A stretch of DNA of 34,105 nucleotides, taken from UHGV virus genome UHGV-0177136, one strand, 5' to 3'. The position numbers were made by a program, and so were the translations under genes. Origin of the DNA: a virus. This document shows positions 1 to 34,105 of the stretch, in pieces. The notes under the pieces are model-generated. The model ran no database searches, was not told the origin of the DNA, and worked only from the letters and a program-made list of their open reading frames with translations. Numbering within the stretch: the first letter of the stretch is position 1; the number at the start of each line of letters is the position of its first letter.

Positions 1-542
1 GAGGGCCACGGAACGGGCACACCAACGGGCAGTGCAGAGCCTTCCCCCAAACCAAGGTTTTTGACAAACAGCGCAGGCTCAGGAATATCTGCGCCGTTCT
101 GGTCTTTAGCCAGCTTTTCCGCCAGCTTGTTCAGTACCGTAGTCGCAAAGTTTGGATCATTACCGAGAGCGTCAGCCAGCTCTTTAAGCGTATCCAGTGT
201 CTCAGGGGCGCTGCCTGCAAGTGCCGCAAGTGCTTTGGCCACAAACTCCGTCGTCGCCAGCTTTTTGCTGTTATCACCATTTGCAGGTGTAGGTGCTGTT
301 GGTGTGCCGGTGAATGTCGGACTGGCTTTCGTCGCGTACTGGGTATGCGGGTCAACTGCCGCGATATGTGCAGCCAGGTCTGTTCCGCTTTTTTCGACCT
401 TCTGTTTGAGGTATGACGTTCGGCTGGCCAGTTGTTTAGCTTGGCGGTTAGAAATTCCGTCAGGTCCGCCCAGAACGGGGTCAGAGACCTCAATCTGGTA
501 GATGCCGCTTTCCCACTGCGGGGTTTCGGGTAGATTTGCCAT
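1..542 (-). CDS. tail fibre protein, N-terminal part only (gene continues beyond window start)
   Basis: ATG at 542..540, 2 nt after the stop of the upstream gene. My manual translation reads MANLPETPQWESGIYQIEVSDPVLGGPDGISNRQAKQLASRTSYLKQKVEKSG... with no stop down to at least position 231; not translated for 1..230. This resembles the conserved N-terminus of enterobacterial phage tail fibres. Not in the ORF track because it is open at the edge. Confidence 0.7.
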   Translation of the reverse strand, partial: MANLPETPQWESGIYQIEVSDPVLGGPDGISNRQAKQLASRTSYLKQKVEKSGTDLAAHIAAVDPHTQYATKASPTFTGTPTAPTPANGDNSKKLATTEFVAKALAALAGSAPETLDTLKELADALGNDPNFATTVLNKLAEKLAKDQNGADIPEPALFVKNLGLGEGSALPVGVPVPWP

Positions 543-544
543 AA

Positions 545-1123
545 TTAACTGCTCCCGTGGTTGTAACTACCGTCATAACGGGTAGTACTGTTGTATCGAA
601 TGGCGACAGACTGATATTCCAGACTTGCCAGATGACAGCGAGCCGGAGCAAAGGCAGCAAGCGTCTGACGTAACAGCGCCGCCTGATCGTTAGTGATGGG
701 TTGTTGAAGGATGACGCGATAGACTGCCCAGGCTTGTGCATCACCATGGACGAAAAGCCCGTTGTACGTGTGTCTGCCGTCATAGCCAATCTGCCCCGTA
801 CCTTCAATCAGATCCACTTCGCCGAAGCCAAAACGGCGGATAATTTCCCGGATTGACCACGGTGTTCCTTTATAGCGGTGTAGCTCGATAGCGGATTTGA
901 TAAGCATGCGGCGTACATCGTCCGATTCCGCCAGTTCCCAGCCATCGCCGAACAGCGAGAACTGCTCGCCAAGCCATGGCAGCGCGGAACTGTCGACAAT
1001 ATCGACGAGACCGACCATCAGTACGCTCAGGTCGATGTTATCCAGCCGTCCGGCCAGTCTTCCCAGCGTTCTGAGACTGATATCACCCTCAAGCGGTGGC
1101 GGGAGTTGTAGCACCTCAGCCAT
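545..1123 (-). CDS. tail/baseplate protein, P2 gpI-like
   Basis: 192-aa ORF between the baseplate J-like gene and the tail fibre gene; assignment by position and size. Confidence 0.6.
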   Translation of the reverse strand: MAEVLQLPPPLEGDISLRTLGRLAGRLDNIDLSVLMVGLVDIVDSSALPWLGEQFSLFGDGWELAESDDVRRMLIKSAIELHRYKGTPWSIREIIRRFGFGEVDLIEGTGQIGYDGRHTYNGLFVHGDAQAWAVYRVILQQPITNDQAALLRQTLAAFAPARCHLASLEYQSVAIRYNSTTRYDGSYNHGSS

Positions 1124-2219
1124 CGGACACCCCGGTCATGTTAAGAGTGATCGCTGTACAGTTTGCCCATTCGTTTTCTGCCACCACCCTCAGTGCCGGT
1201 GTCACCAGTTCGACCTGGTACACCCCGGAAACGGACAACACGCTGATAATCTGGCTGGGAACAATATCGCGCCCCAGCGTGGCGGTACGGGATGCCACCC
1301 AGTTCTGTATGGCGCTGTTAGCGTTGTCCTTTACCAACCTTGCATCCTGATCACGATAGATCGTAATCCTGGCTTCAATGGTGTAATCCACCTGAACAGG
1401 TGTTTTAGCCCGCACGGTATCAGTGAGTGGTCTGACTTTTTCGTCAGAACAGAAACTCTCTACCAGAGTGAGGATACTGCTGTCCGGCAGACCAGTGCTG
1501 AGCAGCGGATACAGCTCGACAGTGCCGGGAGCGGGAGAAAGAACAGCAACGTCGACAATGCCGGGATGCGCCCCCATAGCATGAAAACGGTATGCACCAC
1601 GGCTTCCGGCATTGGTGAATGACTCCGGGGCCAGCCTGATACGCTCCCGGAGCCGGTCATCGTCTTCCTGCTCTGAACCGCCAGAGCTGGCCGTCAGATT
1701 GGTCACCAGCAGGTCAATGTTATCAATCTCATCGAGTAACTGACTGACCTGCGCCGGTTGCCAGCCGTTGCCAGCGGTACCCGGCTCGGTACAGGTGGCC
1801 GTGACATTGACCAGCAGCAATCCGGCCTTCAGCACCACATCTGTATCGGTGGCAAAAATAATACTGTCGGAAGCGCTGACGCGGGTGCCTGCCGGGATCA
1901 GCACATCAATGGCCAGTGCCTCATCCACAGAGAACTGAAGTGTGGTGGTGGCAGGCTGCGCAGCAAGGCGGTATATGCCGACCAGTTCACCGAGGTAATC
2001 AATCATCGGCTCACGGGAAAAAGCGACCAGATTCTGCTTCGCCGCCTCCTGTACTGCCACCCTGACCAGCATTTCGCGATAGGCCCACAGGTCAATCAGC
2101 AGACGTTCAGCCTGTGCCGGGTACAGCGTTTTTCCGGTATCCGCTTCATACTTCGCAATCATTTCTGCCGTGATTTTATCGGCATCGCGTTCAATAAAAT
2201 CGGGTTCTGTCAGCGCCAT
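1116..2219 (-). CDS. baseplate J-like protein
   Basis: 367-aa ORF following the gpW-like gene; order V-W-J-I-fibre is typical of P2/Mu contractile tail baseplates. Confidence 0.75.
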   Translation of the reverse strand: MALTEPDFIERDADKITAEMIAKYEADTGKTLYPAQAERLLIDLWAYREMLVRVAVQEAAKQNLVAFSREPMIDYLGELVGIYRLAAQPATTTLQFSVDEALAIDVLIPAGTRVSASDSIIFATDTDVVLKAGLLLVNVTATCTEPGTAGNGWQPAQVSQLLDEIDNIDLLVTNLTASSGGSEQEDDDRLRERIRLAPESFTNAGSRGAYRFHAMGAHPGIVDVAVLSPAPGTVELYPLLSTGLPDSSILTLVESFCSDEKVRPLTDTVRAKTPVQVDYTIEARITIYRDQDARLVKDNANSAIQNWVASRTATLGRDIVPSQIISVLSVSGVYQVELVTPALRVVAENEWANCTAITLNMTGVSDG

Positions 2220-2557
2220 AGCAGTTCCTGAGTACGGGGTTGTCCGTCTGAACCTTTCCAGCTCACCCGGAGCGTAAGATGTTCGCCGTCGACGGCGGGT
2301 TTAACCGACATAAGCTGGCAGCGGGGTTCCCAGCGCCTGATGGCATCGACGGATTCGCGAACCACATGCGGAATGGCCCGGCCGACAGGCCAGTCGATAT
2401 AAAGGTGCAGATTGCTGCCGAACTCCGGGCGATGCGGGTCGCTGCCGCGGGGAGTCCGCAGGATGATCTGGATGGACTGCCGGATATCATCCAGCCCCCG
2501 GACGATTTCGCCGGGAGCCTGCAGAGCTGGTTGCCAGAATACTGAGGTCGTTTTCAT
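2210..2557 (-). CDS. baseplate protein gpW/gp25-like
   Basis: 115-aa ORF between the spike and J-like genes; size and position typical of the gpW family. Confidence 0.7.
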   Translation of the reverse strand: MKTTSVFWQPALQAPGEIVRGLDDIRQSIQIILRTPRGSDPHRPEFGSNLHLYIDWPVGRAIPHVVRESVDAIRRWEPRCQLMSVKPAVDGEHLTLRVSWKGSDGQPRTQELLWR

Positions 2558-2613
2558 GGAGGCAGTATTGCCCCCGGGAAGTAAGCGCCGATATTAAAGG
2601 CGTTTAAGAAGGT

Positions 2614-3141
2614 TCAATGGGAATGGTGATTAGAGTTCTGACCATCAGCAAATATGTTACCCGTTGCATGGGCGCTTCCGTTGATTTCCAGATCACCATT
2701 GAGTGTCGCGGGGCCGTTGATCGTGGTAACTCCCGTGAGGTCGAGGTTTTTCCCTTTGAGAGAGATATCAGCGGCAACCTCCACCACGATACGCTCAATA
2801 CCTCCTCTGACCGTCAGCGTATGGGTCGCGCGGTTATAACTGAACTCCGCGCCATCAGCGTATTTCGTACCCCGGACGTTTTTATCACTGAACGGCGGTT
2901 TATCGACGTCTGAGTACACCGCGCCCAGAATAACACCATCCTCGCCGTTGGCATCGAGCAGCACCTCAACCTGCTCCCCCACGTCAGGGAGCCAGTAATC
3001 CTTGTTATCCTGGGTATTGCGCTGTAGCACGTTAAGCCAGTTTGTGCGCAGATTATCGCATTCAGGCAGACGAACGCGGGCCTGAACCCTGTCGGCATCA
3101 ACGGCACTGACCGTACCGATCTGACGGGTGACACCAGTCAT
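2614..3141 (-). CDS. baseplate spike protein, gpV-like
   Basis: 175-aa ORF with N-terminal OB-like region and Gly/Asn-rich C-terminus, downstream of the gpD-like gene. Confidence 0.75.
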   Translation of the reverse strand: MTGVTRQIGTVSAVDADRVQARVRLPECDNLRTNWLNVLQRNTQDNKDYWLPDVGEQVEVLLDANGEDGVILGAVYSDVDKPPFSDKNVRGTKYADGAEFSYNRATHTLTVRGGIERIVVEVAADISLKGKNLDLTGVTTINGPATLNGDLEINGSAHATGNIFADGQNSNHHSH

Positions 3142-4292
3142 TTTTTCTTCTCCTTAATCACCGTCGATGTACTGCCATCCGGGTGATAAACCGTGAGTTT
3201 CTGAGTTTTTTGTTTTTTCCCTCTTGTGACTGGCCCCCGTGCCACTTCCAGCTCTGTGGTGTAGCCGCTGTTACGCTCAAACGCATGGCGGGCAGTGATT
3301 ATCAGCCATGGACCGGATAACTGTCCAAAGCCCACCAGTTCAATTTTGTTGCCTGCTGTCAGTTGAGGCGTTCCCGTCAGCGTCAGGGAGCCGTTCTGCT
3401 GGTATTCGTTATGTCTGGCCAGTGCTGAATCCGCTTTAATCCGGGCGCTGTCCGGGTCGCTGACGCGGCTGTTAACTTTAAGTGAGTCAGCGCTGGTAAC
3501 CTTACCGCCTTTGAGCTTTTTGTCGCTTTCACGGGTACCACCATCAGCTTCGTAGACGATCAGTTTTTTACTGCTGCTTTTCTGGTGTTTTACCTTTGCA
3601 GATTTATAGACCCGGTTGATGGTGTCACGCAGGGAAAAGCGGGCCACACCCTGCGGTTTTAACTGCCTGACCGGCTCCTGACTGCGCAGTGTGGCCAGAT
3701 GAGAAAAAATCAACTGGTCACTGACCACTTTCACTGCATAACCATACTCGCTGGCCAGCCGGCGCAGAAAACCCACGTCGGTTTCAGCATACTGGGTCAC
3801 CCGGTCGATTTTGATGGACTCAATGCTGCCCACCAGTTTCAGTCGGTGCTTTCTGGCAATCCGCCCCGCAACAGCTGCCAGCGTGGTGTTCTCAAAACCA
3901 CGGCTGGATTTAGTCCGCAGAGCACTGTTAACCGAGGTGGCCACCCCACGGATAGCGACAACGGACGCGGGCGAACTCACTTCGATCTCGTCTATTGAGA
4001 ATGTACCGCAGGACAGCAGTTTCTCGCCCTGATAACCCATTTTCAGCGTCAGCGTGTCACCCTTGCCCGGATACCACTTATCCAGCCAGCGACCATCGGT
4101 GTCATCCAGCTCCACCTCAATGGTATCGGACTCATTTTTGATGTTATCGCTCCAGACCACACGGGTGACATAAGGCGCGATATCAGAGGTGATGTTTTTC
4201 TGCAGATACCACAGAGTGAATACCGGCGTCAGCACATCGCTGACGCCGGTTAACGCTGATGTGGCTTGCGCAGTACTGTTTATCTCAGCCAT
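3138..4292 (-). CDS. baseplate hub protein, late control gene D (gpD)-like
   Basis: 384-aa ORF following the tail protein X-like gene; position and size consistent with gpD family. Confidence 0.7.
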   Translation of the reverse strand: MAEINSTAQATSALTGVSDVLTPVFTLWYLQKNITSDIAPYVTRVVWSDNIKNESDTIEVELDDTDGRWLDKWYPGKGDTLTLKMGYQGEKLLSCGTFSIDEIEVSSPASVVAIRGVATSVNSALRTKSSRGFENTTLAAVAGRIARKHRLKLVGSIESIKIDRVTQYAETDVGFLRRLASEYGYAVKVVSDQLIFSHLATLRSQEPVRQLKPQGVARFSLRDTINRVYKSAKVKHQKSSSKKLIVYEADGGTRESDKKLKGGKVTSADSLKVNSRVSDPDSARIKADSALARHNEYQQNGSLTLTGTPQLTAGNKIELVGFGQLSGPWLIITARHAFERNSGYTTELEVARGPVTRGKKQKTQKLTVYHPDGSTSTVIKEKKK

Positions 4293-4495
4293 GGGGCAAT
4301 ATCCTCTTCTGTACGGGCATCTTCAGCCTCAATAACCGGGATCAGTAACAACAACCCGGAGGGCAGCACCGGCGTAATGGCCACGTGCGGATTGGCTGCA
4401 ATAATCCGGGGATAGCCCAGCGGGTCACCGTAGTACTGCCATGCCAGCGAATCCCAGCGCTCTCCGTCACGGGTAATATGTTCAAGAAACATCAC
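4280..4495 (-). CDS. tail protein X-like (LysM-like small tail protein)
   Basis: 71-aa ORF (MMFLEHITRDGERWDSLAWQYYGDP...) resembling P2 gpX; overlaps neighbours by a few nt. Confidence 0.6.
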   Translation of the reverse strand: MMFLEHITRDGERWDSLAWQYYGDPLGYPRIIAANPHVAITPVLPSGLLLLIPVIEAEDARTEEDIAPWLR

Positions 4496-5376
4496 ACACT
4501 CCTCGTCAGTATTCTGGCGGCCATTGCACTTAATCCCGGAGACATGCGGTTGAATGCTGTGCCGGCGGCGTTAAGCTGCCCGGAAACGGTATCCAGAGCA
4601 CCTGCAATATTTCTTTTGTCCACACCACTCAGCGCCGACTGCGCCTGCTGTACATACGTGGCTGCCTCACTGGCTGTTCTGGCCAGACTGATGGCATCGG
4701 GCATGGATTCAGAGAGTGCATTAAACGCCGGAACACTTTTCCCCAGAGCTCCGGATATATTACCCAGTCCGCTCATCAGTCCCGGCACACGGGTCAGCGC
4801 GACAACGGGGTTACCCTTCATTTTCTGCGCCACCCGAACGGCACTGATAGTGGTCTGGAGTACAGACTGCGCCTGTTTCGCATAGTTGACGCCGTTACGG
4901 ACGAACTGCGCCACCCCGGAAGGCGATGGAACAGCACCCGATACAGCTCCGGCACCGGGAACCTGCCTGCGTATTGCCGGCGGTTGCAGAGGATTTTTCG
5001 GGTCACCGGTGTATTCCCGGAGAGACACGGTGGCACTGACAACCAGCACGTTACCGGTGCTGTCTGTCTGCTCGCTGGTTGCGGTCACATCGGTAATCAC
5101 GAACCAGCCGCGATAGTCACCGTTGCCGAAGACCAGCGCCAGTGCCTGATGGGCCTTCATGGCTGTTCGCACTCTCGCCAGCTCCACGTCGGGCACACAA
5201 TAATGCTGATGGAAGACCAGGCTTATCTGGATTTCGTCCAGCCTGTCGCCGACAAACTGCAGGCCGGGTTTACCCTCGATGCGGGCATGCTCCGCATAAT
5301 CGACGCCGAACGTGGCCTCGAAGCCGTCCCAGTAGGTAATCAGTTCAAACTCAATATCACCCAGTACGGCAAACAT
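4492..5376 (-). CDS. tail protein, gpU / DNA-circularisation-protein-like
   Basis: 294-aa ORF immediately downstream of the tape measure gene; N-terminal region resembles P2 gpU-type tail proteins; C-terminal Ala/Ser/Gly-rich extension. Confidence 0.55.
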   Translation of the reverse strand: MFAVLGDIEFELITYWDGFEATFGVDYAEHARIEGKPGLQFVGDRLDEIQISLVFHQHYCVPDVELARVRTAMKAHQALALVFGNGDYRGWFVITDVTATSEQTDSTGNVLVVSATVSLREYTGDPKNPLQPPAIRRQVPGAGAVSGAVPSPSGVAQFVRNGVNYAKQAQSVLQTTISAVRVAQKMKGNPVVALTRVPGLMSGLGNISGALGKSVPAFNALSESMPDAISLARTASEAATYVQQAQSALSGVDKRNIAGALDTVSGQLNAAGTAFNRMSPGLSAMAARILTRSV

Positions 5377-7841
5377 CAGCTGTACTCCTTACGTTGTTTC
5401 TGAGCCAGCAGACGCTCCAGCATTTTTTCCAGCTCATGCAGGCTCATATTCAGGGCACCAGTCAGCCCGGCAGGCGCTGCGGTTTCCTTACCATTGAGGA
5501 AAAACTGAGGATTAAAGCTGACCTGGATACCGCCAGACGCTCCACCGCCAGTTGCAGTTGCGCCACGGCCTGAATATCCGGCAGCCATGATTTCCGGCGA
5601 CGGGATACGGGGAACATCCGGTGTCATTTCAGCGGCCAGGCGCTGCCCGGCCAGTGCAGCAAGCGGAGTGGTCCGTTGCAGGCCAATGGCGGCACCCTGC
5701 GCGATATTGTCACCAAAGCCCATAAACACGCGACTCGGTGAATGAATGCCCAGCTTTTCGCTGAACCAGTCACTGATGCTGTCACCCATTCCGGTTACGC
5801 TGGTTTTGAGTGACGCCCATTTGTTTCTGATGCCATTTATCAACCCGTCAATAAGATGACCACCGAAGTCGGTGAATTTCGCCGGCAGATCAACGCCGAG
5901 ATATTTCAGCGCAGCCGCAAAGGCTTTATAAAGCAGACCAGCCGGAGACCAGTTAACCAGCAGTTTACCAATTCCCACGATGCCGCCGTTAAAGGCTTCC
6001 TGAATGTCAGCCCAGCGCTGTTTAAACCAGCTACTGACTGCGCCCCAGTTGCGGTAGATAAGGTAAGCTGCTGCCGCGACGGCGGTGATAACGAGACCGA
6101 TGGGATTCATCAGCAGCGCCCGGCCAATCCAGAGAACGGCACGCCCGGCGTTCATAATTCCGCGAACCAGCCCCCCTGAGAGCACACCACCCAGTGTTCT
6201 GGCTCCTCTGGCGACAGCACCAAAGCCTGTCACCAGCCAGCGGAGTTTACCGCCTTCCCCCAGTGCGAGCGTCAGACGAAGCCAGTTGGCCCGAAGTAAA
6301 ACAGCATTTTTCCAGACGCTTACAAAGGGGGAAAGAAGGAGATTCAGCCCAAGCTTGAGACCGATAGTGGCCATCCTGAAAGCGAGTAATGCGCCCACAA
6401 CCTTTATGGTGCTGCTGACGAGCTGCGGATTTGCCGCTATCCATTTGCCAACACTGTCCATTAAAGGAATAAATGTTTCACCCAACTGGAGCAAAGCCGG
6501 ACGCAAGGATTGCCCGATGCTGATAGCAGAATCATTAAAGCCGATCTGCATTCTGCGCCAGCGACCTTCAAGCGTATCATTCTGCTTTGCAGCATCCTTA
6601 TCCAGGGTAGACATTGCTGCCGGAGCATTCATTTCCTGCTTACTGGAAAGGTATTTATCCCAGCCCTGTCGCATTGACAGTAAATGGTTGACAGTCTGAA
6701 TATCGGTAAAGACCTCAGCCAGACCAAATGACTCCATGAGTTTCTGCTGACCTTCCTGATCGCCTCTTGCTCCTGCAGCTTTCCATTGCTGCAAGAACGC
6801 TTTGCCTTTACTGTCGATAAAACGGTTGGCAATCATCAGTGAAGCTTCGTACTGCGAAAAACCCTGAGCGACGTAATTCTGCATTGACCCCTGGTAATCC
6901 ACCCCGGCTTTAGCATATTTCTGGATGGTATCTCCGCGGCCCATTGCTGCCAGCCAGTTGGACATATTGGTGACCGCTTCCTCTGCAGAGCCACTACCTT
7001 TACCGACCTCCAGACTGGCAACAATCTGGGTAATCGCATCTTTTCCATAAATACCACGAGCAGCGAAGGCTTTAGCCATACCGGGTAATGCTTTTGCCAT
7101 ATCCTTCAGCTCAAATGACCCAAGTTTGGCTCCTGTTGCCGCAATACCAAACGCCTGTTCAAGTTCTTTCGCATCAGTGATTCTGAGTGCATCGCTGAAG
7201 GCATAAGTCATTTTGGCAAGGTCGGTCATATCGGCTTTGGTTGCTGTAGCGGTCTTTCCAAGCATCTCTGCAAACGTTGCTGCCCGTTCGGGGGCCATAC
7301 CATCAGCAACTAATTGTCCGACTCCCCCTAACAGAGACTCCTGCAGTTGGTTAACCTTCAGCGAGGCCTGTTTGATAGCCTGGCCAATTGCACGTTCCTG
7401 TTTTGCATCCAGGTCTCCTGTGACACTGATATCCCGCAACTGTGATTCAAACGAGGCATATTGTTTAACCGAGGCCATGACCGGTGCGCCCAGCGTTCTG
7501 CCAATAGCATAGGTTTCTGCACCCTGACCATAGAGCGCCAGGCGGTTAGCCTTCAACGCATCACCGATGGCTGATACTGCTGACAGACGGCGCTGCTGAC
7601 GTTCAATTTGCTCCATGGTGCGGCTTACCCGCAGCAGCTCGCTGTTGAGATGCTGCATCCGGGAAGAACCCAGTTGACCATAACGTTCTGTTGCACGGGT
7701 TAAAGCGTTCTGACGTTCCTGCAGGCGGCGTGAGGTATCGCTCAGGGAATCAAGCGCACGGCGGGTACCGCTCATTGCAGAACGGAATGTGCTGCCAACC
7801 ATCCCGCCGATAACAACGCCGACTGAAAACTGTCCCGACAT
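5376..7841 (-). CDS. tail tape measure protein
   Basis: 821-aa ORF, largest in the tail module, downstream of the chaperone pair; Ala/Gly-rich with hydrophobic segments typical of tape measure proteins. Confidence 0.8.
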   Translation of the reverse strand: MSGQFSVGVVIGGMVGSTFRSAMSGTRRALDSLSDTSRRLQERQNALTRATERYGQLGSSRMQHLNSELLRVSRTMEQIERQQRRLSAVSAIGDALKANRLALYGQGAETYAIGRTLGAPVMASVKQYASFESQLRDISVTGDLDAKQERAIGQAIKQASLKVNQLQESLLGGVGQLVADGMAPERAATFAEMLGKTATATKADMTDLAKMTYAFSDALRITDAKELEQAFGIAATGAKLGSFELKDMAKALPGMAKAFAARGIYGKDAITQIVASLEVGKGSGSAEEAVTNMSNWLAAMGRGDTIQKYAKAGVDYQGSMQNYVAQGFSQYEASLMIANRFIDSKGKAFLQQWKAAGARGDQEGQQKLMESFGLAEVFTDIQTVNHLLSMRQGWDKYLSSKQEMNAPAAMSTLDKDAAKQNDTLEGRWRRMQIGFNDSAISIGQSLRPALLQLGETFIPLMDSVGKWIAANPQLVSSTIKVVGALLAFRMATIGLKLGLNLLLSPFVSVWKNAVLLRANWLRLTLALGEGGKLRWLVTGFGAVARGARTLGGVLSGGLVRGIMNAGRAVLWIGRALLMNPIGLVITAVAAAAYLIYRNWGAVSSWFKQRWADIQEAFNGGIVGIGKLLVNWSPAGLLYKAFAAALKYLGVDLPAKFTDFGGHLIDGLINGIRNKWASLKTSVTGMGDSISDWFSEKLGIHSPSRVFMGFGDNIAQGAAIGLQRTTPLAALAGQRLAAEMTPDVPRIPSPEIMAAGYSGRGATATGGGASGGIQVSFNPQFFLNGKETAAPAGLTGALNMSLHELEKMLERLLAQKQRKEYS

Positions 7842-7916
7842 AGTGGTTAACCTCCGGGGAAGGTGAAAAGACGTGAGGGGATAACGCAGAACAGCCGCTA
7901 CTGGCGGCTGTCTGTA

Positions 7917-8174
7917 CTATGATTTGTCGCCGAACTCGCTTTTGATTTGCACTTCAGCCTGCTCCAGCCACATCTCCAGATCGTCAGTATCGAGGGCATC
8001 AATCTCCCCCGGTTGAAACCTGAACCATCTCGCCAGCAGGCCCTGCGCCTGCATCAGTGTTTTTGTCGCTCTTGCCCAGCCCAGTGATTTTCTGAAATCG
8101 TTTCTGCAGCTCCATATAGTCGGCAAGATCCATGTTATCGAGGTCTTCCGGGAGGATACCGGTGCTACGGGCAA
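7917..8174 (-). other. overlapping ORF in the +1 frame relative to the chaperone ORF, candidate frameshift extension (GT-like)
   Basis: 85-codon ORF overlapping the 3' half of 7999..8340 and extending 82 bp beyond its stop, at the conserved position of programmed-frameshift tail chaperones. Confidence 0.45.
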
Positions 8175-8340
8175 TCAGTGGTTCGTCCCAGTCTGCCGGG
8201 TCTTTGTTGATTTTGCGCACCTGCTTCAGGTCTTTTACTGTCAGGCGTTTCAGTTCAATCTGTTCAATTCTGGTACCTGCAGCAGTGGTGAAAGGATAAG
8301 ACAGCGTAAAAGTATCGGACTGGGTCTGTGACATGATCAT
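7999..8340 (-). CDS. tail assembly chaperone (G-like)
   Basis: 113-aa ORF between tube and tape measure genes; RBS AAGGAGT upstream of ATG at 8340. Confidence 0.6.
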   Translation of the reverse strand: MIMSQTQSDTFTLSYPFTTAAGTRIEQIELKRLTVKDLKQVRKINKDPADWDEPLIARSTGILPEDLDNMDLADYMELQKRFQKITGLGKSDKNTDAGAGPAGEMVQVSTGGD

Positions 8341-8355
8341 ACTCCTTTGTAAATT

Positions 8356-8395
8356 CAGAGCAGTATGTCTGGCGGTGGACGTGACGGATATTAAA
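8356..8395 (-). promoter_or_regulatory. diverged third copy of the late-promoter-like motif, upstream of the tail chaperone gene
   Basis: Minus-sense TTTAATATCCGTCACGTCCACCGCCAGACATACTGCTCTG; shares TAA(A/T)ATCCGT and a CTG-initiated 8-mer at the same spacing. Confidence 0.35.
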
Positions 8396-8409
8396 GGGGA
8401 TTAAGAAGA

Positions 8410-8425
8410 AGGGGCCGGAGCCCCT
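8410..8425 (-). terminator. short GC hairpin (AGGGGC-TCCG-GCCCCT, minus sense) followed by TCTTCTTAAT; candidate terminator after the tube-region genes
   Basis: Perfect 6-bp stem with 4-nt loop just downstream of the stop of ORF 8432..8713. Confidence 0.35.
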
Positions 8426-8431
8426 GTGATG

Positions 8432-8713
8432 TCAGCAAGTGCGAAAACCCTTGCAGTTACGCAGGAAAGCGATGAGAAGCGCCTTTCCCTCAGATTTGCC
8501 GGTGCCGGAGAACCAGTGGTCGGGCGGCTCCCATGCTTCAATCAAATCGGCCAGTTTGCGGGCCTTTGAACGTGTGCAGTCAATCGGGTCATTGGTTTTA
8601 CGGGTATTAAAGAGGGTCTCCACCCCCGGAATATCAAGGAGGGTAAACCACGTACCATTTGACATGCCCAGTGACGCACATCGCCCTCCTTTGTCAGTCA
8701 GTTCAACACTCAC
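8432..8713 (-). CDS. hypothetical protein
   Basis: 93-aa ORF directly after the tail tube gene; no recognisable motif. Confidence 0.4.
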   Translation of the reverse strand: MSVELTDKGGRCASLGMSNGTWFTLLDIPGVETLFNTRKTNDPIDCTRSKARKLADLIEAWEPPDHWFSGTGKSEGKALLIAFLRNCKGFRTC

Positions 8714-8715
8714 CG

Positions 8716-9237
8716 TCAGCCCCCGATATTGATTCGATAGTCAGTCAGTTGATCAACGCCACCGACGCGGAAGATGTTGGCCAGATAGTCCAGTTGCAGC
8801 AACTCTTCACCATCCAGTACCTGTCTGATATACGTGCAGGTGAAGCTACTGGAGAACTCGGCGTTCTCGTGCTGTTTGAACGTCCCCAGCGGGTTCTTCT
8901 TGAACATAATTGTCAGGAAGGTGACCAGCGGGATTTCGTCGATCAGCCCCTGCGAGCTGTAGCGCTGGACGCTGGAGCGACACTGCAGCGCCAGCGACTT
9001 GTACGGGTTCGCGGCAGACAACATCGCATCGCGGTAAAAGCTGTTCCATTTGATTTCGCCTTCCAGTTTGTCAAAACCAGCCGGGAGTTCCACCTTACCC
9101 ACCATCCCCAGTGCCTTGTGCTCCTGCATAATCATGGAGACATCGGGGAGTTTAACTTCCTCAGCCCGTCCCAGCAGGTTAGTACCATCCAGATAGATGT
9201 TGGCATTCGTGATTCGGTTTATCTCAATCTTTGACAT
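8716..9237 (-). CDS. tail tube protein
   Basis: 173-aa ORF immediately after the sheath gene; size and position typical of P2 FII / Mu M-type tube proteins. Confidence 0.75.
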   Translation of the reverse strand: MSKIEINRITNANIYLDGTNLLGRAEEVKLPDVSMIMQEHKALGMVGKVELPAGFDKLEGEIKWNSFYRDAMLSAANPYKSLALQCRSSVQRYSSQGLIDEIPLVTFLTIMFKKNPLGTFKQHENAEFSSSFTCTYIRQVLDGEELLQLDYLANIFRVGGVDQLTDYRINIGG

Positions 9238-10664
9238 CAGTTGCCCCCTTTCAGGGTTAACAGGTATTCCGAGGTGATTTCAGTCTCAAACGTCAGTCGC
9301 TCCAGCGGCGGTGGTGGCGTATATTTGTAGCTCAGCAACAGGTGCCCGGCGGCCAGCTCCGTCTCCGGATTGCGGGCCGGATCAAACCAGCAACGGAAGC
9401 CCAGTACCGCACCATCACCAGTCATTTTGCGACCGTAGGCGTTGACCGACTCCGTCAGTGCATCAATCAGCGCCTGAGTAATCGGCATGTCGATGTACTG
9501 CTGGCTGAAGTAACGAATGGACTCGTTGATCACATCACCGGTGCGGCGAACGTTCTCAAAGTTACGCATATGGGTGACCGTTGGCCATGCCGCCGTCCGG
9601 TTACCCCACAGACGAAGGCCGCTGCCGTAACTGCTGAATACCGTGGTGATCCCCTGTTCGTTAAGCAGGTTCACCTCGCTCTGCGGATCGTCAATCATTG
9701 CCGACAGCTGGCGCTCCACGCCGGTGATCCCCAGAATTTCCTGATTGGAGGATGACCACCAGTACCCTTTGTCCAGGTCGACTTTGGCACGCAGGCCCGC
9801 CGCACGCTGGCTCAGTGGCTCCAGACGCTCCGTGTTCGTCACCGGGTCATATACCTTCACATGCGGGTAGCACAGGCGGACACGGTCAGAGCTGGTATTA
9901 AAGTTAATGGTGCCTTCCGGGCCACGTCCCGCCAGAGCCTGCGCAAAAGTGGTACCAACCGGCGCATCAATATAGGTTACTGCTCCCAGTTTCTCAGCCA
10001 TGGCGATAAGCTCAACCGAGACGCTGTTCTGGGTGCAGAATACCGGAGCAATCAGGATTTTGGCGAAGTAGCCAAACAGGTTAAAACTGTCGTTAAGCAG
10101 CTTCATGCCGGTACGGTTGCCTGCAGCGTTAACGGTACCGATGATATCAGCCGGGGTGACTTTGGTCGGATCAGCATAGTTATAGCTGGCCTTCACCGTT
10201 GCATCTGCAGCAATGCTTTTACCCAGGTTAGTAATCACCCCGGTCTGTGCATCAAGCGAGTAGTCCTGACCTTCAACATAAGGCTGACCGTCGCTGTCCG
10301 GTTTCAGTACCAGTTGCGCGACCACCGGATTAGCCAGCCGGGCTCTGCCTGTCGCCTTGTCGAACGACACATTCTCACTGACCACAGCGGTTTTATGCAC
10401 AGACGGATCGAGTACGTTAATGACCAGAACGGTGCCTGCACCATGGTCATAAATCGCATCCAGCGCCTGCGGAATGGTAAAGCCGGTGAACTGGCTGCCA
10501 AATGCCGCAGCGTCTTTCTCAGACAGGCACTGTACCAGCGTATTGACATCCCCCATCGGGGCGGTACCAATCAGGCCAATAACGGCAGATTTCACCGTTT
10601 TTACCGGGCGGGCTCCGTTTTCCACCTCAATGGTTTCGACGCCATGCAGATAGTTAGCTGCCAT
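9237..10664 (-). CDS. contractile tail sheath protein
   Basis: 475-aa ORF preceding the tube gene; size and order typical of sheath proteins. Confidence 0.8.
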   Translation of the reverse strand: MAANYLHGVETIEVENGARPVKTVKSAVIGLIGTAPMGDVNTLVQCLSEKDAAAFGSQFTGFTIPQALDAIYDHGAGTVLVINVLDPSVHKTAVVSENVSFDKATGRARLANPVVAQLVLKPDSDGQPYVEGQDYSLDAQTGVITNLGKSIAADATVKASYNYADPTKVTPADIIGTVNAAGNRTGMKLLNDSFNLFGYFAKILIAPVFCTQNSVSVELIAMAEKLGAVTYIDAPVGTTFAQALAGRGPEGTINFNTSSDRVRLCYPHVKVYDPVTNTERLEPLSQRAAGLRAKVDLDKGYWWSSSNQEILGITGVERQLSAMIDDPQSEVNLLNEQGITTVFSSYGSGLRLWGNRTAAWPTVTHMRNFENVRRTGDVINESIRYFSQQYIDMPITQALIDALTESVNAYGRKMTGDGAVLGFRCWFDPARNPETELAAGHLLLSYKYTPPPPLERLTFETEITSEYLLTLKGGN

Positions 10665-10908
10665 GGGAGTCCTCCGTTTTCACTTCGCTGTCACTGCTGC
10701 TTCTGCGCTTTGGTGACTGCACAGCTGGTGTGACGGCGGGTTTAGTCTCTTCAGATACCGGCGTCAGATGCTTCAGCGCCACCAGTACCTTCACGTAGTC
10801 ATGCTCCTCCGGCAGGGAAACCGTCTTCCCCGGCCAGAGCATGATTTCGGTTCCGTCCGACAGCGTGACGCCGCTGGCCGGGCCGGAATAGCGGTATTCT
10901 TTCATCAC
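10654..10908 (-). CDS. hypothetical protein (head-tail joining region)
   Basis: 84-aa ORF between head and tail modules. Confidence 0.4.
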   Translation of the reverse strand: MMKEYRYSGPASGVTLSDGTEIMLWPGKTVSLPEEHDYVKVLVALKHLTPVSEETKPAVTPAVQSPKRRSSSDSEVKTEDSHGS

Positions 10909-11369
10909 TCGCTTTCCTCATAGTTCACTTCGGTTAACAGCGGGCCGGACGGTAAATCGCTGTCTTCGATAAAGACGCTTTCAGTCGCGAAGTCGAGGGC
11001 GTATTGCCACAGCCCCCTGACTTCACCGATAAACACCTCGCGGGTCAGCCAGATACGGCGGCGGCAGCCGGGCGGGGTGTGGCCGCCGAGAATGCGGCGG
11101 ACAGCATCCAGGACATTAATCGCCCCTTTTTTACCGTTGAGCTGGCGGAAGACCACCGTGACGCAGAGCTGGATAGTCTGAGACTGGATCACCGCACCGG
11201 TATCATCCGGCCTGTCAAAGCGCGAACCGGCATAGCTCAGCAGCAACGCGCCAACCGGATGGTTCAGGCGATATTCAGCCGGTTTCTCCGGGAAGTACTC
11301 CACCTGCAGTTGCGGCAGCTTCTCGCGTAACCGGGCCAGTACCGCATCAAGGACGGGCAGAACGTTCAT
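10905..11369 (-). CDS. hypothetical protein, Mu gp37-like by position
   Basis: 154-aa ORF in head completion region. Confidence 0.5.
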   Translation of the reverse strand: MNVLPVLDAVLARLREKLPQLQVEYFPEKPAEYRLNHPVGALLLSYAGSRFDRPDDTGAVIQSQTIQLCVTVVFRQLNGKKGAINVLDAVRRILGGHTPPGCRRRIWLTREVFIGEVRGLWQYALDFATESVFIEDSDLPSGPLLTEVNYEESE

Positions 11370-11815
11370 CAGTATTTCTCCAGTAAACCGTCACGACCGC
11401 CGAAAGTGGCCGGGCGGCTGCGTACACGAAACTCGCCAGGCTCAGGCACATCTTTCTGAGTGGACGGCAGCCCCAGCGTGAGCCTGTTATCACGTAACTC
11501 CCTGAGTTGCCGCAGCGCTTCTTTGTGGTCATCCTTCACCGTATCCGGGAGGTCACCTTCCGGGCGGCGGGCGTAGAGCCGGTAACGGACCAGCGTGATG
11601 GCAATGTCCCGCAGAACAGTCGGTATCTCTGCCAGTGGCAGGATATAGCGTCCGCGCAGATGGGCATCAATCAGCTCGTCGGCATAGCGGATACAGCTGT
11701 CCACCACACGGGTATTCACTGTTGCAGGCGAGTCGAAGTCCATCTCTTCACTGGTGAGCTCGATCAGCGTTCGTTCCGGCACCTGCGCAAGCAAATCCTC
11801 CAGGGTGCAGTACAT
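11369..11815 (-). CDS. hypothetical protein, Mu gp36-like by position
   Basis: Track ORF runs to 11977 but the likely start is the ATG at 11815 (MYCTLEDLLAQ...), 1 nt after the stop of the upstream ORF; 148 aa. Confidence 0.5.
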   Translation of the reverse strand: MYCTLEDLLAQVPERTLIELTSEEMDFDSPATVNTRVVDSCIRYADELIDAHLRGRYILPLAEIPTVLRDIAITLVRYRLYARRPEGDLPDTVKDDHKEALRQLRELRDNRLTLGLPSTQKDVPEPGEFRVRSRPATFGGRDGLLEKY

Positions 11816-11816
11816 G

Positions 11817-12155
11817 TCACACCCCGCGCAGGATACGAATGACGTCGCCTTCACCCCCGGCTTCATCAAGTGCAATACCACAGGATTTACCGTCGCCGGA
11901 CTGCGGCACGGCTCTGGCCTGAGCATCTGACTGAACAGCCACACCACGGCTGACAGCGGCCCCGGCCTCGACAGCAATAATGCCCAGAACGCTCACCGGC
12001 GTGCTGTCGCCGGTAACAGCATCCACTTCGGCAACCCCGAGCGCTGCGGCACCGGCTTTACAGGGGGTATTATCTGCCCCGACAAAACGCTGCTGTGCCA
12101 GTGCGGCCCCTGCCGTTACGGTTGTGATCAGAATGACCTGCTGAGTGGTTCCCAT
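11817..12155 (-). CDS. hypothetical Gly/Ala-rich small protein downstream of the major head gene
   Basis: 112-aa ORF directly after the major head gene. Confidence 0.4.
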   Translation of the reverse strand: MGTTQQVILITTVTAGAALAQQRFVGADNTPCKAGAAALGVAEVDAVTGDSTPVSVLGIIAVEAGAAVSRGVAVQSDAQARAVPQSGDGKSCGIALDEAGGEGDVIRILRGV

Positions 12156-12164
12156 AACGCCTCC

Positions 12165-13118
12165 TTATTTACTGATACCGGTAATGAGATACCCGGCATC
12201 GCCACCAACCACGGCGACTTTGTAGATATCGGTATAACGGCAGTACTTCACCTTGCCGCCGGCTCCGTCGTACTTGTCGGCAACAGGCATCCCCTTACGG
12301 CGCAGGGTGTAGCCGAAGGACGGCTCGTTCTCGTCCGCGCTGTCCGCCCCCGGCTGCGGCTTGCCGACGTAATGCAGCATCAGATTGTCTCCCCAGATAT
12401 CCGTCGGCACGCTGTCCTTATCCATTGCCGCTTTCATGGACGGCAGGGAGACAGGAGCACCGATGACGATCTCTTCGATCTGAAAGAGGTCCTGCAGGAT
12501 CTCCGTGGTGATGCGCTTGCGTTCGTTGGCTCCGATGGCTGCCTGAATTGCCGGGTGGAACTTCAGCAGCGCCATCACGCCGGCCCCCATGGTCATCAGG
12601 TTAGGACGCAGCCCCGTGGCCGTACGGACCGCTTCCATACCGGCTTCAATTACCCCGATGGGGTCCCCCTTACCACCGGCCCAGCGGTCGCCGGCTGTCA
12701 GTTTTTTAACGTGCCCGGTACGGTAGACCTTTTCATCCTGAGCCAGACGGGCGGCGATAAGTTCACGGCGCAGATTTACGCCATTCGTGGCGCGACGGAT
12801 GGCCTTGCTCTCCTCGTTAAACATGGACTCCGCCTGTTCGCGATAGTCCACTGGCGCAGCCAGATCGTGCTCACCCAGCACCAGATCAAGCGTGCCGGTT
12901 TTCTCACGGACCAGAACATTGCTGTCCGCCCCGACGGCACGCTCGGTGTCATATTCCACAAAGGCGGTTTTCCCGAAGGTCGGCACACGCACGCCTTCCT
13001 TGTCCGTCAGCACGACGGGGAAAATACGTTCGCCAATGAATGCGGCATTTTTATAGCCTCGGGCGATACTGGTCAGTACCGGATCAACGACACGTTTACC
13101 TTTTAAGTAATCAGACAT
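12165..13118 (-). CDS. major head (capsid) protein, Mu gpT-like
   Basis: 317-aa ORF following the protease/scaffold gene; order I-T as in Mu. Confidence 0.75.
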   Translation of the reverse strand: MSDYLKGKRVVDPVLTSIARGYKNAAFIGERIFPVVLTDKEGVRVPTFGKTAFVEYDTERAVGADSNVLVREKTGTLDLVLGEHDLAAPVDYREQAESMFNEESKAIRRATNGVNLRRELIAARLAQDEKVYRTGHVKKLTAGDRWAGGKGDPIGVIEAGMEAVRTATGLRPNLMTMGAGVMALLKFHPAIQAAIGANERKRITTEILQDLFQIEEIVIGAPVSLPSMKAAMDKDSVPTDIWGDNLMLHYVGKPQPGADSADENEPSFGYTLRRKGMPVADKYDGAGGKVKYCRYTDIYKVAVVGGDAGYLITGISK

Positions 13119-13132
13119 GCTCTCTCCTTAAA

Positions 13133-14248
13133 TTACAGGCAGCGTGCGACAGCAGCCTCATAGCTGATGCCTTCTTTTTTGGACAGGGCCACTGCTTTCT
13201 GATGCAGGGCCAGACGCTCAGGATCGGCTTCCGCAAACTCCGCCACATCCACCTTCACCGCGTCGCCGACACGATCCTTTGTGGCCTGTTCGGCGAAGTT
13301 CATCACCGGCTCCCCGTCGGAGAGCAATGAACGGAAGGCGGTGGCCAGCGGTGTGCGGCTTTCCCCCTCAGCAAACTCCACCGGCTTGTCGCCACCGGCG
13401 ACGGCATCCAGCAGGGCAACCACCACGGAGGAGGCGCGGGGAGCCAGACGCCCCTCTGCGACCAGTTTTTCTGCAAAGGCCACATTGTCCTTATGCAGTT
13501 GCTCCTGTCTGACCTGTGCATCACGCGCATCGCGATCAGCAGCCTGCTGCTTCAGGCGGCGGTTCTCCTCCTGAAGGGCTTCAATCTCTTCTTTTGTCAT
13601 CGATGATTCCTCGTTACTTGCGGAAGACGGCCCCGGGCCTGTCTCACTGAATTGTGCACCTGCTGCATCCTGCGACAATGTGTCGCGGTACGCCTCTTCG
13701 CGCAGACTGTTGAGCTGCCATTCCGGCAGGACTTTTTCTGCCTCGTCCAGACTGAAGCGGGCGATCAGAAAATCGCGCAGCTTTCCCCACAGGGAGGCAT
13801 TCGTGATGGCCTGCCAGTCGGCGAACTCCACCACACCTTCTTCCTGCTCACTGAAGGACACCTGTTTCAGCCCTTTGACGGAAGGTGGCTGTGCCCCGAG
13901 AAAGCCCACATGGCGAAGGTAGAGCACGCCGGGCTTCGGATTGGACGGTGAATCCGGGAGGTAGAAAGAGGCGGACACTTTTTTGAATCGTCCGTCGGTG
14001 ACCATCTCAGCAAACTGCGGGTCCAGCTGGGCAGGCTCTGCCATCAGATCGACGCCGCTGAGCGACAGGGCTTTCACCCAGCCCCACGCCGGGTCTTCCG
14101 TTCTGGGATGACCAATCACGAGTGGTGCTTCATGGACGGACGGGTCATAGGCTTTCACGCAGGCGGCAAGATCGTCTGGCGTGAACGGCAGTTTTTTGCC
14201 GTGCATATCGGTATGAGTACCGGCTTTAAAAATGTGAATGGCTGACAT
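13133..14248 (-). CDS. head maturation protease / scaffold protein, Mu gpI-like
   Basis: 371-aa ORF with charged coiled-coil-like C-terminal half (EEIEALQEENRRLKQQAADRDARDAQ...), immediately upstream of the major head gene and preceded by a 214-bp intergenic region. Confidence 0.65.
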   Translation of the reverse strand: MSAIHIFKAGTHTDMHGKKLPFTPDDLAACVKAYDPSVHEAPLVIGHPRTEDPAWGWVKALSLSGVDLMAEPAQLDPQFAEMVTDGRFKKVSASFYLPDSPSNPKPGVLYLRHVGFLGAQPPSVKGLKQVSFSEQEEGVVEFADWQAITNASLWGKLRDFLIARFSLDEAEKVLPEWQLNSLREEAYRDTLSQDAAGAQFSETGPGPSSASNEESSMTKEEIEALQEENRRLKQQAADRDARDAQVRQEQLHKDNVAFAEKLVAEGRLAPRASSVVVALLDAVAGGDKPVEFAEGESRTPLATAFRSLLSDGEPVMNFAEQATKDRVGDAVKVDVAEFAEADPERLALHQKAVALSKKEGISYEAAVARCL

Positions 14249-14272
14249 TTTGCTGTCCCGCGTTATGTTGTC

Positions 14273-14311
14273 GGAGACAGTTTGTGAGAAATGCAGGCCC
14301 GGCGATTTTAA
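14273..14311 (-). promoter_or_regulatory. late-promoter-like motif upstream of protease/scaffold gene: TTAAAATC-N23-CTGTCTCC
   Basis: Minus-sense TTAAAATCGCCGGGCCTGCATTTCTCACAAACTGTCTCC, in the 214-bp intergenic region between the gpG-like and gpI-like genes. Confidence 0.45.
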
Positions 14312-14384
14312 TCTGCTTTAGAAAACATCAGGGGAGAAGGACAGGGAAAGCAATGCGGTGAACCGGAGGCGGTTATAAAACAGA

Positions 14385-14416
14385 GGCTGTAAAGCCTTTA
14401 TAAAGGTAATACAGCC
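14385..14416 (-). terminator. imperfect 32-bp dyad followed on the minus strand by TCTGTTTTAT; candidate terminator after the gpG-like gene
   Basis: GGCTGTA...TACAGCC arms with internal CCTTTATAAAGG palindrome. Confidence 0.35.
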
Positions 14417-14462
14417 CCTCATTCGCTGGCAATGATAAATCACCCACCTGAAGAGAGAAAAC

Positions 14463-14921
14463 TCAGCGACGGGCCGCTGATTCAAGATGGCGGACAATGG
14501 TATCGAGGATGGGGATTACCACTTCAGGCTGTAGTTCTCCATCCCCCGTCACCGGCAGGAACGGGCGGGCCGGAAGTTCAACAGACTCATTACGCCCCGT
14601 TTTACCCCCGAACTGGTGAATGGCACCGTAAACAACGTTGGTCCCCACAACAGCCTGCCGGTCGTCATGGTCGGTTGATACTGACCCCATCAGACGCCCG
14701 GTATCCTGCAGTGTCTGCCCGTCACGTTCTTCCGCTGCCAGCGAGGGCATCCACCCCGGACGCCCCTCATCAAGAAAGTTAAACTGTGTTTCCGCCAGCA
14801 GGGTTCCGGCGATTTTGCGCATCGCGGGCTCCATGTCTGTGGCAGCCAGATCCAGCGCACGGAGGCTCCGGCGCAGGGATTTATCGTTAATGGTGATACT
14901 GACCAGGTTATCGGAAGCCAT
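14463..14921 (-). CDS. virion morphogenesis protein, Mu gpG-like
   Basis: 152-aa ORF following the F-like gene. Confidence 0.6.
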   Translation of the reverse strand: MASDNLVSITINDKSLRRSLRALDLAATDMEPAMRKIAGTLLAETQFNFLDEGRPGWMPSLAAEERDGQTLQDTGRLMGSVSTDHDDRQAVVGTNVVYGAIHQFGGKTGRNESVELPARPFLPVTGDGELQPEVVIPILDTIVRHLESAARR

Positions 14922-14923
14922 TG

Positions 14924-15745
14924 TTATCCTCTCAGTTCCTGTTGTGCCAGTGGCTGAAGCGTACCCTGATAGCGGGCCAGGTCGGGACGGTATGCTGCCC
15001 CCGGTGCATAAGACCAGCCGACGTCGGTGGTCACCTTCGTGGTGCCGGTATTAAAGGTGGCCACGTTCCGCATTTCGCCGGTTTTCTCTGAGACCAGTTT
15101 CAGTTCCTGGCCCATGGCAGAGCCGGAGCTGATAACCTTCAGGCCACGGGCACGTACATCCGCCGCACTCAGGGCAATCACACTACAGCGGCAGCGCCAG
15201 CCGTTCGGCGGGTAAAATGCCTGCCAGAACGGGTCATCCCAGCGCAGCACCAGACCATGCAGCGCCAGATGGCTCCTGCGGGTATGGCTGTCGTTGATGC
15301 CGGTATACATCCAGTACGGCCTGTCGTCGACGTTTTCCATCTGTTCCGCCCAACGACCGGCGCTGTAGAGTACGGACATATTGGTGCGAAAGATGGTATC
15401 GAGCCGCCACGGACTGCCCTGCTGAATGGTGACCGGCTTACCCGTTACCGGGTCAGTCGTGTCACGTGGTCCCCACCATCCCTTACGCTTCAGCACCGGC
15501 TCCAGCTCCTGCCGGAACCAGCGATCGGTTTTTCCTTCATCGACAGCCTGCTGCAGTGCCCCGCGAATATCTTCCAGGATATCCAGGCGGGTCACTTTAG
15601 CAACGGTAAAGGCGCGGGCATGGGCCTCCTGCCACATTTCTTCCCAGTCCCAGGTAATCTGATACCCTTTGGACTTCAGGTAACTGACTGCCCGCTTCGG
15701 GGGAAGCGTCATGCAGTACGCCAGTTCAGCCGTTGTCACGCTCAT
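14924..15745 (-). CDS. head morphogenesis protein, Mu F-like
   Basis: Follows portal gene; likely start at internal ATG 15745 (MSVTTAELAY...) rather than track start 15772. Confidence 0.7.
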   Translation of the reverse strand: MSVTTAELAYCMTLPPKRAVSYLKSKGYQITWDWEEMWQEAHARAFTVAKVTRLDILEDIRGALQQAVDEGKTDRWFRQELEPVLKRKGWWGPRDTTDPVTGKPVTIQQGSPWRLDTIFRTNMSVLYSAGRWAEQMENVDDRPYWMYTGINDSHTRRSHLALHGLVLRWDDPFWQAFYPPNGWRCRCSVIALSAADVRARGLKVISSGSAMGQELKLVSEKTGEMRNVATFNTGTTKVTTDVGWSYAPGAAYRPDLARYQGTLQPLAQQELRG

Positions 15746-17222
15746 GCAGACGTCCCCAGATATTTGCCACAAAGAGAATGCGGGCCAGCCGTTCCTGCAG
15801 ATCGTCCGTGTTCATCTGAGGGTAGAGCTCCGCCAGTTCGCCCAGCAGCTCAGTCGGGTTAACCCCGTTTTCGACCCGCTTAAACAGAGGTGCCAGGACG
15901 GGTTCCAGCGTGCCATTTAACACACCTCCGTTCATCAGAATGTCCAGCGCGTCGTCAAGCTGCTGCTGAGCCTGAATATCGGCATCAATCGCCTCGGCAA
16001 ATGACAGCGGCAGCATGTTATTCTGGCGTTCCGACGGTGGTGTCTCGTCAATATCGCCGTCCTGCAGCTGGTACTCACGCTTAAAGTACTGCGGGGTCAG
16101 ACGCAGACCCGCCCGGGTGAGTTTTTCGTCGCGGGTGGCGCGGGTGTCATCAATGGTCTCCTGTTCCCACATGGCCCAGACCGGACACGGCACATCGCCG
16201 AAGTTCAGGGTGACCACCGTTCTGATAACCTGATTCACTGCTGCCTGAATGATGTCCGCATCCGCATCGCGGATATCAGCCGTTACCTCCAGCCCGGCCT
16301 GTGCTGAGGCCTTGTTACTGTTCGCTTCCGTGGTCTGATTCTGACCAAGTAATGCAATGGAGATCTCACTGCGTGACAGTGTGATCAGCTCGCGGAATAC
16401 CTCGCTGCTGTCCGCCTTACCATCCGCGGCTTTGAGTTCGATGCTGCTGTCATCGGGGATGGCGGCCACCGCGTCCTCCACCATCTGCTCCATGGAGTCC
16501 AGCAGTTTTTCAATCTCTGCATCATTTGCACCCCTCGGGTGCTTACCGATCACCCACGGGGAGCCAAACTTTTCGGCAAAGCGGAGCCAGAATTTCATCC
16601 CGCCTTTCTTGAAGGCGACCGGCCAGAAGCACATGGACAGGTCCGGGAAACCGTAAGGATTGTCATACGAGGCATCCTGTGCCGGCACCACGAATTTTGA
16701 CGGTGACAGCAGCTCACCCTCCACACCCGCATCACGCGCCCGGAAGCGCAGGCAGTTGTCCGTATCAAACTGAAACCACTCAGGCGGTTTGCCGACAATA
16801 TCCGTCACTGCCCACGCCCTGACCGAACGGCCCCACATGATTTCACAGGGCTGATACCCGTAGAGCACGGCATCACTCATCTCACCGATGATGCGGGACA
16901 GATCCAGATCGTCGAGCATGTCGCGGATGAAACGAAAGACCCGGGCAGAAGCGTGACCGCGCTCCAGTCCACGCTCCAGTGATTTGAGCGCTGCTTTACG
17001 TCTGCGGATACAGCCCCCAACCAGCGGGTCGGTGCGCAGTTCGCGGTAGATACGGATATCCCGTCCCTGAGCCTTGAGAATGGGATCAGGATTGGGCAGA
17101 TACATGCCCAGTCCGTAAAAGTCGATCGCGCGGCTGCGGGAGGCAATCTGCGCGGTCAGTGATTTCTGAGGCTCAGAAAAAGCAACAAATTCATCGGGTG
17201 AAACCCAGATACCCCTCGCCAT
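15726..17222 (-). CDS. portal protein (Mu gp29-like)
   Basis: 498-aa ORF immediately downstream of the large terminase gene. Confidence 0.75.
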   Translation of the reverse strand: MARGIWVSPDEFVAFSEPQKSLTAQIASRSRAIDFYGLGMYLPNPDPILKAQGRDIRIYRELRTDPLVGGCIRRRKAALKSLERGLERGHASARVFRFIRDMLDDLDLSRIIGEMSDAVLYGYQPCEIMWGRSVRAWAVTDIVGKPPEWFQFDTDNCLRFRARDAGVEGELLSPSKFVVPAQDASYDNPYGFPDLSMCFWPVAFKKGGMKFWLRFAEKFGSPWVIGKHPRGANDAEIEKLLDSMEQMVEDAVAAIPDDSSIELKAADGKADSSEVFRELITLSRSEISIALLGQNQTTEANSNKASAQAGLEVTADIRDADADIIQAAVNQVIRTVVTLNFGDVPCPVWAMWEQETIDDTRATRDEKLTRAGLRLTPQYFKREYQLQDGDIDETPPSERQNNMLPLSFAEAIDADIQAQQQLDDALDILMNGGVLNGTLEPVLAPLFKRVENGVNPTELLGELAELYPQMNTDDLQERLARILFVANIWGRLHERDNG

Positions 17223-18817
17223 CAGAATCCCTCCAGCATACGGGCCGCCTGACGACGACGGCGTGAGCTTGCCTTCACCGGCCCTTTGTTAATTTCACGG
17301 CTGGCGAAATACGCCAGCGCCAGTGCGATGGCTGAATCCCCGTGGCGTTTACCACCGTCAGCCTTTGCTTTTGAGCGTTGCTCCGGCACGCGGGGGACAC
17401 CGTTCACCACCTGAACGGCCCGCAGGTCATCCAGTGTGTCTTCATCCTTTGGTAAGTCCACCAGGTTACCGTCTTCCAGTGCAGCTTTGACCGGAGGCAT
17501 ATGCTCCCGGTACCAGCCTTCAGTTGGCATCACCTGCTGAACCCGGCTGGAGCCGTAGCGCTGCATGGCGTATTCAGCCAGATAGGCACCATTACCACGG
17601 GCATCAAACGCTGCACCCAGCAGACCGGGCAGGCCATCCATCAGATACCAGGTGATTTGCTCCTGCTGTCTGAACGGCACGTTACGCAGCTCCAGTACGA
17701 ATGGCACGCGTCGTACCAGGTTCTTCTCCTGCAGCAGGGGATAGTCCACCGACAAATCACCGCTACGGCCAAAGTCGCGCCCCAGGAAAGAGCGGGCATC
17801 AGCGGGGAGTGCCTCCAGCAAGGGTTTCAGATGCTCATCAAGCCAGTCCTGTGTCTCGTGGAAGCGAACCTCATCAGACAGCAGTTCATAACCTTCCTGA
17901 CAGGTCAGACGCAATACCGGCGTATCAGCGGACATGCGGGACTCTATCAGGGCACGGGACAGCCAGGCGCCGCCACCGTTGGCCGGAATACAATCAAGCT
18001 CTTCGGATGCGCCGGCAGCGTAGAATTTGTACACCGACGCCATCCAGGCCTGCTCGGATGCCTCTGACCATTCCTTCCCGGTGCGCAGACAAACGCGCCG
18101 GAACAGCCCCTCAGATACGGCTTCCCGGAAAGTGATGCGATGTACGCTGCCTCCCTGACGTCCGGCACGGATATCCCCGATAAGCGTATTGAACGGATTG
18201 TCGTCACCGTCATGGGTGGAGATAACGCGTACCTTTCCCCCCCAGATAAGCATCGCCAGCGCCGCTTTCAGCAGTTCGTCCAGTTGCTCATGGAACGCCG
18301 CTTCGTCGATAACAATAATACCCTGACGGCCACGCAGGTTAGACGGGCGGCTGGAGAGCGCAACAATACGAAAGCCGGAGTCAGGAAATTTGATGGTGTA
18401 AGTCTTGATGTGTTTGTCGTCGTCGTCCTCTTCCCAGAATCCTTCTTCAATTTCACTGGCCGCATAGTTGAATGCCCGTGCCCACATCGCACACGCCTGA
18501 ATGTATTCGACGGTCATGTCCTGGTTATAAGCGATGTAATACACATTCATCCCGCCTGCTGGCGCAGAAGAGGCGGCGGTCAGTACGTTATCGGATGCCT
18601 CAGCCCATGTAATACCGGTACGACGGCTCTTTTCTATCACCTTAAGCGGAGAGGTGTCTGCCACCCAGCGCTGCTGGTAAGGCAACAGAACGGGAGGGAC
18701 ATCCAGCGCCGAGGTATCAGGCAAAACGGGAGCAAGGTTATTCCTCCCGTCCATGGGACTCATCCCTTCGGGGCCGCCGCCAGCGGCGTTTAAAATCACT
18801 CCGGATGATTTTGTCAT
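17222..18817 (-). CDS. terminase large subunit (Mu gp28-like)
   Basis: 531-aa ORF between small-terminase-like and portal genes. Confidence 0.75.
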   Translation of the reverse strand: MTKSSGVILNAAGGGPEGMSPMDGRNNLAPVLPDTSALDVPPVLLPYQQRWVADTSPLKVIEKSRRTGITWAEASDNVLTAASSAPAGGMNVYYIAYNQDMTVEYIQACAMWARAFNYAASEIEEGFWEEDDDDKHIKTYTIKFPDSGFRIVALSSRPSNLRGRQGIIVIDEAAFHEQLDELLKAALAMLIWGGKVRVISTHDGDDNPFNTLIGDIRAGRQGGSVHRITFREAVSEGLFRRVCLRTGKEWSEASEQAWMASVYKFYAAGASEELDCIPANGGGAWLSRALIESRMSADTPVLRLTCQEGYELLSDEVRFHETQDWLDEHLKPLLEALPADARSFLGRDFGRSGDLSVDYPLLQEKNLVRRVPFVLELRNVPFRQQEQITWYLMDGLPGLLGAAFDARGNGAYLAEYAMQRYGSSRVQQVMPTEGWYREHMPPVKAALEDGNLVDLPKDEDTLDDLRAVQVVNGVPRVPEQRSKAKADGGKRHGDSAIALALAYFASREINKGPVKASSRRRRQAARMLEGF

Positions 18818-19359
18818 GTGGCAATCCCCAGAATCTCGCGACGAAGCGCCTGTACTGCGTCGCTTGACAGTCCCCCCTTACGGGCAATTTTCTCGGCGTT
18901 GCTGGCTGCCTGCTGCGCTCTGGCCCGTACTTCAGACTGGAACTTTTTGAGGTTGACGGACGCGCGGGACAGCGTAGCCACATTCTTCGCCACCTTCGAC
19001 AGCAGGGCCACGCGTTCTTTAGGATCGACTTCGCCTTCTTCCGCCTCCTGCAACTGGACAATACTCTCGAACAGCTCGGTCTGAATAAGGGCTATCACAG
19101 CCTCCGAACGCGCATCCTGATCGTCTGCTGCGCCTTCGGTCAGCATGCGGGCCGCTTCTGTTGCCGCACGGATAGCACCATAGCGGCGCTCAATCTTCTG
19201 TCCATAGCGATGGATAGCGGATTTGCTGATAACGTACCCCCGCTCACGCAGCAGGGACTCCAGCTCGTTATACCCGCTGAAGCCGGATTCAGTCAGCGCC
19301 CGTTCAAGCCAGCGGCGCACGTCTTCCGGCAGCTTTTCTATTGTGCTGCGTCTGGCCAT
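18814..19359 (-). CDS. putative terminase small subunit (Mu gp27 / DUF3486-like)
   Basis: 181-aa ORF with N-terminal HTH-like segment, directly upstream of the large terminase. Confidence 0.6.
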   Translation of the reverse strand: MARRSTIEKLPEDVRRWLERALTESGFSGYNELESLLRERGYVISKSAIHRYGQKIERRYGAIRAATEAARMLTEGAADDQDARSEAVIALIQTELFESIVQLQEAEEGEVDPKERVALLSKVAKNVATLSRASVNLKKFQSEVRARAQQAASNAEKIARKGGLSSDAVQALRREILGIAT

Positions 19360-19670
19360 TATTCACTCCAGTACTTTTCCGGGCGGGCAATACCCGGACC
19401 ACATTCCACGGTGTATTCCACCAGGTCTACGCCGAGGCGGGTCAGGTCAGCAAACCAGTCGCCAGAAGGTTTTTTCTCCAGATCAACCATTTTACGGTCA
19501 GCCAGATAATCCAGTTCGCGGCGCAGTTCCAGCGGTGTGGTGTCCGGGTAGATGGCACGGGACACATCCAGCAGCAGCGTCTCGCTGGCGGTGTAAGGGC
19601 GGGTCTTGTTCAGGGCAACCAGCAGACTCCAGCGCAGGGATTCGCGGCGTACCCGGGTAATATCGACCAT
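19359..19670 (-). CDS. hypothetical protein (Mu gp26-like by position)
   Basis: 103-aa ORF between lysis cassette and terminase genes. Confidence 0.45.
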   Translation of the reverse strand: MVDITRVRRESLRWSLLVALNKTRPYTASETLLLDVSRAIYPDTTPLELRRELDYLADRKMVDLEKKPSGDWFADLTRLGVDLVEYTVECGPGIARPEKYWSE

Positions 19671-19996
19671 TATTGACCTCCGGTATTGCGGTACTGCTGT
19701 ACCACTTCCAGTTTGTTATAAAGCGCGTCCAGTTTGGCCTCAATGACTGTCTGGCCACGGATATAATCCTCTCGACGGACATAATTCAGCGGTAAATCCG
19801 CTTTAAATCGCATAAATTCTTTTTCCAGCTCGCCCCAGTTGGAGGCGGACTGTTGCAGGGCCTGTTCAAGGGAGGCGAATCGTGCCGCCTGGCGTTCTTC
19901 TGTTTTACTGAACAACCATTTGGCGAGCCCTCCCACAAACCCCATGAAGGTGAGCAGAAAACTCACTACCGTCCAGAATTCAACCTGCAGTGTCAT
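19670..19996 (-). CDS. hypothetical membrane protein (Mu gp25-like by position)
   Basis: 108-aa ORF with one N-terminal hydrophobic helix (FWTVVSFLLTFMGFVGGLA) then coiled-coil-like region. Confidence 0.45.
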   Translation of the reverse strand: MTLQVEFWTVVSFLLTFMGFVGGLAKWLFSKTEERQAARFASLEQALQQSASNWGELEKEFMRFKADLPLNYVRREDYIRGQTVIEAKLDALYNKLEVVQQYRNTGGQ

Positions 19997-20643
19997 TTCT
20001 GTAATCCTTCCCGTTCATCCAGTAACGCGTTTATCTGGTTCCGCCAGCGACGACATTGTCCTGCGTTGTCGATGATGTTGGCGAGAACGTCACGCTGGGA
20101 GACACCCGAATCGCGTAACCGGGTGTCAGTGGTTTCAGGTTGCCCGGTCGCTGTGCCAGAGCGGGTGCCAGCGGCGGCAACTGAGTCTGAATGACCGGTG
20201 TCGACGGATGCATTGTCATATCCGAGTGCGGCGTTGTACTGGCGCACGAAACCGCGAGTAAACACGCACTCAATGGGATGGCTCTTACCTTTTTCATCAA
20301 TCCAGCGCTGTGTGACATCGTTAATTTGCCCCTGTAGTTGTTTATTCCGGCTCTCCAGTTGAGCAATCTGCTCAAGATAACCGGCTTCAGCCCGCTGCCC
20401 GGCGGCCACCTGCTCCTGATACCGTCTGGCCCAGGCCCGCAGCGCAGCATTCTCAAGCGTTGCCTGCTCCGTTTTGTACGCGTCAAATGCTGACTGCAAC
20501 TGACTGAGCGCGGTATCACCGTCACGCTTTGCAGAGTCATGACCACTTCTGTATCCCATGGCATACAGGCCGACCAGAAAGGCATTGATAAGAATGGCCA
20601 GCAGAATGCCGCGCCACGGCAGCTTTTTAACCAGATGCCACAC
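19993..20643 (-). CDS. putative i-spanin (Rz-like)
   Basis: N-terminal TM (ILLAILINAFLVGLYAM) followed by coiled-coil region, right after endolysin. Start set to GTG 20643 (GGAGG 9 nt upstream); alternative ATGs at 20733 and 20745. Confidence 0.5.
   Translation of the reverse strand: MWHLVKKLPWRGILLAILINAFLVGLYAMGYRSGHDSAKRDGDTALSQLQSAFDAYKTEQATLENAALRAWARRYQEQVAAGQRAEAGYLEQIAQLESRNKQLQGQINDVTQRWIDEKGKSHPIECVFTRGFVRQYNAALGYDNASVDTGHSDSVAAAGTRSGTATGQPETTDTRLRDSGVSQRDVLANIIDNAGQCRRWRNQINALLDEREGLQK
20031..20297 (-). CDS. putative o-spanin lipoprotein (Rz1-like), embedded in a different frame of the i-spanin gene
   Basis: 88-codon ORF from ATG 20297: MKKVRAIPLSACLLAVSC with lipobox-like AVSC, followed by Pro-rich sequence. 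Confidence 0.45.
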   Translation of the reverse strand: MKKVRAIPLSACLLAVSCASTTPHSDMTMHPSTPVIQTQLPPLAPALAQRPGNLKPLTPGYAIRVSPSVTFSPTSSTTQDNVVAGGTR

Positions 20644-21361
20644 AACTGCTGCCTCCCCATGTGAGATATCGCGGTGCCAGTTCGCGCAGGATGCGCTGCG
20701 GATAATGGCGGTTCTCCCGCCAGCTGGCCGCATTGCGTCCGGCATTCACCGTGGCGACATGTCCGAACCAGCGGGTGCTGTCCAGACCTTTCTGTGATGC
20801 AAGCCGCCTGTCCCGTTGTACCCAGCCCAGACCACCGTTATAGCCCGACAGTGTCATGGCCATACGCTCGCAGTCGTTGGCGGCGCTGACGCGCTGCCAC
20901 AGCCAGCGGTCATAGCTGACCAGCGCCCGGATAGCCCATGCAGGATTAAACGGCTCACGATTGCTCAGCATCGGTATCAACTGGCTTATCCAGTCGGCAG
21001 TGGCAGGCATGAACTGCGCCAGTCCCTGAGCGCCAGCCGGCGAGACCGCATCAGGTCGCCAGCCGCTTTCCTGATGCAGTTGCGCGGCGAAATCGGCCAC
21101 CGGCGCAGACAGTCCCCATTCAAGCCGGGCATTACGGATCACATCATCGCGATACTGCAGCGCAGCCTGCGGAGGCTGCGCTGCGCGGGCCTGACTGAAG
21201 AAGCCGCCACACCAGAGCAGCCAGACAATCACCAGGTTGCCAGCAAGCTGCCACCAGAAGCTGTATTTATCGTTACGTGGTTCTCCGTGTCTGATGGCGG
21301 TTACGCCCAGACCAAAGGCGAACAGAATAATGAGGGTGATTTGAGGCCAGTTCATGGTCAC
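20627..21361 (-). CDS. endolysin, lytic transglycosylase (SLT domain) with N-terminal hydrophobic segment
   Basis: 244 aa; SLT-like motifs (QESGW, AQGLAQFMP); N-terminal TM-like helix suggests a signal-anchor-release type. Confidence 0.75.
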   Translation of the reverse strand: MTMNWPQITLIILFAFGLGVTAIRHGEPRNDKYSFWWQLAGNLVIVWLLWCGGFFSQARAAQPPQAALQYRDDVIRNARLEWGLSAPVADFAAQLHQESGWRPDAVSPAGAQGLAQFMPATADWISQLIPMLSNREPFNPAWAIRALVSYDRWLWQRVSAANDCERMAMTLSGYNGGLGWVQRDRRLASQKGLDSTRWFGHVATVNAGRNAASWRENRHYPQRILRELAPRYLTWGGSSCVASG

Positions 21362-21708
21362 AGTCCTGTTGCCACAGCCAGACAGACCGCTGCAACAATC
21401 AGTGCACGGCGGATTAACGCAGCAGAAAATACAAGGTGAAGGCCGGTCTGCACAGGGAAACGCCCTTCAGCCATCAGTCTGTCGTCATGTTTCAGGTACT
21501 GACCGGGACGGGCTTTGGGGAAGAGCGAACGGTCAAGCCAGTAACCCAGCACTGCTGCCAGCGTGATGAGTGCCAGCTTGTAGATCACAACAGGCAACTG
21601 CTGTGGCGAGACCAGAGCGATGATGCCCAGCAACAGCACTGAGGTCAGCAGCCAGCCGCTGAGGCGAGGTTTTTTAACAGGGGGAATGAATTTTTTCAGG
21701 TTTTTCAT
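21358..21708 (-). CDS. putative holin / lysis membrane protein
   Basis: First gene of the late cluster; likely start ATG 21708 (MKNLKKF..., RBS GAGGAGA) rather than GTG 21741; three hydrophobic helices. Confidence 0.5.
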   Translation of the reverse strand: MKNLKKFIPPVKKPRLSGWLLTSVLLLGIIALVSPQQLPVVIYKLALITLAAVLGYWLDRSLFPKARPGQYLKHDDRLMAEGRFPVQTGLHLVFSAALIRRALIVAAVCLAVATGL

Positions 21709-21727
21709 GTGTGTCTCCTCGTTTGGT

Positions 21728-21766
21728 GGAGACAGCATCACAAATGTGGCGGGATACGGATTTTAA
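21728..21766 (-). promoter_or_regulatory. late-promoter-like motif upstream of holin gene: TTAAAATC-N23-CTGTCTCC (minus-strand sense)
   Basis: Minus-sense sequence TTAAAATCCGTATCCCGCCACATTTGTGATGCTGTCTCC; the two 8-mers and their spacing recur upstream of the gpI-like gene. Confidence 0.45.
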
Positions 21767-21822
21767 ACAGCGTTAATAGTGAAGATGTAAACGTGCACTG
21801 CATGATGGCTTTGAAAGAACGA

Positions 21823-21850
21823 CCAGCCCGGTACCCGAACACCGGGCTGG
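21823..21850 (-). terminator. GC-rich hairpin (10-bp stem, 8-nt loop) followed on the minus strand by a T-rich tract; candidate intrinsic terminator/insulator upstream of the late operon
   Basis: CCAGCCCGGT / ACCGGGCTGG perfect inverted repeat; minus-sense downstream sequence TCGTTCTTTC. Confidence 0.4.
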
Positions 21851-21955
21851 CCATCGCCCCACAGGAATGCGCTGTGAGCCGACCAAGGTTCAGTCAGTCT
21901 CGCGCGACCACACTAGCCTGGCATATTTTTTATAATTGTAAAAGGCTTACAGATT

Positions 21956-22726
21956 ATGAAAATGCAGACATTACCCATCGTTCCATGGATTGGTGGCAAA
22001 CGCCGCCTTGCAAAACACATCCTGCCGCTGTTTCCGGCGCATGAATGTTATGTGGAGCCGTTTTGTGGGGCAGCAGCGCTCTATTTTCTTAAGGTACCCG
22101 GCAAGATCGAAGTCATTAATGATATCAACGGTGAGCTGGTGAACCTGTATCGGGTGGTAAAACATCATCTGGAAGAATTTGTACGCCAGTTCAAATGGGC
22201 GCTGGTCAGCCGGCAGATCTACAAATGGCTGCAGATCACCCCGGAAGAAACACTGACGGATATCCAGCGTGCAGCACGGTTCTACTACCTTCAGAAGCAG
22301 GCGTTTGGGGGCAAGGTGGCGGAGCACAGCTTTGGTACCTCCACCATATCCCCGCCACGCTTCAACCTGCTGCGTATTGAAGAAGAACTGTCAGCGGCAC
22401 ACCTGCGGCTTTCCAGAACGGTCATAGAACACATGGACTGGCAACAGTGCATAGAACGATATGATCGCCCGCATACGTTGTTCTACTGTGACCCTCCATA
22501 CTGGGGAACGGAAGGTTATGGTGTGGAGTTCGGACTAGAAAATTATGATCATATGGCAGATTTAGCACGCAGGATCAAAGGGAAGATGATTATATCGGTG
22601 AACGATATCCCGGAAATGCGGCAGGCATTCAACGGTCTAAATATTCAGTCGGTTGATATCAGCTACAACCTCAAGATCACTGGCAAATCCAGTCGCAAGA
22701 AGGAACTCATTATCCTCAACTTTTGA
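21956..22726 (+). CDS. DNA adenine methyltransferase, Dam/D12 family (no adjacent restriction enzyme gene seen)
   Basis: 256 aa; N-terminal WIGGKRRL SAM-binding-type motif and DPPY catalytic motif; TATAAT at 21931..21936 upstream. Confidence 0.85.
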   Translation: MKMQTLPIVPWIGGKRRLAKHILPLFPAHECYVEPFCGAAALYFLKVPGKIEVINDINGELVNLYRVVKHHLEEFVRQFKWALVSRQIYKWLQITPEETLTDIQRAARFYYLQKQAFGGKVAEHSFGTSTISPPRFNLLRIEEELSAAHLRLSRTVIEHMDWQQCIERYDRPHTLFYCDPPYWGTEGYGVEFGLENYDHMADLARRIKGKMIISVNDIPEMRQAFNGLNIQSVDISYNLKITGKSSRKKELIILNF

Positions 22727-23921
22727 CCGAATAGTAAGACTTCATGCAGTGAATCAAGTACTGCATGAAGTCAAGGGCTGGTTTTGTGTACCAAAAATAA
22801 ACAGTGATAGCGGTAATAATTCCCATAACTAGAACACCACGTATAATCCAGAACGTACGTTTCTGCGTGTCTAGTCGCGCAGAAATACTGCTAAATACAC
22901 CAGCCACGTCATCTTTAATGAAGGAATATTCCTTATTAATCTGTTTTTCTTTGTATTCAATTTCTTCGCCTAAGGCCTTTATAGATTGCATCTGGTTCGA
23001 AAGTGCCAGCCAGATTAACGTTGCAGCAAAAATGCATCCCAGAAGAATTATTGTGTTTGTTATCCCTTGGCCTGACCATTTCGTAGCCACTTTGAATTGG
23101 GTAGCTACGATAACAGAGGCAACAGGAATGCCAAGTATATGGTTCTGGATATCTGAAAACGCTTTGTGGATTTTACCCATTTCTTCGACTTTTGCAGCAC
23201 GCAGTTGATCCATTACTTTGTCATAAGAGAATCCAGAAGAGTAGATACGATACCCTTTCAGAAACTTTTCATGCAGACGCTGAATATTGTCCAGTAAATA
23301 AGCGAATACTAGAGGTGAATCAATTCCATCACTAACTGCTTGAATACTTTCAATCAGAATATCTAGCTTCTGATCCTTATGGGTATCATCATTGAAACAA
23401 GCTATAAGGTTATCAAGATACTCCCTTTGCAAATTTTGTACATTTTCTGCAGCGAAGTGCGGTAATAGCTTGATAACTTCTTTTTTCAGAAAAACTAACT
23501 GACAAGTTGAGTTATCAAAGTAGGCCGCGGCCTCTTTTAGCAGATTAACGAACTCGAGAATCTTCCGGTAGTTGCTGATGAAAACGGGGATATCTTCATC
23601 ATCATTACGAAATTTTGTTTCTAGGATGAAGTAATTAGCTGGCTCAAGGCACTGATGCTTTGGAGCATTTAGCAATTTTTCATGGGTGGAAAACACAAGT
23701 CCCAGTCCACTCCGTGGTGACGTCACACGTAGGATGATCGTGTTACCTGGAGCGATAGTGCCTGTATCAATAGAAAGACCATATTCACGAGGATCATCAA
23801 GCAAAGTATCAACCAGATCACAATCGGACTGATCTAAGAGCAACAGCGAACCGACACGAAACCCCTCTTGGAATTCCATACGACGATACAGAGCTGTCAG
23901 CATCTCAAATGAAATCGCCAC
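22716..23921 (-). CDS. protein of unknown function with two C-terminal transmembrane helices; candidate effector of a two-gene module
   Basis: 401 aa; start GTG 23921 two nt after the upstream stop, with GAGG inside the upstream gene end; TM helices at ITNTIILLGCIFAATLIWLAL and FWIIRGVLVMGIITAITVYFWY; N-terminal ~275 aa unrecognised; visibly AT-richer than flanking phage genes. Confidence 0.6.
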   Translation of the reverse strand: MAISFEMLTALYRRMEFQEGFRVGSLLLLDQSDCDLVDTLLDDPREYGLSIDTGTIAPGNTIILRVTSPRSGLGLVFSTHEKLLNAPKHQCLEPANYFILETKFRNDDEDIPVFISNYRKILEFVNLLKEAAAYFDNSTCQLVFLKKEVIKLLPHFAAENVQNLQREYLDNLIACFNDDTHKDQKLDILIESIQAVSDGIDSPLVFAYLLDNIQRLHEKFLKGYRIYSSGFSYDKVMDQLRAAKVEEMGKIHKAFSDIQNHILGIPVASVIVATQFKVATKWSGQGITNTIILLGCIFAATLIWLALSNQMQSIKALGEEIEYKEKQINKEYSFIKDDVAGVFSSISARLDTQKRTFWIIRGVLVMGIITAITVYFWYTKPALDFMQYLIHCMKSYYSVKS

Positions 23922-23923
23922 GA

Positions 23924-24931
23924 TTAAACCTCAGTCATCCACATTTCCCTAAATTCTTCAGGTACATTACGTAGGGTGATAATATTTGTTTCCGGATCAT
24001 AATCAATATAGCCTTCAGTTTTCCCTTCCCGGTCAAACTTAAGTTCCCAATATTTAGACTTGCCTTTAAAAGATACCAGAGCCCGAATGACTCGACCATC
24101 AGGAACGAAGCCATCCGATAACTCCAACTCTTCAGCAGCAAGTTTACCAGATAACTCCTCGGGAGCCTGGGGCCAAATGGCATTAACAAGGGTTTCAAGA
24201 CTAAGTGGTTCACCAGCCTTACTTAGTGCATGTAAGTGTTCAAACGCACTCTTAAGAAATGCATCTTTTTCAGCGCCGTCAAGTCCTTTCTCTGCCGCAA
24301 ATGCTTTTAAAACGTCACGTAACTTTTCAGACTCTCGTTTGGCGATTAAGACATCATTACAGCCTAGGAACTGTTTAAAATAGTTTGAAACATTACCTTG
24401 CCCCTTAAGAAAACTGATATAGCGCTCTGCGCCACTTTCCCACGCGGTTAAGTCAATGCGCCCAGCCATACGCAGCTTAGCAATATCAAGATAGGTACTA
24501 TCTTGGATGTTAAAATCATCTGTGACAGTGGACCCAATGGTAGCGCTTACAATAGCTATCAACAGGTGTTCATTGTGTCCTATCACGATATTTGCAAAAA
24601 GAACATAACCACCAGTAGCCATGTTTTCTCGCTGAGAACGTTCCGTCAGGTGATGCATCATTCGGCAGGAACTTTGGTAGAAATCATCAACACCTTCGAG
24701 AAAGTCCCCAGCCATTCGTTCCATAGGATAGTTATCCGTATCGCCTTCAAAATAGCCATAACCTTTACCTGTGCGTCCTGCATATTTTGCACAAATATCG
24801 TTTATAAGGCGCTGAGAGGCTTCAGTAACTAGACCTTCTTCAGGACTCAATCTCTCAGAAGCGTCTCCATTTTGTTGTTTGTCTAAAATGTGAACTACAA
24901 CGTGTTTAACTTCAATGGTCTGCTCAGACAT
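23924..24931 (-). CDS. NdpA/YejK-like (NA37 family) nucleoid-associated DNA-binding protein homolog
   Basis: 335 aa, the length I recall for E. coli YejK; segments such as GGYVLFANI, YLDIAKLRMAGRIDLTAWESGAERYISFLKG and the C-terminal YIDYDPETNIITL match my recollection of YejK ([54 protein letters not shown]). RBS AAGGTGG upstream. Confidence 0.6.
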   Translation of the reverse strand: MSEQTIEVKHVVVHILDKQQNGDASERLSPEEGLVTEASQRLINDICAKYAGRTGKGYGYFEGDTDNYPMERMAGDFLEGVDDFYQSSCRMMHHLTERSQRENMATGGYVLFANIVIGHNEHLLIAIVSATIGSTVTDDFNIQDSTYLDIAKLRMAGRIDLTAWESGAERYISFLKGQGNVSNYFKQFLGCNDVLIAKRESEKLRDVLKAFAAEKGLDGAEKDAFLKSAFEHLHALSKAGEPLSLETLVNAIWPQAPEELSGKLAAEELELSDGFVPDGRVIRALVSFKGKSKYWELKFDREGKTEGYIDYDPETNIITLRNVPEEFREMWMTEV

Positions 24932-25001
24932 TGGCTATCCACCTTATTTTTTATTGCTTAATGGCAAATAATTTCTGCTATATGTTCTCGTTAGGAACAC
25001 A

Positions 25002-25409
25002 TTAACCCACATTTTTTAACCGCTCAATCGTTGCGGATAATTCCTTCAGTTGTTTTTCCATCTCAATCACACGCTGTTTTTCTTCAGCGCCTCGCATGAG
25101 ATCTCGCCGAACCTCAGGATCTAACTGGTTTAGAAGTTCAAGCATTTTAAGGTCTGACGGGCTGAATTGATGTTGTGTTGGTACAGCAACAATTTCTTTA
25201 GATGGAATATGTTCTTTACCGGTAAGTAGCCAATCGATCGATACACCCAAATGGGTACTTAGCGCAACAAGAGCCTCTGCGTTTGGTTCTCTCTCTCCAC
25301 GCAAATAGTTTTGAAGTGAGCGATATGGAATTTTTGATAAGTCAGATAATGCCTTTATTGTCATGCCATTAGCATCCATCACTTCACGCAATCTCTCTTT
25401 TGTACTCAT
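25002..25409 (-). CDS. prophage repressor, HTH XRE-type
   Basis: Likely start ATG 25409 (MSTKERLREVMDANGMTIKALSDLSKIPYRSLQNYLRGEREPN...; track start 25505 is a TTG inside the operator region); divergent from the ner-like gene. Confidence 0.7.
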   Translation of the reverse strand: MSTKERLREVMDANGMTIKALSDLSKIPYRSLQNYLRGEREPNAEALVALSTHLGVSIDWLLTGKEHIPSKEIVAVPTQHQFSPSDLKMLELLNQLDPEVRRDLMRGAEEKQRVIEMEKQLKELSATIERLKNVG

Positions 25410-25425
25410 TTGAACATATCTCAAT

Positions 25426-25453
25426 TTGACACACTCATTTGGGTGTGTACAAT
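25426..25453 (+). promoter_or_regulatory. sigma70-like early promoter (TTGACA-16 nt-TACAAT) with an ACACAC/GTGTGT inverted repeat in the spacer
   Basis: TTGACA at 25426..25431 and TACAAT at 25448..25453; inverted repeat 25429..25434 / 25443..25448; about 45 nt upstream of the ner-like ATG. Confidence 0.5.
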
Positions 25454-25491
25454 AGACCCAATAGAGTACATCATAACCTAACAAGAACACG

Positions 25492-25722
25492 GTGCATATG
25501 AACAAACAACAAGTTCGGGCACGGCTGGTTGAACGAGGCAGTAGCTTGCGCCAGTTCGCGCTTAACGCGGGCTATGAACCACGAACAGTCACCCAGGCAG
25601 TCAGTCGCTGGGCTGGTAAAAGTGAACTACCTCGCGGTCGTTTGACTTATCGGATTTTGCGAGATCTATCGGTTGCAATAGGTAAAGAAGTTACCCCCGG
25701 TATCCTTAAGGAGGCGTCATGA
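25492..25722 (+). CDS. ner: Ner-like DNA-binding regulator
   Basis: Track start is GTG 25492; probable ATG at 25498 (MNKQQVRARLVERGSSLRQFALNAGY...); small HTH protein divergent from the repressor and first gene of the early operon, as in Mu. Confidence 0.6.
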   Translation: MHMNKQQVRARLVERGSSLRQFALNAGYEPRTVTQAVSRWAGKSELPRGRLTYRILRDLSVAIGKEVTPGILKEAS

Positions 25723-26027
25723 ATAAACCAAATACATCAAGCTCAGGTACCCGTATTTTGCGCGTTCTTAAGGCCTTACGTGGCCACGCTTTGAACGGTG
25801 TTTCTAACGGGGAACTAGCGGTTGCACTGCACGAATCACCGGCAAACATCAACCGGGCACTTAACACGCTCATTGAAGAAGGGTTGGCTCTGAAACTAGA
25901 AAACGGGCGTTTCGCACCAGGCATCCAGTTGCTGCAGATCGCCATGGCCCACAGTAACGAGATGGCACGTGCACAGGATCGCATTAACGAAATCAACCAA
26001 CGTGTTATTTCAGGTAGTCGTTTGTAA
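25719..26027 (+). CDS. winged-helix DNA-binding protein (IclR-like HTH)
   Basis: 102 aa; TRILRVLKALRG...SNGELAVALHESPANINRALNTLIEEGL; ATGA overlap with the upstream stop. Confidence 0.5.
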   Translation: MNKPNTSSSGTRILRVLKALRGHALNGVSNGELAVALHESPANINRALNTLIEEGLALKLENGRFAPGIQLLQIAMAHSNEMARAQDRINEINQRVISGSRL

Positions 26028-26037
26028 GGAGTAATCA

Positions 26038-26949
26038 ATGGGACGCACCAAATCACCGGTTAGCACTGAACTGAACGTCGAGGTACCGCTGTCGGATGAT
26101 CTCAATGTCAGTCTAAACGCCATGACACAGCATCGCATGGAAATCATGCAACAGTTCGGCGATGGTCTGCCCTATGAGCGCGATCGTGTTGTCCATGAGG
26201 CATGCTTTTATATGGCACAGAGCGCTGAGGCCATGCTGGAGGCAGGTAAGCGGCTGATAATCCTTAAGGAAAATGAACCACACGGGGAGTTTATAAAGAT
26301 TCTTGAAAGTGAGTTGGGGCTGGCATACCGGACATCTGTGAGAATGATGCAAGCATCGACAAAATACTTATCCCCGGCGCTGAAACCAAATGTGCCAACG
26401 TTGGCACATTTGGGAAAAGCCAAACTTTTCGAATTAATGACAGAAGACGACGAAGAGCTTGCCGAACTGGCCGACGGCGGCACAGTTGCCGGCCTGACGC
26501 TTGACGACGTTGATCGCATGTCAGTACGCGAACTTCGCCAGGCCCTGCGCGAAGCGCGCGAAACCAACGCAGCACAACAGCGCGTACTCGCCGATAAAAA
26601 TGAAAAAATTGATTCTCTCTCTACCAGACTGGAAAAGAAATCCCGTATTCAGCCGCCTGAGCCTGATGAGGAGGTTAAGAAGCTGCGGGCGGAAGTGACA
26701 GCATTAGCGGTTGAGGCGGAATCTGCTATCGCCGTTCGACTGTCCAGCGCTTTTGAGACACTGTGCGCATATTGTGCTGAAAACATGATTGATACCCCCA
26801 GAGACTTCATGGCAGGCCTGGTCTGTCAACTGGAAAGCACAGCGCGTAGCCTGCGCTCCACATTTGACCTGCCGGACGAGCCAACAGGCAATGCAGCGCC
26901 TTCATGGCTGACTGAGCCGACGCCACAGATTAACGGGCTGGAGGCATAA
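26038..26949 (+). CDS. hypothetical early protein
   Basis: 303-aa ORF with RBS AAGGAG; acidic and coiled-coil segments; directly upstream of the transposase. Confidence 0.5.
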   Translation: MGRTKSPVSTELNVEVPLSDDLNVSLNAMTQHRMEIMQQFGDGLPYERDRVVHEACFYMAQSAEAMLEAGKRLIILKENEPHGEFIKILESELGLAYRTSVRMMQASTKYLSPALKPNVPTLAHLGKAKLFELMTEDDEELAELADGGTVAGLTLDDVDRMSVRELRQALREARETNAAQQRVLADKNEKIDSLSTRLEKKSRIQPPEPDEEVKKLRAEVTALAVEAESAIAVRLSSAFETLCAYCAENMIDTPRDFMAGLVCQLESTARSLRSTFDLPDEPTGNAAPSWLTEPTPQINGLEA

Positions 26950-26952
26950 CCA

Positions 26953-28722
26953 ATGAATGCTGCCCTGACTGAACGACTGGTTTATGTCGCCCGCGCGGCA
27001 CGTGACGCGGGGCATGGTAAACGCGGTGCAATATACGACGCTGCCTGTGCTGAACTTGGCATGTCCCGCGCCACTCTGCTGCGCAGGCTGAAGGAGGTCT
27101 CTGTGACTGATAAACGCAAAAAACGCGCCGATGCCGGGCGCAGCGCCCTGACCCGCGACGAAGCCGCGCTGATATCTGCCACACTGCGTGAGGCCACCCG
27201 CAAGAACGGTAAGCGTCTCTATTCCATCGCGGATGCAGTGGAAACCCTGCGGGCTAACGGCTTTATCTCCGCAGGCAGAACAGATGAAACCACCGGTGAG
27301 TTTTTCCCGTTGTCCGAAGATGCCATCAGCCGTGCCCTGCGTAACTATGGCCTGCACCCGGAACAACTGGATGCCCCTGCACCACATACTGAAGTGGCCA
27401 GTCTGCATCCCAATCATGTCTGGCAGATTGATGCCTCGCTCTGCACGCTTTACTACCTGAGCAATGGACATAAAGGGCTGCAGGTGATGGACAGCGCGAA
27501 GTTCTACAAGAACAAGCCCGCTAACCTTGCCCGTATCGCCAGTGACCGCGTGTGGAGTTACGAGATTACCGACCATGCCAGCGGCTGGATTTACGTTGAG
27601 TATGTGACGGGGGCGGAATCCGGTGAGAACCTGTGTTCTGTGCTTATCAACGCCATGCAGGAGCGTGGCGGCGCAGACGTGTTGCACGGTGTGCCGAAAA
27701 TACTCTATCTCGACCCCGGCTCGGCAAACACCGCGGGTATGACGAAAAACATGTGTCGCTCACTGGGCATTGACCTGATAGCGCACAAGCCGCATAACGC
27801 CCGCGCCACCGGACAGGTGGAAAAGGCGCGTGACATTATCGAACGCAAGCTGGAGCCGGGTCTGAAGTTCCGGCCGGTTCACAGTCTGGAAGAACTCAAC
27901 GCGCTGGCCGCGAAATGGCGCAGCCACTTTAACGCCACGGCTGTTCACAGCCGCCACGGTAAAACCCGCACGGATATCTGGCTGAAGATTACTGCTGAGC
28001 AGCTGAAAAAAGCGCCTTCCGTTGAGGTATGTCGTGAACTGGCTGTGGCGGCACCAGAACTCCGCAAAGTCACGCCAAAACTTCGTGTCTCGTTCCGGGG
28101 CACTGAATTTGACGTATCAACGGTACCGGGCGTACTGGTCGGTGAAAAACTGATGATTACCCGTAACCCGTGGCGCAGCGATGTGGCACAGGTGGTTCTG
28201 ACCGGTGAGGACGGCCACGAGACGTTCTTCCTGGTCGAAGAGGTCAGAAAGAACGAGTTTGGCTTTGCTGAAGGCGCGGCGGTATTTGGCGAAAGTTACA
28301 AAGCCCTGCCGGAAACCCCGGCGCAGATGGCGGCAAAAGAAACCGAAGAGCTGGTCACCGGTACAGACAACGCCGCAGATGCAGCTGCCGCACGCAAGGC
28401 GAAGGCGCTGCCGTTCGGCGGGCGGCTTGACCCGTATAAACATATTGATGACGCCACACTTCCGGCCTACATGCCGAAGCGCGGTCAGGCCTCTGACGTA
28501 CGCGGGCCGCGCACTGAACAACGTCCCATGACTCATGTGGAGGCCGCGAAAGCCCTGCGCGATAAGTTCAGCGCCGACGGCCTTACCTGGACGCCGGAAC
28601 ATTACCGCCAGTTAACGGCACAGTACCCGGACGGCGTACCGGAAGCTGCACTGGATGAAGTCATGGCCACGCTGACCACGCCGGCACGCAGCAGTGTTAT
28701 CAGCATTGTTAACGGCAACTGA
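26953..28722 (+). CDS. DDE transposase, Mu A-like
   Basis: 589 aa; N-terminal HTH-like region then integrase-core-like segment with candidate catalytic residues (WQIDAS, YLDPGS, downstream E); followed by the ATPase partner. Confidence 0.8.
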   Translation: MNAALTERLVYVARAARDAGHGKRGAIYDAACAELGMSRATLLRRLKEVSVTDKRKKRADAGRSALTRDEAALISATLREATRKNGKRLYSIADAVETLRANGFISAGRTDETTGEFFPLSEDAISRALRNYGLHPEQLDAPAPHTEVASLHPNHVWQIDASLCTLYYLSNGHKGLQVMDSAKFYKNKPANLARIASDRVWSYEITDHASGWIYVEYVTGAESGENLCSVLINAMQERGGADVLHGVPKILYLDPGSANTAGMTKNMCRSLGIDLIAHKPHNARATGQVEKARDIIERKLEPGLKFRPVHSLEELNALAAKWRSHFNATAVHSRHGKTRTDIWLKITAEQLKKAPSVEVCRELAVAAPELRKVTPKLRVSFRGTEFDVSTVPGVLVGEKLMITRNPWRSDVAQVVLTGEDGHETFFLVEEVRKNEFGFAEGAAVFGESYKALPETPAQMAAKETEELVTGTDNAADAAAARKAKALPFGGRLDPYKHIDDATLPAYMPKRGQASDVRGPRTEQRPMTHVEAAKALRDKFSADGLTWTPEHYRQLTAQYPDGVPEAALDEVMATLTTPARSSVISIVNGN

Positions 28723-28732
28723 GGAGGAAAAC

Positions 28733-29899
28733 ATGCTGGTACTGAAGCAGCAACTGAAAGAGGCCCGTATCTCACAGGCGGTGGTGGCGAGAGCTGTCGA
28801 TGTTTCTGAGGCCACGCTGGCCCAGATTGTGAATCATAACGCGTGGCCCCGCACCCGCCCCGGAGAAGTGCGCCGGCGTCTTGCGTCCTGGCTGGAAAGT
28901 CAGGGGATTGATACAACGAAGAGTTTTGATGCTGTACAGGGCGCGGCCACGCCCCGTACAGCGGGTACCACAGATAAAACGAGCCTCAGTGAGGAAGAGA
29001 ATATGTTACTCAAAAAACAGGTGTTATTTCCAGCAACCAAAAAAGCGTTTGGTCTTTTCCGTGACCCGTTCGCCGACGAAGCCATGCAGGGTTCTGATGA
29101 TGTGTTCACCACCCCGGACATCCGCTATGTGCGTGAGGCGCTGTACCAGACAGCCCGTCATGGTGGATTTATGGCCGTCATCGGTGAGTCCGGTGCGGGC
29201 AAATCCACGCTGCGCCGCGACCTGACTGAACGTATCAACCGCGAGAATGCGCCGGTAATTGTTATCGAGCCATACGTCATCGCTATGGAAGACAACGATG
29301 TGAAAGGGAAAACTCTGAAGGCAGCAGCGATTGCCGAAGCCATTATCAGTACCATCGCACCACTGGAAAGCATCAGACGCAGTCAGGACGCCCGCTTTCG
29401 CCAGTTGCATCGCGTCCTGAAAGACAGCAGCCAGGCGGGGTTCAGCCACGTTCTGGTGATTGAGGAGGCTCACAGTCTGCCCATTCCGACACTGAAACAC
29501 CTCAAACGCTTTTTTGAGCTGGAGTCCGGTTTCAAAAAGCTGCTGTCCATCATGCTGATTGGCCAGCCGGAACTGGCGACAAAACTGTCTGAACGCAACA
29601 TGGAAGTCCGCGAAGTCGTTCAGCGCTGTGAGGTGGTCGAACTTCTGCCTCTGGACAATCACCTTGAAGAATTTCTGACGTTCAAACTGCAACGGGCCGG
29701 TAAACAACTGACGGACATTATGGACGCCAGCGCAGTGGATGCCATACGTACCCGCCTGAGCAATCCGGGAAGTCATCGTAAAAATATGGTCAGCCTGCTG
29801 TATCCGCTGGCCGTCAGTAACCTGGTAATAGCCGCCATGAATCTGGCCGCTGAAATCGGGGTTCCACAGGTCAACGCTGACGTTGTCAAAGGGGTTTAA
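28733..29899 (+). CDS. transposition ATPase, MuB/TniB-like AAA+
   Basis: Start ATG 28733 after GAGGAGG (track ORF starts at an upstream GTG); N-terminal HTH-like segment; Walker A GESGAGKST; Walker B-like HVLVIEEAH. Confidence 0.8.
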   Translation: MLVLKQQLKEARISQAVVARAVDVSEATLAQIVNHNAWPRTRPGEVRRRLASWLESQGIDTTKSFDAVQGAATPRTAGTTDKTSLSEEENMLLKKQVLFPATKKAFGLFRDPFADEAMQGSDDVFTTPDIRYVREALYQTARHGGFMAVIGESGAGKSTLRRDLTERINRENAPVIVIEPYVIAMEDNDVKGKTLKAAAIAEAIISTIAPLESIRRSQDARFRQLHRVLKDSSQAGFSHVLVIEEAHSLPIPTLKHLKRFFELESGFKKLLSIMLIGQPELATKLSERNMEVREVVQRCEVVELLPLDNHLEEFLTFKLQRAGKQLTDIMDASAVDAIRTRLSNPGSHRKNMVSLLYPLAVSNLVIAAMNLAAEIGVPQVNADVVKGV

Positions 29900-29901
29900 T
29901 A

Positions 29902-30171
29902 ATGAAATCCACCACAGGTATCAACCAGCAAATCAGTAAAGTGCAGTCAGCCATTATGGCGCTTAAGGCGACGAACACGGATGTACAAAGCATCACCATC
30001 AGGGGTAACAAACCTGTCATCCGTGTTTCCAGGAGTGCGCATTGCATGCGCATGCTTGAGCAGGGAAAGGCCTGTTATCTGTATACCGGACATGACCACA
30101 GGGGATATTTCCGTCAGGGCGTTTTCGAACTGCACGGCTGTCGCGTCGTGTGGCCGGAATCTTTGTGGTAA
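29902..30171 (+). CDS. hypothetical protein
   Basis: 89-aa ORF tightly following the ATPase gene. Confidence 0.4.
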   Translation: MKSTTGINQQISKVQSAIMALKATNTDVQSITIRGNKPVIRVSRSAHCMRMLEQGKACYLYTGHDHRGYFRQGVFELHGCRVVWPESLW

Positions 30172-30198
30172 TCAGCACAACTGGAGAAATCATAAAAA

Positions 30199-30729
30199 AT
30201 GGCAAAAAGTACAAAAGGTGCAAAACGTATCAAGGCCGCAGCAGCACTCTGGGTGCCGGGGACACGTGAAGAGGTCATTGAGGGCATCAGACTGCTCGGT
30301 GACGCACACCGTGAACTGGTCAGGGCTGAAACAGAAATGAATGACGCCATTGGCGATATCACCGCACGTTATGCCCCGCTCACCGAGAGCCTGAAAAAAC
30401 GCATGGCCGAACTGCAGTCCGGTATTCAGACATGGTGTGAGGCACACCGTGATGAACTGACCGGCAACGGGAAGGTGAAGTTTGCTAACCTCACCACCGG
30501 CGAGGTGCAGTGGTGAAACCGCCCGCCGTCAGTCAGCATTCGCGGAGCGGATAATGTTATTGAACTACTGAGACGTCTGGGGCTTGAGTGCTTTATTCGT
30601 GTAAAAGAGGAAATAAATAAAGACGCTATCCTGAATGAAAAAGAGGCCGTGAAAAATATTCCCGGTATTTCCATTAAAAGCGACATTGAGGATTTTTCAA
30701 TAATTCCTTTTGAGCAGGATGTGCAGTAA
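30199..30729 (+). pseudogene. gam: Mu Gam-like host-nuclease inhibitor interrupted by an in-frame TGA at 30514..30516
   Basis: Codons 1-105 (MAKSTKGAKRIKAAAALWVPGTREEVIEGIRLLGD...) match my recollection of Mu Gam. The same frame stays open after the TGA for 70 more codons (NRPPSVSIRGADNVIELLRRLGLECFIRVKEEINKDAILNEKEAVKNIPGISIKSDIEDFSIIPFEQDVQ) that match the Gam C-terminus; the TGA sits where Mu has Arg. Confidence 0.7.
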
Positions 30730-30826
30730 ACACACCACGTTAATTATTTAATAAAAACATTTTCTTTTTTATTCCGGCGTCAGCGCCGTGGGCTTCTGCA
30801 CGCCGGAAACAGAGGAGAATTAAATT

Positions 30827-31021
30827 ATGATATTTAAATGTATTCAGTGCGAGAGGGATATAACAGCCCTGCGTTTTCACAGCGCCATCGCCGTGGTGTC
30901 CGGTAAGTACCATGTACCTGCAGTACGTGTCACCCTGGTCTGTCCGTACTGCAGCCAGCATTTTTCGGCGGACGTGCCCGTCATGGAATTCTCCCGCCCT
31001 GACAGGGAGGACGCGCAATGA
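30827..31021 (+). CDS. small zinc-ribbon-like protein
   Basis: 64 aa with CxxC (CIQC) and CxxC (CPYC) pairs; RBS GAGGAG upstream. Confidence 0.5.
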   Translation: MIFKCIQCERDITALRFHSAIAVVSGKYHVPAVRVTLVCPYCSQHFSADVPVMEFSRPDREDAQ

Positions 31022-31290
31022 TTACCCCACAGGAAGCACGACAGCGCACCCGAACTCTTGTTGAACACTATGTCAACGAGTGTGAATGCCGCGACCTCAC
31101 CGATGTGAAGCACGTCCTGACGGCGCTAATCAGCATGGCCACGCAGGCCATTGTGGCAACCAACGGAAAGGAGGCTGCCCTGCAGGTACTGATGAACACA
31201 CTCACCCACACGGCAGAGCACGAGGTGCCGTACCGGGTGGAAACCACTGCAGAAGGCGGCCTGAACATCACCGTCGACCGGAAACACTGA
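31018..31290 (+). CDS. hypothetical protein
   Basis: 90-aa ORF; ATGA overlap with the upstream stop. Confidence 0.45.
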   Translation: MITPQEARQRTRTLVEHYVNECECRDLTDVKHVLTALISMATQAIVATNGKEAALQVLMNTLTHTAEHEVPYRVETTAEGGLNITVDRKH

Positions 31291-31299
31291 GGGCGCGGC

Positions 31300-31602
31300 A
31301 TGACACGGAACACCGAACTCACCCGCACCGCCCTCTACCGTCTGGCCCTGCAGCGTTTCGGGCCGGACGCACAGGCCCTGAAACTGACAGAAGAGGCCGC
31401 TGAACTGGCGGCCAGTGCCGCCCGCAACCTGAACGGACAGGGCAGCGAAAGTGACCTCGCGGCAGAGCTGGCAGACGTGGAAATCATGACAGAGCAGCTG
31501 CGCCTTCAGGGAATGGACCGGCTGATTGACTTCCACAAACAGAAAAAACTGGAACGCCTTGCCGCACGGCTGGGCGTCACATACACCGGAGAAATCATAT
31601 GA
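31300..31602 (+). CDS. small all-alpha protein with MazG-like EExxE signature (putative nucleotide pyrophosphohydrolase domain)
   Basis: 100 aa; TEEAAELAAS and ELADVEIM acidic motifs reminiscent of MazG/HisE-type NTP pyrophosphatases; from memory only. Confidence 0.4.
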   Translation: MTRNTELTRTALYRLALQRFGPDAQALKLTEEAAELAASAARNLNGQGSESDLAAELADVEIMTEQLRLQGMDRLIDFHKQKKLERLAARLGVTYTGEII

Positions 31603-31982
31603 ACCGCACCGAACAGACGCCACAACTGACGCCGGAAGATGCTGCACAGCGTATTCGGGTACTGGAAGACGAAAACGAATACCTGCGCAAGAGATTTGAA
31701 GAGGTGGACCTGTACTTCGGGCGCAATCTGGTCGTCATGAAAGCTGCAGTGATTGAGTGGCGGGCCACCGGTGATGCCTGGAACGGCATGGCGTGGATTT
31801 ACAACACCCTGTGTGGGCCGGGCGAACTGCCGCCGCAAGAGGAAAAAGAGGCACAGGAATACTTCAACAGGGAAACTGAAGTTATCGACAGAAAACTGGC
31901 TGCCCTGTACCACTGGTTCAGGAAATATCACAGGACACACGCCGCACCTGACCAGACCACCACAGGAGGTACCAGTGACTGA
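31599..31982 (+). CDS. hypothetical protein
   Basis: 127-aa ORF; ATGA overlap with the upstream gene. Confidence 0.45.
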   Translation: MNRTEQTPQLTPEDAAQRIRVLEDENEYLRKRFEEVDLYFGRNLVVMKAAVIEWRATGDAWNGMAWIYNTLCGPGELPPQEEKEAQEYFNRETEVIDRKLAALYHWFRKYHRTHAAPDQTTTGGTSD

Positions 31983-32190
31983 CACCATTATGGAAATTGT
32001 GGTATGGGCTTTCCTGCTTACTGGTATAGCCGTGTGCATCTGCGCCGGATTCGCCCTGGTTGCCCTGCTGACCCACGTGGTGACGCAGTGGTTATGGGAA
32101 AAGCTTAAAGCAGCATACAGCCTGAAAGAGCTGTCCGACGCTGTTCGGGCATGGAAACGGCAGAAAAATACCGGAGATACTGAACAATGA
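31975..32190 (+). CDS. small membrane protein (single TM helix)
   Basis: GTG 31975 with AGGAGG 7 nt upstream (ATG alternative 31990); VVWAFLLTGIAVCICAGFALVALL hydrophobic helix; lies inside a longer track ORF that starts upstream. Confidence 0.45.
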   Translation: MTDTIMEIVVWAFLLTGIAVCICAGFALVALLTHVVTQWLWEKLKAAYSLKELSDAVRAWKRQKNTGDTEQ

Positions 32191-32870
32191 CAGACCAGAA
32201 TAAACACATTGAGAAACTGAAAAAGTTGCTGGCGCTGGCCGCATCCGGCAACCCGCACGAGGCCGCTCTGGCACTGCGCCGCGCCCGTAAACTGATGGAT
32301 GTTCACGGCATCACACATTCCGACATTGCCATGAGTGATATTGATGAAACCATCAGTCATTACTGGCCGACAGGCAGTCTCCGTCCACCGCGCTACATGC
32401 TGGGCCTGATGAACATCATCCGCGAGGCATTTGGTGTTAACTCCATAATTCACCCCGGCACATATCCGGGTGTGGGGTTCTACGGCAACCGGGAACGGGC
32501 CGCACTGGCTGCGTACACCTGGGAAGTGCTGGCCCGCCAGCTGAAAAAGGCGCGTCAGCAGTATATCAGCGCACAGAACAAAAGAATAAAAACTGCCACC
32601 CGTACCAGCCGTGGTGACCAGTTTGCTGAAGGCTGGGTGCTGGTCGTTATCAGTGAAATACAGTCCTTCGCCCTGACCGATGACGAACGTGAACTGATGC
32701 AGCAGTGGCTGGAACATAAATACCCGCAGACGCAAACCACCAGGGCGCGTAAACCGGGAAGAAGCCGCAATGGCGACGCCTCGCGCTATGCGGGGTTTCG
32801 TGAAGGGCAGAACGTCAGACTGCACCGCCCGGTCAGTGGGCAGGAACAACAGAAACTGGAGGCCAGATGA
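32187..32870 (+). CDS. DUF2786-like phage protein
   Basis: 227 aa; N-terminus KLKKLLALAASGNPHEAALALRRARKLM typical of a widespread phage/plasmid family; ATGA overlap upstream. Confidence 0.55.
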   Translation: MTDQNKHIEKLKKLLALAASGNPHEAALALRRARKLMDVHGITHSDIAMSDIDETISHYWPTGSLRPPRYMLGLMNIIREAFGVNSIIHPGTYPGVGFYGNRERAALAAYTWEVLARQLKKARQQYISAQNKRIKTATRTSRGDQFAEGWVLVVISEIQSFALTDDERELMQQWLEHKYPQTQTTRARKPGRSRNGDASRYAGFREGQNVRLHRPVSGQEQQKLEAR

Positions 32871-33097
32871 TTACGCTATCAGGTAACAGCCGGAAATTAA
32901 AAGCCTGCCGAATATCTGCCAGATACCTTTTTGCCCGCGCCTTTTTTAAGAACGTCAGGCCGGGGATCACAATTGGTGTTATTGCCGGACGCGAACAGGT
33001 TGAAAAATACATGTCAGGTGCATGGTGGAATAACGACCCTGTCATTGCTGCCCGTAATATTCATATCAGTTGGGGGGATATTCAGAATGACTGCTGA
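32867..33097 (+). CDS. hypothetical protein
   Basis: 76-aa ORF; ATGA overlap with upstream gene. Confidence 0.35.
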   Translation: MITLSGNSRKLKACRISARYLFARAFFKNVRPGITIGVIAGREQVEKYMSGAWWNNDPVIAARNIHISWGDIQNDC

Positions 33098-33302
33098 ATC
33101 TGTTGTATGTGCCCTGTTCTGGTATTGTTTTGTCGGTTGGTGTACTGCTGAACTGCACCGCCGTTCAGGGTTTTATTCACGTTACAGTGGTGCCGGCTAC
33201 TGGATTAGCTGGTCGGTGATGTTCCTGTGCTGGCCTGTGGCGCTTCCTTTATATGTCGATTATATCGGTGGCGCAGGTAAAAGGAGCAACGATGATGACT
33301 AA
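33087..33302 (+). CDS. small membrane protein (two hydrophobic segments)
   Basis: ATG 33087 inside a longer track ORF; 71 aa with VVCALFWYCFVGWC and WISWSVMFLCWPVALPLYV. Confidence 0.4.
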   Translation: MTAESVVCALFWYCFVGWCTAELHRRSGFYSRYSGAGYWISWSVMFLCWPVALPLYVDYIGGAGKRSNDDD

Positions 33303-33744
33303 ACAACGTCTTATCCAGCTCATTCATATTGCCCGTAATGAACTGGGTATGGATGAAGACACCTACCGCCAGATGTTACAGGGGCTGACCGGTAAAGCCT
33401 CAACCAAAGGAATGGATACCACACAACTAAATTGCGTGCTGGAATCCATGAAAAGGAAAGGCTTTCGCGTTAAGCCTGCCGGAAAAGCCAGCTCCGGTTT
33501 ACAGCTGGATAACCATCCGCAGTCCAGGAAAATCCGTGCTCTATGGCTTGAAATGGCTGCTGCCGGCATTGTTCGTGACCGTTCAGAAAATGCATTAGCG
33601 CGGTGGATCAAGCGGGAAACGGGCATCAGCGCCCTGCGCTGGCTCAATACTGAACAGGCAAGCAGTGTTATTGAGAAACTGAAGAAGTGGCAGCACAGAG
33701 CTGCGGGAGTAAAACATGAGCGACCTGAATCAGTTTCGAAGTAA
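33292..33744 (+). CDS. gemA: GemA-like protein (Mu gp16 family)
   Basis: Start ATG 33292 after AAAGGAG; MMTKQRLIQLIHIARNELGMDEDTYRQMLQ... resembles Mu GemA-family proteins; directly precedes the Mor-like gene as in Mu. Confidence 0.65.
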   Translation: MMTKQRLIQLIHIARNELGMDEDTYRQMLQGLTGKASTKGMDTTQLNCVLESMKRKGFRVKPAGKASSGLQLDNHPQSRKIRALWLEMAAAGIVRDRSENALARWIKRETGISALRWLNTEQASSVIEKLKKWQHRAAGVKHERPESVSK

Positions 33745-34105
33745 AGGGCCGGAACTCCTGGTGGAACTGGCACAGCATACCTCTGAGACCGTTCGCGAGA
33801 TTATTGATATTGAGCCCGCAATTGCCGACCAGATTGGTCAGGCCGTCGCGAACCGCATGATGCAGGTCTGGGGCGGGCAAAACGTTTATTTCCCGATGGG
33901 CATGGTATGGAAGGTCAGTCAGCGCGACCGGGAAATCTTCAGGGAGTTTAACGGACGTAACCACCATGAACTGGCCCGCAAATTTGGTGTTTCGCTTCAG
34001 TGGGTCTACAGCGTGGTTAAGCGGGTAAGAAAAGAAGAACTGGATCGGATGCAGGGCAAGCTATTTGCTGATGAACCCGATGTAGATACGGAGAAAAAAG
34101 AGTAA
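33716..34105 (+). CDS. mor: Mor-like middle transcription activator
   Basis: 129 aa; C-terminal region (REFNGRNHHELARKFGVSLQWVYSVVKRVRK) resembles the Mu Mor/C family; complete, stop at 34103..34105. Confidence 0.75.
   Translation: MSDLNQFRSKGPELLVELAQHTSETVREIIDIEPAIADQIGQAVANRMMQVWGGQNVYFPMGMVWKVSQRDREIFREFNGRNHHELARKFGVSLQWVYSVVKRVRKEELDRMQGKLFADEPDVDTEKKE

Follow-up and report, generated by a model that had tools for sequence, protein, structure and literature searches.

The stretch of viral DNA analyzed here (hereafter the window; UHGV virus genome UHGV-0177136, 34,105 nt) very probably comes from the interior of a transposable myovirus prophage of E. coli that is about 37 kb in full and belongs to the BcepMu lineage; the window covers 34.1 kb of it. 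Its late cluster reads leftward and its early cluster rightward, with cargo and immunity genes between them. An earlier note on this DNA had described this arrangement, and the open reading frame map confirms it. The divergent layout is not a rearrangement peculiar to the window; it is ancestral to the whole lineage with this early module, represented by BcepMu-type myoviruses and B3-type siphoviruses. The observation is correct but already known: the layout is a published hallmark of BcepMu-like viruses, and the prophage is common and catalogued.

On the minus strand, 29 genes form an unbroken run (positions 1-21708) from the tail fiber to the holin, taking in baseplate, tape measure, tube, sheath, head, portal, terminase, and lysis genes (Table 1). 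The plus strand carries at least 15 consecutive early genes (25492-34105), which code for two small HTH proteins, a DUF3102 protein, the transposase and its AAA+ partner, Gam, several small open reading frames, GemA, and Mor. The middle zone, holding Dam (+), a low-GC cargo of two genes (-), and an HTH repressor (-), has a GC content of 41-47%, compared with 54% for the whole window. Cumulative GC skew goes down over 1-21 kb and up over 26-34 kb, as expected from two transcription directions. In Mu, as the earlier note had stated, c alone reads leftward, save for alternative G-segment frames (Mu record AF083977).

Table 1. Features of the window, in order of position
Feature	Position	Strand	Basis
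Tail-fiber gene, N-terminal part	1..542	-	Runs off left edge; open frame without stops; 54.5% identity to BcepMu gp52, 68% over 25 aa to Mu S
P2-type tail/baseplate genes I, J, W, V, D, X, U-like, tape measure, assembly chaperone	545..8340	-	Colinear with BcepMu gp41-gp51, 28-62% identity; RefSeq names in L003
Tail tube, tail sheath, head-tail connector genes	8432..11815	-	BcepMu matches; sheath 77.4% to gp39, tube 67.6% to gp40
DUF2190 protein, major head protein, protease/scaffold (Mu T and I/Z equivalents)	11817..14248	-	45-53% identity to BcepMu gp32-gp35; Pfam Phage_cap_E
Candidate late promoter P_I	14273..14320	-	TAAAGCAGATTAAAAT, 23 nt, then CTGTCTCC
Intrinsic terminator after gene G	14380..14419	-	Terminator scan; hairpin (-20 kcal/mol, z = -4.3), U run next
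Mu-type head morphogenesis/packaging: G, F, portal (DUF935), TerL, TerS (DUF3486)	14463..19359	-	44-67% to BcepMu gp27-gp31; 27-49% to Mu G, F, H, E
Lysis cassette and two small genes: holin, SLT-type transglycosylase, Rz-like lipoprotein/spanin, membrane protein	19359..21708	-	BcepMu gp21-gp26; RefSeq names
Candidate late promoter P_lys, upstream of holin	21728..21775	-	TAACGCTGTTTAAAAT, 23 nt, then CTGTCTCC
DNA adenine methylase, D12 class	21956..22726	+	Pfam MethyltransfD12 7e-28
Variable cargo pair: YejK-like nucleoid-associated protein and TM protein	22716..24931	-	GC 41%
Immunity repressor, cI/Cro-type HTH	25002..25409	-	Pfam HTH_3 3e-12, Phage_CI_repr 1.5e-6
Switch region	25401..25470	+	Early promoter and three operator copies
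76-aa HTH protein (Ner/Cro analog), 102-aa winged-HTH protein, DUF3102 protein	25492..26949	+	PHROG, Pfam; first early genes 35-41% to BcepMu gp12 and gp10
DDE transposase, rve type, BcepMu gp09 family	26953..28722	+	rve is the sole Pfam domain; 68.7% to BcepMu gp09
ExeA-like AAA+ ATPase	28733..29899	+	AAA_22 1e-19; phrog_296 "DNA transposition protein" 4e-92; 59% to BcepMu gp08
gam, Mu-type host-nuclease inhibitor	30199..30729	+	55% identity to Mu Gam
Small accessory early genes, including NTP-pyrophosphohydrolase-like and DUF2786	30827..33302	+	ORF list, PHROGs, RefSeq names; no BcepMu or Mu counterparts in protein comparison
GemA homolog	33295-33744	+	45% to BcepMu gp02, 35% to Mu GemA
Mor/C-family late activator	33716-34105	+	Pfam Mor 1e-43; 54% to BcepMu gp01, 31% to Mu Mor

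The proposed likeness to BcepMu-type phages is borne out by gene content. Matches to BcepMu (AY539836, the type of Bcepmuvirus) were found for 34 of the 48 window genes, strictly colinear and in the same relative orientation, whereas only nine match Mu. In the BcepMu record, genes 1-16 (among them Mor, GemA, the ExeA-like protein, and the transposase) read leftward and genes 17-52 (repressor, lysis, head, and tail) read rightward. Also in common are the rve-type transposase with an ExeA-like ATPase, the combination of a Mu-type head and a tail of P2 type, element ends of the form TG...CA whose terminal repeats are homologous, only one Mor/C regulator, and the same late element at the same two gaps. 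The two-cluster layout has been described as characteristic of BcepMu-like viruses, for which a Tn552/IS1604-type transposase and a terminal CA were also reported (Lavigne et al. 2009), and TG...CA ends are in the literature for the group. BcepMu carries an acyltransferase (gp53) along with SSB and HU genes, and reportedly lacks a tail-fiber inversion system. What sets the E. coli lineage apart is Dam, a gam gene of Mu type, an invertible Gin-type tail-fiber segment, and another set of accessory early genes.

Some genes are nevertheless shared with Mu (Muvirus), which is likewise a transposable temperate myovirus of the same size. Homologs of Mu Mor (31%), GemA (35%), Gam (55%), TerL (49%), F (48%), portal, and G are present in the window, and the full prophage carries a Gin-like invertase 75% identical to Mu Gin. 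These genes would suit a true Mu relative whose left 9-12 kb had recently been inverted, but we regard that origin as very improbable. The transposase has no similarity to MuA (BLASTP E = 1.4), and a PDB search with it recovered no MuA structure; it is instead about 57% identical to the A subunit of Pseudomonas phage B3. Mu pairs MuA with MuB, while the partner ATPase here is ExeA-like; it is the functional counterpart of MuB, and its B3 equivalent (ORF11) is annotated as the B subunit. Moreover, the tail genes are P2-type rather than Mu-type, the nine matches to Mu stand against 34 to BcepMu, and the target duplication is 6 bp. Mu duplicates 5 bp of its target, and all its genes except c read rightward.

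Placement in the BcepMu lineage is also consistent with B3 itself (AF232233, Beetrevirus) and the JBD25/JD18-type phages, which follow the same divergent plan with a related transposase and an ExeA-like B subunit. On the B3 map, ORFs 1-17 (Mor to the A/B transposition genes) read leftward, and the repressor, lysis, head, and tail genes rightward. B3 differs in having a siphovirus tail module and Dam/Com within the late region.

The window contains neither prophage end. Its last letters are the Mor stop codon, 162 nt short of the true terminus (41393 versus 41555 in L003, which carries the full prophage). Positions 1-60 correspond to the crossover repeat belonging to a Gin-type invertible tail-fiber segment that lies just left of the window; this repeat is present four times in L003 (two direct, two inverted), which also has long inverted repeats at 5156-7334. 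The ends and target duplications described below therefore come from copies 99% identical to the window in other genomes rather than from the source genome.

A match to the window was present in 817 of 5426 E. coli genomes, 269 of which hold at least 80% of positions 1-25000, and at least 269 complete chromosomes share the gene order. The 99% DNA identity to these chromosomal prophages bears out the enteric host that had been proposed. By contrast, the remark that the GC level looks enteric is only roughly right, as the 54.4% of the window lies between Mu (52.1%) and BcepMu (62.9%). Three full copies of about 37 kb have identical 5'-TG...CA-3' ends, each with two G[AC]GATAWWT repeats, and are flanked by exact 6-bp duplications (GGTCGT, AGAACG, and CCTTGC, in yccM, cbrA, and yidK, respectively). 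Three more copies join the same terminus to other host DNA (in emrA, beside chbG, and in a tail gene of another prophage), giving six distinct host positions; a seventh genome, KE50, was left out of this count because its terminus was not located. Insertion thus takes place at many unrelated chromosomal positions and duplicates 6 bp of the target. The ends of the element are homologous in sequence to those of BcepMu, with matching polarity.

These data also bear on whether the divergent order could have arisen in assembly, through misjoining or circular permutation of a contig from a Mu-colinear phage; the earlier note had named such an artefact as the finding that would overturn its proposal. 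Permuted assemblies are known in the group: the record of phage PhiKM starts at TerS and joins the tail fiber to the Mor end. In addition, the left edge of the window falls on an invertible-segment repeat, a typical contig break point. However, complete, closed E. coli chromosomes carry the lysis, cargo, repressor, and early junctions without a break at 99% identity, one pair of ends with 6-bp duplications is seen in three independent host genes, and BcepMu and B3, sequenced independently, share the gene order. Closed chromosomes and target-site duplications exclude the artefact, whose probability is vanishingly small.

It is scarcely more plausible that two unrelated elements lie side by side, a P2-like prophage remnant supplying the late block and a Tn552-like transposon or island the early block. 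The P2-like tail module, the transposon-type transposase, and the low-GC zone between the blocks could all be taken that way, but the blocks always occur together, within one pair of ends, in varied chromosomal contexts. Packaging of transposed copies calls for head and terminase genes of Mu type, which the window has, and the Mor gene of the early block matches conserved elements before the late operons. Phage particles with this genome have also been deposited (PhiKM and KP12_2).

The window was earlier judged a less characterized member of its group, a description that no longer holds. Near-identical phages are in GenBank: PhiKM (PQ738613, filed under Bcepmuvirus; a circularly permuted, partial record with intact gam) has 95% DNA identity, and Klebsiella phage KP12 clone KP12_2 (OM835952) and Escherichia phage Phi06_2974 B (KM389306) each have 87%. 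These identities extend over most of the window, and genes and their order are alike; transposase identities among these relatives are 98.5% and 93.7%. SalMu and PhotoMu, two relatives from enteric bacteria, were already reported alongside BcepMu in 2004, with further reports since, and PHASTER-type reports routinely list "BcepMu" prophages in E. coli and Salmonella. One UPEC genome has a 36.8-kb "BcepMu" region of 54.9% GC, matching the present element in size and GC; the likeness to the Salmonella and Photorhabdus (PhotoMu) elements is drawn from the literature only. Megablast found no DNA-level match to BcepMu, and protein identities to it are mostly 40-70%. Membership in the genus Bcepmuvirus in a strict nucleotide sense is therefore doubtful, though NCBI files PhiKM there.

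The repressor is divergent from the early operon and occupies the position of BcepMu gp17 and B3 ORF18. A promoter scan located a near-consensus early promoter, TTGACA-16-TACAAT (25426-25453; 11 of 12 positions match), and repeat analysis revealed three copies of a ACTCWTTTGGGT-type operator, one between the hexamers and one over the repressor start codon. The two gene blocks diverge from this central immunity switch, with the cI-type repressor reading one way and the sigma-70 early promoter, which the operators overlap, reading the other.

Two candidate late promoters precede the leftward operons. The window, PhiKM, KP12, and BcepMu each have exactly two copies of the composite element TAA[AC]GC.[GC].TTAAAA, always at the same two gaps, and the element is also kept in E. 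coli prophages; about 0.1 occurrences would be expected for a looser pattern. A single 8-mer common to both gaps is at chance level, and significance comes only from the composite motif and the pattern across genomes. At these gaps, the BcepMu-type element is replaced in B3 by a different dyad, TTTTCG-N6-CGAAAAGC. At P_I, CTGTCTCC pairs with the Shine-Dalgarno sequence in a leader hairpin (z = -2.1), and a hairpin at P_lys masks the Shine-Dalgarno sequence (z = -3.2). Judged from sequence, no -10/-35 assignment at either site is secure. The terminator after gene G separates two late transcription units; the BcepMu G-I gap has a similar hairpin, and that of Mu has a predicted terminator in its record plus a late promoter.

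Conservation and position suggest how these parts may work together. Once repression is lifted, the early operon would be read rightward from the transposition genes through to GemA and Mor at its distal end, near one prophage terminus. Mor, the single Mor/C-family protein of the element, could then act in trans on the opposite strand at the two late promoters. From the holin-side promoter, transcription would cover the lysis and terminase genes, portal, F, and G and stop at the intrinsic terminator; from the second, upstream of the protease/scaffold gene, it would cover the head and tail genes. Such a two-tier cascade would take the place of the three-tier cascade of Mu, with its separate Mor and C.

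Dam, also annotated in PhiKM and KP12, has no match in BcepMu or Mu by protein comparison with both genomes and is a backbone gene of the E. coli/Klebsiella lineage. In PhiKM, KP12_2, and Phi06_2974 B, the slot from Dam to the repressor holds other small genes, not the cargo pair of the window. The YejK-like cargo gene (23924-24931; Pfam NA37 1e-80, PDB YejK 7e-30) is followed after 2 nt by a gene (22716-23921) whose 401-aa product has an acidic N-domain and, toward its C-terminus, three TM helices, as judged from TM segments and pI. The cargo has a weak KwaA match. Of 5426 E. coli genomes, only 19 contain it, and two unrelated phages have kept the pair. From its architecture, it looks like the type II PANGU anti-phage defense system described in a preprint.

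Within gam, an in-frame TGA (30514-30516) replaces the CGA of L003, L007, and L001. Given this nonsense codon, the prophage copy in the window may be partly impaired.

The divergent late and early clusters described in the earlier note are borne out by both the ORF map of the window and its cumulative GC skew. The 29 genes of the late block read from the minus strand without a break from the left edge through the lysis genes, and the early genes likewise run unbroken along the plus strand, with the skew falling over the leftward block and rising over the rightward block. The Dam, cargo and repressor zone between them is lower in GC (41-47%) than the window as a whole (54.4%). Rfam and tRNA scans of the window returned no matches. 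The window is an internal slice of a prophage: its first position corresponds to position 7273 of an E. coli prophage copy fetched with its flanks (L003) and falls within a tail-fibre gene, and its last base coincides with the Mor stop codon, with the terminus 162 nt further on.

Features of the window, of full prophage copies and of related phages. Positions are those of the window unless another sequence is named.
Feature	Position	Strand	Details
Late block, tail part		-	partial tail fibre, baseplate I/J/W/V, D, X, U-like, tape measure, chaperone, tube, sheath, connectors
Late block, head/packaging part		-	major head, protease/scaffold, G, F, portal, TerL, TerS
Late block, lysis end	up to 21708	-	two small genes, Rz-like lipoprotein, SLT transglycosylase, holin
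Zone between late and early blocks			Dam (+), two-gene cargo (-), cI-type repressor (-)
Early block	25492-34105	+	two small HTH proteins, DUF3102, transposase, AAA+ ATPase, gam, accessory ORFs, GemA, Mor
Cargo pair	22716-24931	-	GC 41%
Overlap of convergent Dam and TM cargo genes	22716-22726		11 nt
gam	30199-30729	+	nonsense codon at 30514-30516
Sizeable non-coding gaps of the late block	21709-21955 and 14249-14462		before holin; before protease/scaffold gene
Late element TAA[AC]GC.[GC].TTAAAA	21761-21775 and 14306-14320	-	
Late element TAA[AC]GC.[GC].TTAAAA, BcepMu	L004 11486-11500 and 18813-18827		
Leader hairpins with CTGTCTCC / GGAGACAG	21709-21745 and 14249-14290	-	z = -3.2; z = -2.1
Intrinsic terminator after gene G	14380-14419	-	-20 kcal/mol, z = -4.3, then U run
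Terminator hairpin core, BcepMu	L004 about 18740-18780		
Multi-segment invertible host-range region	L003 4523-7334, outside window		repeats and Gin-like recombinase
Trio of NAP, TM protein and convergent Dam homolog, phi2LM21	L009 1622-3718		
Full prophage copy	within yccM		37,111 bp
Full prophage copy	within cbrA		36,797 bp
Full prophage copy	within yidK		36,871 bp

The marks of the "BcepMu-like viruses" have been given as two gene clusters, a transposase of the Tn552/IS1604 type, a terminal CA and a P2-like tail (Lavigne et al. 2009). By these marks, by the two divergent clusters and by colinear protein matches, the resemblance to BcepMu, a Burkholderia phage, that the earlier note had pointed out proved correct. 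In tblastn searches, 34 of the 48 window proteins match BcepMu; with the window reverse-complemented, all 34 agree with that phage in both order and relative orientation. Among these matches, identity is 77.4% for the sheath, 68.7% for the transposase (gp09), 67.6% for the tube, 62.2% for TerL, 59.4% for the ExeA-like ATPase (gp08) and 54.2% for Mor. On the annotated BcepMu map, genes 1-16 (including Mor, GemA, the ExeA-like protein and the transposase) read leftward, and genes 17-52, from the repressor to the tail fibre, read rightward; in the window, too, the regulators and transposase occupy one strand, and the repressor, lysis, head and tail genes the other. The window also encodes an rve transposase, assigned through BcepMu gp09 and unrelated to MuA, beside the ExeA-like ATPase, its head and packaging genes are of the Mu type, and its contractile tail cassette is of the P2 type, with genes that match gp39-gp52 of BcepMu. 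Termini of the form 5'-TG...CA-3' at unrelated host sites are found outside the window, in copies 99% identical to it. The same layout is seen in the Pseudomonas phage B3 (ORFs 1-17 leftward, ORF18 onward rightward), whose transposase is about 57% identical to that of the window.

Members of Muvirus (Mu and D108) carry MuA and MuB, follow a colinear rightward order of early, middle and late genes, and duplicate 5 bp of target DNA. Membership in this genus was rejected on the grounds of the missing MuA similarity, the divergent gene order and the 6-bp duplications described below. The Mu record agrees with the earlier statement that c alone reads leftward in that phage. Only nine of the 48 window proteins have tblastn matches in Mu, namely TerL, portal, F and G, which match BcepMu and Mu alike, together with Gam, GemA, Mor, a weak baseplate match and 25 residues of the tail fibre. 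No tblastn match links the transposase to MuA, and direct comparison by BLASTP gave E = 1.4. Its Pfam content is rve and nothing else, and a PDB sequence search recovered no MuA structure, only marginal irrelevant matches. Marginal irrelevant matches were also all that a PDB sequence search returned for its ATPase partner, an AAA_22 protein of the PHROG family "DNA transposition protein".

The earlier note had named an assembly artefact as the explanation that would overturn the divergent order, and complete chromosomes bear directly on this possibility. The stretch running from lysis through cargo and repressor to the early genes is continuous at 99% identity in closed E. coli chromosomes. 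All three full prophage copies start with TGATGCGCCGCGCGATAAA and finish with TCTAATCA, and each lies between two exact direct copies of 6 bp of host sequence (GGTCGT in yccM, AGAACG in cbrA and CCTTGC in yidK). The same terminus adjoins other host DNA in three more copies (in emrA, beside chbG and in a tail gene of another prophage), giving six different host positions in total. A seventh genome, KE50, has its copy in a different neighbourhood near a flagellin gene; the right terminus was not found there with the terminal 10-mer, and for this reason the site is left out of the confirmed junctions. Together, the shared ends, the target duplications and the continuity in closed chromosomes exclude the artefact and make transposition of the element a well-supported reading. 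Two G[AC]GATAWWT repeats lie inside each prophage end, at distances of about 11 and 33 nt from it. The tail-side end is almost identical to the BcepMu right end, and the Mor-side end resembles the BcepMu left end.

The prophage is common and already deposited. Positions 1-25000 are matched in 817 of 5426 complete E. coli genomes, at least 80% of this stretch is matched in 269, and the prophage is near-complete in about 5% of them. The cbrA and yidK insertions (L006 and L007) are separated by only about 10 kb within the yid region and have opposite orientations, which could reflect either chance (p about 0.05-0.1 by a rough estimate) or a regional target preference.

A phage genus is usually delimited under ICTV practice by about 70% or more nucleotide identity to the type species over the genome. 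Most window proteins are 40-70% identical to those of BcepMu, and megablast detects no DNA similarity between the two. The E. coli lineage further differs from BcepMu in its GC content (54% versus 63%), in carrying a Dam gene and a Mu-type gam (55% identity), and in its set of accessory early genes. Because of these differences and of the inversion system considered below, membership in Bcepmuvirus in the strict sense is uncertain, although NCBI taxonomy places the close relative PhiKM there; the protein and DNA comparisons suggest that the E. coli lineage forms a sister genus. Its place in the broader BcepMu-type group is secure. Identity of the window at the DNA level is 95% to PhiKM and 87% each to KP12_2 and Phi06_2974 B.

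The divergent layout has already been published as the architecture that defines a known phage group, and current understanding of transposable phages is unchanged by these findings. The enteric BcepMu relatives SalMu and PhotoMu had been reported together with BcepMu in 2004. Genome papers on Salmonella and E. coli regularly list "BcepMu" prophages, and one of them records such a region of 36.8 kb and 54.9% GC in a UPEC strain. The practical value lies in correct labelling. This prophage is often named "Mu-like", yet it has a different transposase family, 6-bp rather than 5-bp duplications, and the divergent architecture of BcepMu and B3. That architecture also locates the immunity switch, two probable late promoters and a variable cargo slot adjoining the repressor.

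The repressor and the first early gene are 82 nt apart, and this interval holds a rightward promoter, TTGACA-16-TACAAT (11/12 matches). Three copies of a ACTCWTTTGGGT-type repeat surround it, one lying between the hexamers, one inverted just downstream and one overlapping the repressor start codon. Mor is the sole Mor/C-family gene of the element. Just two non-coding gaps of substantial size interrupt the late block, and both contain TAA[AC]GC.[GC].TTAAAA, with CTGTCTCC beginning 23 nt after TTAAAATC. The window, PhiKM, KP12 and BcepMu each have precisely two copies of the strict form of this element, both on the late strand and in the same gaps; for a looser pattern, shuffling the window gives an expectation of 0.125 occurrences. 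The shared 8-mer TTAAAATC by itself was rejected as evidence for late promoters, given that about one 8-mer is expected to be shared by chance between two stretches of roughly 230 nt. Only the composite motif with its constant spacing was accepted, together with the fact that it recurs in the corresponding gaps of other genomes. The element was not found in B3 and is therefore not universal in the lineage sharing this early module; the two equivalent gaps of B3 have in common a perfect dyad, TTTTCG-N6-CGAAAAGC. On this evidence, the late elements are probably lineage-specific, Mor-responsive late promoters.

Base pairing between CTGTCTCC and the Shine-Dalgarno region (GGAGACA / GGGACAG) gives a hairpin in both late leaders, and the BcepMu holin leader likewise buries its Shine-Dalgarno sequence (z = -4.2). 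These hairpins may provide translational control or serve as an mRNA-stability element. The terminator hairpin that follows gene G has a core, TTTATAAAGGCTTTAC, that is conserved in BcepMu, even though the two DNAs show no general similarity. In Mu, a terminator, the late promoter P_I and the strong gyrase site all occupy the gap between G and the protease gene.

These features suggest a regulatory scheme in which early transcription would proceed outward to Mor, and Mor would then activate the two leftward late promoters in trans, forming a two-tier cascade in place of the Mor-to-C-to-late scheme of Mu. We give an even chance to a broader proposal, namely that every transposable phage with the inverted early module, in the E. 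coli/Klebsiella lineage as in BcepMu and B3, uses such a two-tier cascade. One Mor-family activator, its gene lying last in the early operon, would act directly on just two fixed late promoters through co-evolved elements (TAAMGCNSNTTAAAA in BcepMu and the E. coli lineage, the dyad in B3), RBS-masking hairpins would add a translational check, and the E. coli lineage would have a mosaic origin, having acquired from Mu-type phages both gam and a host-range segment invertible by Gin.

The gam gene of the window is interrupted by a nonsense mutation (CGA, Arg106, to TGA) that shortens its product, a Mu-type host-nuclease inhibitor, from 176 to 105 aa; three relatives (L003, L007 and PhiKM) have no stop at this codon. 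In the full prophage, a recombinase 75% identical to Mu Gin lies beside inverted repeats of 216-268 nt in the tail-fibre genes, and the repeat at window positions 1-60 has four copies in the tail-fibre region, two direct and two inverted. BcepMu has been described as having no tail-fibre inversion system (Lavigne et al. 2009). The left edge of the window sits exactly on this repeat, which suggests that the contig broke at the invertible segment.

The first cargo protein is a full-length YejK-like nucleoid-associated protein (NAP; NA37, 1e-80; YejK structure 9be2, 7e-30). The second, of 401 aa, starts 2 nt downstream on the same strand, belongs to phrog_5023, and has an acidic N-domain (pI 5.0) followed by three C-terminal hydrophobic (TM) helices. 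A 2026 preprint describes type II PANGU as a NAP sensor, Pag2A, with an effector, Pag2B, that joins an acidic DNA-mimic (DMK) N-domain to a C-terminal TM domain. The example tested there came from UPEC E. coli, and the system is described as protecting against phages that degrade the host chromosome, such as T4, in an EndoII-dependent manner. Like that system, the cargo is a two-gene operon with a YejK-like NAP, and by its likeness to the described architecture it is a probable type II PANGU anti-phage (abortive-infection) system. Kiwa was rejected in favour of this assignment: PADLOC gives a weak KwaA match for the 401-aa protein (8e-5), and its partner does not resemble KwaB.

The cargo pair occurs in only 19 of the 5426 complete E. 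coli genomes, always beside Dam in this prophage slot, whereas PhiKM and KP12 have other genes there. A NAP gene followed by a TM gene is also found in the unrelated Klebsiella phage Kp4865-4 and Sinorhizobium phage phi2LM21. Since phi2LM21 has the same trio, with its convergent Dam homolog at 44% identity, Dam might be functionally linked to the cargo pair, yet Dam is also present in relatives without the pair.

Two database records of relatives call for comment. The PhiKM record (PQ738613) is circularly permuted, with the tail fibre joined to the Mor end; its order cannot be that of the virion or the prophage. The record of KP12_2 (OM835952) is filed under Vequintavirinae despite its BcepMu-type genome, and probably represents an induced prophage sequenced along with the named phage.

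Follow-up and report, generated by a model that had tools for sequence, protein, structure and literature searches.

A conserved TTT_C as the proposed +1 slip site in the tail assembly chaperone gene of a BcepMu-like prophage

The tail assembly chaperone gene found at 8334..7999 on the minus strand of the virus genome UHGV-0177136 probably gives rise to two products, a 111-aa chaperone and a 138-aa fusion that would be made when a minority of ribosomes undergo a +1 slip with tRNA-Phe on UUU_C. Throughout this text, the window means the whole stretch of DNA that was analysed, with its 34,105 nucleotides. The proposed slip site is CGA_TTT_C, placed at 8100..8094 of the minus strand (TTT at 8097..8095 and C at 8094), and it was pointed to by the invariance of TTT_C, by the limits that stop codons impose and by a preference for CGA before the Phe codon. 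A preliminary description of this DNA had proposed a programmed frameshift between two overlapping ORFs, with an A-rich run as one candidate slip site. The frameshift was retained in the present analysis, whereas the A-run was replaced by the conserved CGA_TTT_C, which lies ~30 bases upstream of it. The G/GT class and the P2 E family to which this locus belongs are known; what is new is an unannotated +1 member with an uncommon slip site.

The minus strand of the window carries a contractile-tail module in which the tail sheath gene (10664..9237), the tail tube gene (9237..8716; PF04985, E 2e-53), a small conserved ORF of 93 aa (8713..8432), the chaperone gene and the tape measure gene (7841..5376; PF10145, E 3e-15) follow each other in that order. 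This module belongs to a BcepMu-like (Bcepmuvirus-type) prophage. Identity over the region is 93% with E. coli phage PhiKM, which is placed in Bcepmuvirus, and ~84% with Klebsiella phage KP12 and with phage Phi06_2974B; Burkholderia phage BcepMu is a further relative. The chaperone region was found in 637 of 5,426 complete E. coli genomes (~12%). The small ORF, the one extra gene that intervenes upstream of the chaperone in the interval between tube and tape measure, presented a weak DUF7739 match and a match to phrog_1239 (E 5e-48), of unknown function; PhiKM, KP12 and E. coli prophages carry it, and BcepMu, phiE255 and the Salmonella relative lack it at this place. Two hairpins were also observed in the module. 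A GC-rich terminator-like hairpin, AGGGGCTCCGGCCCCT followed by TCTTCTTAAT, occupies 8410..8425 of the minus strand, within the tail operon, between the DUF7739 ORF, whose stop is near 8432, and the chaperone start at 8334. The other is a perfect 8-bp hairpin, ACAGCCGC-CAGTA-GCGGCTGT, at 7891..7911 of the same strand, 5 nt past the stop codon of the +1-frame segment and before the tape measure gene. Its stem was invariant and its loop variable in the alignment with PhiKM, KP12 and Phi06_2974B, and it may act as an attenuator or have a part in mRNA stability or processing.

The architecture first described for this locus was reproduced from the ORF list, the Pfam matches of the neighbouring genes and the sequence itself. 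An ORF of 113 codons (8340..7999, minus strand) lies between the tube and tape measure genes and is overlapped, in the +1 (= -2) register, by an ORF of 85 codons (8174..7917, minus strand) that runs 82 nt beyond the stop of the former. The frame-0 gene, hereafter G, matched PF10109 Phage_TAC_7 (E 1.5e-22) with 79.8 bits, and the predicted fusion scored 85 bits, above the gathering threshold of 25 bits. Its translation probably begins at the second ATG, at 8334, giving 111 aa before the TGA at 8001..7999, since this is the sole ATG conserved in relatives, stands 7 nt downstream of the Shine-Dalgarno sequence AGGAG (8342..8346, minus strand; conserved in the alignment of relatives) and is the start chosen by RefSeq, while the in-frame ATG further upstream, at 8340, is specific to the window. 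In RefSeq, the 111-aa form is annotated as 'phage tail assembly protein', and in the one RefSeq locus inspected (H38), the short ORF alone was annotated.

The segment that would be read after the shift, hereafter T, comprises 58 codons and the TAG at 7919..7917 (7917..8093, minus strand), and its translation matched phrog_8286 (E 8e-32), a family labelled 'unknown function' in PHROGs. The conserved core of this domain, LLARWFRFQPGEIDALDTDDLEMWLEQAEVQIKSEFGDKS, corresponds to 7920..8039 of the minus strand and was delimited by tblastn in the +1 frame, by third-position substitutions and by alignment. In a tblastn set of 63 loci in all, ranging from Enterobacterales to Burkholderiales, the core LLARWFRFQPGEIDALDTDDLEMWLEQAEVQIK was found in the +1 frame of every genome-contig locus with a G domain, except for two in-frame variants and two Pasteurellaceae loci that carry T in the -1 frame. 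The +1 layout was present in 59 distinct genome loci, and it was found again in 63 of the 64 distinct viral loci of an independent IMG/VR set; BcepMu, phiE255 and Pseudomonas phage Komp_PAO1_1 displayed the same arrangement. The +1 register assigned to the second ORF from the letters of the window was in this way seen to recur in ~120 distinct related loci.

The pattern of substitutions agrees with translation of both frames in succession. Upstream of the overlap, the most variable columns were third positions of frame 0 (1.16 bits versus 0.70 and 0.49), and past the frame-0 stop, they were third positions of the +1 frame (1.13 bits versus 0.54 and 0.48). Codon-position variability followed frame 0 before the TTT and the +1 frame from ~30 nt after it, and the first nine codons past the TTT showed a mixed pattern, as expected of a linker read in two frames. 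Moreover, conservation of the T-frame protein holds at 30–50% identity across Enterobacterales, Burkholderiales and others. With PF06528 Phage_P2_GpE, the extension aligned over model positions 4–36 of 37 at 17 bits (E 0.004), a score below the 23-bit gathering threshold, while a profile of 21 extensions compared by hhalign with the E' peptide of phage P2, the part of gpE+E' that is produced by the P2 frameshift, gave a probability of 91.7% (E 7.6e-7). Searches of NCBIfam and PDB sequences returned zero matches. Judged from the profile comparison, the +1 extension and the P2 E' frameshift extension are homologous, though divergent. In other relatives, the T domain was found in the -1 frame, and the end of the G gene holds a canonical X_XXY_YYZ heptamer, which is G_GGA_AAG in three Pasteurellaceae loci (Pasteurella phage AFS-2018a, Volucribacter and Mannheimia), G_GGT_TTT in Vibrio phage Valp1 and T_TTT_TTG in a P2-like phage (L075).

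It was considered whether the +1 ORF could be expressed without a fusion, as a separate small protein made by internal initiation or reinitiation. Gene callers and PHROGs do treat T as a separate small ORF (phrog_8286; P0093 and P0094), and the T frame of the window possesses a TTG at 8174 and an ATG 15 nt ahead of the T core. Nevertheless, no start codon or Shine-Dalgarno sequence for the T frame was conserved across the loci examined: no start kept its position, five loci contained neither ATG nor GTG nor TTG in the stretch from the upstream stop to the conserved core, and a weak SD-like tetramer was seen in just 8 of 59 loci. Inspection of the window sequence likewise revealed no in-frame T start overlapping the frame-0 stop. 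Moreover, the homologous P2 E' is made solely as a fusion, and the -1 relatives carry canonical slippery heptamers. Independent translation is therefore regarded as improbable. Still less credible, and hardly worth entertaining, is the reading of the +1 ORF as a non-coding shadow frame, open by chance or composition. Many alternative-frame ORFs of ~85 codons occur on both strands of the window, so that the length of this ORF carries no weight and its significance derives from conservation. However, protein conservation, the excess of variability at +1-frame third positions, the homology with P2 E' and a frame that stays open in ~120 distinct loci oppose this reading, which is effectively refuted by the comparative data. 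On the same comparative grounds, the chaperone is genuinely extended by coding sequence in the +1 frame. Conservation of the frame, homology with P2 E', the existence of -1 relatives with heptamers and the lack of a conserved start codon make a G-T fusion by recoding much likelier than an independent product or a shadow frame. The proposal of a G/GT-type chaperone pair, which the Phage_TAC_7 match also favours, was upheld: the 3' end of the first ORF is overlapped, in a different frame, by a conserved second ORF devoid of initiation signals of its own, and the overlap contains a conserved slippery sequence, TTT_C, which is of the +1 type and not a -1 heptamer.

The position of the shift could be narrowed down by the stop codons of relatives. 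On the upstream side, the T frame opens just 8 nt before the TTT in seven genome loci and seven distinct viral loci (six contexts displayed). On the downstream side, frame 0 ends at once in L066, a locus on a MAG contig that reads TTT TTT CGC TGA and is the tightest delimiter, and it ends 18–27 nt past the TTT codon in L058, L059, L061, L063 and L064. The entire overlap measures 29 nt in L167–L172, and in L167, TTT_C is the sole site at which a tRNA could re-pair. Taken together, these stop codons intersect at ~14 nt around TTT_C, a zone within which TTT followed by C is the sole element conserved in all 59 genome and 63 viral loci. Considered alone, the enteric clade bounds the site less tightly, at -72..+17 relative to the T core. 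By these stop codons, the shift is confined to ~14 nt around the invariant TTT_C.

Constraint at the nucleotide level was also apparent at this site. TTT_C was invariant in 59/59 genome loci and 63/63 viral loci with T in the +1 frame (122 distinct loci), and the TTT was kept even in 19 loci with a GC content of at least 0.58, though their flanking genes use TTC for 75–95% of Phe codons. A naive calculation of TTT retention gave log10 P of -15.5 for these 19 high-GC loci and -29 overall, values that ignore phylogeny, overstate significance and are to be read as upper bounds on it, since the loci are phylogenetically related. The frame-0 residue after the Phe varies (Gln, His, Leu or Arg), but its codon always begins with C. 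Where an Arg precedes the Phe, it is encoded by CGA in 44 of 45 loci, compared with a background of ~10% among Arg codons. In the +1 frame, a conserved Trp was found 4–6 residues past the Phe, in divergent clades with different frame-0 tails or with none. It was noticed that, among L001–L191, the context of the site takes one of two forms, CGA_TTT_C[A/T]N, with Arg before the Phe, or N[C/T]N_TTT_CGN, with Arg after it, with few exceptions (ACA, AAA, GCG or CGG before TTT_CAG, and TTT_TTT_CAA); this dichotomy may reflect either a need for a basic residue at the protein level or a role of CGN in slippage. In principle, the TTT could have been retained by a dual-coding constraint with the shift taking place 1–3 codons upstream of it, but no re-pairing site exists there.

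According to the proposed mechanism, most ribosomes would translate G as far as the TGA at 8001..7999 and release the 111-aa chaperone, while a minority would shift +1 with tRNA-Phe in the P site on UUU (8097..8095). This tRNA, whose anticodon is GAA, would leave a G:U wobble on UUU and re-pair perfectly with the overlapping UUC (8096..8094), after which decoding would resume at AGA (8093..8091) and proceed to the TAG at 7919..7917. In this way, 80 aa of G would be joined to 58 aa of T in a predicted fusion of 138 aa, MSQ...LQKRF followed by RKSLGWARATKTLMQAQGLLARWF...GDKS. If lambda G/GT and P2 E/E+E' are taken as a guide, the role of the G part would be to bind the tape measure protein, and that of the T part to bring in tube subunits. 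Slippage by +1 is already established for the tetramer UUU_C, known from the influenza PA-X site UCC_UUU_CGU, for which a higher affinity of tRNA-Phe for UUC was reported (PMC3498833), and a bacterial cell-free screen counted tetramers of the TTT_C type among its efficient +1 sites (bioRxiv 10.1101/2025.10.02.679949). As in PA-X, the window has an in-frame UUU followed by C, in CGA TTT CAG at 8100..8092; however, its frame-0 A-site codon is CAG, and not a slow (rare) one. The A-site codons across loci (CAG, CAA, CTG, CGC and similar) are not rare in their hosts. A common A-site codon lowers the expected efficiency, but not the possibility of slippage.

A search for downstream stimulatory RNA structure, which the preliminary description had suggested, detected none, with a single-sequence z of 0.38 and an RNAalifold energy of -7.6 kcal/mol without compensatory pairs, and inspection of the alignment upstream of the site revealed no conserved SD-like stimulator. 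A low efficiency, which may even be very low, is expected, given that stimulatory structure was not found and that the A-site codon is not rare, and a low efficiency would suit the chaperone ratios reported for lambda (~30:1; PMC5009743) and Mu (frameshift efficiency of ~2%; PMC3498833). It may be speculated that the rare CGA codon, which forms an I:A wobble pair, acts as a stimulator from the E site. A -2 slip from UUU is unlikely, because it would land on GAU (CCU or similar in other clades), and transcriptional slippage, which was also considered, is unlikely on a run of three T. We infer that the shift is ribosomal, that it goes +1 rather than -2, that it is of low efficiency and that it is needed for tail assembly.

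Two homopolymeric runs downstream of TTT_C were weighed as alternative sites. The A-run favoured initially (GACAAAAACACT, 8056..8067, minus strand; GAC AAA AAC, with an in-frame AAA_A) could be the main site in this prophage by a +1 slip of tRNA-Lys, given that AAA_A is a +1-prone tetramer (bioRxiv 10.1101/2025.10.02.679949), that the run lies inside the overlap, so that a fusion made there would keep the whole conserved T core, and that database variants with a 1-nt deletion in the run encode such a fusion (P0001). Against this, the run is missing from the closest relatives, being replaced by AACCAGGGCGCT in PhiKM (AAC CAG GGC) and GACGAAAACGCT in KP12 (GAC GAA AAC), and from all other clades; moreover, changes that are synonymous in the +1 frame and the conserved +1-frame Trp sit upstream of it, and the run is downstream of the point where +1-frame conservation starts. 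We consider it an unlikely main site and, at most, a secondary one specific to the window. The G5 run at 8006..8010 (minus strand; ACC GGG GGA), just before the frame-0 stop, superficially resembles the Mu -2 site, in which the shift takes place on the G run CGG GGG CGA (PMC5009743 and the Mu sequence); its GGG_G permits re-pairing, whether for a -2 or a +1 shift, and it is invariant in the four closest sequences. Nevertheless, in KP12, Phi06_2974B and many further loci, frame 0 is closed by a TAG that precedes the run by 21 nt. The relatives from Salmonella, Pectobacterium and Burkholderiales lack the run. It also sits inside the T core and not upstream of the conserved extension, and a shift there would drop the most conserved T residues (LLARWFRFQP). 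The Pro-Gly-Glu codons of the T frame account for the conservation of the run, and a shift at this point is very improbable; it was excluded as a conserved slip site. The AAA_A and GGG_G tetramers of the window could add minor, window-specific slippage to that at TTT_C. A zone delimited earlier from four close relatives (GAT GCA GGC GCA GGG, ~8053..8041) was discarded, as distant loci place both conservation and stop limits further upstream.

Sporadic in-frame fusions of G and T were also encountered, in L012, L013 and L087 and in the 138-aa database proteins P0001–P0010. Their junctions are scattered single-base indels, located in the A5 run, in the G5 run or upstream of the Phe, and these fusions are uninformative about the slip site on account of that scatter. 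They probably arose by mutation as prophages decayed or through errors of assembly, and some could be viable variants that make GT constitutively.

Tail chaperone frameshifts are textbook examples of recoding. To our knowledge, nearly all the characterised ones are -1 shifts on X_XXY_YYZ heptamers, and we know of no general motif for the +1 cases, which are missed by annotation pipelines for that reason. A defined +1 tetramer, (CGA_)UUU_C, would allow hundreds of enterobacterial and Burkholderia prophages to be annotated correctly, and UUU_C would add a simple natural +1 site for studies of P-site slippage and of the E site in bacteria, while the understanding of tail chaperone function is left unchanged. 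It is tentatively suggested, as a quite possible reading, that a broad BcepMu-like clade, extending from Enterobacterales to Burkholderiales, makes GT by a structure-independent +1 slip of tRNA-Phe on UUU_C, with CGA as an E-site stimulator in most lineages. If this were true, the influenza PA-X site would have a natural equivalent in bacteria, and a single chaperone family would have changed between shifting by -1, as in P2, Pasteurellaceae and Vibrio phages, and shifting by +1 at essentially the same place in the gene. No published description of this +1 site was found in the literature searched, the coverage of which was incomplete, so that an earlier description is possible.

One of the closest known systems is gpE/gpE+E' of phage P2, whose frameshift was reportedly described by Christie et al. 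in 2002. Both belong to the same families, with a G part of PF10109 and a T part related to PF06528 (E'), and in both the gene lies between the tube gene (FII in P2) and the tape measure gene (T in P2), with a Phe/T-rich shift site at the C-terminal end of the G domain; in the hhalign alignment, the P2 Phe falls 3–4 residues from F80 of the window. However, P2 shifts -1 on the heptamer T_TTT_TTG, whereas the window would shift +1 on the tetramer TTT_C after CGA. Lambda gpG/gpGT is similar in that a chaperone and its frameshift-extended form are made in a fixed ratio from a locus between the major tail and tape measure genes (PMC5009743), but no sequence similarity was detected, and lambda is a siphovirus that shifts -1 at G_GGA_AAG.

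Phage Mu, like the element in the window, is a transposable myovirus in which the chaperone is listed in the same Pfam family description and the extension lies in the +1/-2 register, and its gp41/gp41-42 pair arises by a -2 frameshift according to Xu, Hendrix & Duda 2004, as cited in passages of PMC5009743 and PMC3498833. The Mu site, in contrast, is the G run CGG GGG CGA, located 22 codons past a TTC Phe codon, and the tube, sheath and T domain of the window are P2-like and not Mu-like. Mu gp41 (L005, 2553..3140) has TTC, not TTT, at the Phe-Gln pair, and a TGA interrupts the +1 frame between this codon and the G-run slip site, from which it follows that one register is entered at two different sites in Mu and in the BcepMu-like group.

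The BcepMu locus (AY539836; L003, 2707..3468) is orthologous to that of the window, with gp41 as the G gene and gp42 as the +1-frame T ORF. In the AY539836 record, however, gp42 is called 'G', as an analogue of lambda G, and the slippage is put between gp42 and gp43. The sequence comparison indicates that the BcepMu shift is instead between gp41 and gp42, at TCC_TTT_CGC. In phiE255, the region matching gp43 is annotated with a minus-strand membrane-protein gene. The BcepMu site is also close to UCC_UUU_CGU of influenza A PA-X, a system that resembles the one proposed here in the P-site movement of tRNA-Phe from UUU to UUC, the accepted mechanism in PA-X, in the lack of strong RNA structure and in its low efficiency (PMC3498833). 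PA-X differs in being translated by a eukaryotic ribosome and in depending on a rare codon in the A site, whereas the A-site codon here is a common one, as in CGA_UUU_CAG of the enteric clade.

Follow-up and report, generated by a model that had tools for sequence, protein, structure and literature searches.

The late genes of this BcepMu-type transposable prophage of E. coli, which lie on the minus strand, are very probably organised in four units, each with its own activator-dependent sigma-70 promoter and all served by a single activator of the Mor/C family. The window, that is, the whole stretch of 34,105 nucleotides that was analysed, carries one Mor/C homologue. Judged from the sequence, the repeated motif found upstream of these units is best described as a predicted Mor/C-type late promoter set, an expected element of a known kind with some unusual details. 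In the proposed mechanism a single Mor/C-family protein would be produced from the last gene of the early operon, an oligomer of it would bind an AT-rich box, and RNA polymerase would be recruited or helped there, as with Mu C at Plys, PI, PP and Pmom. The cascade would then have two tiers (early to late) and not the three of Mu.

Four sites in the window

An exact search of the window for the pair of 8-mers from which the original prediction started, TTAAAATC-N23-CTGTCTCC, returned exactly two matches, both on the minus strand, at 21766..21728 and 14311..14273, where they had been reported. No additional match was found in the window with up to three mismatches, for which the chance expectation there is 0.19. 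The distances given from the end of the motif to the start codon, 19 nt and 24 nt, are also right (ATGs at 21708 and 14248). The third copy before the tail chaperone gene is real, but the register proposed for it carried one extra base; its spacing is no different from that of the other two, and TTAAWAKC-N19-NANNCTG fits all three, as TTAAAATC-N19-GATGCTG in S1, TTAAAATC-N19-CAAACTG in S2 and TTAATATC-N19-CATACTG in S3. The two 8-mers are likewise not the functional boxes they were taken for. TTAAAATC corresponds to the promoter-proximal half of a TTAA-N6-TTAA activator site, while CTGTCTCC comprises the last two bases of the -10 hexamer and the discriminator. The TAA lying 6 bp upstream of the TTAA box, common to S1, S2 and S3, had been missed. 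A search with this upstream half, TAA-N6-TTAAWAKC (0.02 matches expected per window), recovered S1 to S3 together with an independent fourth match at 2606 on the minus strand, and found no box in the early region of the window. The set thus grows from three sites to four, the extra copy (2607..2564, minus strand) preceding the baseplate W gene. A 21-nt weight matrix of the box also has four matches in the window, each of at least 22.9 bits and all on the late-gene strand, against a background of two matches of at least 19 bits per 741 kb of strand in unrelated or distant DNA. The matrix was derived from 10 sites in three genomes, within which its matches are partly circular; 59 further loci and the -10 spacing provide independent support.

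All four sites lie on the minus strand. S1 heads the holin/lysis-terminase-portal unit, whose holin matches Pfam Holin_2-3. Its activator box, TTAAcgctgtTTAAAATC (21759..21776), is a predicted Mor site at about -49..-32 and is kept in relatives, while the flanks and spacer vary; the -10-like hexamer GATGCT (21734..21739) would give a start at 21727 (A). S2, which precedes the Mu I-like protease/scaffold and head unit, has the box CTAAagcagaTTAAAATC (14304..14321) and the hexamer CAAACT (14279..14284), the same as the Mu PI -10, with a predicted start at 14272. S3, upstream of the tail assembly chaperone/tape measure unit (the chaperone matches Phage_TAC_7), has the box TTAAtcccctTTAATATC (8387..8404), the hexamer CATACT (8362..8367) and a predicted start at 8355; the start codon of the unit is at 8340, or at 8334 judging from relatives. 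The newly found S4 occupies the 57-bp gap before the baseplate W gene (2557..2210; its protein matches Pfam GPW_gp25), with the box TTAAacgcctTTAATATC (2590..2607) and the hexamer AATACT (2564..2569), separated by a spacer of 20 nt that is 19 nt in relatives. Terminator-like hairpins are found upstream of S1, S2 and S3, also on the minus strand. The one before S1 (21813..21861; -32 kcal/mol, z = -3.9) is followed by UCGUUCUUUC; a simple terminator scan misses it. The one before S2 (14384..14397) comes after the G-like gene, and the one that abuts S3, AGGGGCtccgGCCCCT with a T-rich tail (8410..8425), is the top-ranked terminator-like site and is kept in relatives.

Predicted promoter anatomy and conservation

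Comparison with 59 related prophage loci and phage Mu gives an anatomy of yTAA-N6-TTAAWAKC followed, after 19 nt, by a -10-like hexamer NANNCT. The centre of the AT-rich bipartite box is about 42-43 bp upstream of the predicted start. The hexamer is a weak -10 of the form (C/G/A)A(T/A)(A/G)CT and is followed by a C/T-rich discriminator, whereas the promoter-distal part of the 19-nt spacer is variable and holds no -35 hexamer, the bases at -35..-30 (for example AATCCG) being unlike TTGACA. A scan of the window found no consensus sigma-70 promoter at any of the four sites, as is expected of activator-dependent promoters. Of 139 unique family sites, 137 have NANNNT at a distance of exactly 19 nt downstream of the box, with most other offsets at 0-6%; the -10 positions lay outside the weight matrix, so this count is independent support, though many of the 139 sites are phylogenetically related and such counts overstate the independent events. 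The same pattern is present at the fixed position in all four window sites. Conservation therefore runs in a definite order: the box is kept, the spacer varies, the -10 and discriminator are kept, and the DNA further upstream is mosaic. CTGTCTCC itself is not conserved across the four sites or the family; what is kept instead is NANNCT at a fixed distance.

The original suggestion that the motif belongs to a phage family was supported: the same four positions and orientation recur in prophages of Enterobacterales, Pseudomonas, Burkholderiales and Neisseriaceae. Across 80 genome loci (1.53 Mb) the matrix has 160 matches on the late strand and 7 on the other, clustered before the lysis, I, tail-chaperone and W genes. 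The window, KP12, PhiKM, BcepMu and Pseudomonas phage Komp_PAO1_1 each have four sites in orthologous places and late orientation, and S4 has orthologues in these phages and among the genome loci. In the matrix search of the genome loci the box was missing from Ignavibacteria/Bacteroidota relatives. Transcription-start tables for B. cenocepacia J2315, which carries BcepMu, list no start at the predicted positions (PMC4603805); they come from uninduced biofilm cells and are hence uninformative.

The layout of the W gene also points to a promoter. The A of its ATG (2557) is the seventh base after the S4 hexamer and no Shine-Dalgarno sequence precedes it. Among unique W-class sites, from Enterobacterales to Burkholderia, the ATG follows the predicted -10 hexamer by 6 nt in 11 of 12 and by 7 nt in the remaining one. 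In Betaproteobacteria the I gene shows a W-like layout with the ATG near the hexamer, and neither the W-class nor the Betaproteobacterial I-class sites have a purine-rich tract upstream of the ATG. A start codon this close to the hexamer, with no ribosome site, is only sensible if transcription starts there. We therefore predict that transcription of this unit begins at 2557 and that the W-gene mRNA is leaderless.

The candidate activator gene

The Mor/C-family activator gene (33716..34105, plus strand; Pfam Mor, PF08765, 1.3e-43) stands last in the early operon, where it overlaps gemA (33253..33744). Its product shows 31% identity with Mu Mor and, over 68 aa, 37% with Mu C. The window, BcepMu and Komp proteins have the recognition-helix region VSLQW/FVY in common, and it is unlike that of Mu Mor and C, which fits a box that BcepMu-like phages share and that differs from Mu's. 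On homology and geometry, from which Mor was assigned as the binding protein, this Mor-like protein is the most likely activator of S1 to S4.

The original prediction had placed a C gene beyond the Mor-like gene. Under such an arrangement TTAAAATC and CTGTCTCC would form a two-box promoter read by a separate C in a three-tier, Mu-like cascade, as the presence of both Mor and C in Mu and the identity of the two 8-mers in S1 and S2 might suggest. We consider this highly improbable. By tblastn each BcepMu-like genome yields one Mor/C homologue, whereas Mu yields both Mor and C. A complete E. coli chromosome contains a 99.8% identical prophage whose phage genes end with mor; the disrupted host gene cbrA comes 163 bp further on, so there is no separate C beyond. 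The homologue in the type phage BcepMu, gp01, is terminal as well, with 364 bp left between it and the end of the genome, and what follows mor in KP12 is a fragment resembling Mu gp27. The lack of conservation of CTGTCTCC, set against the fixed distance of NANNCT, also speaks against a second box. By tblastn and gene order, the two paralogous activators and the middle operon of the three-tier Mu cascade were not found in BcepMu-like genomes.

It is also conceivable, but unlikely, that the late promoters are read through another factor, such as the phage IclR/Ner-like protein (25719..26027), a host factor or an alternative sigma, and that the Mor-like protein has its targets elsewhere. That Mor binds the box is a prediction, the AT-rich boxes could be UP-like elements or nucleoid-protein sites, and the phage has a gene for an NA37 nucleoid-associated protein. 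However, the position of the box and the spacing of its half-sites are within 1 bp of those of the Mu C/Mor sites, and among those window proteins that were searched none proved to be a sigma factor. Many relatives that retain the box lack the NA37 and dam genes, as their mosaic upstream regions show, and the absence of the box from the early region also counts against such a factor.

Inverted repeats at the discriminator

Family-wide, the discriminator is a hot spot for inverted repeats. Perfect stems of at least 7 bp touch it in 42% of sites and in 0.8% of shuffles, and positions -8..-1 lie within a stem arm in about 57% of sites. The arm sequences differ between lineages, and in relatives many stems flank the -10 instead. 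At S1 the repeat TGTCTCC-N9-GGAGACA (21712..21734, minus strand) has the discriminator (CTGTCTCC) as its 5' arm and covers the holin Shine-Dalgarno sequence with its 3' arm; only 0.3% of shuffles reach a perfect stem of as much as its 7 bp, and the computed folding is -14.2 kcal/mol for read-through RNA versus -0.5 kcal/mol for the promoter's own transcript. CTGTCTCC and the Shine-Dalgarno region of the first gene are complementary in both S1 and S2. The S2 repeat requires a bulge, and among the window sites only the S1 stem is statistically notable; the 4-bp perfect stems of S3 and S4 are reached by 43-49% of shuffles. Covariation in the lysis class, based on alignment, is weak, with one compensatory pair. 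Repeats of 7 bp also link the discriminator to the lys ATG at Mu Plys and to the gene I ribosome site at PI.

We propose for S1 and S2 that only transcripts arriving from upstream, whether from repressor/cargo genes in the same direction or from the preceding late unit, would fold back and hide the ribosome site, while those initiated at the promoter would lack the 5' arm and be translatable. More broadly we tentatively speculate, while thinking it somewhat less probable than its opposite, that the BcepMu-like promoters and Mu Plys and PI carry a built-in insulator, in which the discriminator (-8..+1) has been selected to complement either the region where translation of the first gene starts or the spacer immediately preceding the -10. 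If this is true, an entering transcript folds and is untranslatable or stops, whereas a promoter-initiated and sometimes leaderless one is translated. Mor-activated starts would in that case be the sole source of lysis and structural gene expression, to the benefit of lysogens in which repressor/cargo genes run toward the lysis cassette.

The overlap of inverted repeats with the elements could also mean that these are no promoters at all, and that the signal acts in RNA (as a processing site, terminator or translational operator) or is a DNA site for packaging, transposition or repression in intergenic gaps. Some hairpins flanking the -10 in Pseudomonas relatives are indeed followed by T-rich runs. 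Even so, such an explanation has very little probability in our view. The AT-rich box lies outside the hairpins, and within one genome the hairpins vary in sequence from site to site, too much for any one protein to read them all. The constant 19 nt between box and NANNNT is a promoter signature, and the position of the W-class ATGs with no ribosome site likewise argues for promoters.

Comparison with known systems

As originally suggested from their placement, which resembles that of Mu Plys, PI and PP, the sites head late units (lysis/terminase/portal, head protease/scaffold and tail), and the proposed likeness to C-activated promoters extends to their geometry, which matches that of the Mu C-dependent promoters. 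Mor/C-dependent promoters are characterised by an imperfect dyad of 14-16 bp that overlaps the -35 region, and by activator protection from about -30 to -55. In Mu itself C recognises 16 bp of imperfect dyad symmetry whose centre lies at -43.5, and the promoter has a -10 and no -35 (PMC2582627). Mu Pmom reads TTATgccccaATAA-N24-TAAGAT, and PI and Plys read ..CATAA-N24-CAAACT and TAGACT, respectively; the window sites have TTAA-N6-TTAA-N23-hexamer (N24 in S4), compared with 24 nt from the proximal half-site to the -10 in Mu. The dyad centre lies 30 nt before the hexamer in the window (31 in S4; start predicted) and 31 nt before it in Mu Pmom, Plys, PI and PP. Both sets consist of four promoters on late units, with a -10 and no usable -35, and of an AT-rich imperfect dyad whose 4-bp half-sites are 6 bp apart and centred at about -43. 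They share the activator protein family, terminators or terminator-like hairpins between units, near-identical -10 hexamers (CAAACT in Mu PI and S2) and, with Plys and PI, a repeat between discriminator and translation start. They differ in the half-sites (TTAA...TTAAWAKC in the window, TTAT...ATAAcCCC in Mu) and in activation, where the window has one activator and Mu a Mor-then-C relay. Unlike in Mu, the tail genes of the window have two promoters (before the chaperone and W genes) and no promoter serves a mom-like gene, the late genes are divergent from the early operon, and one unit is predicted to begin with a leaderless gene.

Mu Mor, which activates the middle promoter Pm, binds a dyad that is also centred at -43.5 (PMC4287176, PMC2582627). 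The activator gene of the window is syntenic with Mu mor, as the last early-operon gene overlapping gemA. Mu Pm drives a middle operon containing C, whereas the window has neither, and its targets, unlike Mu Pm, are late morphogenesis and lysis units.

Phages P2 and 186 also have four late promoters that lack a -35 and are switched on by one small activator, the Ogr/B zinc-finger protein, at a TGT-N12-ACA site centred near -55. The window resembles them in these numbers and in its single small activator, and BcepMu-type tail genes are P2-like, but neither the TGT-N12-ACA pattern nor a zinc-finger activator gene is present in it. For the inverted repeats the closest arrangement is that of IS10 and IS50, whose transposase genes, in work of Davis, Simons and Kleckner from 1985, are reportedly shielded from outside transcription by fold-back. 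There the native start lies inside the inverted repeat, and only upstream transcripts hold both arms and sequester the ribosome site. A corresponding placement of predicted start and arms, with a putative function, is seen at S1, S2 and many relatives. The element and the class of gene differ; the -10 end and discriminator of the promoter itself serve as the 5' arm here, and in many relatives the arms flank the -10.

Predicted late promoters of the prophage

The conserved element upstream of the late genes of this BcepMu-type prophage is, to judge from its sequence conservation, real and regulatory. The original prediction of a late promoter was right in kind; how the element is built, how many copies there are, and which protein activates them and where it is encoded are amended here. 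We predict that the prophage carries Mu-type Mor/C-dependent late promoters.

The gene layout is that of Burkholderia phage BcepMu. The nearest record, at 98%, is that of Escherichia phage PhiKM, a Bcepmuvirus by classification, followed at 86% by Klebsiella phage KP12, which is BcepMu-like but filed under Vequintavirinae. Of 5426 complete E. coli genomes, 640 carry the prophage, and BcepMu-type relatives are found in Klebsiella, Pantoea, Photorhabdus, Pectobacterium, Pseudomonas and Burkholderia. The late genes (lysis, terminase, portal, head and P2-like tail) occupy the minus strand from about 21700 down to 1, and the early operon (IclR/Ner-like regulator, rve transposase, AAA+ MuB-like protein, Gam, GemA and Mor) the plus strand from 25719 to the window end. 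Three minus-strand genes are transcribed toward the lysis cassette: a repressor gene of the HTH_3/CI type (25505..25002), a gene for an NA37 nucleoid-associated protein (24931..23924) and a 401-aa gene without a Pfam match (23921..22716). The NA37 and 401-aa genes resemble cargo, and other genes take their place in KP12, PhiKM and BcepMu. A D12-class adenine methyltransferase gene, dam (21956..22726, plus strand), lies between these two putative cargo genes and the predicted lysis promoter.

The proposed motif, TTAAAATC-N23-CTGTCTCC, occurs exactly twice in the window, at 21766..21728 and 14311..14273, both on the minus strand, and the copies end 19 nt before the holin ATG (21708) and 24 nt before the protease/scaffold ATG (14248). 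No additional match with up to three mismatches was found in the window (chance expectation 0.19). In an alignment of the regions upstream of these two genes and the tail chaperone gene from 56 viral contigs, all three share an AT-rich box, about 10-14 variable bases and a conserved block that terminates in a -10-like hexamer followed by G. The hexamers of the holin, protease/scaffold and chaperone sites (S1, S2 and S3) are GATGCT, CAAACT and CATACT. The copy before the chaperone gene is looser, as had been noted, but its spacing equals that of the other two in the register TTAAWAKC-N19-NANNCTG. All three sites also have a TAA 6 bp upstream of the TTAA. Together with the shared register, this indicates that TTAAAATC is the promoter-proximal half of a TTAA-N6-TTAA box and that CTGTCTCC comprises the last two hexamer bases and a six-base discriminator, so that the two 8-mers are not themselves the promoter boxes. 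The upstream half alone, with 0.02 matches expected per window, recovers a fourth site in addition to the three proposed (S4; box 2607..2590, minus strand), whose hexamer, AATACT (2569..2564, minus strand), lies within the 57-bp gap before the baseplate W gene. At S4 the window's spacer (2570..2589) measures 20 nt, one more than the 19 nt of KP12, PhiKM and nearly all relatives, and the extra base may make for a weaker promoter.

Other readings of the sites were considered. If TTAAAA served as a -35 element, the resulting 21-nt spacer would be too long, and the TGT-N12-ACA of a P2/Ogr-type site is absent from S1-S3 on reading their sequences.

Conservation across relatives

A 21-nt weight matrix for the box was built from ten sites; background matches scoring 16 bits or more turn up about once in every 80 kb of strand. 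In the window, KP12, PhiKM, BcepMu and Pseudomonas phage Komp_PAO1_1 the matrix gives exactly four strong matches per genome, in late orientation and at orthologous positions, the sole exception being the diverged chaperone site of BcepMu. In 80 loci collected by a genome scan anchored on the capsid gene, from a four-sequence alignment, the late strand has 160 matches and the other strand 7, and the matches cluster at four positions. Among these loci, those of Enterobacterales, Pseudomonas, Burkholderiales and Neisseriaceae have the box. The hexamer, whose positions are outside the matrix, is found as NANNNT exactly 19 nt past the box in 137 of 139 unique sites, and is missing from the corresponding place at the opposite-strand matches. 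The family consensus is ttTAAacCcgaTTAAAAgcC-N17-sAwaCTG. Capsid relatives with 40-45% identity from Ignavibacteria, Bacteroidota and other MAGs (loci L121-L140) lack the box entirely, and late control in this branch must differ. In Komp_PAO1_1, an annotated gene (CDS0006, 5112..7241) is a wrong-strand call over the I and capsid genes.

The palindromic S1 box can also be read on the plus strand, where it gives TTAA-N24-CATGAT toward dam. A divergent Mor-dependent promoter for dam, following a mom-like logic, is conceivable; we dropped it since it is not conserved and the upstream region is mosaic among relatives, and it is also disfavoured by the missing hexamer at opposite-strand matches in relatives.

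The candidate activator

The gene at 33716..34105 (plus strand) encodes a Mor-family protein (1.3e-43) and overlaps gemA, as in Mu. A C gene had been expected beyond it. In tblastn searches with seven Mor/C proteins, however, each BcepMu-like genome has one homologue, while both Mor and C were recovered in Mu. The BcepMu homologue, gp01, is the terminal gene, and in E. coli O78 strain 3 (NZ_CP084096.1 50426..51155) the insertion-disrupted host gene cbrA lies 163 bp past mor, so that the prophage ends within that distance. A separate C gene is thus absent. The cbrA disruption fits a transposition-type insertion. In KP12 the single gene beyond mor is a Mu gp27-like fragment, and in the PhiKM record the small gene after mor is labelled as an Fe2+ ABC transporter permease. 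The KP12 annotation names the Mor homologue RdgB, and we found no usable literature on a Mor homologue of that name.

Most simply, the cascade would have two tiers, with the Mor homologue acting directly on the four predicted late promoters. The helix-turn-helix recognition region is kept among the BcepMu-type proteins and is unlike that of Mu Mor and C, a split consistent with a shared box distinct from that of Mu.

Predicted leaderless late transcripts

The W gene of the window (2557..2210, minus strand) has its ATG 6-7 nt past the predicted -10, in the sequence AATACTgcctccATG. Among all 12 unique sites of this class the ATG starts 6 nt past the hexamer in 11 and 7 nt in one, and none has a Shine-Dalgarno sequence. 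The ATG is 6-7 nt past the predicted -10 in every orthologue examined, in comparison loci L001 (KP12), L002, L060 (BcepMu, 6 nt), L061 (Komp_PAO1_1, 7 nt) and L062-L118. The I gene of Betaproteobacterial relatives has the same layout. If the promoters are real, the W units and the Betaproteobacterial I units would therefore begin with leaderless mRNAs, and we predict that a leaderless late mRNA for W is conserved. In BcepMu (18811..18880) the start annotated for gp32 (ATGATG, 18850) falls within GATGAT, the predicted -10 hexamer, and an ATG 7 nt past the hexamer opens MNAKPLHIF..., which aligns with the I protein of the window at its N-terminus. The gp32 start given in the record is probably wrong.

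Inverted repeats at the discriminator

The S1 discriminator, TGTCTCC, has its complement in GGAGACA, which spans the holin ribosome site, and the pairing arms of S2 are CTGTC(T)CC and GGGACAG. This complementarity may be why the two sites share CTGTCTCC. Across the family, a perfect stem of 7 bp or longer touches the discriminator at 42% of sites, against 0.8% of shuffles. The repeats centre on positions -8..-1, which belong to an arm at about 57% of sites; the partner arm is found either at +10..+21, where it covers the start codon or ribosome site, or at -21..-13, which places the -10 between the two arms. The arm sequences vary widely by lineage and between sites of one genome (for example ACTGCCTCTATTA/TAATAGAGGCAGT, CACGCCGCC/GGCGGCGTG and GGGGGC/GCCCCC), a variety that speaks for a structure formed by the nucleic acid and against a site read by a protein.

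A transcript starting 7 nt past the hexamer lacks the 5' arm. The predicted energies of the read-through RNA and of the promoter's own transcript are -14.2 and -0.5 kcal/mol for S1, -12.6 and -5.9 for S2, -10.5 and 0 for S3, and -12.7 and 0 for S4. Insulation against read-through is known from IS10, and by analogy our best reading is that the fold-back would insulate the late genes in this way. It would be of value here, as transcription of the repressor and cargo genes runs toward the lysis genes. S1, S2 and S3 also each have a terminator-like hairpin ahead of them. We offer insulation as a hypothesis, since within the window S1 alone is individually significant in the shuffle test, covariation in the lysis class amounts mainly to G.U changes and includes a single compensatory pair, and the excess of sense-strand G.U wobble (12 versus 3) is only suggestive of RNA structure, coming mostly from one Photorhabdus clade and resting on few independent events. 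Covariation in the I-class leader alignment gave no consensus structure, the hairpins being lineage-specific in sequence and position, and folds were instead tested by per-sequence shuffles. At Pseudomonas lysis-class sites (loci L096-L116, for example L098 near 1531) a GC-rich hairpin of 9-11 bp carries the hexamer GATCAT in its loop and is succeeded by a T-rich stretch (TGTATTTCT), an arrangement that looks like a terminator superimposed on the promoter.

Significance and comparison with phage Mu

BcepMu-type prophages are common, and their late regulation is undescribed as far as the searchable literature shows; the original BcepMu paper (Summer et al. 2004), outside that scope, may mention a conserved upstream sequence. 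Transcription-start tables for J2315 have no start at the predicted late promoters, but come from uninduced cells and so are uninformative. A defined box and -10 enable the annotation of late units, the correction of start codons such as that of BcepMu gp32, and the construction of Mor-inducible reporters.

The Mu C site has been described as an imperfect dyad of 16 bp, with its centre at -43.5 and an overlap with the -35 region, in promoters that have a -10 and no -35 (PMC2582627), and a 2025 preprint reports that Mor and C bind as a tetramer to two adjacent major grooves. The Mu record annotates Pm, Plys, PI, PP and Pmom; Pmom reads TTATgccccaATAA-N24-TAAGAT, PI CATAA-N24-CAAACT and Plys CATAA-N24-TAGACT. 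The distance from box centre to hexamer is 30 nt in the window (31 in S4) and 31 nt in Mu, and the geometry is therefore the same. The half-site sequence is different, and the Mu late promoters are not found by the 21-nt matrix. The proposed likeness to Mu late promoters holds at the level of kind, the sites appearing to be a new member of the Mor/C-dependent type. Two Mu promoters have the same repeat architecture as S1: at Plys (L059, the Mu locus, 10450..10484) GCCATCA at -6..+1 is complementary to TGATGGC over the lys ATG, and at PI (18026..18049) CTGCTCA is complementary to TGAGCAG over the annotated ribosome site, both over 7 bp, a length reached by 1-2% of shuffles in each case. PP and Pmom lack such a repeat. 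We know of no description of the Plys and PI repeats. The conserved leaderless layout and the repeats centred on the discriminator add testable elements to the picture of Mu late promoters. A cascade with one activator suggests that the family need not have the Mor-to-C relay of Mu, and the defined box and -10 offer a divergent second DNA specificity for comparison in recent structural work on Mor and C.

Follow-up and report, generated by a model that had tools for sequence, protein, structure and literature searches.

The question raised by this locus is whether the hairpins that lie ahead of the late promoters of a Mu-like prophage end one transcription unit directly before the next one begins. 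The stretch of viral DNA analyzed here (34,105 nt, 56% GC; hereafter the window) is a Mu-like transposable prophage of the BcepMu type (Bcepmuvirus-like), and its nearest phages are PhiKM (97%) and KP12 (87%). An earlier note on this DNA had proposed terminator-promoter modules, in which a stem-loop and a T-rich tract stand 45–70 nt upstream of each of three late-promoter-like motifs. Judging from sequence and conservation, stem-loops that probably close one transcript do stand directly before the activator-dependent promoter that serves the following late block. The proposal is supported at the G-I and tail tube junctions by the relatives, and at the G-I junction also by the annotation of Mu, but not at the first hairpin, which is linked to dam.

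Late promoters and their presumed activator

The motif is a Mor/C-type promoter, composed of a TTAA-N6-TTAA dyad followed after 23–24 nt by an nAnnnT −10 hexamer. The composite pattern occurs five times rather than three, against 0.07 occurrences expected; four copies lie on the late strand and one faces the opposite way, toward dam, which encodes a D12-class Dam methyltransferase (Table 1). The dyad with its flank alone gives four exact matches in the late-strand gaps (0.68 expected). Among relatives, the dyads and −10 hexamers are kept, and the spacers are hypervariable in sequence and constant in length. In all relatives, the holin gene is preceded by the conserved dyad and −10 of the lysis promoter, regardless of the upstream content, and the tail chaperone/tape-measure promoter combines an invariant dyad and CATACTG with a hypervariable 23-nt spacer. 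At the PI-equivalent promoter, all relatives share the block TTTTCTAAAGCAGATTAAAATCG unchanged and diverge in its flanks; the version at the equivalent position of BcepMu, phiE255, and Ralstonia phages is GTAAAGC(C/G)GATTAAAAGACC. The fourth promoter is kept in KP12 and PhiKM.

The window contains one copy of a Mor/C-family activator, which shares 37% identity with Mu C and 31% with Mu Mor, and whose homologue in PhiKM is annotated as "late activator". This protein is presumed to activate all five composite promoters; activation by it and the transcription start sites given below are predictions from the sequence.

Table 1. Positions of the promoters, hairpins, and associated features in the window
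Feature	Position	Strand	Details
Fourth late promoter	2563..2607	−	dyad TTAAACGCCTTTAA 2607..2594; −10 AATACT 2569..2564; overlooked in the earlier note
Extra hairpin between tail chaperone (E/E′) and tape-measure genes	7887..7914	−	no promoter motif
Tail chaperone/tape-measure promoter	8361..8404	−	dyad TTAATCCCCTTTAA 8404..8391; −10 CATACT 8367..8362
Hairpin 3	8410..8425	−	6 bp, AGGGGC-UCCG-GCCCCU; tail TTCTTCTTAA
Head protease/scaffold promoter (Mu PI equivalent)	14278..14321	−	dyad CTAAAGCAGATTAA 14321..14308; −10 CAAACT 14284..14279
Hairpin 2	14382..14419	−	10+4 bp stem, 3×3 internal loop; tail GTTTTATAA (14381..14373)
Weak hairpin overlapping gene G stop codon	14463..14480	−	from terminator scan; followed by GTTTTCTCTC
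Lysis-operon late promoter	21733..21776	−	dyad TTAACGCTGTTTAA 21776..21763; −10 GATGCT 21739..21734; composite match
Predicted divergent dam late promoter	21763..21807	+	lysis dyad 21763..21776 reused; −10 CATGAT 21801..21806
Conserved ~115-nt structured block	21810..21930	−	from dam start codon to hairpin 1 tail
Hairpin 1	21821..21852	−	perfect 10-bp core 21850..21823; GC-rich 13-bp stem; pairing extends to 13–16 bp (21855..21818)
Mor/C-family transcription activator	33716..34105	+	last gene of early operon; Pfam Mor 1.3e-43

Hairpins in the late-strand gaps

The three minus-strand stem-loops of the earlier note are present, and all fold better than shuffled sequences, with z-scores of −5.3, −4.5, and −3.4 for hairpins 1, 2, and 3 (0–1 of 200 shuffles equaled them). 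They occupy three of the five late-strand non-coding gaps, and four of the five hold such a hairpin overall. Among 400 local minima on the minus strand, hairpin 1 is the most stable (−25 to −28.8 kcal/mol), whereas hairpins 2 (−19.6 kcal/mol) and 3 (−12.8 kcal/mol) rank 52nd and about 215th; the significance of the latter two therefore lies in their position and conservation, not in their energy. Both are located in non-coding gaps just past stop codons, and hairpin 3 begins 6 nt past that of the DUF7739 gene. Hairpin positions are kept, with compensatory change, among phages whose proteins are only about 40–50% identical, and every relative examined has the terminator-then-promoter layout both in the G-I gap and behind the tail tube genes.

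Other parts of the proposal fared less well. A hairpin precedes three of the four late-strand motifs rather than each of them: none was found 5′ of the fourth promoter, where the preceding 80 nt show no structure (z +1.1), and the extra hairpin at 7914..7887 (−18.1 kcal/mol, z −4.9, weak T-tail) lacks a motif. The suggested spacing suits hairpins 1 and 2 (the dyad follows after 44 and 60 nt) but not hairpin 3, which stands 5 nt from its dyad and whose T-tract runs into the first TTAA half-site. T-rich tracts do follow the stems; yet they are weak and interrupted, and the tail of hairpin 1 falls below the T rule of the terminator scan (at least 5 T in 8). Scores of the d'Aubenton-Carafa type are positive only for hairpin 3; hairpins 1 and 2 score negative, as do the Mu terminators annotated at equivalent positions under the same energy model. 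Termination itself and its efficiency are what we infer from these data.

Hairpin 3 is the best-supported terminator of the three. The hairpin and its T-run are conserved among relatives, with UCCG, UUCG, or UGCG in the loop, and two relatives (L037 and L038), though they lack the upstream gene, show at this position a longer and different stem, a compensatory alternative. At the same junction, BcepMu and phiE255 carry a homologue with the features of a textbook terminator, GGCCCGC-UUCG-GCGGGCC followed by TTTTTT. The T-run after hairpin 3 (CTTCTTAA) recurs at the hairpin-less fourth promoter and may therefore be a feature of the promoter, not of the terminator. Phage late operons carry canonical Rho-independent terminators after abundant structural genes. 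Hairpin 3 resembles these in its short GC stem, stable tetraloop, and T-run directly after tail tube-side genes, as well as in the expected lower expression of downstream genes needed in fewer copies. Here, however, the putative terminator and an activator-dependent promoter are fused; therefore, downstream expression would be reset, not merely attenuated.

A strong hairpin such as hairpin 2 is found in the G-I gap of every lineage, and this recurrent layout favors its being a terminator. On the other hand, the conserved part is the apex and not the stem, and neither the KP12 group nor a group whose gene-I protein is ~74% identical to that of the window retains the T-tail; the latter group has a different 16-bp hairpin and a mini-hairpin instead. 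The apex, TTTATAAAG (14404..14396), is the sole invariant stretch of the G-I gap over seven lineages, including BcepMu, Ralstonia, and Pseudomonas phages. Since a plain terminator needs no such apex, its invariance across hosts suggests an additional role. The weak hairpin at the gene G stop codon is not significant (−8.8 kcal/mol, z −1.2); the 4-T run after this stop codon is kept in relatives.

The dam-linked hairpin

Hairpin 1 was also considered as a component of the lysis promoter and rejected, because in relatives it stays by dam, with 0.3–1.2 kb of other genes between it and that promoter. No hairpin precedes the lysis promoter of BcepMu or lies close to that of the type-B relatives. 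In L018, a type-B relative, about 1 kb 5′ of the holin gene holds no terminator-like site except the dam-block hairpin, which itself goes unscored under the T rule of the scan. By its position in these genomes, hairpin 1 is part of a conserved dam-linked block and not of the lysis promoter. The ~115-nt block adjoins dam in all relatives with 83–98% identity. In the hairpin 1 stem, 99.4% of cells are paired across 21 distinct relatives, one pair varies as UA/CG/AU, and most single changes are G·U-compatible on the minus strand. Its tail, (TC)GTTCTTTCA / TCGTTCTTTCA, ending at ~21810, is invariant, and sequence divergence starts directly after it (a mosaic breakpoint). An inner hairpin of the block, CTCACAG-(6–7 nt hypervariable loop)-CTGTGGG, also has an invariant stem. 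The block folds with −55 kcal/mol (z −3.1) in the minus sense and −40 kcal/mol (z −2.3) in the plus sense; an Rfam search at E ≤ 10 gave no match, a tRNA search was negative, and the block holds no credible small ORF. It is a candidate minus-strand antisense RNA, plus-strand leader of the dam mRNA, or both.

Short cis-antisense RNAs of phages and transposons include lambda OOP, P22 sar, and IS10 RNA-OUT. The ~115-nt segment is like them in that it is highly structured, ends in a strong hairpin and a T-run, has a sequence complementary to that of the predicted dam leader, and follows a sigma-70-like TTTTCA-16-TACAAT. It differs in that the promoter hexamer is only moderately conserved (TACAAT, TGCAAT, TATAAT, TACAGT), and the candidate RNA matches no Rfam family.

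A second possible source of antisense transcription is the repressor-side operon, which carries the repressor and defense-like cargo, ends at 22716, and is expected to be expressed in lysogens. Searched from 22716 to 21852, the minus strand showed no further terminator candidate ahead of hairpin 1; transcripts of this operon would therefore traverse dam in antisense and meet hairpin 1 first, in agreement with the earlier note. Plausibly, hairpin 1 halts this lysogen-time transcription across dam. On the late strand, it would most likely end antisense transcripts from this operon or from a local promoter, and termination there would keep them from the activator site and the holin/endolysin genes. 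This terminal stem-loop of the dam-attached segment would thus be distinct in kind from hairpins 2 and 3.

The plus strand has a single match to the composite pattern, at 21764-21807, which is the predicted dam promoter, with a predicted transcript start near 21813. In 19 distinct contexts, the spacer between its dyad and −10 is hypervariable in sequence and fixed in length (23–24 nt), and the hexamer is kept as CATGAT/CATCAT/CATCCT/CACTCT. Hairpin 1 falls within the predicted leader, at roughly +8 to +40 in the putative dam mRNA, so that selection on its stem could act via the plus strand.

Comparison with Mu and alternative readings

The MuC site has been described as TTAT-N5–6-ATAA centered at −43.5, in promoters with a −10 and without a −35 element (PMC12867686; PMC2582627). 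The window shares with Mu the Mor/C-family activator, the dyad site centered near −43 with a −10 and no −35, and four late-strand promoters, one of which lies in the G-I gap behind a hairpin with a T-run. In the Mu record, Plys (10403-10469) and PI (17977-18043) each have an annotated terminator right ahead of them (10383-10406 and 17908-17953, respectively), and hairpin 2 is located where Mu has the terminator just 5′ of PI. As with hairpin 3, the T-run of the Plys terminator enters the first activator half-site, and Mu also has one late promoter without a terminator (PP, inside gene N). For the lys and P transcripts of Mu, Zha, Zhao and Howe (J Bacteriol 1994) reportedly determined the terminators by experiment. 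Yet, several differences are present. The half-sites are TTAA/TTAA instead of TTAT/ATAA; the cascade is probably two-step, given the single Mor/C homologue, in contrast to the three-step cascade of Mu; the late genes are divergent from the early genes, as in BcepMu; the tail tube gene precedes the start of the third unit, and the fourth starts within the baseplate genes; and what the hairpin ahead of the lysis promoter closes is a dam-linked element instead of the transcript of the activator gene.

Two alternatives concern individual hairpins. Hairpin 1 may mainly be the 5′ stem-loop of a late dam mRNA, serving stability or translation control, transcribed from a Mor-dependent promoter that uses the dyad of the lysis promoter; the T-rich run of the other strand would then merely be initial transcribed or discriminator sequence. 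This possibility, which is compatible with a terminator role and which we consider doubtful, draws on the plus-strand promoter match, on the constant order in 19 contexts (dyad, 23–24 nt spacer, CATnnT, 0–12 nt, GAAAGAACGACC, hairpin), on the rough coincidence of the predicted start with the beginning of the conserved block, and on the analogy of Mu mom, a DNA modification gene with a C-dependent late promoter (Mu record; PMC2582627). Like mom, dam is apparently served by a Mor/C-type late promoter of its own, with a long structured leader; unlike mom, it encodes a Dam enzyme and not Mom, its predicted promoter is divergent from the lysis promoter with one dyad common to both in the window, and no Com-like translational activator was identified. 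The substitution pattern points the other way: eight one-sided changes in the block pair only in the minus-sense RNA (G·U), against two that favor the plus sense, and the minus-sense fold is more stable by about 15 kcal/mol. Moreover, the −10 of type-B relatives abuts GAAAGAACGA, which is always the tail of the minus-sense hairpin, so that this invariant run would be only partly transcribed in dam mRNA. For hairpin 2, a role primarily at the DNA level is rather unlikely; in this reading, the invariant palindrome TTTATAAA(G) would be the center of a site that binds a protein or bends the DNA, with termination secondary or absent. It would explain why the apex is invariant from E. coli to Burkholderia/Ralstonia/Pseudomonas phages while the arms and T-tail vary, the opposite of hairpins 1 and 3, whose stems are conserved and loops free. 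Such an element could be the counterpart of the central strong gyrase site of Mu, which also lies in the G-I gap by a terminator hairpin: the Mu record places the gyrase cut at 17879/80, 28 nt before that hairpin, and the site works only if central (PMC10052514). In BcepMu, the G-I gap stands at 0.51 of the genome length, and here at about 0.45, as estimated from KP12 offsets. However, no sequence homology to the Mu site was found beyond AT-rich palindromes, and gyrase sites of other origin failed to replace that of Mu, except one from a close Mu relative (PMC10052514). Every lineage also keeps a late-strand hairpin around the motif, and the two changes between phiE255 and BcepMu are both G·U on the late strand, which fits an RNA role. 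The gyrase parallel is thus only a lead for explaining TTTATAAAG.

Two further alternatives concern the hairpins as a set. They could be 3′ stabilizers or processing boundaries of a polycistronic late RNA on which RNA polymerase is not stopped, protein ratios being set by differential segment stability. The weak U-tracts and the negative scores of hairpins 1 and 2 would fit, as would the promoterless hairpin at 7914..7887, which implies that a hairpin need not mark a new transcription unit; but the perfect 6-T tract of the BcepMu/phiE255 homologue of hairpin 3 and the annotated Mu terminators at equivalent places argue against it, and complete read-through poorly explains a promoter immediately downstream. 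We consider this reading improbable. That hairpins and promoters adjoin by chance, because GC-rich phage DNA folds everywhere and few gaps exist, is far less credible still: the low ranks of hairpins 2 and 3 and the 20 terminator-scan sites in the region against 13.9 expected could be so explained, but hardly the z-scores, the occupancy of the late-strand gaps, or the compensatory change at positions kept in such distant phages. Related phages do carry hairpins at these junctions, which already disfavors this idea.

Collectively, the best explanation, to which we assign a probability of about 60%, combines Mor/C promoters, hairpins 2 and 3 as unit ends, and hairpin 1 as a dam-linked element. 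To read the late genes, the host sigma-70 RNA polymerase would depend on the phage's single Mor/C-family activator, starting from promoters that consist of the dyad near −43 and its −10 at 23–24 nt, without a −35. As partial intrinsic terminators, hairpin 2 would close the lysis-terminase-head morphogenesis unit and hairpin 3 the head-sheath-tube unit. The occurrence of probable terminators before late promoters is real but largely ordinary, since phage Mu has an equivalent layout, and the expression of each next unit would be set, as in Mu, by its own activator-dependent promoter.

Predicted late promoters and their presumed activator

The late region is 87–97% identical to Escherichia phage PhiKM (classified as Bcepmuvirus) and Klebsiella phage KP12, and the features considered here are collected in the table. 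The Mor/C-family activator aligns with Mu Mor at 31% identity and with Mu C at 37%, and it is the sole such gene annotated in close relatives. Ahead of the early operon, a sigma-70 promoter near consensus (TTGACA-16-TACAAT, 25426..25453, plus strand) points away from the repressor gene and is probably the early promoter.

Features of the prophage, with window positions, folding energies and z scores where applicable
Feature	Position	Strand	Basis or remarks
Hairpin 1 (upstream of the lysis promoter)	21855/21852..21821/21818	minus	−25 to −28.8 kcal/mol, z −5.3
Hairpin 2 (upstream of the protease I promoter)	14419..14382	minus	−19.6 kcal/mol, z −4.5
Hairpin 3 (upstream of the tail chaperone promoter)	8425..8410	minus	−12.8 kcal/mol, z −3.4
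Extra hairpin, between tail chaperone and tape-measure genes	7914..7887	minus	−18.1 kcal/mol, z −4.9
Fourth late promoter	2607..2563	minus	57-nt gap between baseplate genes; conserved in KP12 and PhiKM; absent from the earlier note
Predicted Mor-dependent dam promoter	21763..21813	plus	Dyad 21763..21776 shared with the lysis promoter; fifth composite-pattern match
Late genes	holin start 21708 down to tail genes	minus	Gene order and Pfam
Early operon (carries the transposase; last gene the Mor-family activator)	from ~25492	plus	Gene order and Pfam
Mor/C-family activator	33716..34105	plus	Pfam Mor, 1.3e-43
CI-type repressor, then two low-GC genes	25002..25505	minus	Gene order and Pfam
The two low-GC genes (41–46%) after the repressor	22716..24931	minus	YejK/NA37-like protein; 401-aa membrane protein with a KwaA-like C-terminal part
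dam, D12-class Dam methyltransferase	21956..22726	plus	Converges with the repressor-side operon, diverges from the holin gene

Alignment of the three late gaps gives a TTAA-N6-TTAA dyad (CTAA in the second), 23 nt, and a hexamer whose second base is A and whose sixth is T, with G as the next base (GATGCTG, CAAACTG, and CATACTG). The dyad with its flank has four exact minus-strand matches, all in late gaps, against 0.68 expected. The composite pattern TAA-N6-TTAA-N23/24-nAnnnTG has exactly five matches, against 0.07 in shuffles, although it was derived from the three late promoters flagged in the earlier note, so that its fit to those is partly circular. Four of the copies stand at the heads of late gene blocks, before the holin, protease I, tail chaperone, and baseplate genes, and the fifth precedes dam. 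Relatives keep the dyads and hexamers unchanged and have spacers of fixed length but hypervariable sequence, which is the signature of a two-part promoter. With putative start sites that place the hexamer at −12..−7, the dyad is centred at about −42.5, and the promoters would depend on the activator. Mu C-dependent promoters have a TTAT-N5-6-ATAA dyad centred at −43.5 and a −10 but no −35 (PMC12867686; PMC2582627); as far as sequence tells, the late-promoter architecture is the same. A sigma-70 promoter scan did not detect the late promoters, as expected since they have no −35.

Enterobacterial relatives have kept these copies, and three are also conserved in phages of the BcepMu group. Dyads of the GTAAAGC(C/G)GATTAAAAGACC type are present at the same junctions in BcepMu, phiE255, a Ralstonia phage, and a Pseudomonas phage, and in BcepMu the nAnnnT-G hexamer was verified at the same spacing after the dyad. 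In the distant viral contigs L043–L053, the gaps are too divergent to align, and the dyad was seen in L045 only. At the fourth late promoter, the −10 (AATACT) ends 7 nt ahead of the ATG at 2557; therefore, a leaderless mRNA is predicted. A −10 close to the ATG is likewise found at the BcepMu equivalent of PI, the Mu late promoter ahead of gene I. Directly after the −10 of all four late-strand promoters there is a pyrimidine-rich, CTG(Y)CTCC-like stretch (21733..21726, 14278..14271, 8361..8354, and 2563..2556, minus strand).

Other readings of these gaps were set aside. TTAAAAT could be taken as the late-promoter −10, but the dyad symmetry, the fixed 23–24 nt to a conserved nAnnnT, and the Mu precedent favour an activator site. 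Antisense promoters at the PI and tail-unit dyads were rejected, as no nAnnnT at the right spacing was seen by eye, in agreement with the composite search. TGTCTCC..GGAGACA in the lysis and I leaders might be read as hairpins sequestering the Shine–Dalgarno sequence; this was dropped as unsupported, because the predicted start is within the 5' arm and, in relatives, the analogous third-leader pairing is disrupted with no compensatory change.

Hairpins in the late-strand gaps

The three minus-strand stem-loops proposed in the earlier note were all found where it had placed them, and they fold far better than dinucleotide shuffles. As expected of terminators, all three are GC-rich, stable, and encoded on the transcribed strand. 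Among 400 minus-strand local fold minima, hairpin 1 ranks first in stability, hairpin 2 is 52nd, and hairpin 3 is about 215th; stability by itself is not decisive, because the sequence is 56% GC. Position lifts the hairpins above chance: of only five non-coding gaps on the late strand (tallied from the ORF list and the sequences), four contain such a hairpin, and hairpins 2 and 3 lie shortly after the stop codons of same-strand genes.

Terminator prediction, the other check proposed in the earlier note, gives a mixed result that is clearest for hairpin 3. All three tails are T-rich but interrupted. A consensus terminator scan with a rule of at least 5 T in 8 reports hairpin 3, whose T-tail passes, and a short version of hairpin 2, with hairpin 1 absent. 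A d'Aubenton-Carafa-type score, computed with Vienna energies, is positive for hairpin 3 alone (about −10 for hairpin 1 and −32 for hairpin 2). The score is conservative, since the two Mu terminators annotated at equivalent places are negative as well (−11 and −29); hairpin 1 scores similarly to the annotated terminator in the Mu G–I gap, i.e., the non-coding gap between genes G and I.

Hairpin 3 is the best terminator candidate. It begins 6 nt past the stop, at 8432, of a small gene (DUF7739) located after the tail tube gene, and its T-run, TTCTTCTTAA (TTTCTTCTTAA in most relatives), continues straight into the first TTAA half-site. Part of this "T-tract" belongs to the promoter, since CTTCTTAA is also found ahead of the fourth dyad, which has no hairpin. 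In relatives, the stem is kept and the loop varies (UCCG, UUCG, and UGCG). Two contigs, L037 and L038, have no DUF7739 gene, yet a different, longer stem, AGGGGGCC-GUAA-GGCUCCCU, is present at the same place. In the tube–chaperone gap of BcepMu and phiE255, where the proteins are only about 48–50% identical, GGCCCGC-UUCG-GCGGGCC is followed by TTTTTTAA and next by the dyad and a GACAAT hexamer at the usual spacing; the BcepMu stem is unrelated in sequence but has the same structure.

Hairpin 2 starts 43 nt past the gene G stop at 14463. Its tail, GTTTTATAA, has a negative score and is unconserved, the T-tail being lost in several groups. Nevertheless, a strong hairpin is found in the G–I gap of every lineage examined, although it differs between lineages: a group whose gene-I protein is ~74% identical to that of the window has a 16-bp stem plus a mini-hairpin, and BcepMu has a 13-bp stem. 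In the Mu record, a terminator (17908–17953) lies directly before PI (17977–18043), and another precedes Plys, the Mu lysis promoter. In hairpins 1 and 3, structure is kept rather than sequence, with fixed stems and free loops. Hairpin 2 is the opposite: its position is kept and its arms are replaced, but its apex, TTTATAAAG (14396..14404, minus strand), is the sole invariant stretch of the gap in seven lineages from four host genera, unchanged in relatives from E. coli, Burkholderia, Ralstonia, and Pseudomonas, where its surroundings differ. We think that hairpin 2 would end the first late unit, as in Mu, and, because the apex is invariant with changing arms and tail, that it may also carry a sequence-specific element.

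According to the Mu record, the G–I gap of Mu also contains its central strong gyrase site, 28 nt ahead of the hairpin; by analogy, this is a lead and not a result. The gap is located at 0.51 of the BcepMu genome and at about 0.45 in the window (estimated from KP12 offsets), and no similarity of the window's gap to the sequence of the Mu site was seen. A match of TATAAAGGCTTTA to the IHF consensus WATCAANNNNTTR was rejected, since it has one mismatch and is not retained in all lineages. Overlapping the gene G stop, a weak hairpin (14463..14480, minus strand) is followed by GTTTT, and every enterobacterial relative has the 4-T run after the stop; this hairpin may serve as an additional weak stop signal before hairpin 2.

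The earlier note had described a hairpin before each promoter motif, forming terminator–promoter modules. This applies to three of the four late-strand copies; upstream of the fourth there is no hairpin, the preceding 80 nt being unstructured (z +1.1). Nor are hairpins exclusive to promoters: the one at 7914..7887, which has a weak T-tail, comes right behind the frameshifted tail chaperone ORF and its stop codon and is not associated with a promoter motif. The observation holds, but it is overstated. Modules at which termination would occur describe hairpins 2 and 3 correctly in outline, whereas hairpin 1 is linked to dam and is plausible for a slightly different reason.

The dam–holin region

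To judge from its conservation, hairpin 1 is an object different from hairpins 2 and 3. It has no adjoining same-strand gene; the nearest ends at 22716, with dam antisense between. Its tail, TCGTTCTTTCA, fails the T rule of the scan but is invariant, and sequences diverge immediately beyond it. A block of ~115 nt (21810..21930, minus strand), from the dam start to the end of this tail, is 83–98% identical in all relatives and contains three hairpins; in one of them (CTCACAG-N6-7-CTGTGGG), the stem does not vary and the loop is hypervariable. The block stays beside dam despite 0.3–1.2 kb of other genes before the lysis promoter in KP12, PhiKM, and the contig L018. Indeed, the interval from the hairpin 1 tail to the lysis promoter is a gene-insertion hotspot in relatives (L002 24342..25014, L001 30817..32316, and L018 1360..2544). 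Part of a 401-nt dam–holin query (21650–22050) matched in 636 of 5426 complete E. coli genomes, and only 35 of these 636 have the compact arrangement of the window. In BcepMu, there is no hairpin before the lysis promoter, and the terminator scan finds nothing terminator-like in the ~1 kb upstream of the holin gene of L018, a type-B relative.

The hairpin 1 stem is 99.4% paired in 21 distinct variants, with one pair seen as UA, CG, and AU. Across the block, eight one-sided substitutions keep pairing in the minus-sense RNA only, versus two that favour the plus sense, a suggestive bias (about p = 0.05 on a simple binomial). Rfam gave no match at the gathering score for the whole window and none at E ≤ 10 for 21650–22050; a tRNA/tmRNA search and a listing of small ORFs explain nothing of the conserved block in the dam–holin gap, and PGAP annotates no ncRNA there in E. 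coli genomes. The block is a candidate cis-antisense RNA, dam leader, or both. A sigma-70-like TTTTCA-16-TACAAT at 21962..21935, with only moderately conserved hexamers, could be a promoter giving an RNA of ~115 nt antisense to the dam leader.

The earlier note had proposed that hairpin 1 stops repressor-operon transcripts crossing dam. The end of the repressor-side operon, at 22716, overlaps that of dam, and read-through from the operon would enter the holin and endolysin genes. Its two low-GC genes bear a distant resemblance to DS1, a two-gene anti-phage system in NCBIfam (3e-21 and 1e-17, far under the curated cut-offs), and are probably defence cargo; such cargo is expected to be expressed together with the repressor in lysogens. 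No minus-strand terminator candidate was found between 22716 and hairpin 1, the strongest hairpin of the strand. The proposal is therefore plausible, with termination itself predicted, and hairpin 1 is a likely insulator protecting the lysis genes.

The plus strand of the same gap has a constant order in all 19 distinct contexts: the dyad, 23–24 variable nt, CATGAT/CATCAT/CATCCT/CACTCT, 0–12 nt, GAAAGAACGACC, the hairpin, and dam. A Mor-dependent late dam promoter is therefore predicted, which would place hairpin 1 between about +8 and +40 in the dam mRNA. This promoter resembles Mu Pmom, a late activator-dependent promoter for a DNA-modification gene, and the predicted map suggests that dam is a late gene in the BcepMu lineage, as mom is in Mu. 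We regard the roles of hairpin 1 as a minus-strand terminator and as a plus-strand 5' stem-loop as compatible.

These points can be combined into one tentative reading, to which we assign a probability of roughly 0.3. The dam–holin gap would be a compact bidirectional late control region, in which one symmetric Mor site fires both the lysis operon and the dam mRNA. Both strands of the ~115-nt segment would be transcribed, one giving a structured dam leader and the other a cis-antisense RNA with hairpin 1 at its end; this hairpin would at the same time shield the lysis genes from lysogen-time transcription. Separately, TTTATAAAG could act in cis throughout the genus, for example as a central gyrase or architectural site overlaid on the terminator.

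Relation to late transcription in Mu

By predicted function and activator homology, the scheme is that of Mu late transcription in the BcepMu lineage. The two share the promoter type, the number of late units, and a T-run hairpin before PI or its equivalent. In both, a terminator tail is fused to an activator half-site (Mu Plys; hairpin 3 in the window), and one late promoter has no terminator (Mu PP, inside gene N; the fourth promoter in the window). They differ in the half-site sequence, the single activator, the placement of the third and fourth units, and the link of the first hairpin to dam. The Mu lys and P terminators have reportedly been mapped by experiment.

Within the set of papers searched, none was found on promoters or terminators of BcepMu-type phages, and we know of no published promoter or terminator map for this prophage family. 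The present analysis does not overturn current understanding; its value is annotation and help in planning experiments. The points of most experimental worth are the bidirectional dyad with its dam leader/antisense block and the invariant TTTATAAAG. For the prophage family, a predicted transcription map results, in which there are five promoters dependent on the activator, two or three hairpins at the ends of units, and a likely insulator of the lysis genes. By this map, the Mu logic, in which terminators precede some of the Mor/C-type promoters, reaches the BcepMu lineage.

Follow-up and report, generated by a model that had tools for sequence, protein, structure and literature searches.

Whole-window analysis of the 34,105-nucleotide stretch (UHGV virus genome UHGV-0177136) showed that it is a BcepMu-like (Bcepmuvirus) transposable prophage of E. 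coli. Its minus strand carries what we read, at a probability of about 60%, as a BcepMu-like late-operon lysis cassette made up of a holin, a leader-exported SLT endolysin that is most likely cut by signal peptidase I, and an embedded two-component spanin. It is an ordinary lysis set, described before, from a type of Mu-like prophage frequently found in E. coli, and its sole unusual detail is the two-helix membrane leader of the endolysin, which looks cleavable and not like a signal-anchor-release (SAR) anchor; the cassette as such is of a known kind, with a single export-leader variant that is uncharacterised. The lysis region was 97% identical to that of phage PhiKM and was present in 638 of 5426 (~12%) complete E. 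coli genomes. A preliminary description of this DNA had proposed a lysis cassette with an SLT-type lytic transglycosylase; all of its ORFs were recovered at the same positions, the cassette was confirmed by family matches and a BcepMu-type gene order, and the enzyme class agreed with the matches to Pfam PF01464, PHROG 669 and Slt70 given below.

The genes follow the order of BcepMu gp21-28 on the minus strand, namely a Holin_2-3 holin, an SLT endolysin, an Rz-like i-spanin with an 88-codon lipoprotein ORF in frame +1, a gp25-like protein, gp26, TerS and TerL, and this gene order was common to BcepMu gp21-gp28, KP12, PhiKM and B3. The cassette genes abut or overlap one another. Terminator-like sites were absent from the minus (coding) strand between positions 19300 and 22100, and the promoter/terminator scan of the cassette gave nothing exceeding chance level.

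The holin gene (21358..21708, minus strand) starts at ATG 21708, with GAGGAG upstream, and encodes 116 aa with three hydrophobic segments. The product matched Pfam Holin_2-3 PF13272 at 4.7e-41 (139.8 bits, cut-off 27) and the PHROG 1528 holin at 2.9e-54, demonstrated 52% identity to BcepMu gp21, and is labelled 'putative holin' by PGAP. As a small three-segment Holin_2-3 member adjoining the endolysin, it is predicted to have holin activity.

The endolysin ORF (21361..20627) is GTG-started and encodes 244 aa. The GTG at 21361 is an alternative start, and the ATG at 21355 is likelier because it has AGGA 8 nt upstream, is the choice of PGAP, and agrees with stand-alone homologues starting M-x-WPQI; the resulting SLT-type precursor (20627..21355, minus strand) has 242 aa and 27.3 kDa. 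It matched Pfam SLT PF01464 at 6.8e-15 (55.1 bits, cut-off 21.3), the PHROG 669 endolysin at 2.5e-70 and Slt70 at 8.6e-6, with the catalytic E96 within a QES motif; the HQE96SGW, GLAQFMP and GYNGG stretches align with Slt70 residues 461-560. The catalytic domain was 61% identical to BcepMu gp22, and membrane-bound lytic transglycosylases were among the nearest named families (NCBIfam MltF, 1.6e-12). With the catalytic Glu and the downstream motifs all present, the protein is assigned as a predicted family 1 lytic transglycosylase (SLT, PF01464). Its predicted mature periplasmic SLT domain occupies 20630..21181 (minus strand), with the Glu96 codon GAA at 21068-21070. E96, C162 and C238 were invariant in 36 aligned homologues, and the two invariant cysteines fit a predicted oxidising, periplasmic location of the catalytic domain.

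The N-terminal hydrophobic region was supported as the exporter of the enzyme. It had been described as a single hydrophobic helix; the hydrophobic N-terminus stood, but two strongly hydrophobic helices were found. Hydropathy, composition and a match to PHROG 5479 define an N-terminal two-TMD module at residues 1-55 (21191..21355, minus strand), in which hydropathy places TMD1 at about residues 3-21 (nt 21293-21349) and TMD2 at about residues 33-53 (nt 21197-21259), the latter ending in a GGFF motif, with the basic loop RHGEPRNDKYS between them. A low-confidence AlphaFold2 model of the endolysin (36-sequence alignment) had a mean pLDDT of 64.6, and helix positions alone were taken from it. Residues 1-54 matched profile positions 1-53 of 53 of PHROG 5479 (8.5e-14), a family of 53-aa proteins with unknown function; its WPQI, HGEP(R/K) and GGFF motifs are present in the leader, where the family forms a domain of a larger protein.

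A word-indexed search with the 68-aa N-terminus returned 14 matches, mostly truncated or partial proteins, which were uninformative, and an exhaustive representative search was used instead. The leader matched 494 cluster representatives (E<=1e-3), and stand-alone proteins of 50-66 aa accounted for 120 of the best 148 of these 494. The stand-alone homologues stop 1-5 residues past GGFF, and the c-region and the A-x-A are missing from them. Positive charge in the leader family (K+R per region) was 2.44 in the loop versus 0.10 in the N-tail and 0.39 in the C-tail. In Pseudomonas phage D14F, a close relative of B3, the unit has a gene to itself; the fused B3 form reads GGFFSSAKA followed by DEIP, and the split D14F form is a 52-aa protein ending GGFFG, then an endolysin with its own signal (MKRLLTLGLLGLLTACQPAFA followed by ADRIP). 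The endolysin acquired the leader when a small phage membrane protein of the PHROG 5479 family became fused to it in frame. A literature search for descriptions of this two-TMD endolysin leader found none. The stand-alone proteins were also considered as dedicated lysis-cassette genes, and this was rejected, as in the three phages inspected (Xanthomonas FoX5, Burkholderia Mica and Rhizobium RHph_TM3_3_14B) they lie among early/replication genes or small genes of unknown function.

Between the leader and the SLT domain lies a conserved junction, A-x-A followed by A(Q/E)PP, and its conservation marks A56-R57-A58 (21182..21190, minus strand) as the predicted signal peptidase I site. Among 101 fused homologues, which like all the sequences compared here are related to each other, so that homologue counts are not independent events, Ala was found at position -3 in 95 and at position -1 in 99, while position -2 was hypervariable (N, 43; R, 17; H, 17; A, 9; S, 4; D, 4; C, 3; Q, 3). 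Such a hypervariable residue flanked by conserved alanines is characteristic of signal peptidase I sites, and the conserved A-x-A before Ala, with its variable -2 residue, argues for signal peptidase processing of the endolysin. Cleavage between A58 and A59 would yield a 184-aa mature enzyme beginning AQPP, with a computed mass of 20.6 kDa. Relatives carry single signal peptides, another two-TMD leader or deletion variants at the same junction, and a homologue, the KS10 lysin, has a SignalP-predicted cleavable signal peptide (PMC2628397).

Two other accounts of the leader were weighed. The preliminary description had suggested a SAR endolysin, in which an uncleaved signal-anchor-release domain would tether the inactive enzyme to the energised membrane and leave it upon depolarisation by the holin. 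The enzyme does have its own N-terminal membrane-targeting region and adjoins a small holin, TMD2 includes Gly, Asn and Gln residues and a GG pair, and transglycosylases of the SAR type were reported in Pseudomonas Mu-like siphophages (PMC9239132). However, the results spoke against the suggestion and left it improbable. There are two TMDs where a single one is expected, and both helices would have to exit the bilayer for release. Their Gly/Ala/Ser/Thr fraction was 0.32 (TMD1) and 0.21 (TMD2) against 0.53-0.63 in SAR domains (Mu gp22, 0.53; P1 Lyz, 0.53; R21, 0.63), and their LIVFMW fraction of 0.58-0.63, against 0.32-0.42 in SAR domains, equals that of the stable i-spanin anchor. Composition alone separated SAR domains from stable TMDs, which summed Hessa-scale hydrophobicity failed to do. 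Basic residues are absent ahead of TMD1, the A-x-A site of the signal-peptidase type follows TMD2, and the same unit occurs in hundreds of stand-alone membrane proteins with nothing to release. As neither a single TMD nor the weakly hydrophobic composition expected of a SAR domain was found, a cleavable signal peptide or a stable TM anchor is the better-supported outcome.

A stable anchor would mean that the SLT domain stays uncleaved at the outer face of the inner membrane, held by two TMDs through a flexible AAQPP linker and activated in place by the holin. This account deserves some weight, although we consider it unlikely. Both TMD1 and TMD2 have the composition of stable TMDs, and TMD2, with about 21 residues, is beyond the typical core of a cleavable signal, which speaks for a signal anchor and might impede cleavage. 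The Pro-rich stretch past the junction could act as a linker, and the S-Q-A-x-A-A-(Q/E)-P-P conservation might reflect a structural linker instead of a protease site; membrane-bound lytic transglycosylases of the host, with MltF among the nearest named families, are comparable. The invariant -3 and -1 alanines with a hypervariable -2 residue are nevertheless hard to square with a mere linker, and the c-region is missing in the stand-alone family. Close relatives also have short classical signal peptides or a separate-gene layout at the same junction, which implies that the mature SLT domain works untethered. Processing by signal peptidase I therefore remains the preferred reading of the leader.

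The i-spanin gene (19993..20643, minus strand) is Rz-like, encodes 216 aa from a GTG start with GGGGAGG upstream, and overlaps the 3' end of the endolysin gene by 17 nt. The product has a basic N-tail (MWHLVKKLPWR) followed by a TMD at about residues 12-31 (KD 2.10), for which the positive-inside rule predicts an N-in, C-out topology, and its periplasmic cysteines are C126, which is invariant, and C197. It matched the PHROG 1403 Rz-like spanin at 6.8e-92, is homologous to B3 ORF27 and BcepMu gp23, and is labelled 'lysis system spanin subunit' by PGAP in some genomes.

Fully within this gene, in frame +1, lies the Rz1-like o-spanin ORF (20031..20297, minus strand), whose 88 codons begin MKKVRAIPLSACLLAVSC. 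The embedded Rz/Rz1 arrangement, the AVSC lipobox and the Pro-rich body that had been noticed in it were all substantiated. The LLAVSC sequence fits the PROSITE-type lipobox pattern (L-A-V-S-C) at Cys18 (codon TGC, 20244-20246), and outer-membrane sorting is predicted because residue +2 is Ala. The mature part has 71 aa, with 15.5% Pro and 27% Ser/Thr; it has no periplasmic Cys in this clade, and one Cys was found in 6 of 52 unique relatives. The ORF spans 0.53-0.94 of the i-spanin gene length, in agreement with the usual geometry of embedded o-spanins, which start near 0.4-0.5 L and end at 0.9-1 L (PMC6139136). The homologous pair gp23/gp24 of BcepMu is annotated as Rz and 'Rz1, out of frame, embedded proline-rich protein', and embedded two-component spanins including those of BcepMu and B3 were catalogued in 2018 (PMC6139136).

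It was considered whether the embedded ORF is a non-coding by-product of i-spanin composition, with the outer membrane disrupted in some other way. For this GC-rich gene, 56% of synonymous shuffles produced a +1 ORF as long as 88 codons or longer, so that ORF length was rejected as evidence for the o-spanin, and a lipobox ORF arose in 3.6%. As length alone is not significant, the weight for the o-spanin rests on comparison across loci. Of 85 related loci, reaching as low as 40% i-spanin identity, 84 have a lipobox ORF in frame +1 and none has one in frame +2, which is closed by 12-19 stops. The same 84 loci retain the start, the signal and the lipobox Cys; in the sole exception (L075) this Cys is replaced by Tyr, and the spanin frames diverge and end early. 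Lipobox conservation is partly forced, since the most conserved i-spanin motif, ECVFTRGF, overlaps it, and the search found no o-spanin family in PHROGs or Pfam. Against a by-product, the +1 translation was as conserved as the i-spanin or more so (for example 92-94% vs 82%, and 50% vs 42%), and synonymous differences in the i-spanin gene were 0.17 within the overlap versus 0.25 outside it (38 of 39 divergent pairs), indicating constraint. The motif RP..L.PLTPGYA is also conserved, residue +2 was A, S, G or V and never Asp in 52 unique sequences, and homologous counterparts of the embedded gene have been annotated or catalogued for both BcepMu and B3. A by-product is accordingly very hard to credit, and a predicted embedded o-spanin is well supported.

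The next gene (19670..19996, minus strand) encodes a gp25-like membrane protein that matched PHROG 462 at 1.6e-36 and is translationally coupled to the i-spanin gene through an ATGA overlap. It also adjoins the spanins in BcepMu, B3, D14F and a Ralstonia phage, and its D14F counterpart is labelled 'Lysis protein'. By its position it may be a lysis accessory protein and a member of the cassette. It resembles the Mu gp25 releasin in size class, in having an N-terminal TMD and a cytoplasmic helical domain, and in its equal position between the spanins and gp26/TerS (PMC9239132). Membership of the releasin family (DUF2730) was rejected, with an hhalign probability of 0.3% and Pfam DUF2730 matches in 0 of 9 family members; the likeness is a positional and architectural analogy only.

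In the proposed mechanism, the Holin_2-3 holin would build up in the inner membrane, and its collapse of the membrane potential would set the time of lysis. The SLT lytic transglycosylase would already be beyond the cytoplasm when the holin fires, exported by its own two-helix hairpin (predicted N-out, loop-in, C-out), the second helix serving as the signal-peptide core ahead of S-Q-A-R-A and A-Q-P-P. Host signal peptidase I would most likely cut after Ala58, giving a soluble 184-residue periplasmic enzyme and a 58-residue two-helix peptide that stays behind in the membrane. Until the holin fires, the exported enzyme would be harmless, by analogy with what has been shown for secreted endolysins such as Lys44, whose lysis timing is set by holin-driven depolarisation; the concept of a secreted endolysin held back by membrane potential has been described (PMC6116005). 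The inner-membrane i-spanin and the outer-membrane lipoprotein o-spanin would then span the periplasm and disrupt the outer membrane. Counting against this scheme, a transglycosylase secreted all the time would require a restraint, and no such mechanism is known in this family for Gram-negative hosts.

A further and more tentative idea, which we put somewhat below an even chance, is that the precursor is two products in one. A recruited export leader of the PHROG 5479 type, a family usually encoded by free-standing genes in the early regions of many phages, would be separated by signal peptidase I from the periplasmic endolysin, and the freed 58-residue membrane peptide might itself act in lysis timing as a holin partner or antiholin. 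If true, this would be a mode of endolysin export and regulation distinct from the cytoplasmic, SAR and simple signal-peptide types, and widespread in Mu-like prophages of Enterobacterales and B3-like phages of Pseudomonas. Through the leader, endolysin export becomes linked to a large family of uncharacterised ~55-aa membrane proteins of phages, and the natural fused, split and replaced variants of the leader offer a cheap handle on the role of the family and on how a secreted transglycosylase is silenced before the holin fires. The endolysin should not be filed as SAR, which is relevant to SAR/pinholin prophage mining and to expression of the enzyme. Annotation pipelines could be corrected as well, as both RefSeq (PGAP) annotations inspected, and also the PhiKM and KP12 phage records, lack the o-spanin, and the i-spanin is often mislabelled 'lipoprotein'.

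As a lysis cassette the set has little importance, its type being known since 2004 and its spanins catalogued since 2018; the type was reportedly described for BcepMu by Summer et al. in 2004. BcepMu (NC_005882) gp21-gp25 shares the order of holin, SLT endolysin, i-spanin with Rz1 in frame +1 and TMD protein, followed by gp26, TerS and TerL, and besides the holin and the catalytic domain the gp25-like (52%) and gp26-like (57%) proteins are similar. BcepMu differs in that gp22 starts with a single short, Ala-rich signal (MRVLIAFVVALLGAAAPVAA followed by QVP) and has no two-TMD module, the i-spanin is only ~27-32% identical, and the o-spanin has an extra periplasmic Cys. B3/Beetrevirus ORF24-ORF28 share the holin, the SLT endolysin, a PHROG 1403 i-spanin with an embedded lipobox ORF and the gp25-like protein; ORF25 likewise has a two-TMD leader, fused through A-K-A and D, but the i-spanin identity is ~30% and an extra small cationic ORF lies between endolysin and Rz. 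D14F differs in that the two-TMD unit is encoded by its own 52-aa gene and the endolysin has a signal or lipobox-like peptide of its own. The lambda Rz/Rz1 pair is alike in the o-spanin start near mid-gene, the end just before the stop, Pro richness and position directly downstream of the endolysin, but has no sequence similarity; compared with lambda Rz1, the mature o-spanin here is longer (71 aa) and without periplasmic Cys, the i-spanin carrying C126 and C197.

The SAR endolysins P1 Lyz, phage 21 R and Mu gp22 share N-terminal hydrophobic export that is Sec-dependent and holin-independent, as predicted for the endolysin here. They have just one TMD, which is Gly/Ala-rich, weakly hydrophobic, not cleaved and preceded by basic residues, and they differ in fold, being T4-lysozyme-like muramidases versus the SLT enzyme of this cassette. 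Lys44 of oenophage fOg44 combines Sec export with signal-peptidase processing, and the same is predicted for the lysin of Burkholderia phage KS10, which is 54% identical to BcepMu gp22 (PMC2628397), and for the endolysin here. They differ in that the leader of the present endolysin is a two-TMD hairpin from an independent small protein, so that the predicted cleavage would set free a 58-aa membrane peptide as well.

A tightly packed string of genes ran along the minus strand from 21708 to 19359. It began with a holin (ATG 21708..21358, 116 aa, GAGGAG upstream; Pfam Holin_2-3, 4.7e-41; PHROG 1528), an SLT endolysin (21355..20627, 242 aa; Pfam SLT, 6.8e-15; PHROG 669) and a Rz-like inner-membrane spanin, or i-spanin (GTG 20643..19993, 216 aa; PHROG 1403 'Rz-like spanin', 6.8e-92), with a 17-nt overlap between the last two. 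An 88-aa ORF (20297..20031, minus strand), with no family match in Pfam or PHROG, lay in frame +1 of the i-spanin. A gp25-like membrane protein (19996..19670, 108 aa; PHROG 462), sharing an ATGA overlap with the i-spanin stop, a gp26-like protein (19670..19359, 103 aa; PHROG 436), TerS (19359..18814, 181 aa) and TerL (18817..17222, 531 aa) followed on the same strand. The observation in the preliminary description is real and its reading as a lysis cassette right, in view of the holin, SLT and Rz-like spanin family matches; its ORF coordinates and quoted peptide were also correct. For the endolysin, the GTG 21361 given in that description was in frame, and ATG 21355, with a better-spaced AGGA, was the start used by PGAP and the point at which stand-alone homologues begin. 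When aligned with E. coli Slt70, the SLT domain had its catalytic Glu at E96, within a QES motif, and E96, C162 and C238 were invariant in 36 homologues.

The endolysin had been suggested to be a signal-anchor-release (SAR) enzyme, on the basis of an N-terminal hydrophobic helix. The hydrophobic region was present and contained two helices (residues 3-21 and 33-53) separated by a basic loop, RHGEPRNDKYS, with no charged residue ahead of the first. The fractions of Gly/Ala/Ser/Thr and of LIVFMW were 0.32 and 0.58 in the first helix, 0.21 and 0.63 in the second and 0.26 and 0.58 in the window's i-spanin anchor, compared with 0.53 and 0.32 in the verified SAR domain of Mu gp22 and with 0.53 and 0.42 in P1 Lyz and 0.63 and 0.37 in R21. 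By composition, both helices of the window's endolysin are predicted to be stable transmembrane helices; the SAR inference is not supported, and a SAR-like release of this endolysin appears improbable.

Residues 1-54 spanned the entire PHROG 5479 profile (8.5e-14), a family of 53-aa proteins without assigned function, for which neither Pfam nor NCBIfam has a model. When 1.84 billion representatives were searched exhaustively, 494 relatives were returned at E<=1e-3; among the best 148 of these, 120 were stand-alone proteins (50-66 aa) and 21 were tandem duplicates (~110 aa). Members were located at 21191-21355 (minus strand) in the window, where the unit was fused to the endolysin, in proteins P0015-P0162, and in loci L006 (3613-3771), L093 (2001-2171), L094 (1995-2165) and L095 (2001-2165). 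The family shared the motifs WPQI, HGEP(R/K) and a C-terminal GGFF. Its basic residues were concentrated in the loop (2.44, vs 0.10 in the N-tail and 0.39 in the C-tail), so that an N-out/C-out topology is predicted, which is what a periplasmic C-terminal fusion partner would need. Stand-alone genes in Xanthomonas phage FoX5, Burkholderia phage Mica and a Rhizobium phage were found among early/replication genes or small unassigned genes, and in none of these three in a lysis cassette. The 56-aa stand-alone FoX5 gp66 (L093 2001-2171) was labelled 'lytic murein transglycosylase', a label evidently copied from fusion proteins, since the catalytic domain is missing.

Fused homologues numbered 101 and came from Escherichia, Salmonella, Pantoea, Serratia, Pectobacterium, Dickeya, Arsenophonus and Morganella; in these, GGFF led into S-Q-A-x-A-A-(Q/E)-P-P. 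Of the two Ala in A-x-A, the first was kept in 95/101 and the second in 99/101, and x was N, R, H, A, S, D, C or Q. Signal peptidase I sites classically show this pattern of invariant small residues at -3 and -1 and an unconstrained -2. The S-Q-A-x-A tail was missing from stand-alone homologues. Phage B3 carried the fused form (...GGFFSSAKA followed by DEIPRAAEQYRR), and its close relative D14F a split one, with a 52-aa protein ending GGFFG-stop and a following endolysin with its own signal (MKRLLTLGLLGLLTACQPAFA, then ADRIPTAAEQYRR). The A(Q/E)PP start was also preceded by short classical signal peptides (L079, L080, P0276, P0281 and BcepMu gp22), by an unrelated two-helix leader (P0272) and by one-helix deletion derivatives (P0216, P0274). 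For the KS10 lysin, also a homologue, SignalP predicted cleavage (PMC2628397). The fused two-helix leader with a signal-peptidase-type junction, of which no description was found in the literature searched, is the single point of some novelty.

The most likely mechanism (probability about 0.6) is that the hairpin would be inserted by Sec/YidC, the SLT domain then translocated, and the protein cleaved after Ala58, yielding a soluble enzyme of 20.6 kDa and leaving a membrane peptide of 6.7 kDa. It is favoured because of the A-x-A junction, the swapped and split leaders and the KS10 prediction. The length of the second helix speaks for an endolysin that stays as an uncleaved, stable membrane tether, which we consider rather doubtful beside that evidence. 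Under cleavage after Ala58, the enzyme would be restrained until the holin depolarises the membrane, by analogy with Lys44; Lys44 and other exported endolysins have their activity withheld until holin-driven depolarisation (PMC6116005).

The preliminary description had also proposed an embedded Rz1-like lipoprotein (o-spanin), and this is well supported by sequence comparison. The ORF began MKKVRAIPLSACLLAVSC followed by ASTTP and matched the lipobox pattern at Cys18; Ala at +2 means that outer-membrane sorting is expected. The mature protein (71 aa) contained 11 Pro and 19 Ser/Thr. When the i-spanin gene was shuffled synonymously, 56% of trials contained a +1 ORF of 88 codons or more and 3.6% contained a lipobox ORF, so the ORF and lipobox in the window alone would be weak evidence. 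The comparative evidence is strong: across 85 loci (the window, four phage loci and 80 related viral loci whose i-spanin identities ranged from 40 to 100%), a start, basic n-region, hydrophobic core and lipobox Cys were kept in the +1 frame in 84, and a comparable lipobox ORF occurred in 0/85 in frame +2, which had 12-19 stops. The sole exception was L075 (3001-3594), with Cys changed to Tyr, both spanin frames diverging from the family and ending early after about i-spanin residue 191; its gp25-like gene lay ~2 kb farther downstream than usual. The locus appears to be a decaying cassette, possibly interrupted by an insertion. The +1 translation was conserved at least as well as the i-spanin, and its motif RP..L.PLTPGYA was retained as far as BcepMu and B3. 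Synonymous differences in the i-spanin had a median of 0.17 inside the overlap vs 0.25 outside and were lower inside in 38/39 divergent pairs, a tendency and not a probability, because the pairs are related. The o-spanin spanned 0.53-0.94 of the i-spanin, the usual placement for embedded spanins, and the arrangement is already known in this phage group, with BcepMu/phiE255 and the B3 group catalogued as embedded two-component spanins (PMC6139136).

The 2.7-kb region showed 97% identity to Escherichia phage PhiKM (genus Bcepmuvirus), 89.5% to Klebsiella phage KP12 and 86% to phage Phi06_2974 B, and was present in 638/5426 complete E. coli genomes, nearly always chromosomal. The holin, SLT protein and i-spanin were annotated in the records examined (two RefSeq E. 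coli, PhiKM and KP12), and the embedded ORF in none of them. In RefSeq, PhiKM and KP12 the i-spanin carried the name 'lipoprotein' or 'putative lipoprotein', and in other records 'lysis system spanin subunit'. PHROG 462/BcepMu gp25 was also labelled 'lipoprotein', although it is a transmembrane protein without a lipobox. Annotation has drifted for the genes at 19993-20643 and 19670-19996 and in L001-L004; the real lipoprotein gene is the embedded o-spanin.

Four genes (21956-25505) separated the cassette from the early region: a D12-class Dam methylase divergent from the holin (21956-22726, plus strand) and, on the minus strand, a 401-aa protein without a Pfam match whose C-terminal region is hydrophobic (22716-23921), a 335-aa NA37/YejK-like nucleoid-associated protein (23924-24931; 1e-80) and a CI-type HTH repressor (25002-25505). 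PhiKM had other genes between holin and methylase, which indicates a variable cargo region. B3-like Pseudomonas phages contained an extra small ORF between endolysin and Rz (L006 2787-2990, minus; L090 1757-1969, plus), missing from the window; its N-terminus was hydrophobic and its C-terminus very basic (e.g. ...ARAKRKARKYRRQRGRHGHP), and in D14F it was labelled 'Transglycosilase' without such a domain. Ralstonia phage YO107_2 (L007 ~2150-2760, minus) had holin, SLT and gp25-like genes as in the window, and its spanins, an overlapped pair (o-spanin MRSPRLPAAVLIAASMLTAC...), were unrelated; the spanin module was therefore swapped independently of the remaining cassette.

The gp25-like protein (19670-19996, minus strand) contained an N-terminal transmembrane helix and a helical tail and was more conserved than the spanins, with 52-58% identity to BcepMu and Ralstonia phage homologues. 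It had no detectable homology to DUF2730/Mu gp25. In Mu, its position is occupied by the releasin gp25 (PMC9239132), and from position it may be a lysis accessory, possibly analogous to releasin. This clade differs from lambda in that its mature o-spanin has no periplasmic Cys and its i-spanin has two. BcepMu gp21-gp28 showed the same gene order as the window, and the BcepMu record labels gp23 as a Rz-like spanin and gp24 as 'Rz1, out of frame, embedded proline-rich protein'.

What the first reader, a model, noticed from the sequence alone, without database searches (positions are those of the whole stretch)
22716..24931. Candidate novel two-gene module in a rexAB-like position: NdpA/YejK-like DNA-binding protein plus a membrane-anchored partner
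Directly downstream of the repressor gene on the same strand lies a tightly coupled pair: a 335-aa protein that resembles the nucleoid-associated protein YejK/NdpA along its length, and a 401-aa protein with an unrecognised N-terminal domain and two C-terminal TM helices. The second gene starts at a GTG 2 nt after the first gene's stop. The pair is visibly AT-richer than the flanking phage genes and sits in the variable zone between the immunity and late regions. The geometry (repressor, then DNA-binding component, then membrane component, presumably expressed in the lysogen) parallels lambda cI-rexA-rexB. I do not recognise this pairing as a described defence system. Inference: a prophage-encoded exclusion or abortive-infection module in which the NdpA-like protein senses invading or replicating DNA and the membrane protein is the effector. 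Alternatives are a phage-serving nucleoid protein or a membrane-targeting factor.
Basis: partly seen in the sequence, partly recalled or inferred. Interest (0 to 1): 0.88.

Follow-up and report, generated by a model that had tools for sequence, protein, structure and literature searches.

The report
Prophage-borne PANGU-type NA37 defence pair
The two genes are real and always travel together, but this kind of pair (a YejK-like DNA-binding protein plus a membrane protein) was shown in 2025-2026 to be an anti-phage defence system, so this is a new prophage-borne member of a known kind and not a new system.

Summary
Two tightly coupled minus-strand genes (24931..23924, 335 aa; 23921..22716, 401 aa) lie just downstream of the repressor of a BcepMu-like transposable prophage of E. 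coli, in an AT-rich stretch. Gene 1 is a full-length NA37/YejK protein (Pfam E=1e-80). Gene 2 has an acidic N-terminal domain whose fold I could not match to anything, a strongly conserved juxtamembrane helix, and two or three hydrophobic helices. In 56 of 59 loci from other species, a gene-2 homologue sits directly behind an NA37 gene, while the neighbouring genes vary (phage, conjugative element, restriction and defence genes). The prophage's transposase is in 639 of 5426 complete E. coli genomes, the pair in only 19. So the pair is mobile cargo, not phage core. The pairing is already published. Gene 2's family is homologous over its full length (hhalign 99%, E=6e-18) to the second protein of DS-1, a YejK-domain system validated in E. 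coli (DefensePredictor, Science 2026). The architecture also matches type II PANGU (bioRxiv, April 2026). There the DNA-binding protein leaves the degraded host chromosome, binds the acidic domain of the membrane effector and aborts the infection. The novelty claim is not.

The parts
23924..24931 (-). Gene 1: 335-aa NA37/YejK-family nucleoid-associated protein (Pag2A-like / DS-1A-like sensor). It has no N-terminal zinc ribbon.
   Evidence: Pfam NA37 E=1e-80 over the full length. phrog_3767 E=7e-117. YejK 9be2_A E=7e-30. BLASTP to DS-1A WP_000355468.1 E=8e-9, 23% identity. Shine-Dalgarno AAGGTGGA lies 6 nt before the ATG.
22716..23921 (-). Gene 2: 401-aa membrane protein (Pag2B-like / DS-1B-like putative effector). 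GTG start 2 nt after the stop of gene 1.
   Evidence: phrog_5023 E=2e-142. No Pfam family. hhalign of its family against the DS-1B family: probability 99.0%, E=5.6e-18, 384 columns. AF2 model mean pLDDT 82.4.
23286..23921 (-). Gene 2 N-terminal alpha/beta domain (aa 1-212), acidic. Candidate domain that binds the NA37 protein (the 'DMK'-type domain).
23076..23285 (-). Gene 2 juxtamembrane helix and first hydrophobic segment (aa 213-282). This is the most conserved part of the family: GY..F.SGFSYDKV.DQL..AKVEE.GKIHK.FSDIQN.ILGIPVA.
   Evidence: 59% mean pairwise identity, against 31% for the N-domain and 36% for the C-terminal part. Most invariant columns of alignment A1 fall here. The motif is shared with DS-1B.
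22719..23075 (-). Gene 2 C-terminal helical and membrane region (aa 283-401), with hydrophobic helices at about 288-310 and 356-378 separated by a charged helix.
   Evidence: Kyte-Doolittle 19-aa maxima of 2.33 and 1.95. AF2 helices at 285-331, 333-378 and 380-400.
24932..25001 (-). 70-nt gap between the repressor stop and the gene 1 start. No terminator-like site, so the pair is probably co-transcribed with the repressor in the lysogen (inference).
   Evidence: Terminator scan finds nothing in the gap. There is a weak promoter-like site at 25066..25037 (-) inside the 3' end of the repressor gene.
25002..25409 (-). Context: prophage repressor (HTH_3 / CI-type).
   Evidence: Pfam HTH_3 E=6e-12 and Phage_CI_repr E=2.5e-6. 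RefSeq CDS.
21956..22726 (+). Context: Dam-type DNA adenine methylase, convergent with gene 2 and overlapping its 3' end by 11 nt. It marks the other border of the cargo slot.
   Evidence: Pfam MethyltransfD12 E=7e-28. Coordinates.

Best explanation
The pair is a two-gene anti-phage defence cassette of the 'NA37 sensor plus membrane effector' kind (DefensePredictor DS-1; type II PANGU). It is carried as accessory cargo in the slot just downstream of the repressor of a BcepMu-like transposable prophage of E. coli, so it is probably expressed in the lysogen. Proposed mechanism, taken from the published homologous systems and inferred for this pair: in an uninfected lysogen, the NA37 protein (gene 1) is held on the host nucleoid by non-specific binding to long DNA, away from the membrane protein (gene 2). 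When an infecting lytic phage degrades the host chromosome (T4 EndoII/denA and later nucleases), the NA37 protein is released. It binds the acidic cytoplasmic N-terminal domain of gene 2, which stands in for DNA. This switches on the membrane part through the strongly conserved juxtamembrane helix, damages membrane integrity or energisation, and aborts the infection, which protects the lysogen population. Shown here: gene identities, the obligate pairing, mobility, cargo status, homology to DS-1B, the acidic N-domain and the hydrophobic helices. Inferred: expression from the repressor transcript, sensing by relocation, the NA37 to N-domain contact, and the membrane-damaging output. The published work itself leaves that last step open.
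For: Gene 1 is a full-length NA37/YejK protein. Gene 2 has an acidic N-domain (net -14, pI 4.59) followed by hydrophobic helices. That is the architecture described for Pag2B: an N-terminal acidic DNA-mimic domain that binds Pag2A with KD 19 nM, plus a C-terminal TM domain. The gene 2 family is homologous over its full length to DS-1B (hhalign 99.0%, E=5.6e-18). DS-1B is the partner of a YejK-domain protein in DS-1, which was cloned with its native promoter and validated in MG1655. In 56 of 59 loci from different species the gene-2 homologue is directly preceded by an NA37 gene on the same strand, abutting or overlapping. The two proteins' identity matrices correlate at r=0.92 (Mantel p=0.001). 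Neighbours are not conserved and are typical of mobile elements and defence islands: phage repressors, integrases, antiterminator Q, holins, Mu genes, conjugation genes, HsdM, restriction endonuclease, Shedu SduA_C, AAA_15/21. The pair is in 19 of 5426 complete E. coli genomes, against 639 that carry the same prophage transposase. The closest phages (PhiKM, KP12, BcepMu, phiE255) lack it and carry other orphan genes in the slot. There is no terminator between the repressor and gene 1. For type II PANGU from E. coli the preprint reports that both genes are required, that neither is toxic alone, that the phenotype is abortive, that T4 denA mutants escape, and that GFP-Pag2A leaves the nucleoid on infection.
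Against: No experiment exists on this exact pair, as far as I could find. The Pag2A/Pag2B sequences are not in the text I could read, so homology to the tested PANGU-Ecu system is unverified. The link to type II PANGU rests on architecture alone. Similarity to the validated DS-1 is remote: profile-level only for gene 2, 23% identity for gene 1, and DS-1A has an N-terminal zinc ribbon that gene 1 lacks. The N-domain is only moderately acidic across the family (median net charge -7, range -15 to +2). Its fold gave no confirmation of DNA mimicry. Only 4 of about 12 NA37 operons tested in the preprint protected, so membership does not guarantee activity against any given phage. The correlation of identity matrices could reflect co-inheritance alone.
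Confidence: 0.75

Rival explanations
1. Kiwa-like logic with the roles reversed. The membrane protein senses envelope perturbation at the site of phage attachment or DNA entry, and it releases or activates the NA37 protein, which coats the incoming phage DNA and blocks its replication. This would be non-abortive exclusion.
For: Kiwa is also a membrane protein (KwaA) plus a non-specific DNA-binding protein (KwaB). Residues 262-394 of gene 2 give a weak PADLOC KwaA hit (E=8e-5, 21 bits). One passage of the PANGU preprint floats PagB as the sensor that licenses PagA.
Confidence: 0.08
2. A phage-serving function. A prophage-encoded nucleoid protein helps transposition or replication of the Mu-like genome (as HU and IHF do for Mu), or tethers DNA to the membrane through gene 2.
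For: The element is a transposable phage whose biology depends on nucleoid proteins (established knowledge for Mu). The pair lies next to the immunity and early region.
Against: The pair is absent from about 97% of E. coli genomes that carry this prophage family's transposase (19 against 639), and from PhiKM, KP12, BcepMu and phiE255. The same pair occurs in lambdoid and P2-like prophage contexts, in conjugative elements and next to restriction or defence genes in alpha-, beta- and gamma-proteobacteria, mostly with no MuA-like transposase nearby. Its orientation and position fit lysogenic expression, not early lytic expression.
Confidence: 0.05
3. An addiction or toxin-antitoxin module that stabilises the prophage. 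The membrane protein is the toxin and the NA37 protein is the antidote.
For: Tight two-gene coupling with a membrane protein second. Mobile-element context.
Against: In the tested type II PANGU neither gene alone was toxic, and both were needed for protection. A transposable prophage inserted in the chromosome has little need for post-segregational killing. Both proteins (335 and 401 aa) are large for a typical TA pair.
Confidence: 0.04

Closest known systems
DS-1 (working code D390) of DefensePredictor: WP_000355468.1 (YejK/NA37-domain protein) plus WP_000150292.1 (404 aa), E. coli GCF_003886375 (DeWeirdt et al., Science 2026, PMC13092281; preprint January 2025)
   Same: Same gene order: an NA37 protein, then a partner of about 400 aa, 2 nt apart (DS-1A ends at 221777 and DS-1B starts at 221780; the window pair also has a 2-nt gap). 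The partner families are homologous over their full length (hhalign 99.0%, E=5.6e-18, 384 columns), including the shared juxtamembrane motif. The NA37 proteins are related (BLASTP E=8e-9). DS-1 was listed among validated defence units in MG1655.
   Different: Only remote similarity: about 18% identity between partner profiles and 23% between the NA37 proteins. The two partner families do not find each other by phmmer. DS-1A has an N-terminal zinc-ribbon extension (391 aa) that gene 1 lacks. The hydrophobic segments of DS-1B are weaker by Kyte-Doolittle. I did not examine the genomic context of DS-1.
Type II PANGU (Pag2A + Pag2B; PANGU-Ecu from a uropathogenic E. coli), Li et al., bioRxiv 10.64898/2026.04.06.716658, April 2026
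   Same: A bicistronic operon of a YejK-like nucleoid protein and a transmembrane effector that has an acidic N-terminal domain and a C-terminal TM region. The host species is E. coli. The preprint's operon criterion (gap under 40 bp) is met. The preprint reports a spread across phyla, and here the family reaches alpha-, beta- and gamma-proteobacteria and beyond.
   Different: I could not obtain the Pag2A/Pag2B sequences, so identity or homology is unverified. The preprint found its systems by linkage to defence islands, whereas this copy sits in a prophage cargo slot behind the repressor. The preprint calls the N-domain a mimic of a long DNA duplex. Here I can confirm only its net acidity and that the fold has no solved relative.
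Kiwa (KwaA + KwaB)
   Same: A two-gene defence that pairs an integral membrane protein with a non-sequence-specific DNA-binding protein. Gene 2 gives a weak KwaA HMM hit.
Lambda cI-rexA-rexB
   Same: The position and the logic are alike. Two genes sit directly downstream of the repressor on the same strand, are presumably expressed in the lysogen, and combine a cytoplasmic component with a membrane component for abortive exclusion (established knowledge for RexAB).
   Different: There is no sequence relationship: PADLOC gave no Rex hit for either protein. The sensor family is different, and so is the phage type (transposable BcepMu-like rather than lambdoid).
E. coli YejK (NdpA), the chromosomal 37-kDa nucleoid-associated protein
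   Same: Same Pfam family and the same length, aligned end to end.
   Different: YejK is a stand-alone core gene. Gene 1 is a diverged, horizontally mobile paralogue that is always coupled to the membrane partner.

Membership tests
NA37 / YejK (NdpA) nucleoid-associated protein family (gene 1) | Full-length match to Pfam PF04245 above the gathering score | tested here: met
   E=1e-80, 272.1 bits against a cut-off of 24.6, residues 12-327 on profile positions 1-324 of 325.
NA37 / YejK (NdpA) nucleoid-associated protein family (gene 1) | Sequence similarity to a solved YejK structure over the whole chain | tested here: met
   9be2_A, E=6.8e-30, query 4-330 on chain 4-329.
NA37 / YejK (NdpA) nucleoid-associated protein family (gene 1) | Non-specific DNA binding and nucleoid localisation | not testable with these tools
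   Needs EMSA and microscopy.
Type II PANGU (Pag2A/Pag2B) | YejK-like nucleoid protein gene in a two-gene operon (intergenic distance under 40 bp) | tested here: met
   2-nt gap, same strand. Criterion taken from the preprint's methods.
Type II PANGU (Pag2A/Pag2B) | Partner protein with a C-terminal transmembrane domain | tested here: met
   Hydrophobic helices at 288-310 and 356-378, plus a conserved one at 262-280. AF2 shows long helices there.
Type II PANGU (Pag2A/Pag2B) | N-terminal acidic 'DMK' DNA-mimic domain in the partner | tested here: inconclusive
   Net charge -14 and pI 4.59 for aa 1-212. The family median is -7 but ranges up to +2. The fold is confidently predicted (pLDDT 93.9) but has no solved relative, and I could not compute a surface charge pattern.
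Type II PANGU (Pag2A/Pag2B) | Sequence homology to Pag2A/Pag2B of the tested PANGU-Ecu system | not testable with these tools
   The sequences are in a supplementary table that is not held.
Type II PANGU (Pag2A/Pag2B) | High-affinity binding of the nucleoid protein to the partner's N-domain | not testable with these tools
   Needs BLI, a pull-down or a multimer structure prediction. Only co-variation of the two families was measured (r=0.92), and co-inheritance could explain that.
Type II PANGU (Pag2A/Pag2B) | Abortive anti-phage protection that needs both genes, with escape through T4 denA | not testable with these tools
   Experimental.
DS-1 (DefensePredictor) | Second gene homologous to DS-1B (WP_000150292.1) | tested here: met
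   Profile against single sequence: 94.8%, E=5.4e-8. Profile against profile: 99.0%, E=5.6e-18, 384 columns over the full length.
DS-1 (DefensePredictor) | First gene is a YejK/NA37-domain protein related to DS-1A | tested here: met
   Both contain NA37. BLASTP E=8e-9, 23% identity over 196 aa.
DS-1 (DefensePredictor) | N-terminal zinc-ribbon extension on the NA37 protein | tested here: not met
   In DS-1A the NA37 domain spans residues 42-382, after a Cys-rich N-terminus with a weak NinF/Zn-ribbon hit. In gene 1 the NA37 domain starts at residue 12 with no extension. This feature may not define the system's function.
Kiwa | KwaB with a DUF4868 domain | tested here: not met
   Gene 1 has no PADLOC hit and only NA37 in Pfam.
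Kiwa | KwaA four-TM membrane protein | tested here: inconclusive
   [not shown]
Lambda RexAB | Sequence homology to RexA/RexB | tested here: not met
   No Rex model among the PADLOC hits for either protein at E up to 0.1. The resemblance is positional only.

The most novel reading that the evidence does not exclude
This may be a distinct, untested branch of the NA37-coupled membrane effectors. It forms a large family (1,266 representatives at 50% identity). Its NA37-binding module is an unmatched alpha/beta fold with a faint LAGLIDADG/WhiA-like two-repeat topology. Its near-invariant juxtamembrane helix (GFSYDKV...KIHK.FSDIQN.ILGIPVA) would be a new kind of switch that converts binding of a nucleoid protein into membrane damage. 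Carried behind the repressor of a transposable prophage, it would let the lysogen read 'my host chromosome is being destroyed' as the signal of superinfection. How the membrane effector works is left explicitly open in the published work, so this family could supply that answer.
Probability: 0.3. Interest if true: 0.55.

Novelty: new member of a known kind. Interest (0 to 1): 0.33.

Why it matters
The finding shows that the recently described defence using a nucleoid-associated protein as sentinel is also prophage cargo. It sits in the classic lysogen-expressed slot behind the repressor of a BcepMu-like transposable phage that is common in E. coli (639 of 5426 complete genomes carry the transposase, 19 carry the pair). 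It ties two independent 2025-2026 reports (DS-1 and type II PANGU) to one broad protein superfamily. It defines the conserved anatomy of the membrane partner: a variable acidic N-domain, a near-invariant juxtamembrane helix, and hydrophobic helices. These are concrete targets for working out the unsolved effector step. It also marks the slot between the repressor and dam/holin in these prophages as a place where other orphan genes, possibly defences, are exchanged.

Tried and rejected

(3) Near-identical DNA in the phage collection: none.

(4) Core-gene hypothesis. Rejected by comparison with PhiKM, KP12, BcepMu, phiE255, JJ1886 and C9.

(5) Identity of the alternative cargo genes in the same slot. 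They have no PADLOC or Pfam assignment beyond DUF2441 and sub-threshold AAA hits.

(6) Accessions WP_001007984 and WP_000003711 were searched in the literature and in the DefensePredictor supplements: no occurrence. Some of those files are truncated.

(7) The PANGU supplementary sequences could not be read.
Full report
OBSERVATION. The window is a BcepMu-like (Bcepmuvirus) transposable prophage of Escherichia coli. The 2.2-kb finding is identical or at least 99% identical in 18 complete E. coli chromosomes, and 91.7% identical in one more. It lies at different chromosomal positions in different strains. In strain M-17 the RefSeq annotation shows the layout. Late genes run leftward. Then come a Dam methylase (+), a 'hypothetical protein' (-), a 'nucleoid-associated protein' (-) and an HTH repressor (-). 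After that the rightward early operon follows (ner-like gene, IclR-HTH, DUF3102, DDE transposase, ExeA/MuB-like gene, Gam ... Mor), ending next to rstB.

Gene 1 is 24931..23924, 335 aa, with an ATG start. Gene 2 is 23921..22716, 401 aa, with a GTG start 2 nt after the stop of gene 1 and a GAGG Shine-Dalgarno inside the end of gene 1. The pair has GC 0.414, against 0.555 for the rest of the window. The repressor gene is equally AT-rich. The 70-nt gap between the repressor stop and gene 1 has no terminator-like site, so read-through from the repressor transcript is plausible. A weak promoter-like site lies inside the 3' end of the repressor gene.

WHAT THE PROTEINS ARE. Gene 1 is a full-length NA37/YejK-family protein. 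Pfam PF04245 gives E=1e-80 over profile positions 1-324 of 325. It matches phrog_3767 'nucleoid associated protein' and the solved YejK chain 9be2_A at E=7e-30.

Gene 2 has no Pfam family but belongs to phrog_5023 (E=2e-142). AlphaFold2 with a 24-sequence alignment gives mean pLDDT 82.4. The model has an alpha/beta N-domain (aa 1-212, pLDDT about 90) followed by four long helices: 213-275, 285-331, 333-378 and 380-400. Hydropathy shows two strong hydrophobic segments (about 288-310 and 356-378) and a weaker one (262-280). The N-domain is acidic, with 33 D/E against 19 K/R and pI 4.59.

Within the family the N-domain is the most variable part (31% mean pairwise identity). The juxtamembrane stretch 213-282 is by far the most conserved (59%), with a near-invariant motif GY..F.SGFSYDKV.DQL..AKVEE.GKIHK.FSDIQN.ILGIPVA.

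THE PAIR IS AN OBLIGATE, MOBILE UNIT. Gene 2 has 166 homologue clusters at 90% identity. An exhaustive profile search finds 1,266 representatives at 50% identity (921 at E of 1e-10 or below), almost all about 400 aa long.

A scan of one genome per species returned 59 loci in gamma-, beta- and alpha-proteobacteria, plus two MAGs from other phyla. In 56 of the 59 loci an NA37 gene lies immediately upstream on the same strand, abutting or overlapping. The three exceptions are one C-terminal fragment (aa 191-392) in Cupriavidus.

Pairwise identity matrices of the two proteins over 53 loci correlate at r=0.92 (Mantel p=0.001). This shows the two are inherited as a unit. It is compatible with physical co-evolution but does not prove it.

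The genes on either side are not conserved. They include phage repressors, integrases, antiterminator Q, holins, Mu gp27 and portal, and P2 tail genes. They also include conjugation genes (TrbC, TrbI, TraN, AcaB, DUF2857), restriction and defence genes (HsdM, restriction endonuclease, Shedu SduA_C, AAA_15/AAA_21), and an MqsR toxin. Only six loci have a MuA-like transposase nearby. A few phage and plasmid records also carry homologues.

IT IS CARGO, NOT PHAGE CORE. The transposase of this prophage occurs in 639 of 5426 complete E. coli genomes, mostly at 95-99% identity. The pair occurs in 19.

The closest sequenced phages have no gene-2 homologue. These are Escherichia phage PhiKM (transposase 98.5% identical), Klebsiella phage KP12 and Escherichia phage Phi06_2974 B (both 93.7%), and Burkholderia phages phiE255 (69.5%) and BcepMu (68.7%).

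In KP12 the position behind the repressor holds a single 177-aa orphan gene. In E. coli C9 it holds a 328-aa and a 193-aa orphan. In JJ1886 the repressor is followed directly by dam, with an IS66 element and small orphans beyond. None of these alternatives matches a PADLOC or Pfam family in a meaningful way. The stretch between the holin and the repressor is therefore a variable cargo slot.

COMPARISON WITH WHAT IS KNOWN. PADLOC (2023) has no model for gene 1 and gives only a weak partial KwaA hit for gene 2 (E=8e-5). Two recent papers do describe this pairing.

(i) DefensePredictor (preprint January 2025; Science 2026; PMC13092281). The authors cloned predicted units with their native promoters into MG1655. 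They list 'a YejK nucleoid-associated domain' among the domains newly validated in defence. The unit is DS-1 (working code D390). It consists of WP_000355468.1 (391 aa, zinc ribbon plus NA37) followed 2 nt later by WP_000150292.1 (404 aa). I took the DS-1B sequence from the supplement. The gene 2 profile matches it at 94.8% probability, E=5e-8. After I built a DS-1B family alignment (69 clusters), profile-profile comparison gave 99.0%, E=5.6e-18, over 384 columns. That covers both proteins end to end and includes the juxtamembrane motif. The two NA37 proteins are related at BLASTP E=8e-9.

(ii) Li et al. (bioRxiv 10.64898/2026.04.06.716658, April 2026). They define PANGU systems. [quoted passage not shown] Both genes are required and neither is toxic alone. 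Protection against T4 is abortive, and escape mutants map to denA (EndoII). GFP-Pag2A leaves the nucleoid on infection. [quoted passage not shown] They note that how Pag2A activates Pag2B 'remains to be determined'.

The window pair meets every architectural criterion of type II PANGU that I could test. I could not read the Pag2A/Pag2B sequences, so I cannot say whether this is the tested system, a homologue, or only an architectural look-alike.

MECHANISM. The best-supported reading (confidence about 0.75) is a lysogen-expressed abortive-infection cassette. The NA37 protein is parked on the host nucleoid. Degradation of the chromosome by an infecting phage frees it. It then binds the acidic N-domain of the membrane protein, which acts through the conserved juxtamembrane helix and the hydrophobic helices to compromise the membrane and stop the infection. 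The anatomy, the obligate pairing, the cargo status and the homology to DS-1B are shown here. The sensing and effector steps are inferred from the papers, and the membrane output is my own inference.

Three rivals are each unlikely, for the reasons given in their entries: a Kiwa-like reversed logic, a phage-serving nucleoid protein, and an addiction module.

VERDICT. The functional interpretation is largely right, with one correction: in the published model the signal is loss of host DNA, not recognition of incoming DNA. The claim that the pairing is undescribed is out of date. I rate it a new member of a known kind with moderate-to-low interest (0.33). What remains of value is the prophage context, the link between DS-1 and PANGU-type systems, and the defined anatomy of a membrane effector whose mode of action is still unknown.

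Noticed in passing
window 22716-22726: The Dam methylase gene (21956..22726, +) and gene 2 (22716..23921, -) converge, and their 3' ends overlap by 11 nt. There is no room for a terminator between them, so transcription of one may interfere with the other.
   Followed up: no
L064:3342-5972 (E. coli C9), L062:6485-7464 (Klebsiella phage KP12), L063:2928-5585 (E. coli JJ1886): In closely related prophages the same slot behind the repressor holds unrelated orphan genes: 328 aa plus 193 aa in C9, 177 aa in KP12, and small orphans plus an IS66 in JJ1886. None has a PADLOC or Pfam assignment. They may be other untested lysogen-expressed defences.
   Followed up: partly
L050:7992-8618 (also L051, L052; Cupriavidus, plasmid-borne): A 208-aa ORF matches only the C-terminal half of gene 2 (aa 191-392, 44% identity). 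It has no NA37 gene upstream and lies next to large unannotated ORFs on the opposite strand. It is either a decayed remnant or a stand-alone membrane module.
   Followed up: partly
[not shown]
   Followed up: partly
L011 and L015 (Jeongeupia wiesaeckerbachi chromosome, two sites): The same transposable prophage, including the NA37-membrane pair, is present twice in one chromosome, about 1.27 Mb apart. This fits active transposition.
   Followed up: no
L028 (Thermoanaerobaculia MAG) and L029 (Candidatus Yonathbacteria MAG): Complete NA37-plus-partner pairs, 34-35% identical to gene 2, turn up on contigs assigned to an Acidobacteriota MAG and to a CPR bacterium. This is either wide horizontal transfer or a binning error.
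   Followed up: no
window 25426-25453 (+) and 25409-25505: The best sigma-70-like promoter in the region (11 of 12 matches, TTGACA-16-TACAAT) points rightward into the ner-like gene. It lies just upstream of the annotated repressor start (25409), on the opposite strand and inside the extended repressor ORF (TTG start at 25505). This is the expected divergent immunity switch. I did not look for operators.
   Followed up: no
L003, L004 (Brenneria, Pectobacterium): The pair (80-82% identical) travels with a near-identical MuA-type transposase, but no homologue of this window's repressor was detected. So the cassette is not tied to one immunity type.
   Followed up: no

Follow-up and report, generated by a model that had tools for sequence, protein, structure and literature searches.

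The locus lies in a BcepMu-like (Mu-like) transposable prophage of E. coli, of which a stretch of 34,105 nucleotides (UHGV-0177136; the window) was analyzed. A cassette with an orphan methyltransferase gene (the methylase) occupies a central position, running from the holin side to the repressor side, and converges on a two-gene module in a cargo hot spot that adjoins the repressor gene. The genes and the features at their 3' ends are the following:

21956..22726, plus strand: orphan D12-class (alpha-group) DNA methyltransferase, ATG start, 256 aa
22716..22726: tail-to-tail overlap of the methylase and the 401-aa gene, 11 bp, TCAACTTTTGA, both genes ending in TGA
22738..22772: perfect inverted repeat of 13 bp that folds into a 14-bp stem, 12 nt past the methylase stop
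22716..24931, minus strand: variable cargo outside the methylase cassette, GC ~40%
22716..23921, minus strand: gene for a 401-aa membrane protein, the first cargo gene, converging on the methylase
23924..24931, minus strand: gene for a YejK/NA37-like protein, the second cargo gene

The methylase matched the D12 methyltransferase family of Pfam (PF02086; E 7.3e-28, 98.4 bits against a gathering score of 22, aa 11-234 covered), MTase_II of PADLOC (3.7e-115) and, by a small margin, the Dam-family model of NCBIfam (TIGR00571; 116.9 bits, cut-off 114.85), and matches with such scores are far beyond chance. In D12-class enzymes, the AdoMet-binding motifs xGGK, FxGxx and NDxN are followed by a recognition hairpin and then by the catalytic DPPY. 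We found this order in the methylase, with WIGGK at aa 11-15, FCGAAA at aa 36-41, NDIN at aa 55-58 and DPPY at aa 179-182, in agreement with a preliminary description that had named the WIGGK and DPPY motifs. GGK, NDIN and DPPY were conserved at 92-98% among 97 diverse members of the family. Moreover, the gene is intact, and its dN/dS of 0.04 to 0.07, with synonymous sites saturated, indicates strong purifying selection. The nearest solved structures were DpnM, M.CbeI and EcoDam, and the RefSeq label is DNA adenine methylase. Judged from its sequence, the methylase is an ordinary, intact, stand-alone enzyme, with predicted methyl transfer to N6-adenine or N4-cytosine.

The preliminary description had also called the methylase solitary, a view that a cognate restriction enzyme nearby but outside the window was to overturn. 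No restriction endonuclease was annotated across the ~38.5-kb prophage and its chromosomal flanks in two genomes in which the prophage is inserted at different sites (rstA/rstB and emrA), and the gene can indeed be regarded as an orphan. Its neighbors, as identified with Pfam, are a holin and a membrane protein, and no cognate endonuclease adjoins it as in a Type II restriction-modification system. One sizeable unannotated ORF, of 210 aa at the right end, was considered as a hidden endonuclease and dismissed, having no Pfam or PADLOC match and no restriction endonuclease signature.

The overlap of the methylase with the membrane-protein gene, noted previously, was confirmed: the minus-strand stop codon lies at 22716-22718, the 11 bp include both stops, and the RefSeq annotation gives the same overlap. 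Among 20 enterobacterial loci (the window and 19 relatives), it was unique to the present cargo variant. The inverted repeat at 22738..22772 lies within the 3'-terminal part of the 401-aa ORF and folds at -26.4 kcal/mol (z -4.3), and a different strong hairpin was found at the equivalent position in 10 of 11 relatives examined. This hairpin likely serves as terminator or 3'-end hairpin for the convergent transcripts. The earlier remark that the two transcripts must collide or terminate within each other is thus reasonable but not special to this gene pair, since convergence and a hairpin after the methylase stop are general and only the overlap is cargo-specific.

We then compared the distribution of the methylase cassette with that of the module. 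The cassette was present in 565 of 5426 complete E. coli genomes (~1 in 10), and the module accompanied it in 19 E. coli genomes. In 19 further enterobacterial loci (~17 distinct) the cargo slot had contents other than the module, and annotated relatives likewise carry other cargo in its place. Homology blocks defined two variable slots, with at least eight alternative cargos in the slot next to the methylase. The methylase itself lies inside a backbone homology block, with the cassette block beginning at 21812, and its GC content is ~50%, compared to ~40% for the module and ~58% for the phage. The methylase cassette is thus part of the prophage backbone, and the two-gene module is variable cargo.

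The cargo pair scored below threshold with the NCBIfam models DS1_1 (63.7, cut-off 330) and DS1_2 (75.9, cut-off 315) and is at best a DS-1-like candidate defence pair, distantly related. Kiwa was rejected as its identity, since only a weak match to the KwaA C terminus was seen and KwaB was absent. DS antiphage systems have been described, and the YejK domain has been validated in defence (PMC13092281). The methylase was previously suggested to be functionally tied to the module; it might, for example, mark self DNA for a DS-1-like defence system, a notion that would fit the direct adjacency with its 11-bp overlap and the resemblance of the module to a validated defence system. However, the 565 genomes with the cassette against the 19 that also have the module, the many other contents of the same slot and the differences in GC content and block membership all argue against such coupling; moreover, the two genes are convergent and therefore cannot form one operon. 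We consider the coupling very improbable. The backbone status of the methylase, with no link to the candidate defence pair, guards against reading both as one system.

The designation "Dam-family", given in the preliminary description, holds for fold and class but not as a statement on GATC recognition. The methylase shares the D12 class and motif order with EcoDam, T4Dam and DpnM, and the aromatic intercalating residue and the equivalents of R137 and Y138 of EcoDam are retained as F117, R135 and F136. However, it scored 69.2 bits with the EcoDam equivalog model NF008152, whose cut-off is 441. Residues K9, N120, L122, R124 and P134 of EcoDam contact GATC. In an ungapped alignment of the hairpin, the methylase has G, K, A and S in place of N120, L122, R124 and P134, and it has P in place of K9. 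The equivalents of these contact residues vary among the 97 family members, as does the hairpin tip. Since the residues with which EcoDam reads GATC are not conserved, GATC specificity is not to be presumed, and the target is probably read otherwise than Dam reads GATC. M.CbeI (PDB 7M6B) matched the methylase over its full length (E 6e-15) and resembles it in the hairpin, F-[SG]-G-x-V...[FY]-[SG], and at the C terminus, which has ...ELxIxN[FY]; it shares only ~25-30% identity, however, belongs to the CbeI restriction-modification system of a thermophilic Firmicute and methylates cytosine (N4, alpha-class). DPPY enzymes of the D12 class can thus be N4-cytosine methylases. Literature searches for a published specificity of the methylase subfamily gave nothing usable.

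These observations bear on the possibility that the methylase is a true GATC Dam that duplicates the host enzyme and keeps rapidly replicating phage DNA fully methylated, in the manner of the Dam enzymes of T4, T2 and P1, so as to avoid mismatch repair, assist packaging or regulate phage genes, and not as a broad anti-restriction device. The TIGR00571 cut-off, marginally passed, the RefSeq name and the presence of the GATC enzymes DpnM and EcoDam among the nearest solved structures are consistent with it. We nevertheless hold it to be unlikely, given the distance to the EcoDam equivalog model, the replaced and variable contact residues, the N4-cytosine specificity of the equally close M.CbeI and a control region devoid of GATC sites. 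The specificity may nonetheless be GATC, which would mean little protection in a Dam+ host and would weigh against an anti-restriction role.

Relatives of the methylase with 65-76% identity include those in phages B3, phiE125 and VP882. B3 ORF48 (66%), phiE125 gp27 and VP882 gp37 belong to the same protein subfamily (64-66% identity over the full length) and are, like the methylase, orphan genes of temperate phages with the same RNA element upstream; phiE125 gp27 was reportedly active when cloned. In these phages, however, the gene lies within late operons, in B3 behind Com, whereas in the window it is divergent from the late operon, lacks Com and converges on the repressor/cargo operon. Relatives were often found at the mom position of Mu-like genomes, with a Com-like zinc-finger ORF upstream in 24, and in 13 the methylase gene ended within 33 nt of the contig end. 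The methylase in the window is central and not at the right end of the genome, where mom synteny would place it. A Com regulator was also sought: neither the window nor any enterobacterial relative has an ORF with a C..C...C..C pattern in the 400 nt ahead of the gene. Control of the mom type by Dam/OxyR was set aside, with no GATC sites at 21709-21955.

The arrangement resembles com-mom of Mu in that a transposable phage would hold a DNA-modification gene, presumed to be late, under tight post-transcriptional control, and relatives of the methylase sit at the mom position and retain a Com-like gene. It differs in that Mom is an unrelated enzyme that makes acetamido-adenine and Mu lacks the RNA element, whereas the window lacks a Com ORF and GATC sites in the control region. 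A precedent exists in Hia5, Hin1523 and Nme1821, non-specific adenine methylases that replace mom in Mu-like prophages and are Dam-related alpha-class enzymes with a divergent target-recognition region (PMC3299994). Hia5 probably belongs to a separate subfamily, however, and B3 ORF48 was not among the 1000 closest sequences (PMC3299994); moreover, the relaxed specificity known for those enzymes is only a candidate trait of the present family. M.EcoGI and M.EcoGII were ruled out as relatives, being beta-class enzymes. The position of relatives at mom behind a Com-like gene thus points to a late, Mom-like anti-restriction role. Protection from restriction is thereby the best supported of the three roles proposed previously, namely protection, phage regulation and a tie to the module, the last of which was not supported.

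The region between the holin and the methylase contains the following features:

21762..21779: conserved motif TTTAAACAGCGTTAATAG, flanked by the holin start (21708) and the methylase cassette
21812..21955, plus strand: conserved structured regulatory region, ~145 nt, multi-helix, the 5' leader of the methylase mRNA
21815-20/21888-93, plus strand: helix P0 of the leader element
21823-32/21841-50, plus strand: helix P1 of the leader element
21860-64/21872-76, plus strand: helix P2 of the leader element
21897-900/21905-08, plus strand: helix P3 of the leader element
21872..21880, plus strand: 5' arm of the alternative helix P4, CUGUGAGCC, pairing with 21944-21952
21942..21952, plus strand: Shine-Dalgarno sequence AAGG (21942-45) and spacer, with the 3' arm of P4, GGCUUACAG, at 21944-52
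21812..21908, minus strand: candidate cis-antisense small RNA of ~95 nt, a hypothesis from fold and ctRNA likeness
21915..21942, minus strand: candidate sigma-70-type antisense promoter (-35 TTTACA, 16-nt spacer, -10 CAGGCT)

RNAalifold gave compensatory changes in 17 of 19 leader pairs, and both sides were altered in 24 of 25 pairs. A covariance model of the leader yielded 68 plus-strand matches in 80 related loci, including 20 Com-type loci outside the seed, and in the 68 loci the element was oriented the same way and lay at a fixed distance from the methylase or com start. In the helices, 87% of cells were paired, compared to 64% when shuffled and 32-43% when slid. A search of IMG/VR with the P2 pattern returned 118 matches, 101 of which had a methylase start within 140 nt downstream. 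The same element was found upstream of phiE125 gp27 and VP882 gp37 and also in B3; it was absent from the com/mom region of Mu. The leader element is thus conserved, covarying and linked to the methylase gene. In the window, Rfam searches at the gathering threshold and at E<=10 were both negative, as was one at the gathering threshold in 11 related loci, and a search for tRNA and tmRNA found none. The element is common to many phages and, by these searches, corresponds to none of the curated RNA families. A "D12-methyl" RNA motif is reported to precede D12 methylase genes; a literature search for this name turned up no paper that uses it.

The upstream region might instead work as DNA, providing regulator-binding sites or the recombination site of a mobile cassette, and the sharp cassette boundaries and the differing genome positions among phages would be in line with this. 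However, the stems keep their complementarity while their sequences change, the loops vary, and the long-range helices P0 and P4 covary. Covarying stems with variable loops are unlike the pattern of protein-binding sites, and a purely DNA-level function is therefore highly unlikely.

Every enterobacterial relative retains the motif TTTAAACAGCGTTAATAG on the upstream side of the leader; the window has one copy, and KP12 has two, beside the holin and beside the leader, with cargo in between. It is a candidate for a shared late-promoter or activator site. Promoter scans gave no convincing plus-strand promoter for the methylase, and TATAAT at 21931-36 was dropped as its -10 box, not being conserved in relatives.

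The 5' arm of helix P4 overlaps the 3' arm of P2, and P4 was present in the minimum-free-energy fold of the window. In P4, 76% of cells were paired, compared to 19-45% when slid, and G-U pairs were plentiful. One pair changed from UA (23 sequences) to CG (17) in a switch that tracks the P2 partner, and the energy of the duplex was -13.8 kcal/mol for cognate and -9.8 kcal/mol for non-cognate arms. Since its 3' arm covers 21944-52, P4 is a predicted helix that can sequester the ribosome-binding site of the methylase.

On the minus strand, the candidate antisense RNA would begin with a 5' hairpin (P3'), followed by P2', the long P1' hairpin and then UCGUUCUUUC, and the minus-strand fold has three hairpins (-55 kcal/mol). 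A-C cells outnumbered G-U cells in P0 and P2 on the plus strand (24 against 3); over all helices, G-U (58) and A-C (77) cells were nearly equal, and the counts therefore do not settle the strand. Consensus-structure energies did not differ between the strands, and the greater stability of the minus strand may stem from its G+U content. The Rfam family ctRNA_pGA1 (RF00236; gathering score 45) matched the minus strand of the phiE125 element with 38.4 bits (E 1.4e-4) and two other loci weakly (29.5 bits in L029, 27 bits in L030); in the window it gave no match at E<=10. A literature search for "ctRNA_pGA1" returned benchmark papers only. The candidate promoter has its -35 box as the reverse complement of 21937-42, abutting the methylase Shine-Dalgarno sequence, and its -10 box as the reverse complement of 21915-20. 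Of 48 distinct relatives, 36 have TAnnnT as this -10 box (TAGGCT in 20, TAGAAT in 11), with A2 and T6 among the most conserved columns of the element, and enterobacterial relatives carry TTTnCA at the 16-nt spacing. A consensus promoter scan did not flag this promoter, nor did a simple terminator scan flag the candidate terminator.

The candidate RNA resembles the plasmid ctRNA (RF00236) and type I toxin-antitoxin antisense RNAs in its 5' hairpin, long GC-rich hairpin and U-rich tail and in being encoded opposite the leader of the regulated gene, and the sub-threshold match of the phiE125 element extends over the full length. It differs in that the methylase element has the extra helices P0 and P3, the window lacks a match, and the regulated gene is a phage methylase and not a replication initiator, the antisense RNA here being a candidate. 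Pairing of such an RNA to 21872-80 could free, and not block, the ribosome-binding site, and the sign of regulation could thus go either way. The element could also act solely as a sense-strand leader, a riboswitch-like or protein-binding three-way junction that toggles between P2 and P4 with no antisense RNA. This would agree with the fixed orientation and spacing of the element, the plus-strand covariation and G-U pairs of P4, the equal energies of both strands, the silence of the antisense scans and the "D12-methyl" motif mentioned above. The minus-strand signals speak against it, namely the ctRNA_pGA1 matches, the TAnnnT box with its conservation, the U-rich tail and, in P0 and P2, the surplus of A-C cells over G-U cells; we regard it as doubtful.

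The explanation that we favor, with a probability of about 0.55, is that the methylase is the payload of a shared RNA-controlled phage cassette, with a late, Mom-like anti-restriction function, and is silent in the lysogen. The compact and widespread cassette would consist of the structured RNA region (21812-21955) and the orphan D12 methyltransferase (21956-22726), placed between the late (lysis) promoter region and the variable-cargo hot spot. Synthesis of the methylase would fall late in the lytic cycle, and replicated phage DNA would be methylated ahead of packaging, which would let progeny escape restriction in the next host; in the lysogen, where uncontrolled methylation would do harm, the gene would be silent. 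It appears to be silenced and timed at a post-transcriptional level, the 3' arm of P2 together with AGCC pairing with the ribosome-binding site (P4). The opposite strand probably encodes the ~95-nt ctRNA-like antisense RNA, which would have a promoter and a terminator of its own, and convergent transcription out of the repressor/cargo operon may strengthen the silencing. What we infer in this scheme is that the gene is expressed late, that it acts against restriction, that the antisense RNA exists and in which direction regulation works. Against it stand the central position of the gene and the lack of Com, the lack of a convincing plus-strand promoter, the antisense promoter and terminator that consensus scans did not flag, and an Rfam ctRNA match that fell short of the gathering score and was not seen in the window.

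The methylase could, conversely, be a lysogenic-conversion gene, expressed in the lysogen and epigenetically reprogramming host gene expression. Orphan methylases can act as epigenetic regulators, and the gene lies in the repressor region, which bears lysogen-expressed cargo. However, it is oriented against the repressor/cargo operon, its leader would be able to sequester the ribosome-binding site, and in other phages the cassette lies within late operons or at the mom position. Moreover, silence in lysogens is known for prophage methylases such as M.EcoGII (PMC5778455). We thus judge lysogenic conversion to be improbable, and a late, RNA-controlled methylase remains the preferred reading.

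The methylase itself is ordinary; the value of the locus lies in the covarying RNA element upstream, which is below every curated Rfam threshold and precedes the methylase or com gene in roughly a tenth of complete E. coli genomes and in the well-studied phages B3, phiE125 and VP882. It is a serious possibility, though short of even odds, that this leader is a previously undescribed, widespread sense/antisense RNA switch, in which a P4-toggling three-way junction and a ctRNA-like RNA gate a Mom-substitute methylase that is without the GATC-reading hairpin residues of Dam and may have relaxed or new specificity. If true, the RNA switch would be common to B3, phiE125, VP882, BcepMu-like prophages and hundreds of uncultivated phages. 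The element would offer a tractable model of how a temperate phage silences a potentially genome-wide DNA modifier in the lysogen and releases it in lytic growth. With a hairpin unlike that of Dam, the methylase family is a candidate source of new methylation specificities, which would matter for the host range of phages and for their use in therapy against restriction-rich hosts.

The open reading frame at 21956..22726 (plus strand), placed in the Dam family by the preliminary description, proved to be a real gene: it starts with ATG, encodes 256 aa and carries the WIGGK and DPPY motifs at residues 11-15 and 179-182. It matched Pfam PF02086 (D12-class N6-adenine methyltransferase; E 7.3e-28), NCBIfam TIGR00571 (Dam family; 116.9 bits, cut-off 114.85), the PADLOC type II methylase model (3.7e-115) and phrog_56. 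Its dN/dS of 0.04-0.07, with synonymous sites saturated, points to strong purifying selection. The solved structures nearest in sequence were DpnM (E 5e-17), M.CbeI (7M6B; 6e-15), which is an alpha-class N4-cytosine enzyme (PMC8616854), and EcoDam (1e-14). Across the DNA-reading hairpin, the methylase aligned with EcoDam without gaps. Equivalents of the intercalating aromatic residue and of R137/Y138 of EcoDam are kept (F117, R135 and F136), whereas N120, L122, R124 and P134 are replaced by G, K, A and S, and K9 by P; from established knowledge of Dam structures, we take the replaced residues to be those that contact GATC. Among 97 diverse representatives of the methylase family, the catalytic and AdoMet motifs were 92-98% conserved and the hairpin had a signature of its own, F-G-G-K/R ... 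F/Y-G, with a variable tip. The methylase fell far short of the EcoDam equivalog model (69 bits versus 441). Since the hairpin has its own signature, the GATC-contact residues are replaced and the equivalog model is missed, GATC specificity should not be assumed, although the family name holds for fold and class. The enzyme may act on N6 of adenine or on N4 of cytosine. The methylase is in itself unremarkable, a phage orphan of the known D12 class that is part of the backbone, solitary and apparently functional; the first thing out of the ordinary is its recognition hairpin, devoid of Dam's GATC-reading residues. Giant proteins of 1000-2500 aa with 2-4 copies of the methylase domain were also seen (P0123, P0135, P0144, P0147, P0156, P0177, P0222, P0236 and P0268); plasmids or large phages may be the source of these multi-methylase proteins.

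The window matched, at 99.8% identity, a prophage in E. coli M-17 which in its entirety spans ~38.5 kb between rstA and rstB. The same prophage interrupts emrA in strain CE0011b, and insertion is therefore by transposition, at varied sites. By gene order, the layout is that of BcepMu-like transposable phages; PhiKM, a relative, is classified in Bcepmuvirus.

Layout of the prophage
Late arm, leftward: holin, SLT lysin, terminase, head, tail, tail fibres, invertase
Middle, between late and early arms: repressor gene (minus strand), cargo, methylase
Early arm, rightward: Ner-like gene, IclR-like HTH, DUF3102, DDE transposase, ExeA-type ATPase, Gam, Mor

No restriction endonuclease was annotated in the prophage or its flanks in these two genomes (rstA/rstB and emrA insertions), and the only sizeable unannotated ORF, of 210 aa at the right end, had no Pfam or PADLOC match; on these grounds the methylase is solitary, as had been proposed. 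This ORF (38651-39283 of L003, a prophage extending past the window) follows the Mor gene, begins at window ~33865 and runs beyond the window end, at a genome end that is a site of variable genes in BcepMu-like phages. For the whole window, base composition predicts ~131 CTAG and 131 GATC sites; the counts were 11 and 85. CCGG was over-represented (294 versus 186).

A functional tie between the methylase and the adjacent two-gene module had also been considered, and the distribution of the two argues against it. Of 5426 complete E. coli genomes, 565 had the cassette of leader and methylase (21812-22726), 533 of them at >=80% coverage; the full stretch including the module was found in only 19 genomes. 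Pairwise comparison with 19 enterobacterial relatives delimited homology blocks and the slots between them.

Blocks, slots and terminator-like hairpin around the methylase
Ends 21779-81: holin and late-promoter block
21780-21811: slot A, holin/leader; empty in the window, 1.1-1.6 kb in KP12, PhiKM and others
21812 to methylase 3' end: leader-plus-methylase block
22708-24981: slot B, from methylase to repressor or early genes; 187-3219 bp, at least 8 different contents
22738-72: hairpin with a perfect 13-bp inverted repeat and 14-bp stem, 12 nt past the methylase stop
Resumes at 24982: repressor block

The major ORFs of slot B lie on the minus strand, which is that of the repressor. Slots A and B are two variable-cargo hot spots on either side of the methylase cassette in BcepMu-like prophages. 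The cargo of the window (22716..24931, minus strand; GC ~40% versus ~58% for the phage) encodes a YejK/NA37-family protein (335 aa) and a 401-aa membrane protein with a weakly KwaA-like C-terminus. The pair matched phrog_3767 and phrog_5023 strongly and, distantly and below threshold, NCBIfam DS1_1 and DS1_2, models of DS-1 anti-phage systems. DS systems come from DefensePredictor, which validated the YejK domain in defence (PMC13092281), and the cargo is plausibly a DS-1-like defence moron. On the comparative evidence, nothing links this module to the methylase.

The 11 bp shared by the methylase and the membrane-protein gene (22716..23921, minus strand), TCAACTTTTGA, contain both TGA stop codons, and RefSeq annotates the identical overlap, which confirms it as first described. 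Compared with the 19 enterobacterial relatives, only the slot B variant of the window overlaps the methylase stop codon, and the overlap is a by-product of where this cargo joins the cassette; it is not conserved. In 10 of 11 relatives examined, a strong hairpin, unrelated in sequence, stood 5-20 nt past the methylase stop, and several of these are classic bidirectional terminators. Since the 401-aa ORF extends into the methylase gene, its last ~19 codons contain the corresponding hairpin of the window at 22738-72 (-26.4 kcal/mol, z -4.3). The full membrane protein requires a minus-strand transcript past 22716, which would therefore run antisense to the 3' end of the methylase at the least. 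The idea that the two transcripts collide or terminate within each other is thus reasonable, though not special to this pair. Were the minus-strand transcript to read on, the next terminator-like structure would, we conjecture, be P1', the minus-strand hairpin of leader helix P1 near 21812, and a stop there would also shield the late operon.

The 145 nt 5' of the methylase start were far better conserved than the methylase synonymous sites, and the element was still recognisable in relatives at only 65% protein identity. RNAalifold, run on 44 element sequences, predicted three helices (P0, P1 and P2), and a fourth, P3, covaries too.

Features upstream of the methylase
21762-79: motif TTTAAACAGCGTTAATAG, conserved ahead of the late (holin) operon as well as the methylase leader
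21815-20/21888-93, plus strand: P0, closing helix
21823-32/21841-50, plus strand: P1, long hairpin
21860-64/21872-76, plus strand: P2
21897-908, plus strand: P3, palindromic hairpin
21915-20, minus strand: putative antisense -10 box, CAGGCT in the window

Compensatory changes were found in 17 of 19 pairs in this alignment. A covariance model made from it and searched against 80 loci gave 68 plus-strand matches, 20 of them in Com-type loci absent from the seed, where the element lies just 5' of com. Matches also preceded phiE125 gp27 (E 2e-23) and VP882 gp37 (E 3e-16); the model did not find the element in Mu com/mom. In the model-based alignment, 87% of cells were paired, versus 64% when shuffled and 32-43% with slid partners; 24 of 25 pairs had changed on both sides, and the covariation score of 0.57 (versus 0.18) was reached in 0 of 500 shuffles. 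An independent IMG/VR scan for the P2-hairpin pattern gave 118 matches, with a methylase start <=140 nt downstream in 101; among 14 exceptions with enough downstream sequence, 10 had no model match and were chance matches. Two loci keep just the 79-nt P0-P1-P2 core (L128 4884-4962, minus strand; L183 10579-10657, plus strand), with a tail-fibre-like ORF of 476 aa starting 72 nt downstream, and the core is therefore not strictly tied to methylase genes. In L184, a canonical terminator and no methylase comes after the core, and in E. coli A24 (H62) the cassette is cut down to its first 190 nt. Phage B3 (L004) has two small ORFs annotated as hypothetical, 45 and 46 (2579-2804), inside the region of its model match (2683-2857); they may be spurious gene calls. 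Rfam gave no match for the window, whether at the gathering threshold or with E<=10, and none for 11 related loci at the gathering threshold. The second thing out of the ordinary is this conserved RNA element, outside the curated families, which ~10% of complete E. coli genomes carry and which well-known phages share.

Together with AGCC, the P2 3' arm forms CUGUGAGCC (21872-80), a stretch complementary to GGCUUACAG (21944-52), which takes in the spacer and part of the Shine-Dalgarno AAGG. This alternative helix over the ribosome-binding site, P4, is contained in the minimum-free-energy fold of the window (-48.2 kcal/mol, z -3.0) and was paired in 76% across the alignment, versus 19-45% for slid partners, with many G-U pairs. 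One P4 pair is UA in 23 sequences and CG in 17, changing along with its P2 partner, and duplexes between the P2 and Shine-Dalgarno regions were more stable for cognate (-13.8 kcal/mol) than non-cognate partners (-9.8), but not in every clade. The pattern is that of a predicted P2/P4 switch hiding or exposing the ribosome-binding site. No plus-strand promoter for the methylase was identified. The motif at 21762-79, present in two copies in KP12 (L005), where cargo parts holin from leader, is a candidate shared late-activator site and may bind the phage's Mor-family late activator.

A cis-antisense RNA is probably encoded opposite this leader. In plus-strand P0 and P2, A-C cells outnumber G-U cells (24 versus 3), and three hairpins form in the minus-strand fold of the region; the final one has a GC-rich stem of 15 bp, after which comes UCGUUCUUUC. 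At 21915-20, 36 of 48 distinct relatives have TAnnnT (TAGGCT, TAGAAT); the A2 and T6 of this box rank among the most conserved columns, and in enterobacterial relatives a TTTnCA hexamer lies 16 nt upstream, abutting the methylase Shine-Dalgarno. RF00236 (ctRNA_pGA1), a plasmid counter-transcribed RNA, gave a full-length match to the phiE125 element on its minus strand (38.4 bits, gathering score 45; E 1.4e-4) and weak matches to two other loci (L029 and L030). Against an antisense RNA, G-U and A-C cells are similar over all helices (58 versus 77), and the higher minus-strand stability may come from G+U content; consensus scans flagged neither an antisense promoter nor an antisense terminator. 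The probable antisense RNA could repress or activate, since its pairing to 21872-80 could release the ribosome-binding site; together with the sense leader, it would control the methylase.

The methylase protein was 88-92% identical to those of Klebsiella phage KP12 and Escherichia phage PhiKM, and 64-66% identical to B3 ORF48, VP882 gp37 and phiE125 gp27. A Com-like C..C...CPRC ORF lies directly 5' of the methylase in 23 relatives (65-76% identity; 80 IMG/VR loci), or 24 with B3, where the Com-like gene overlaps the methylase gene. Thirteen methylase genes finish <=33 nt from the contig end, where mom sits in Mu-like genomes; most of these contigs are about 35-50 kb. The gene comes last in late gene blocks of phiE125 and VP882 and is oriented as they are. 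In Mu-like prophages, a different Dam-related subfamily (Hia5, Hin1523 and Nme1821), whose methylation of adenine has hardly any sequence preference, takes the place of mom, and B3 ORF48 is not closely related to it (Drozdz et al., PMC3299994). The recurring context thus suggests late, moron-like DNA modification in place of Mom. Because this is the position of a late Mom substitute, the methylase would most likely serve in anti-restriction of progeny DNA.
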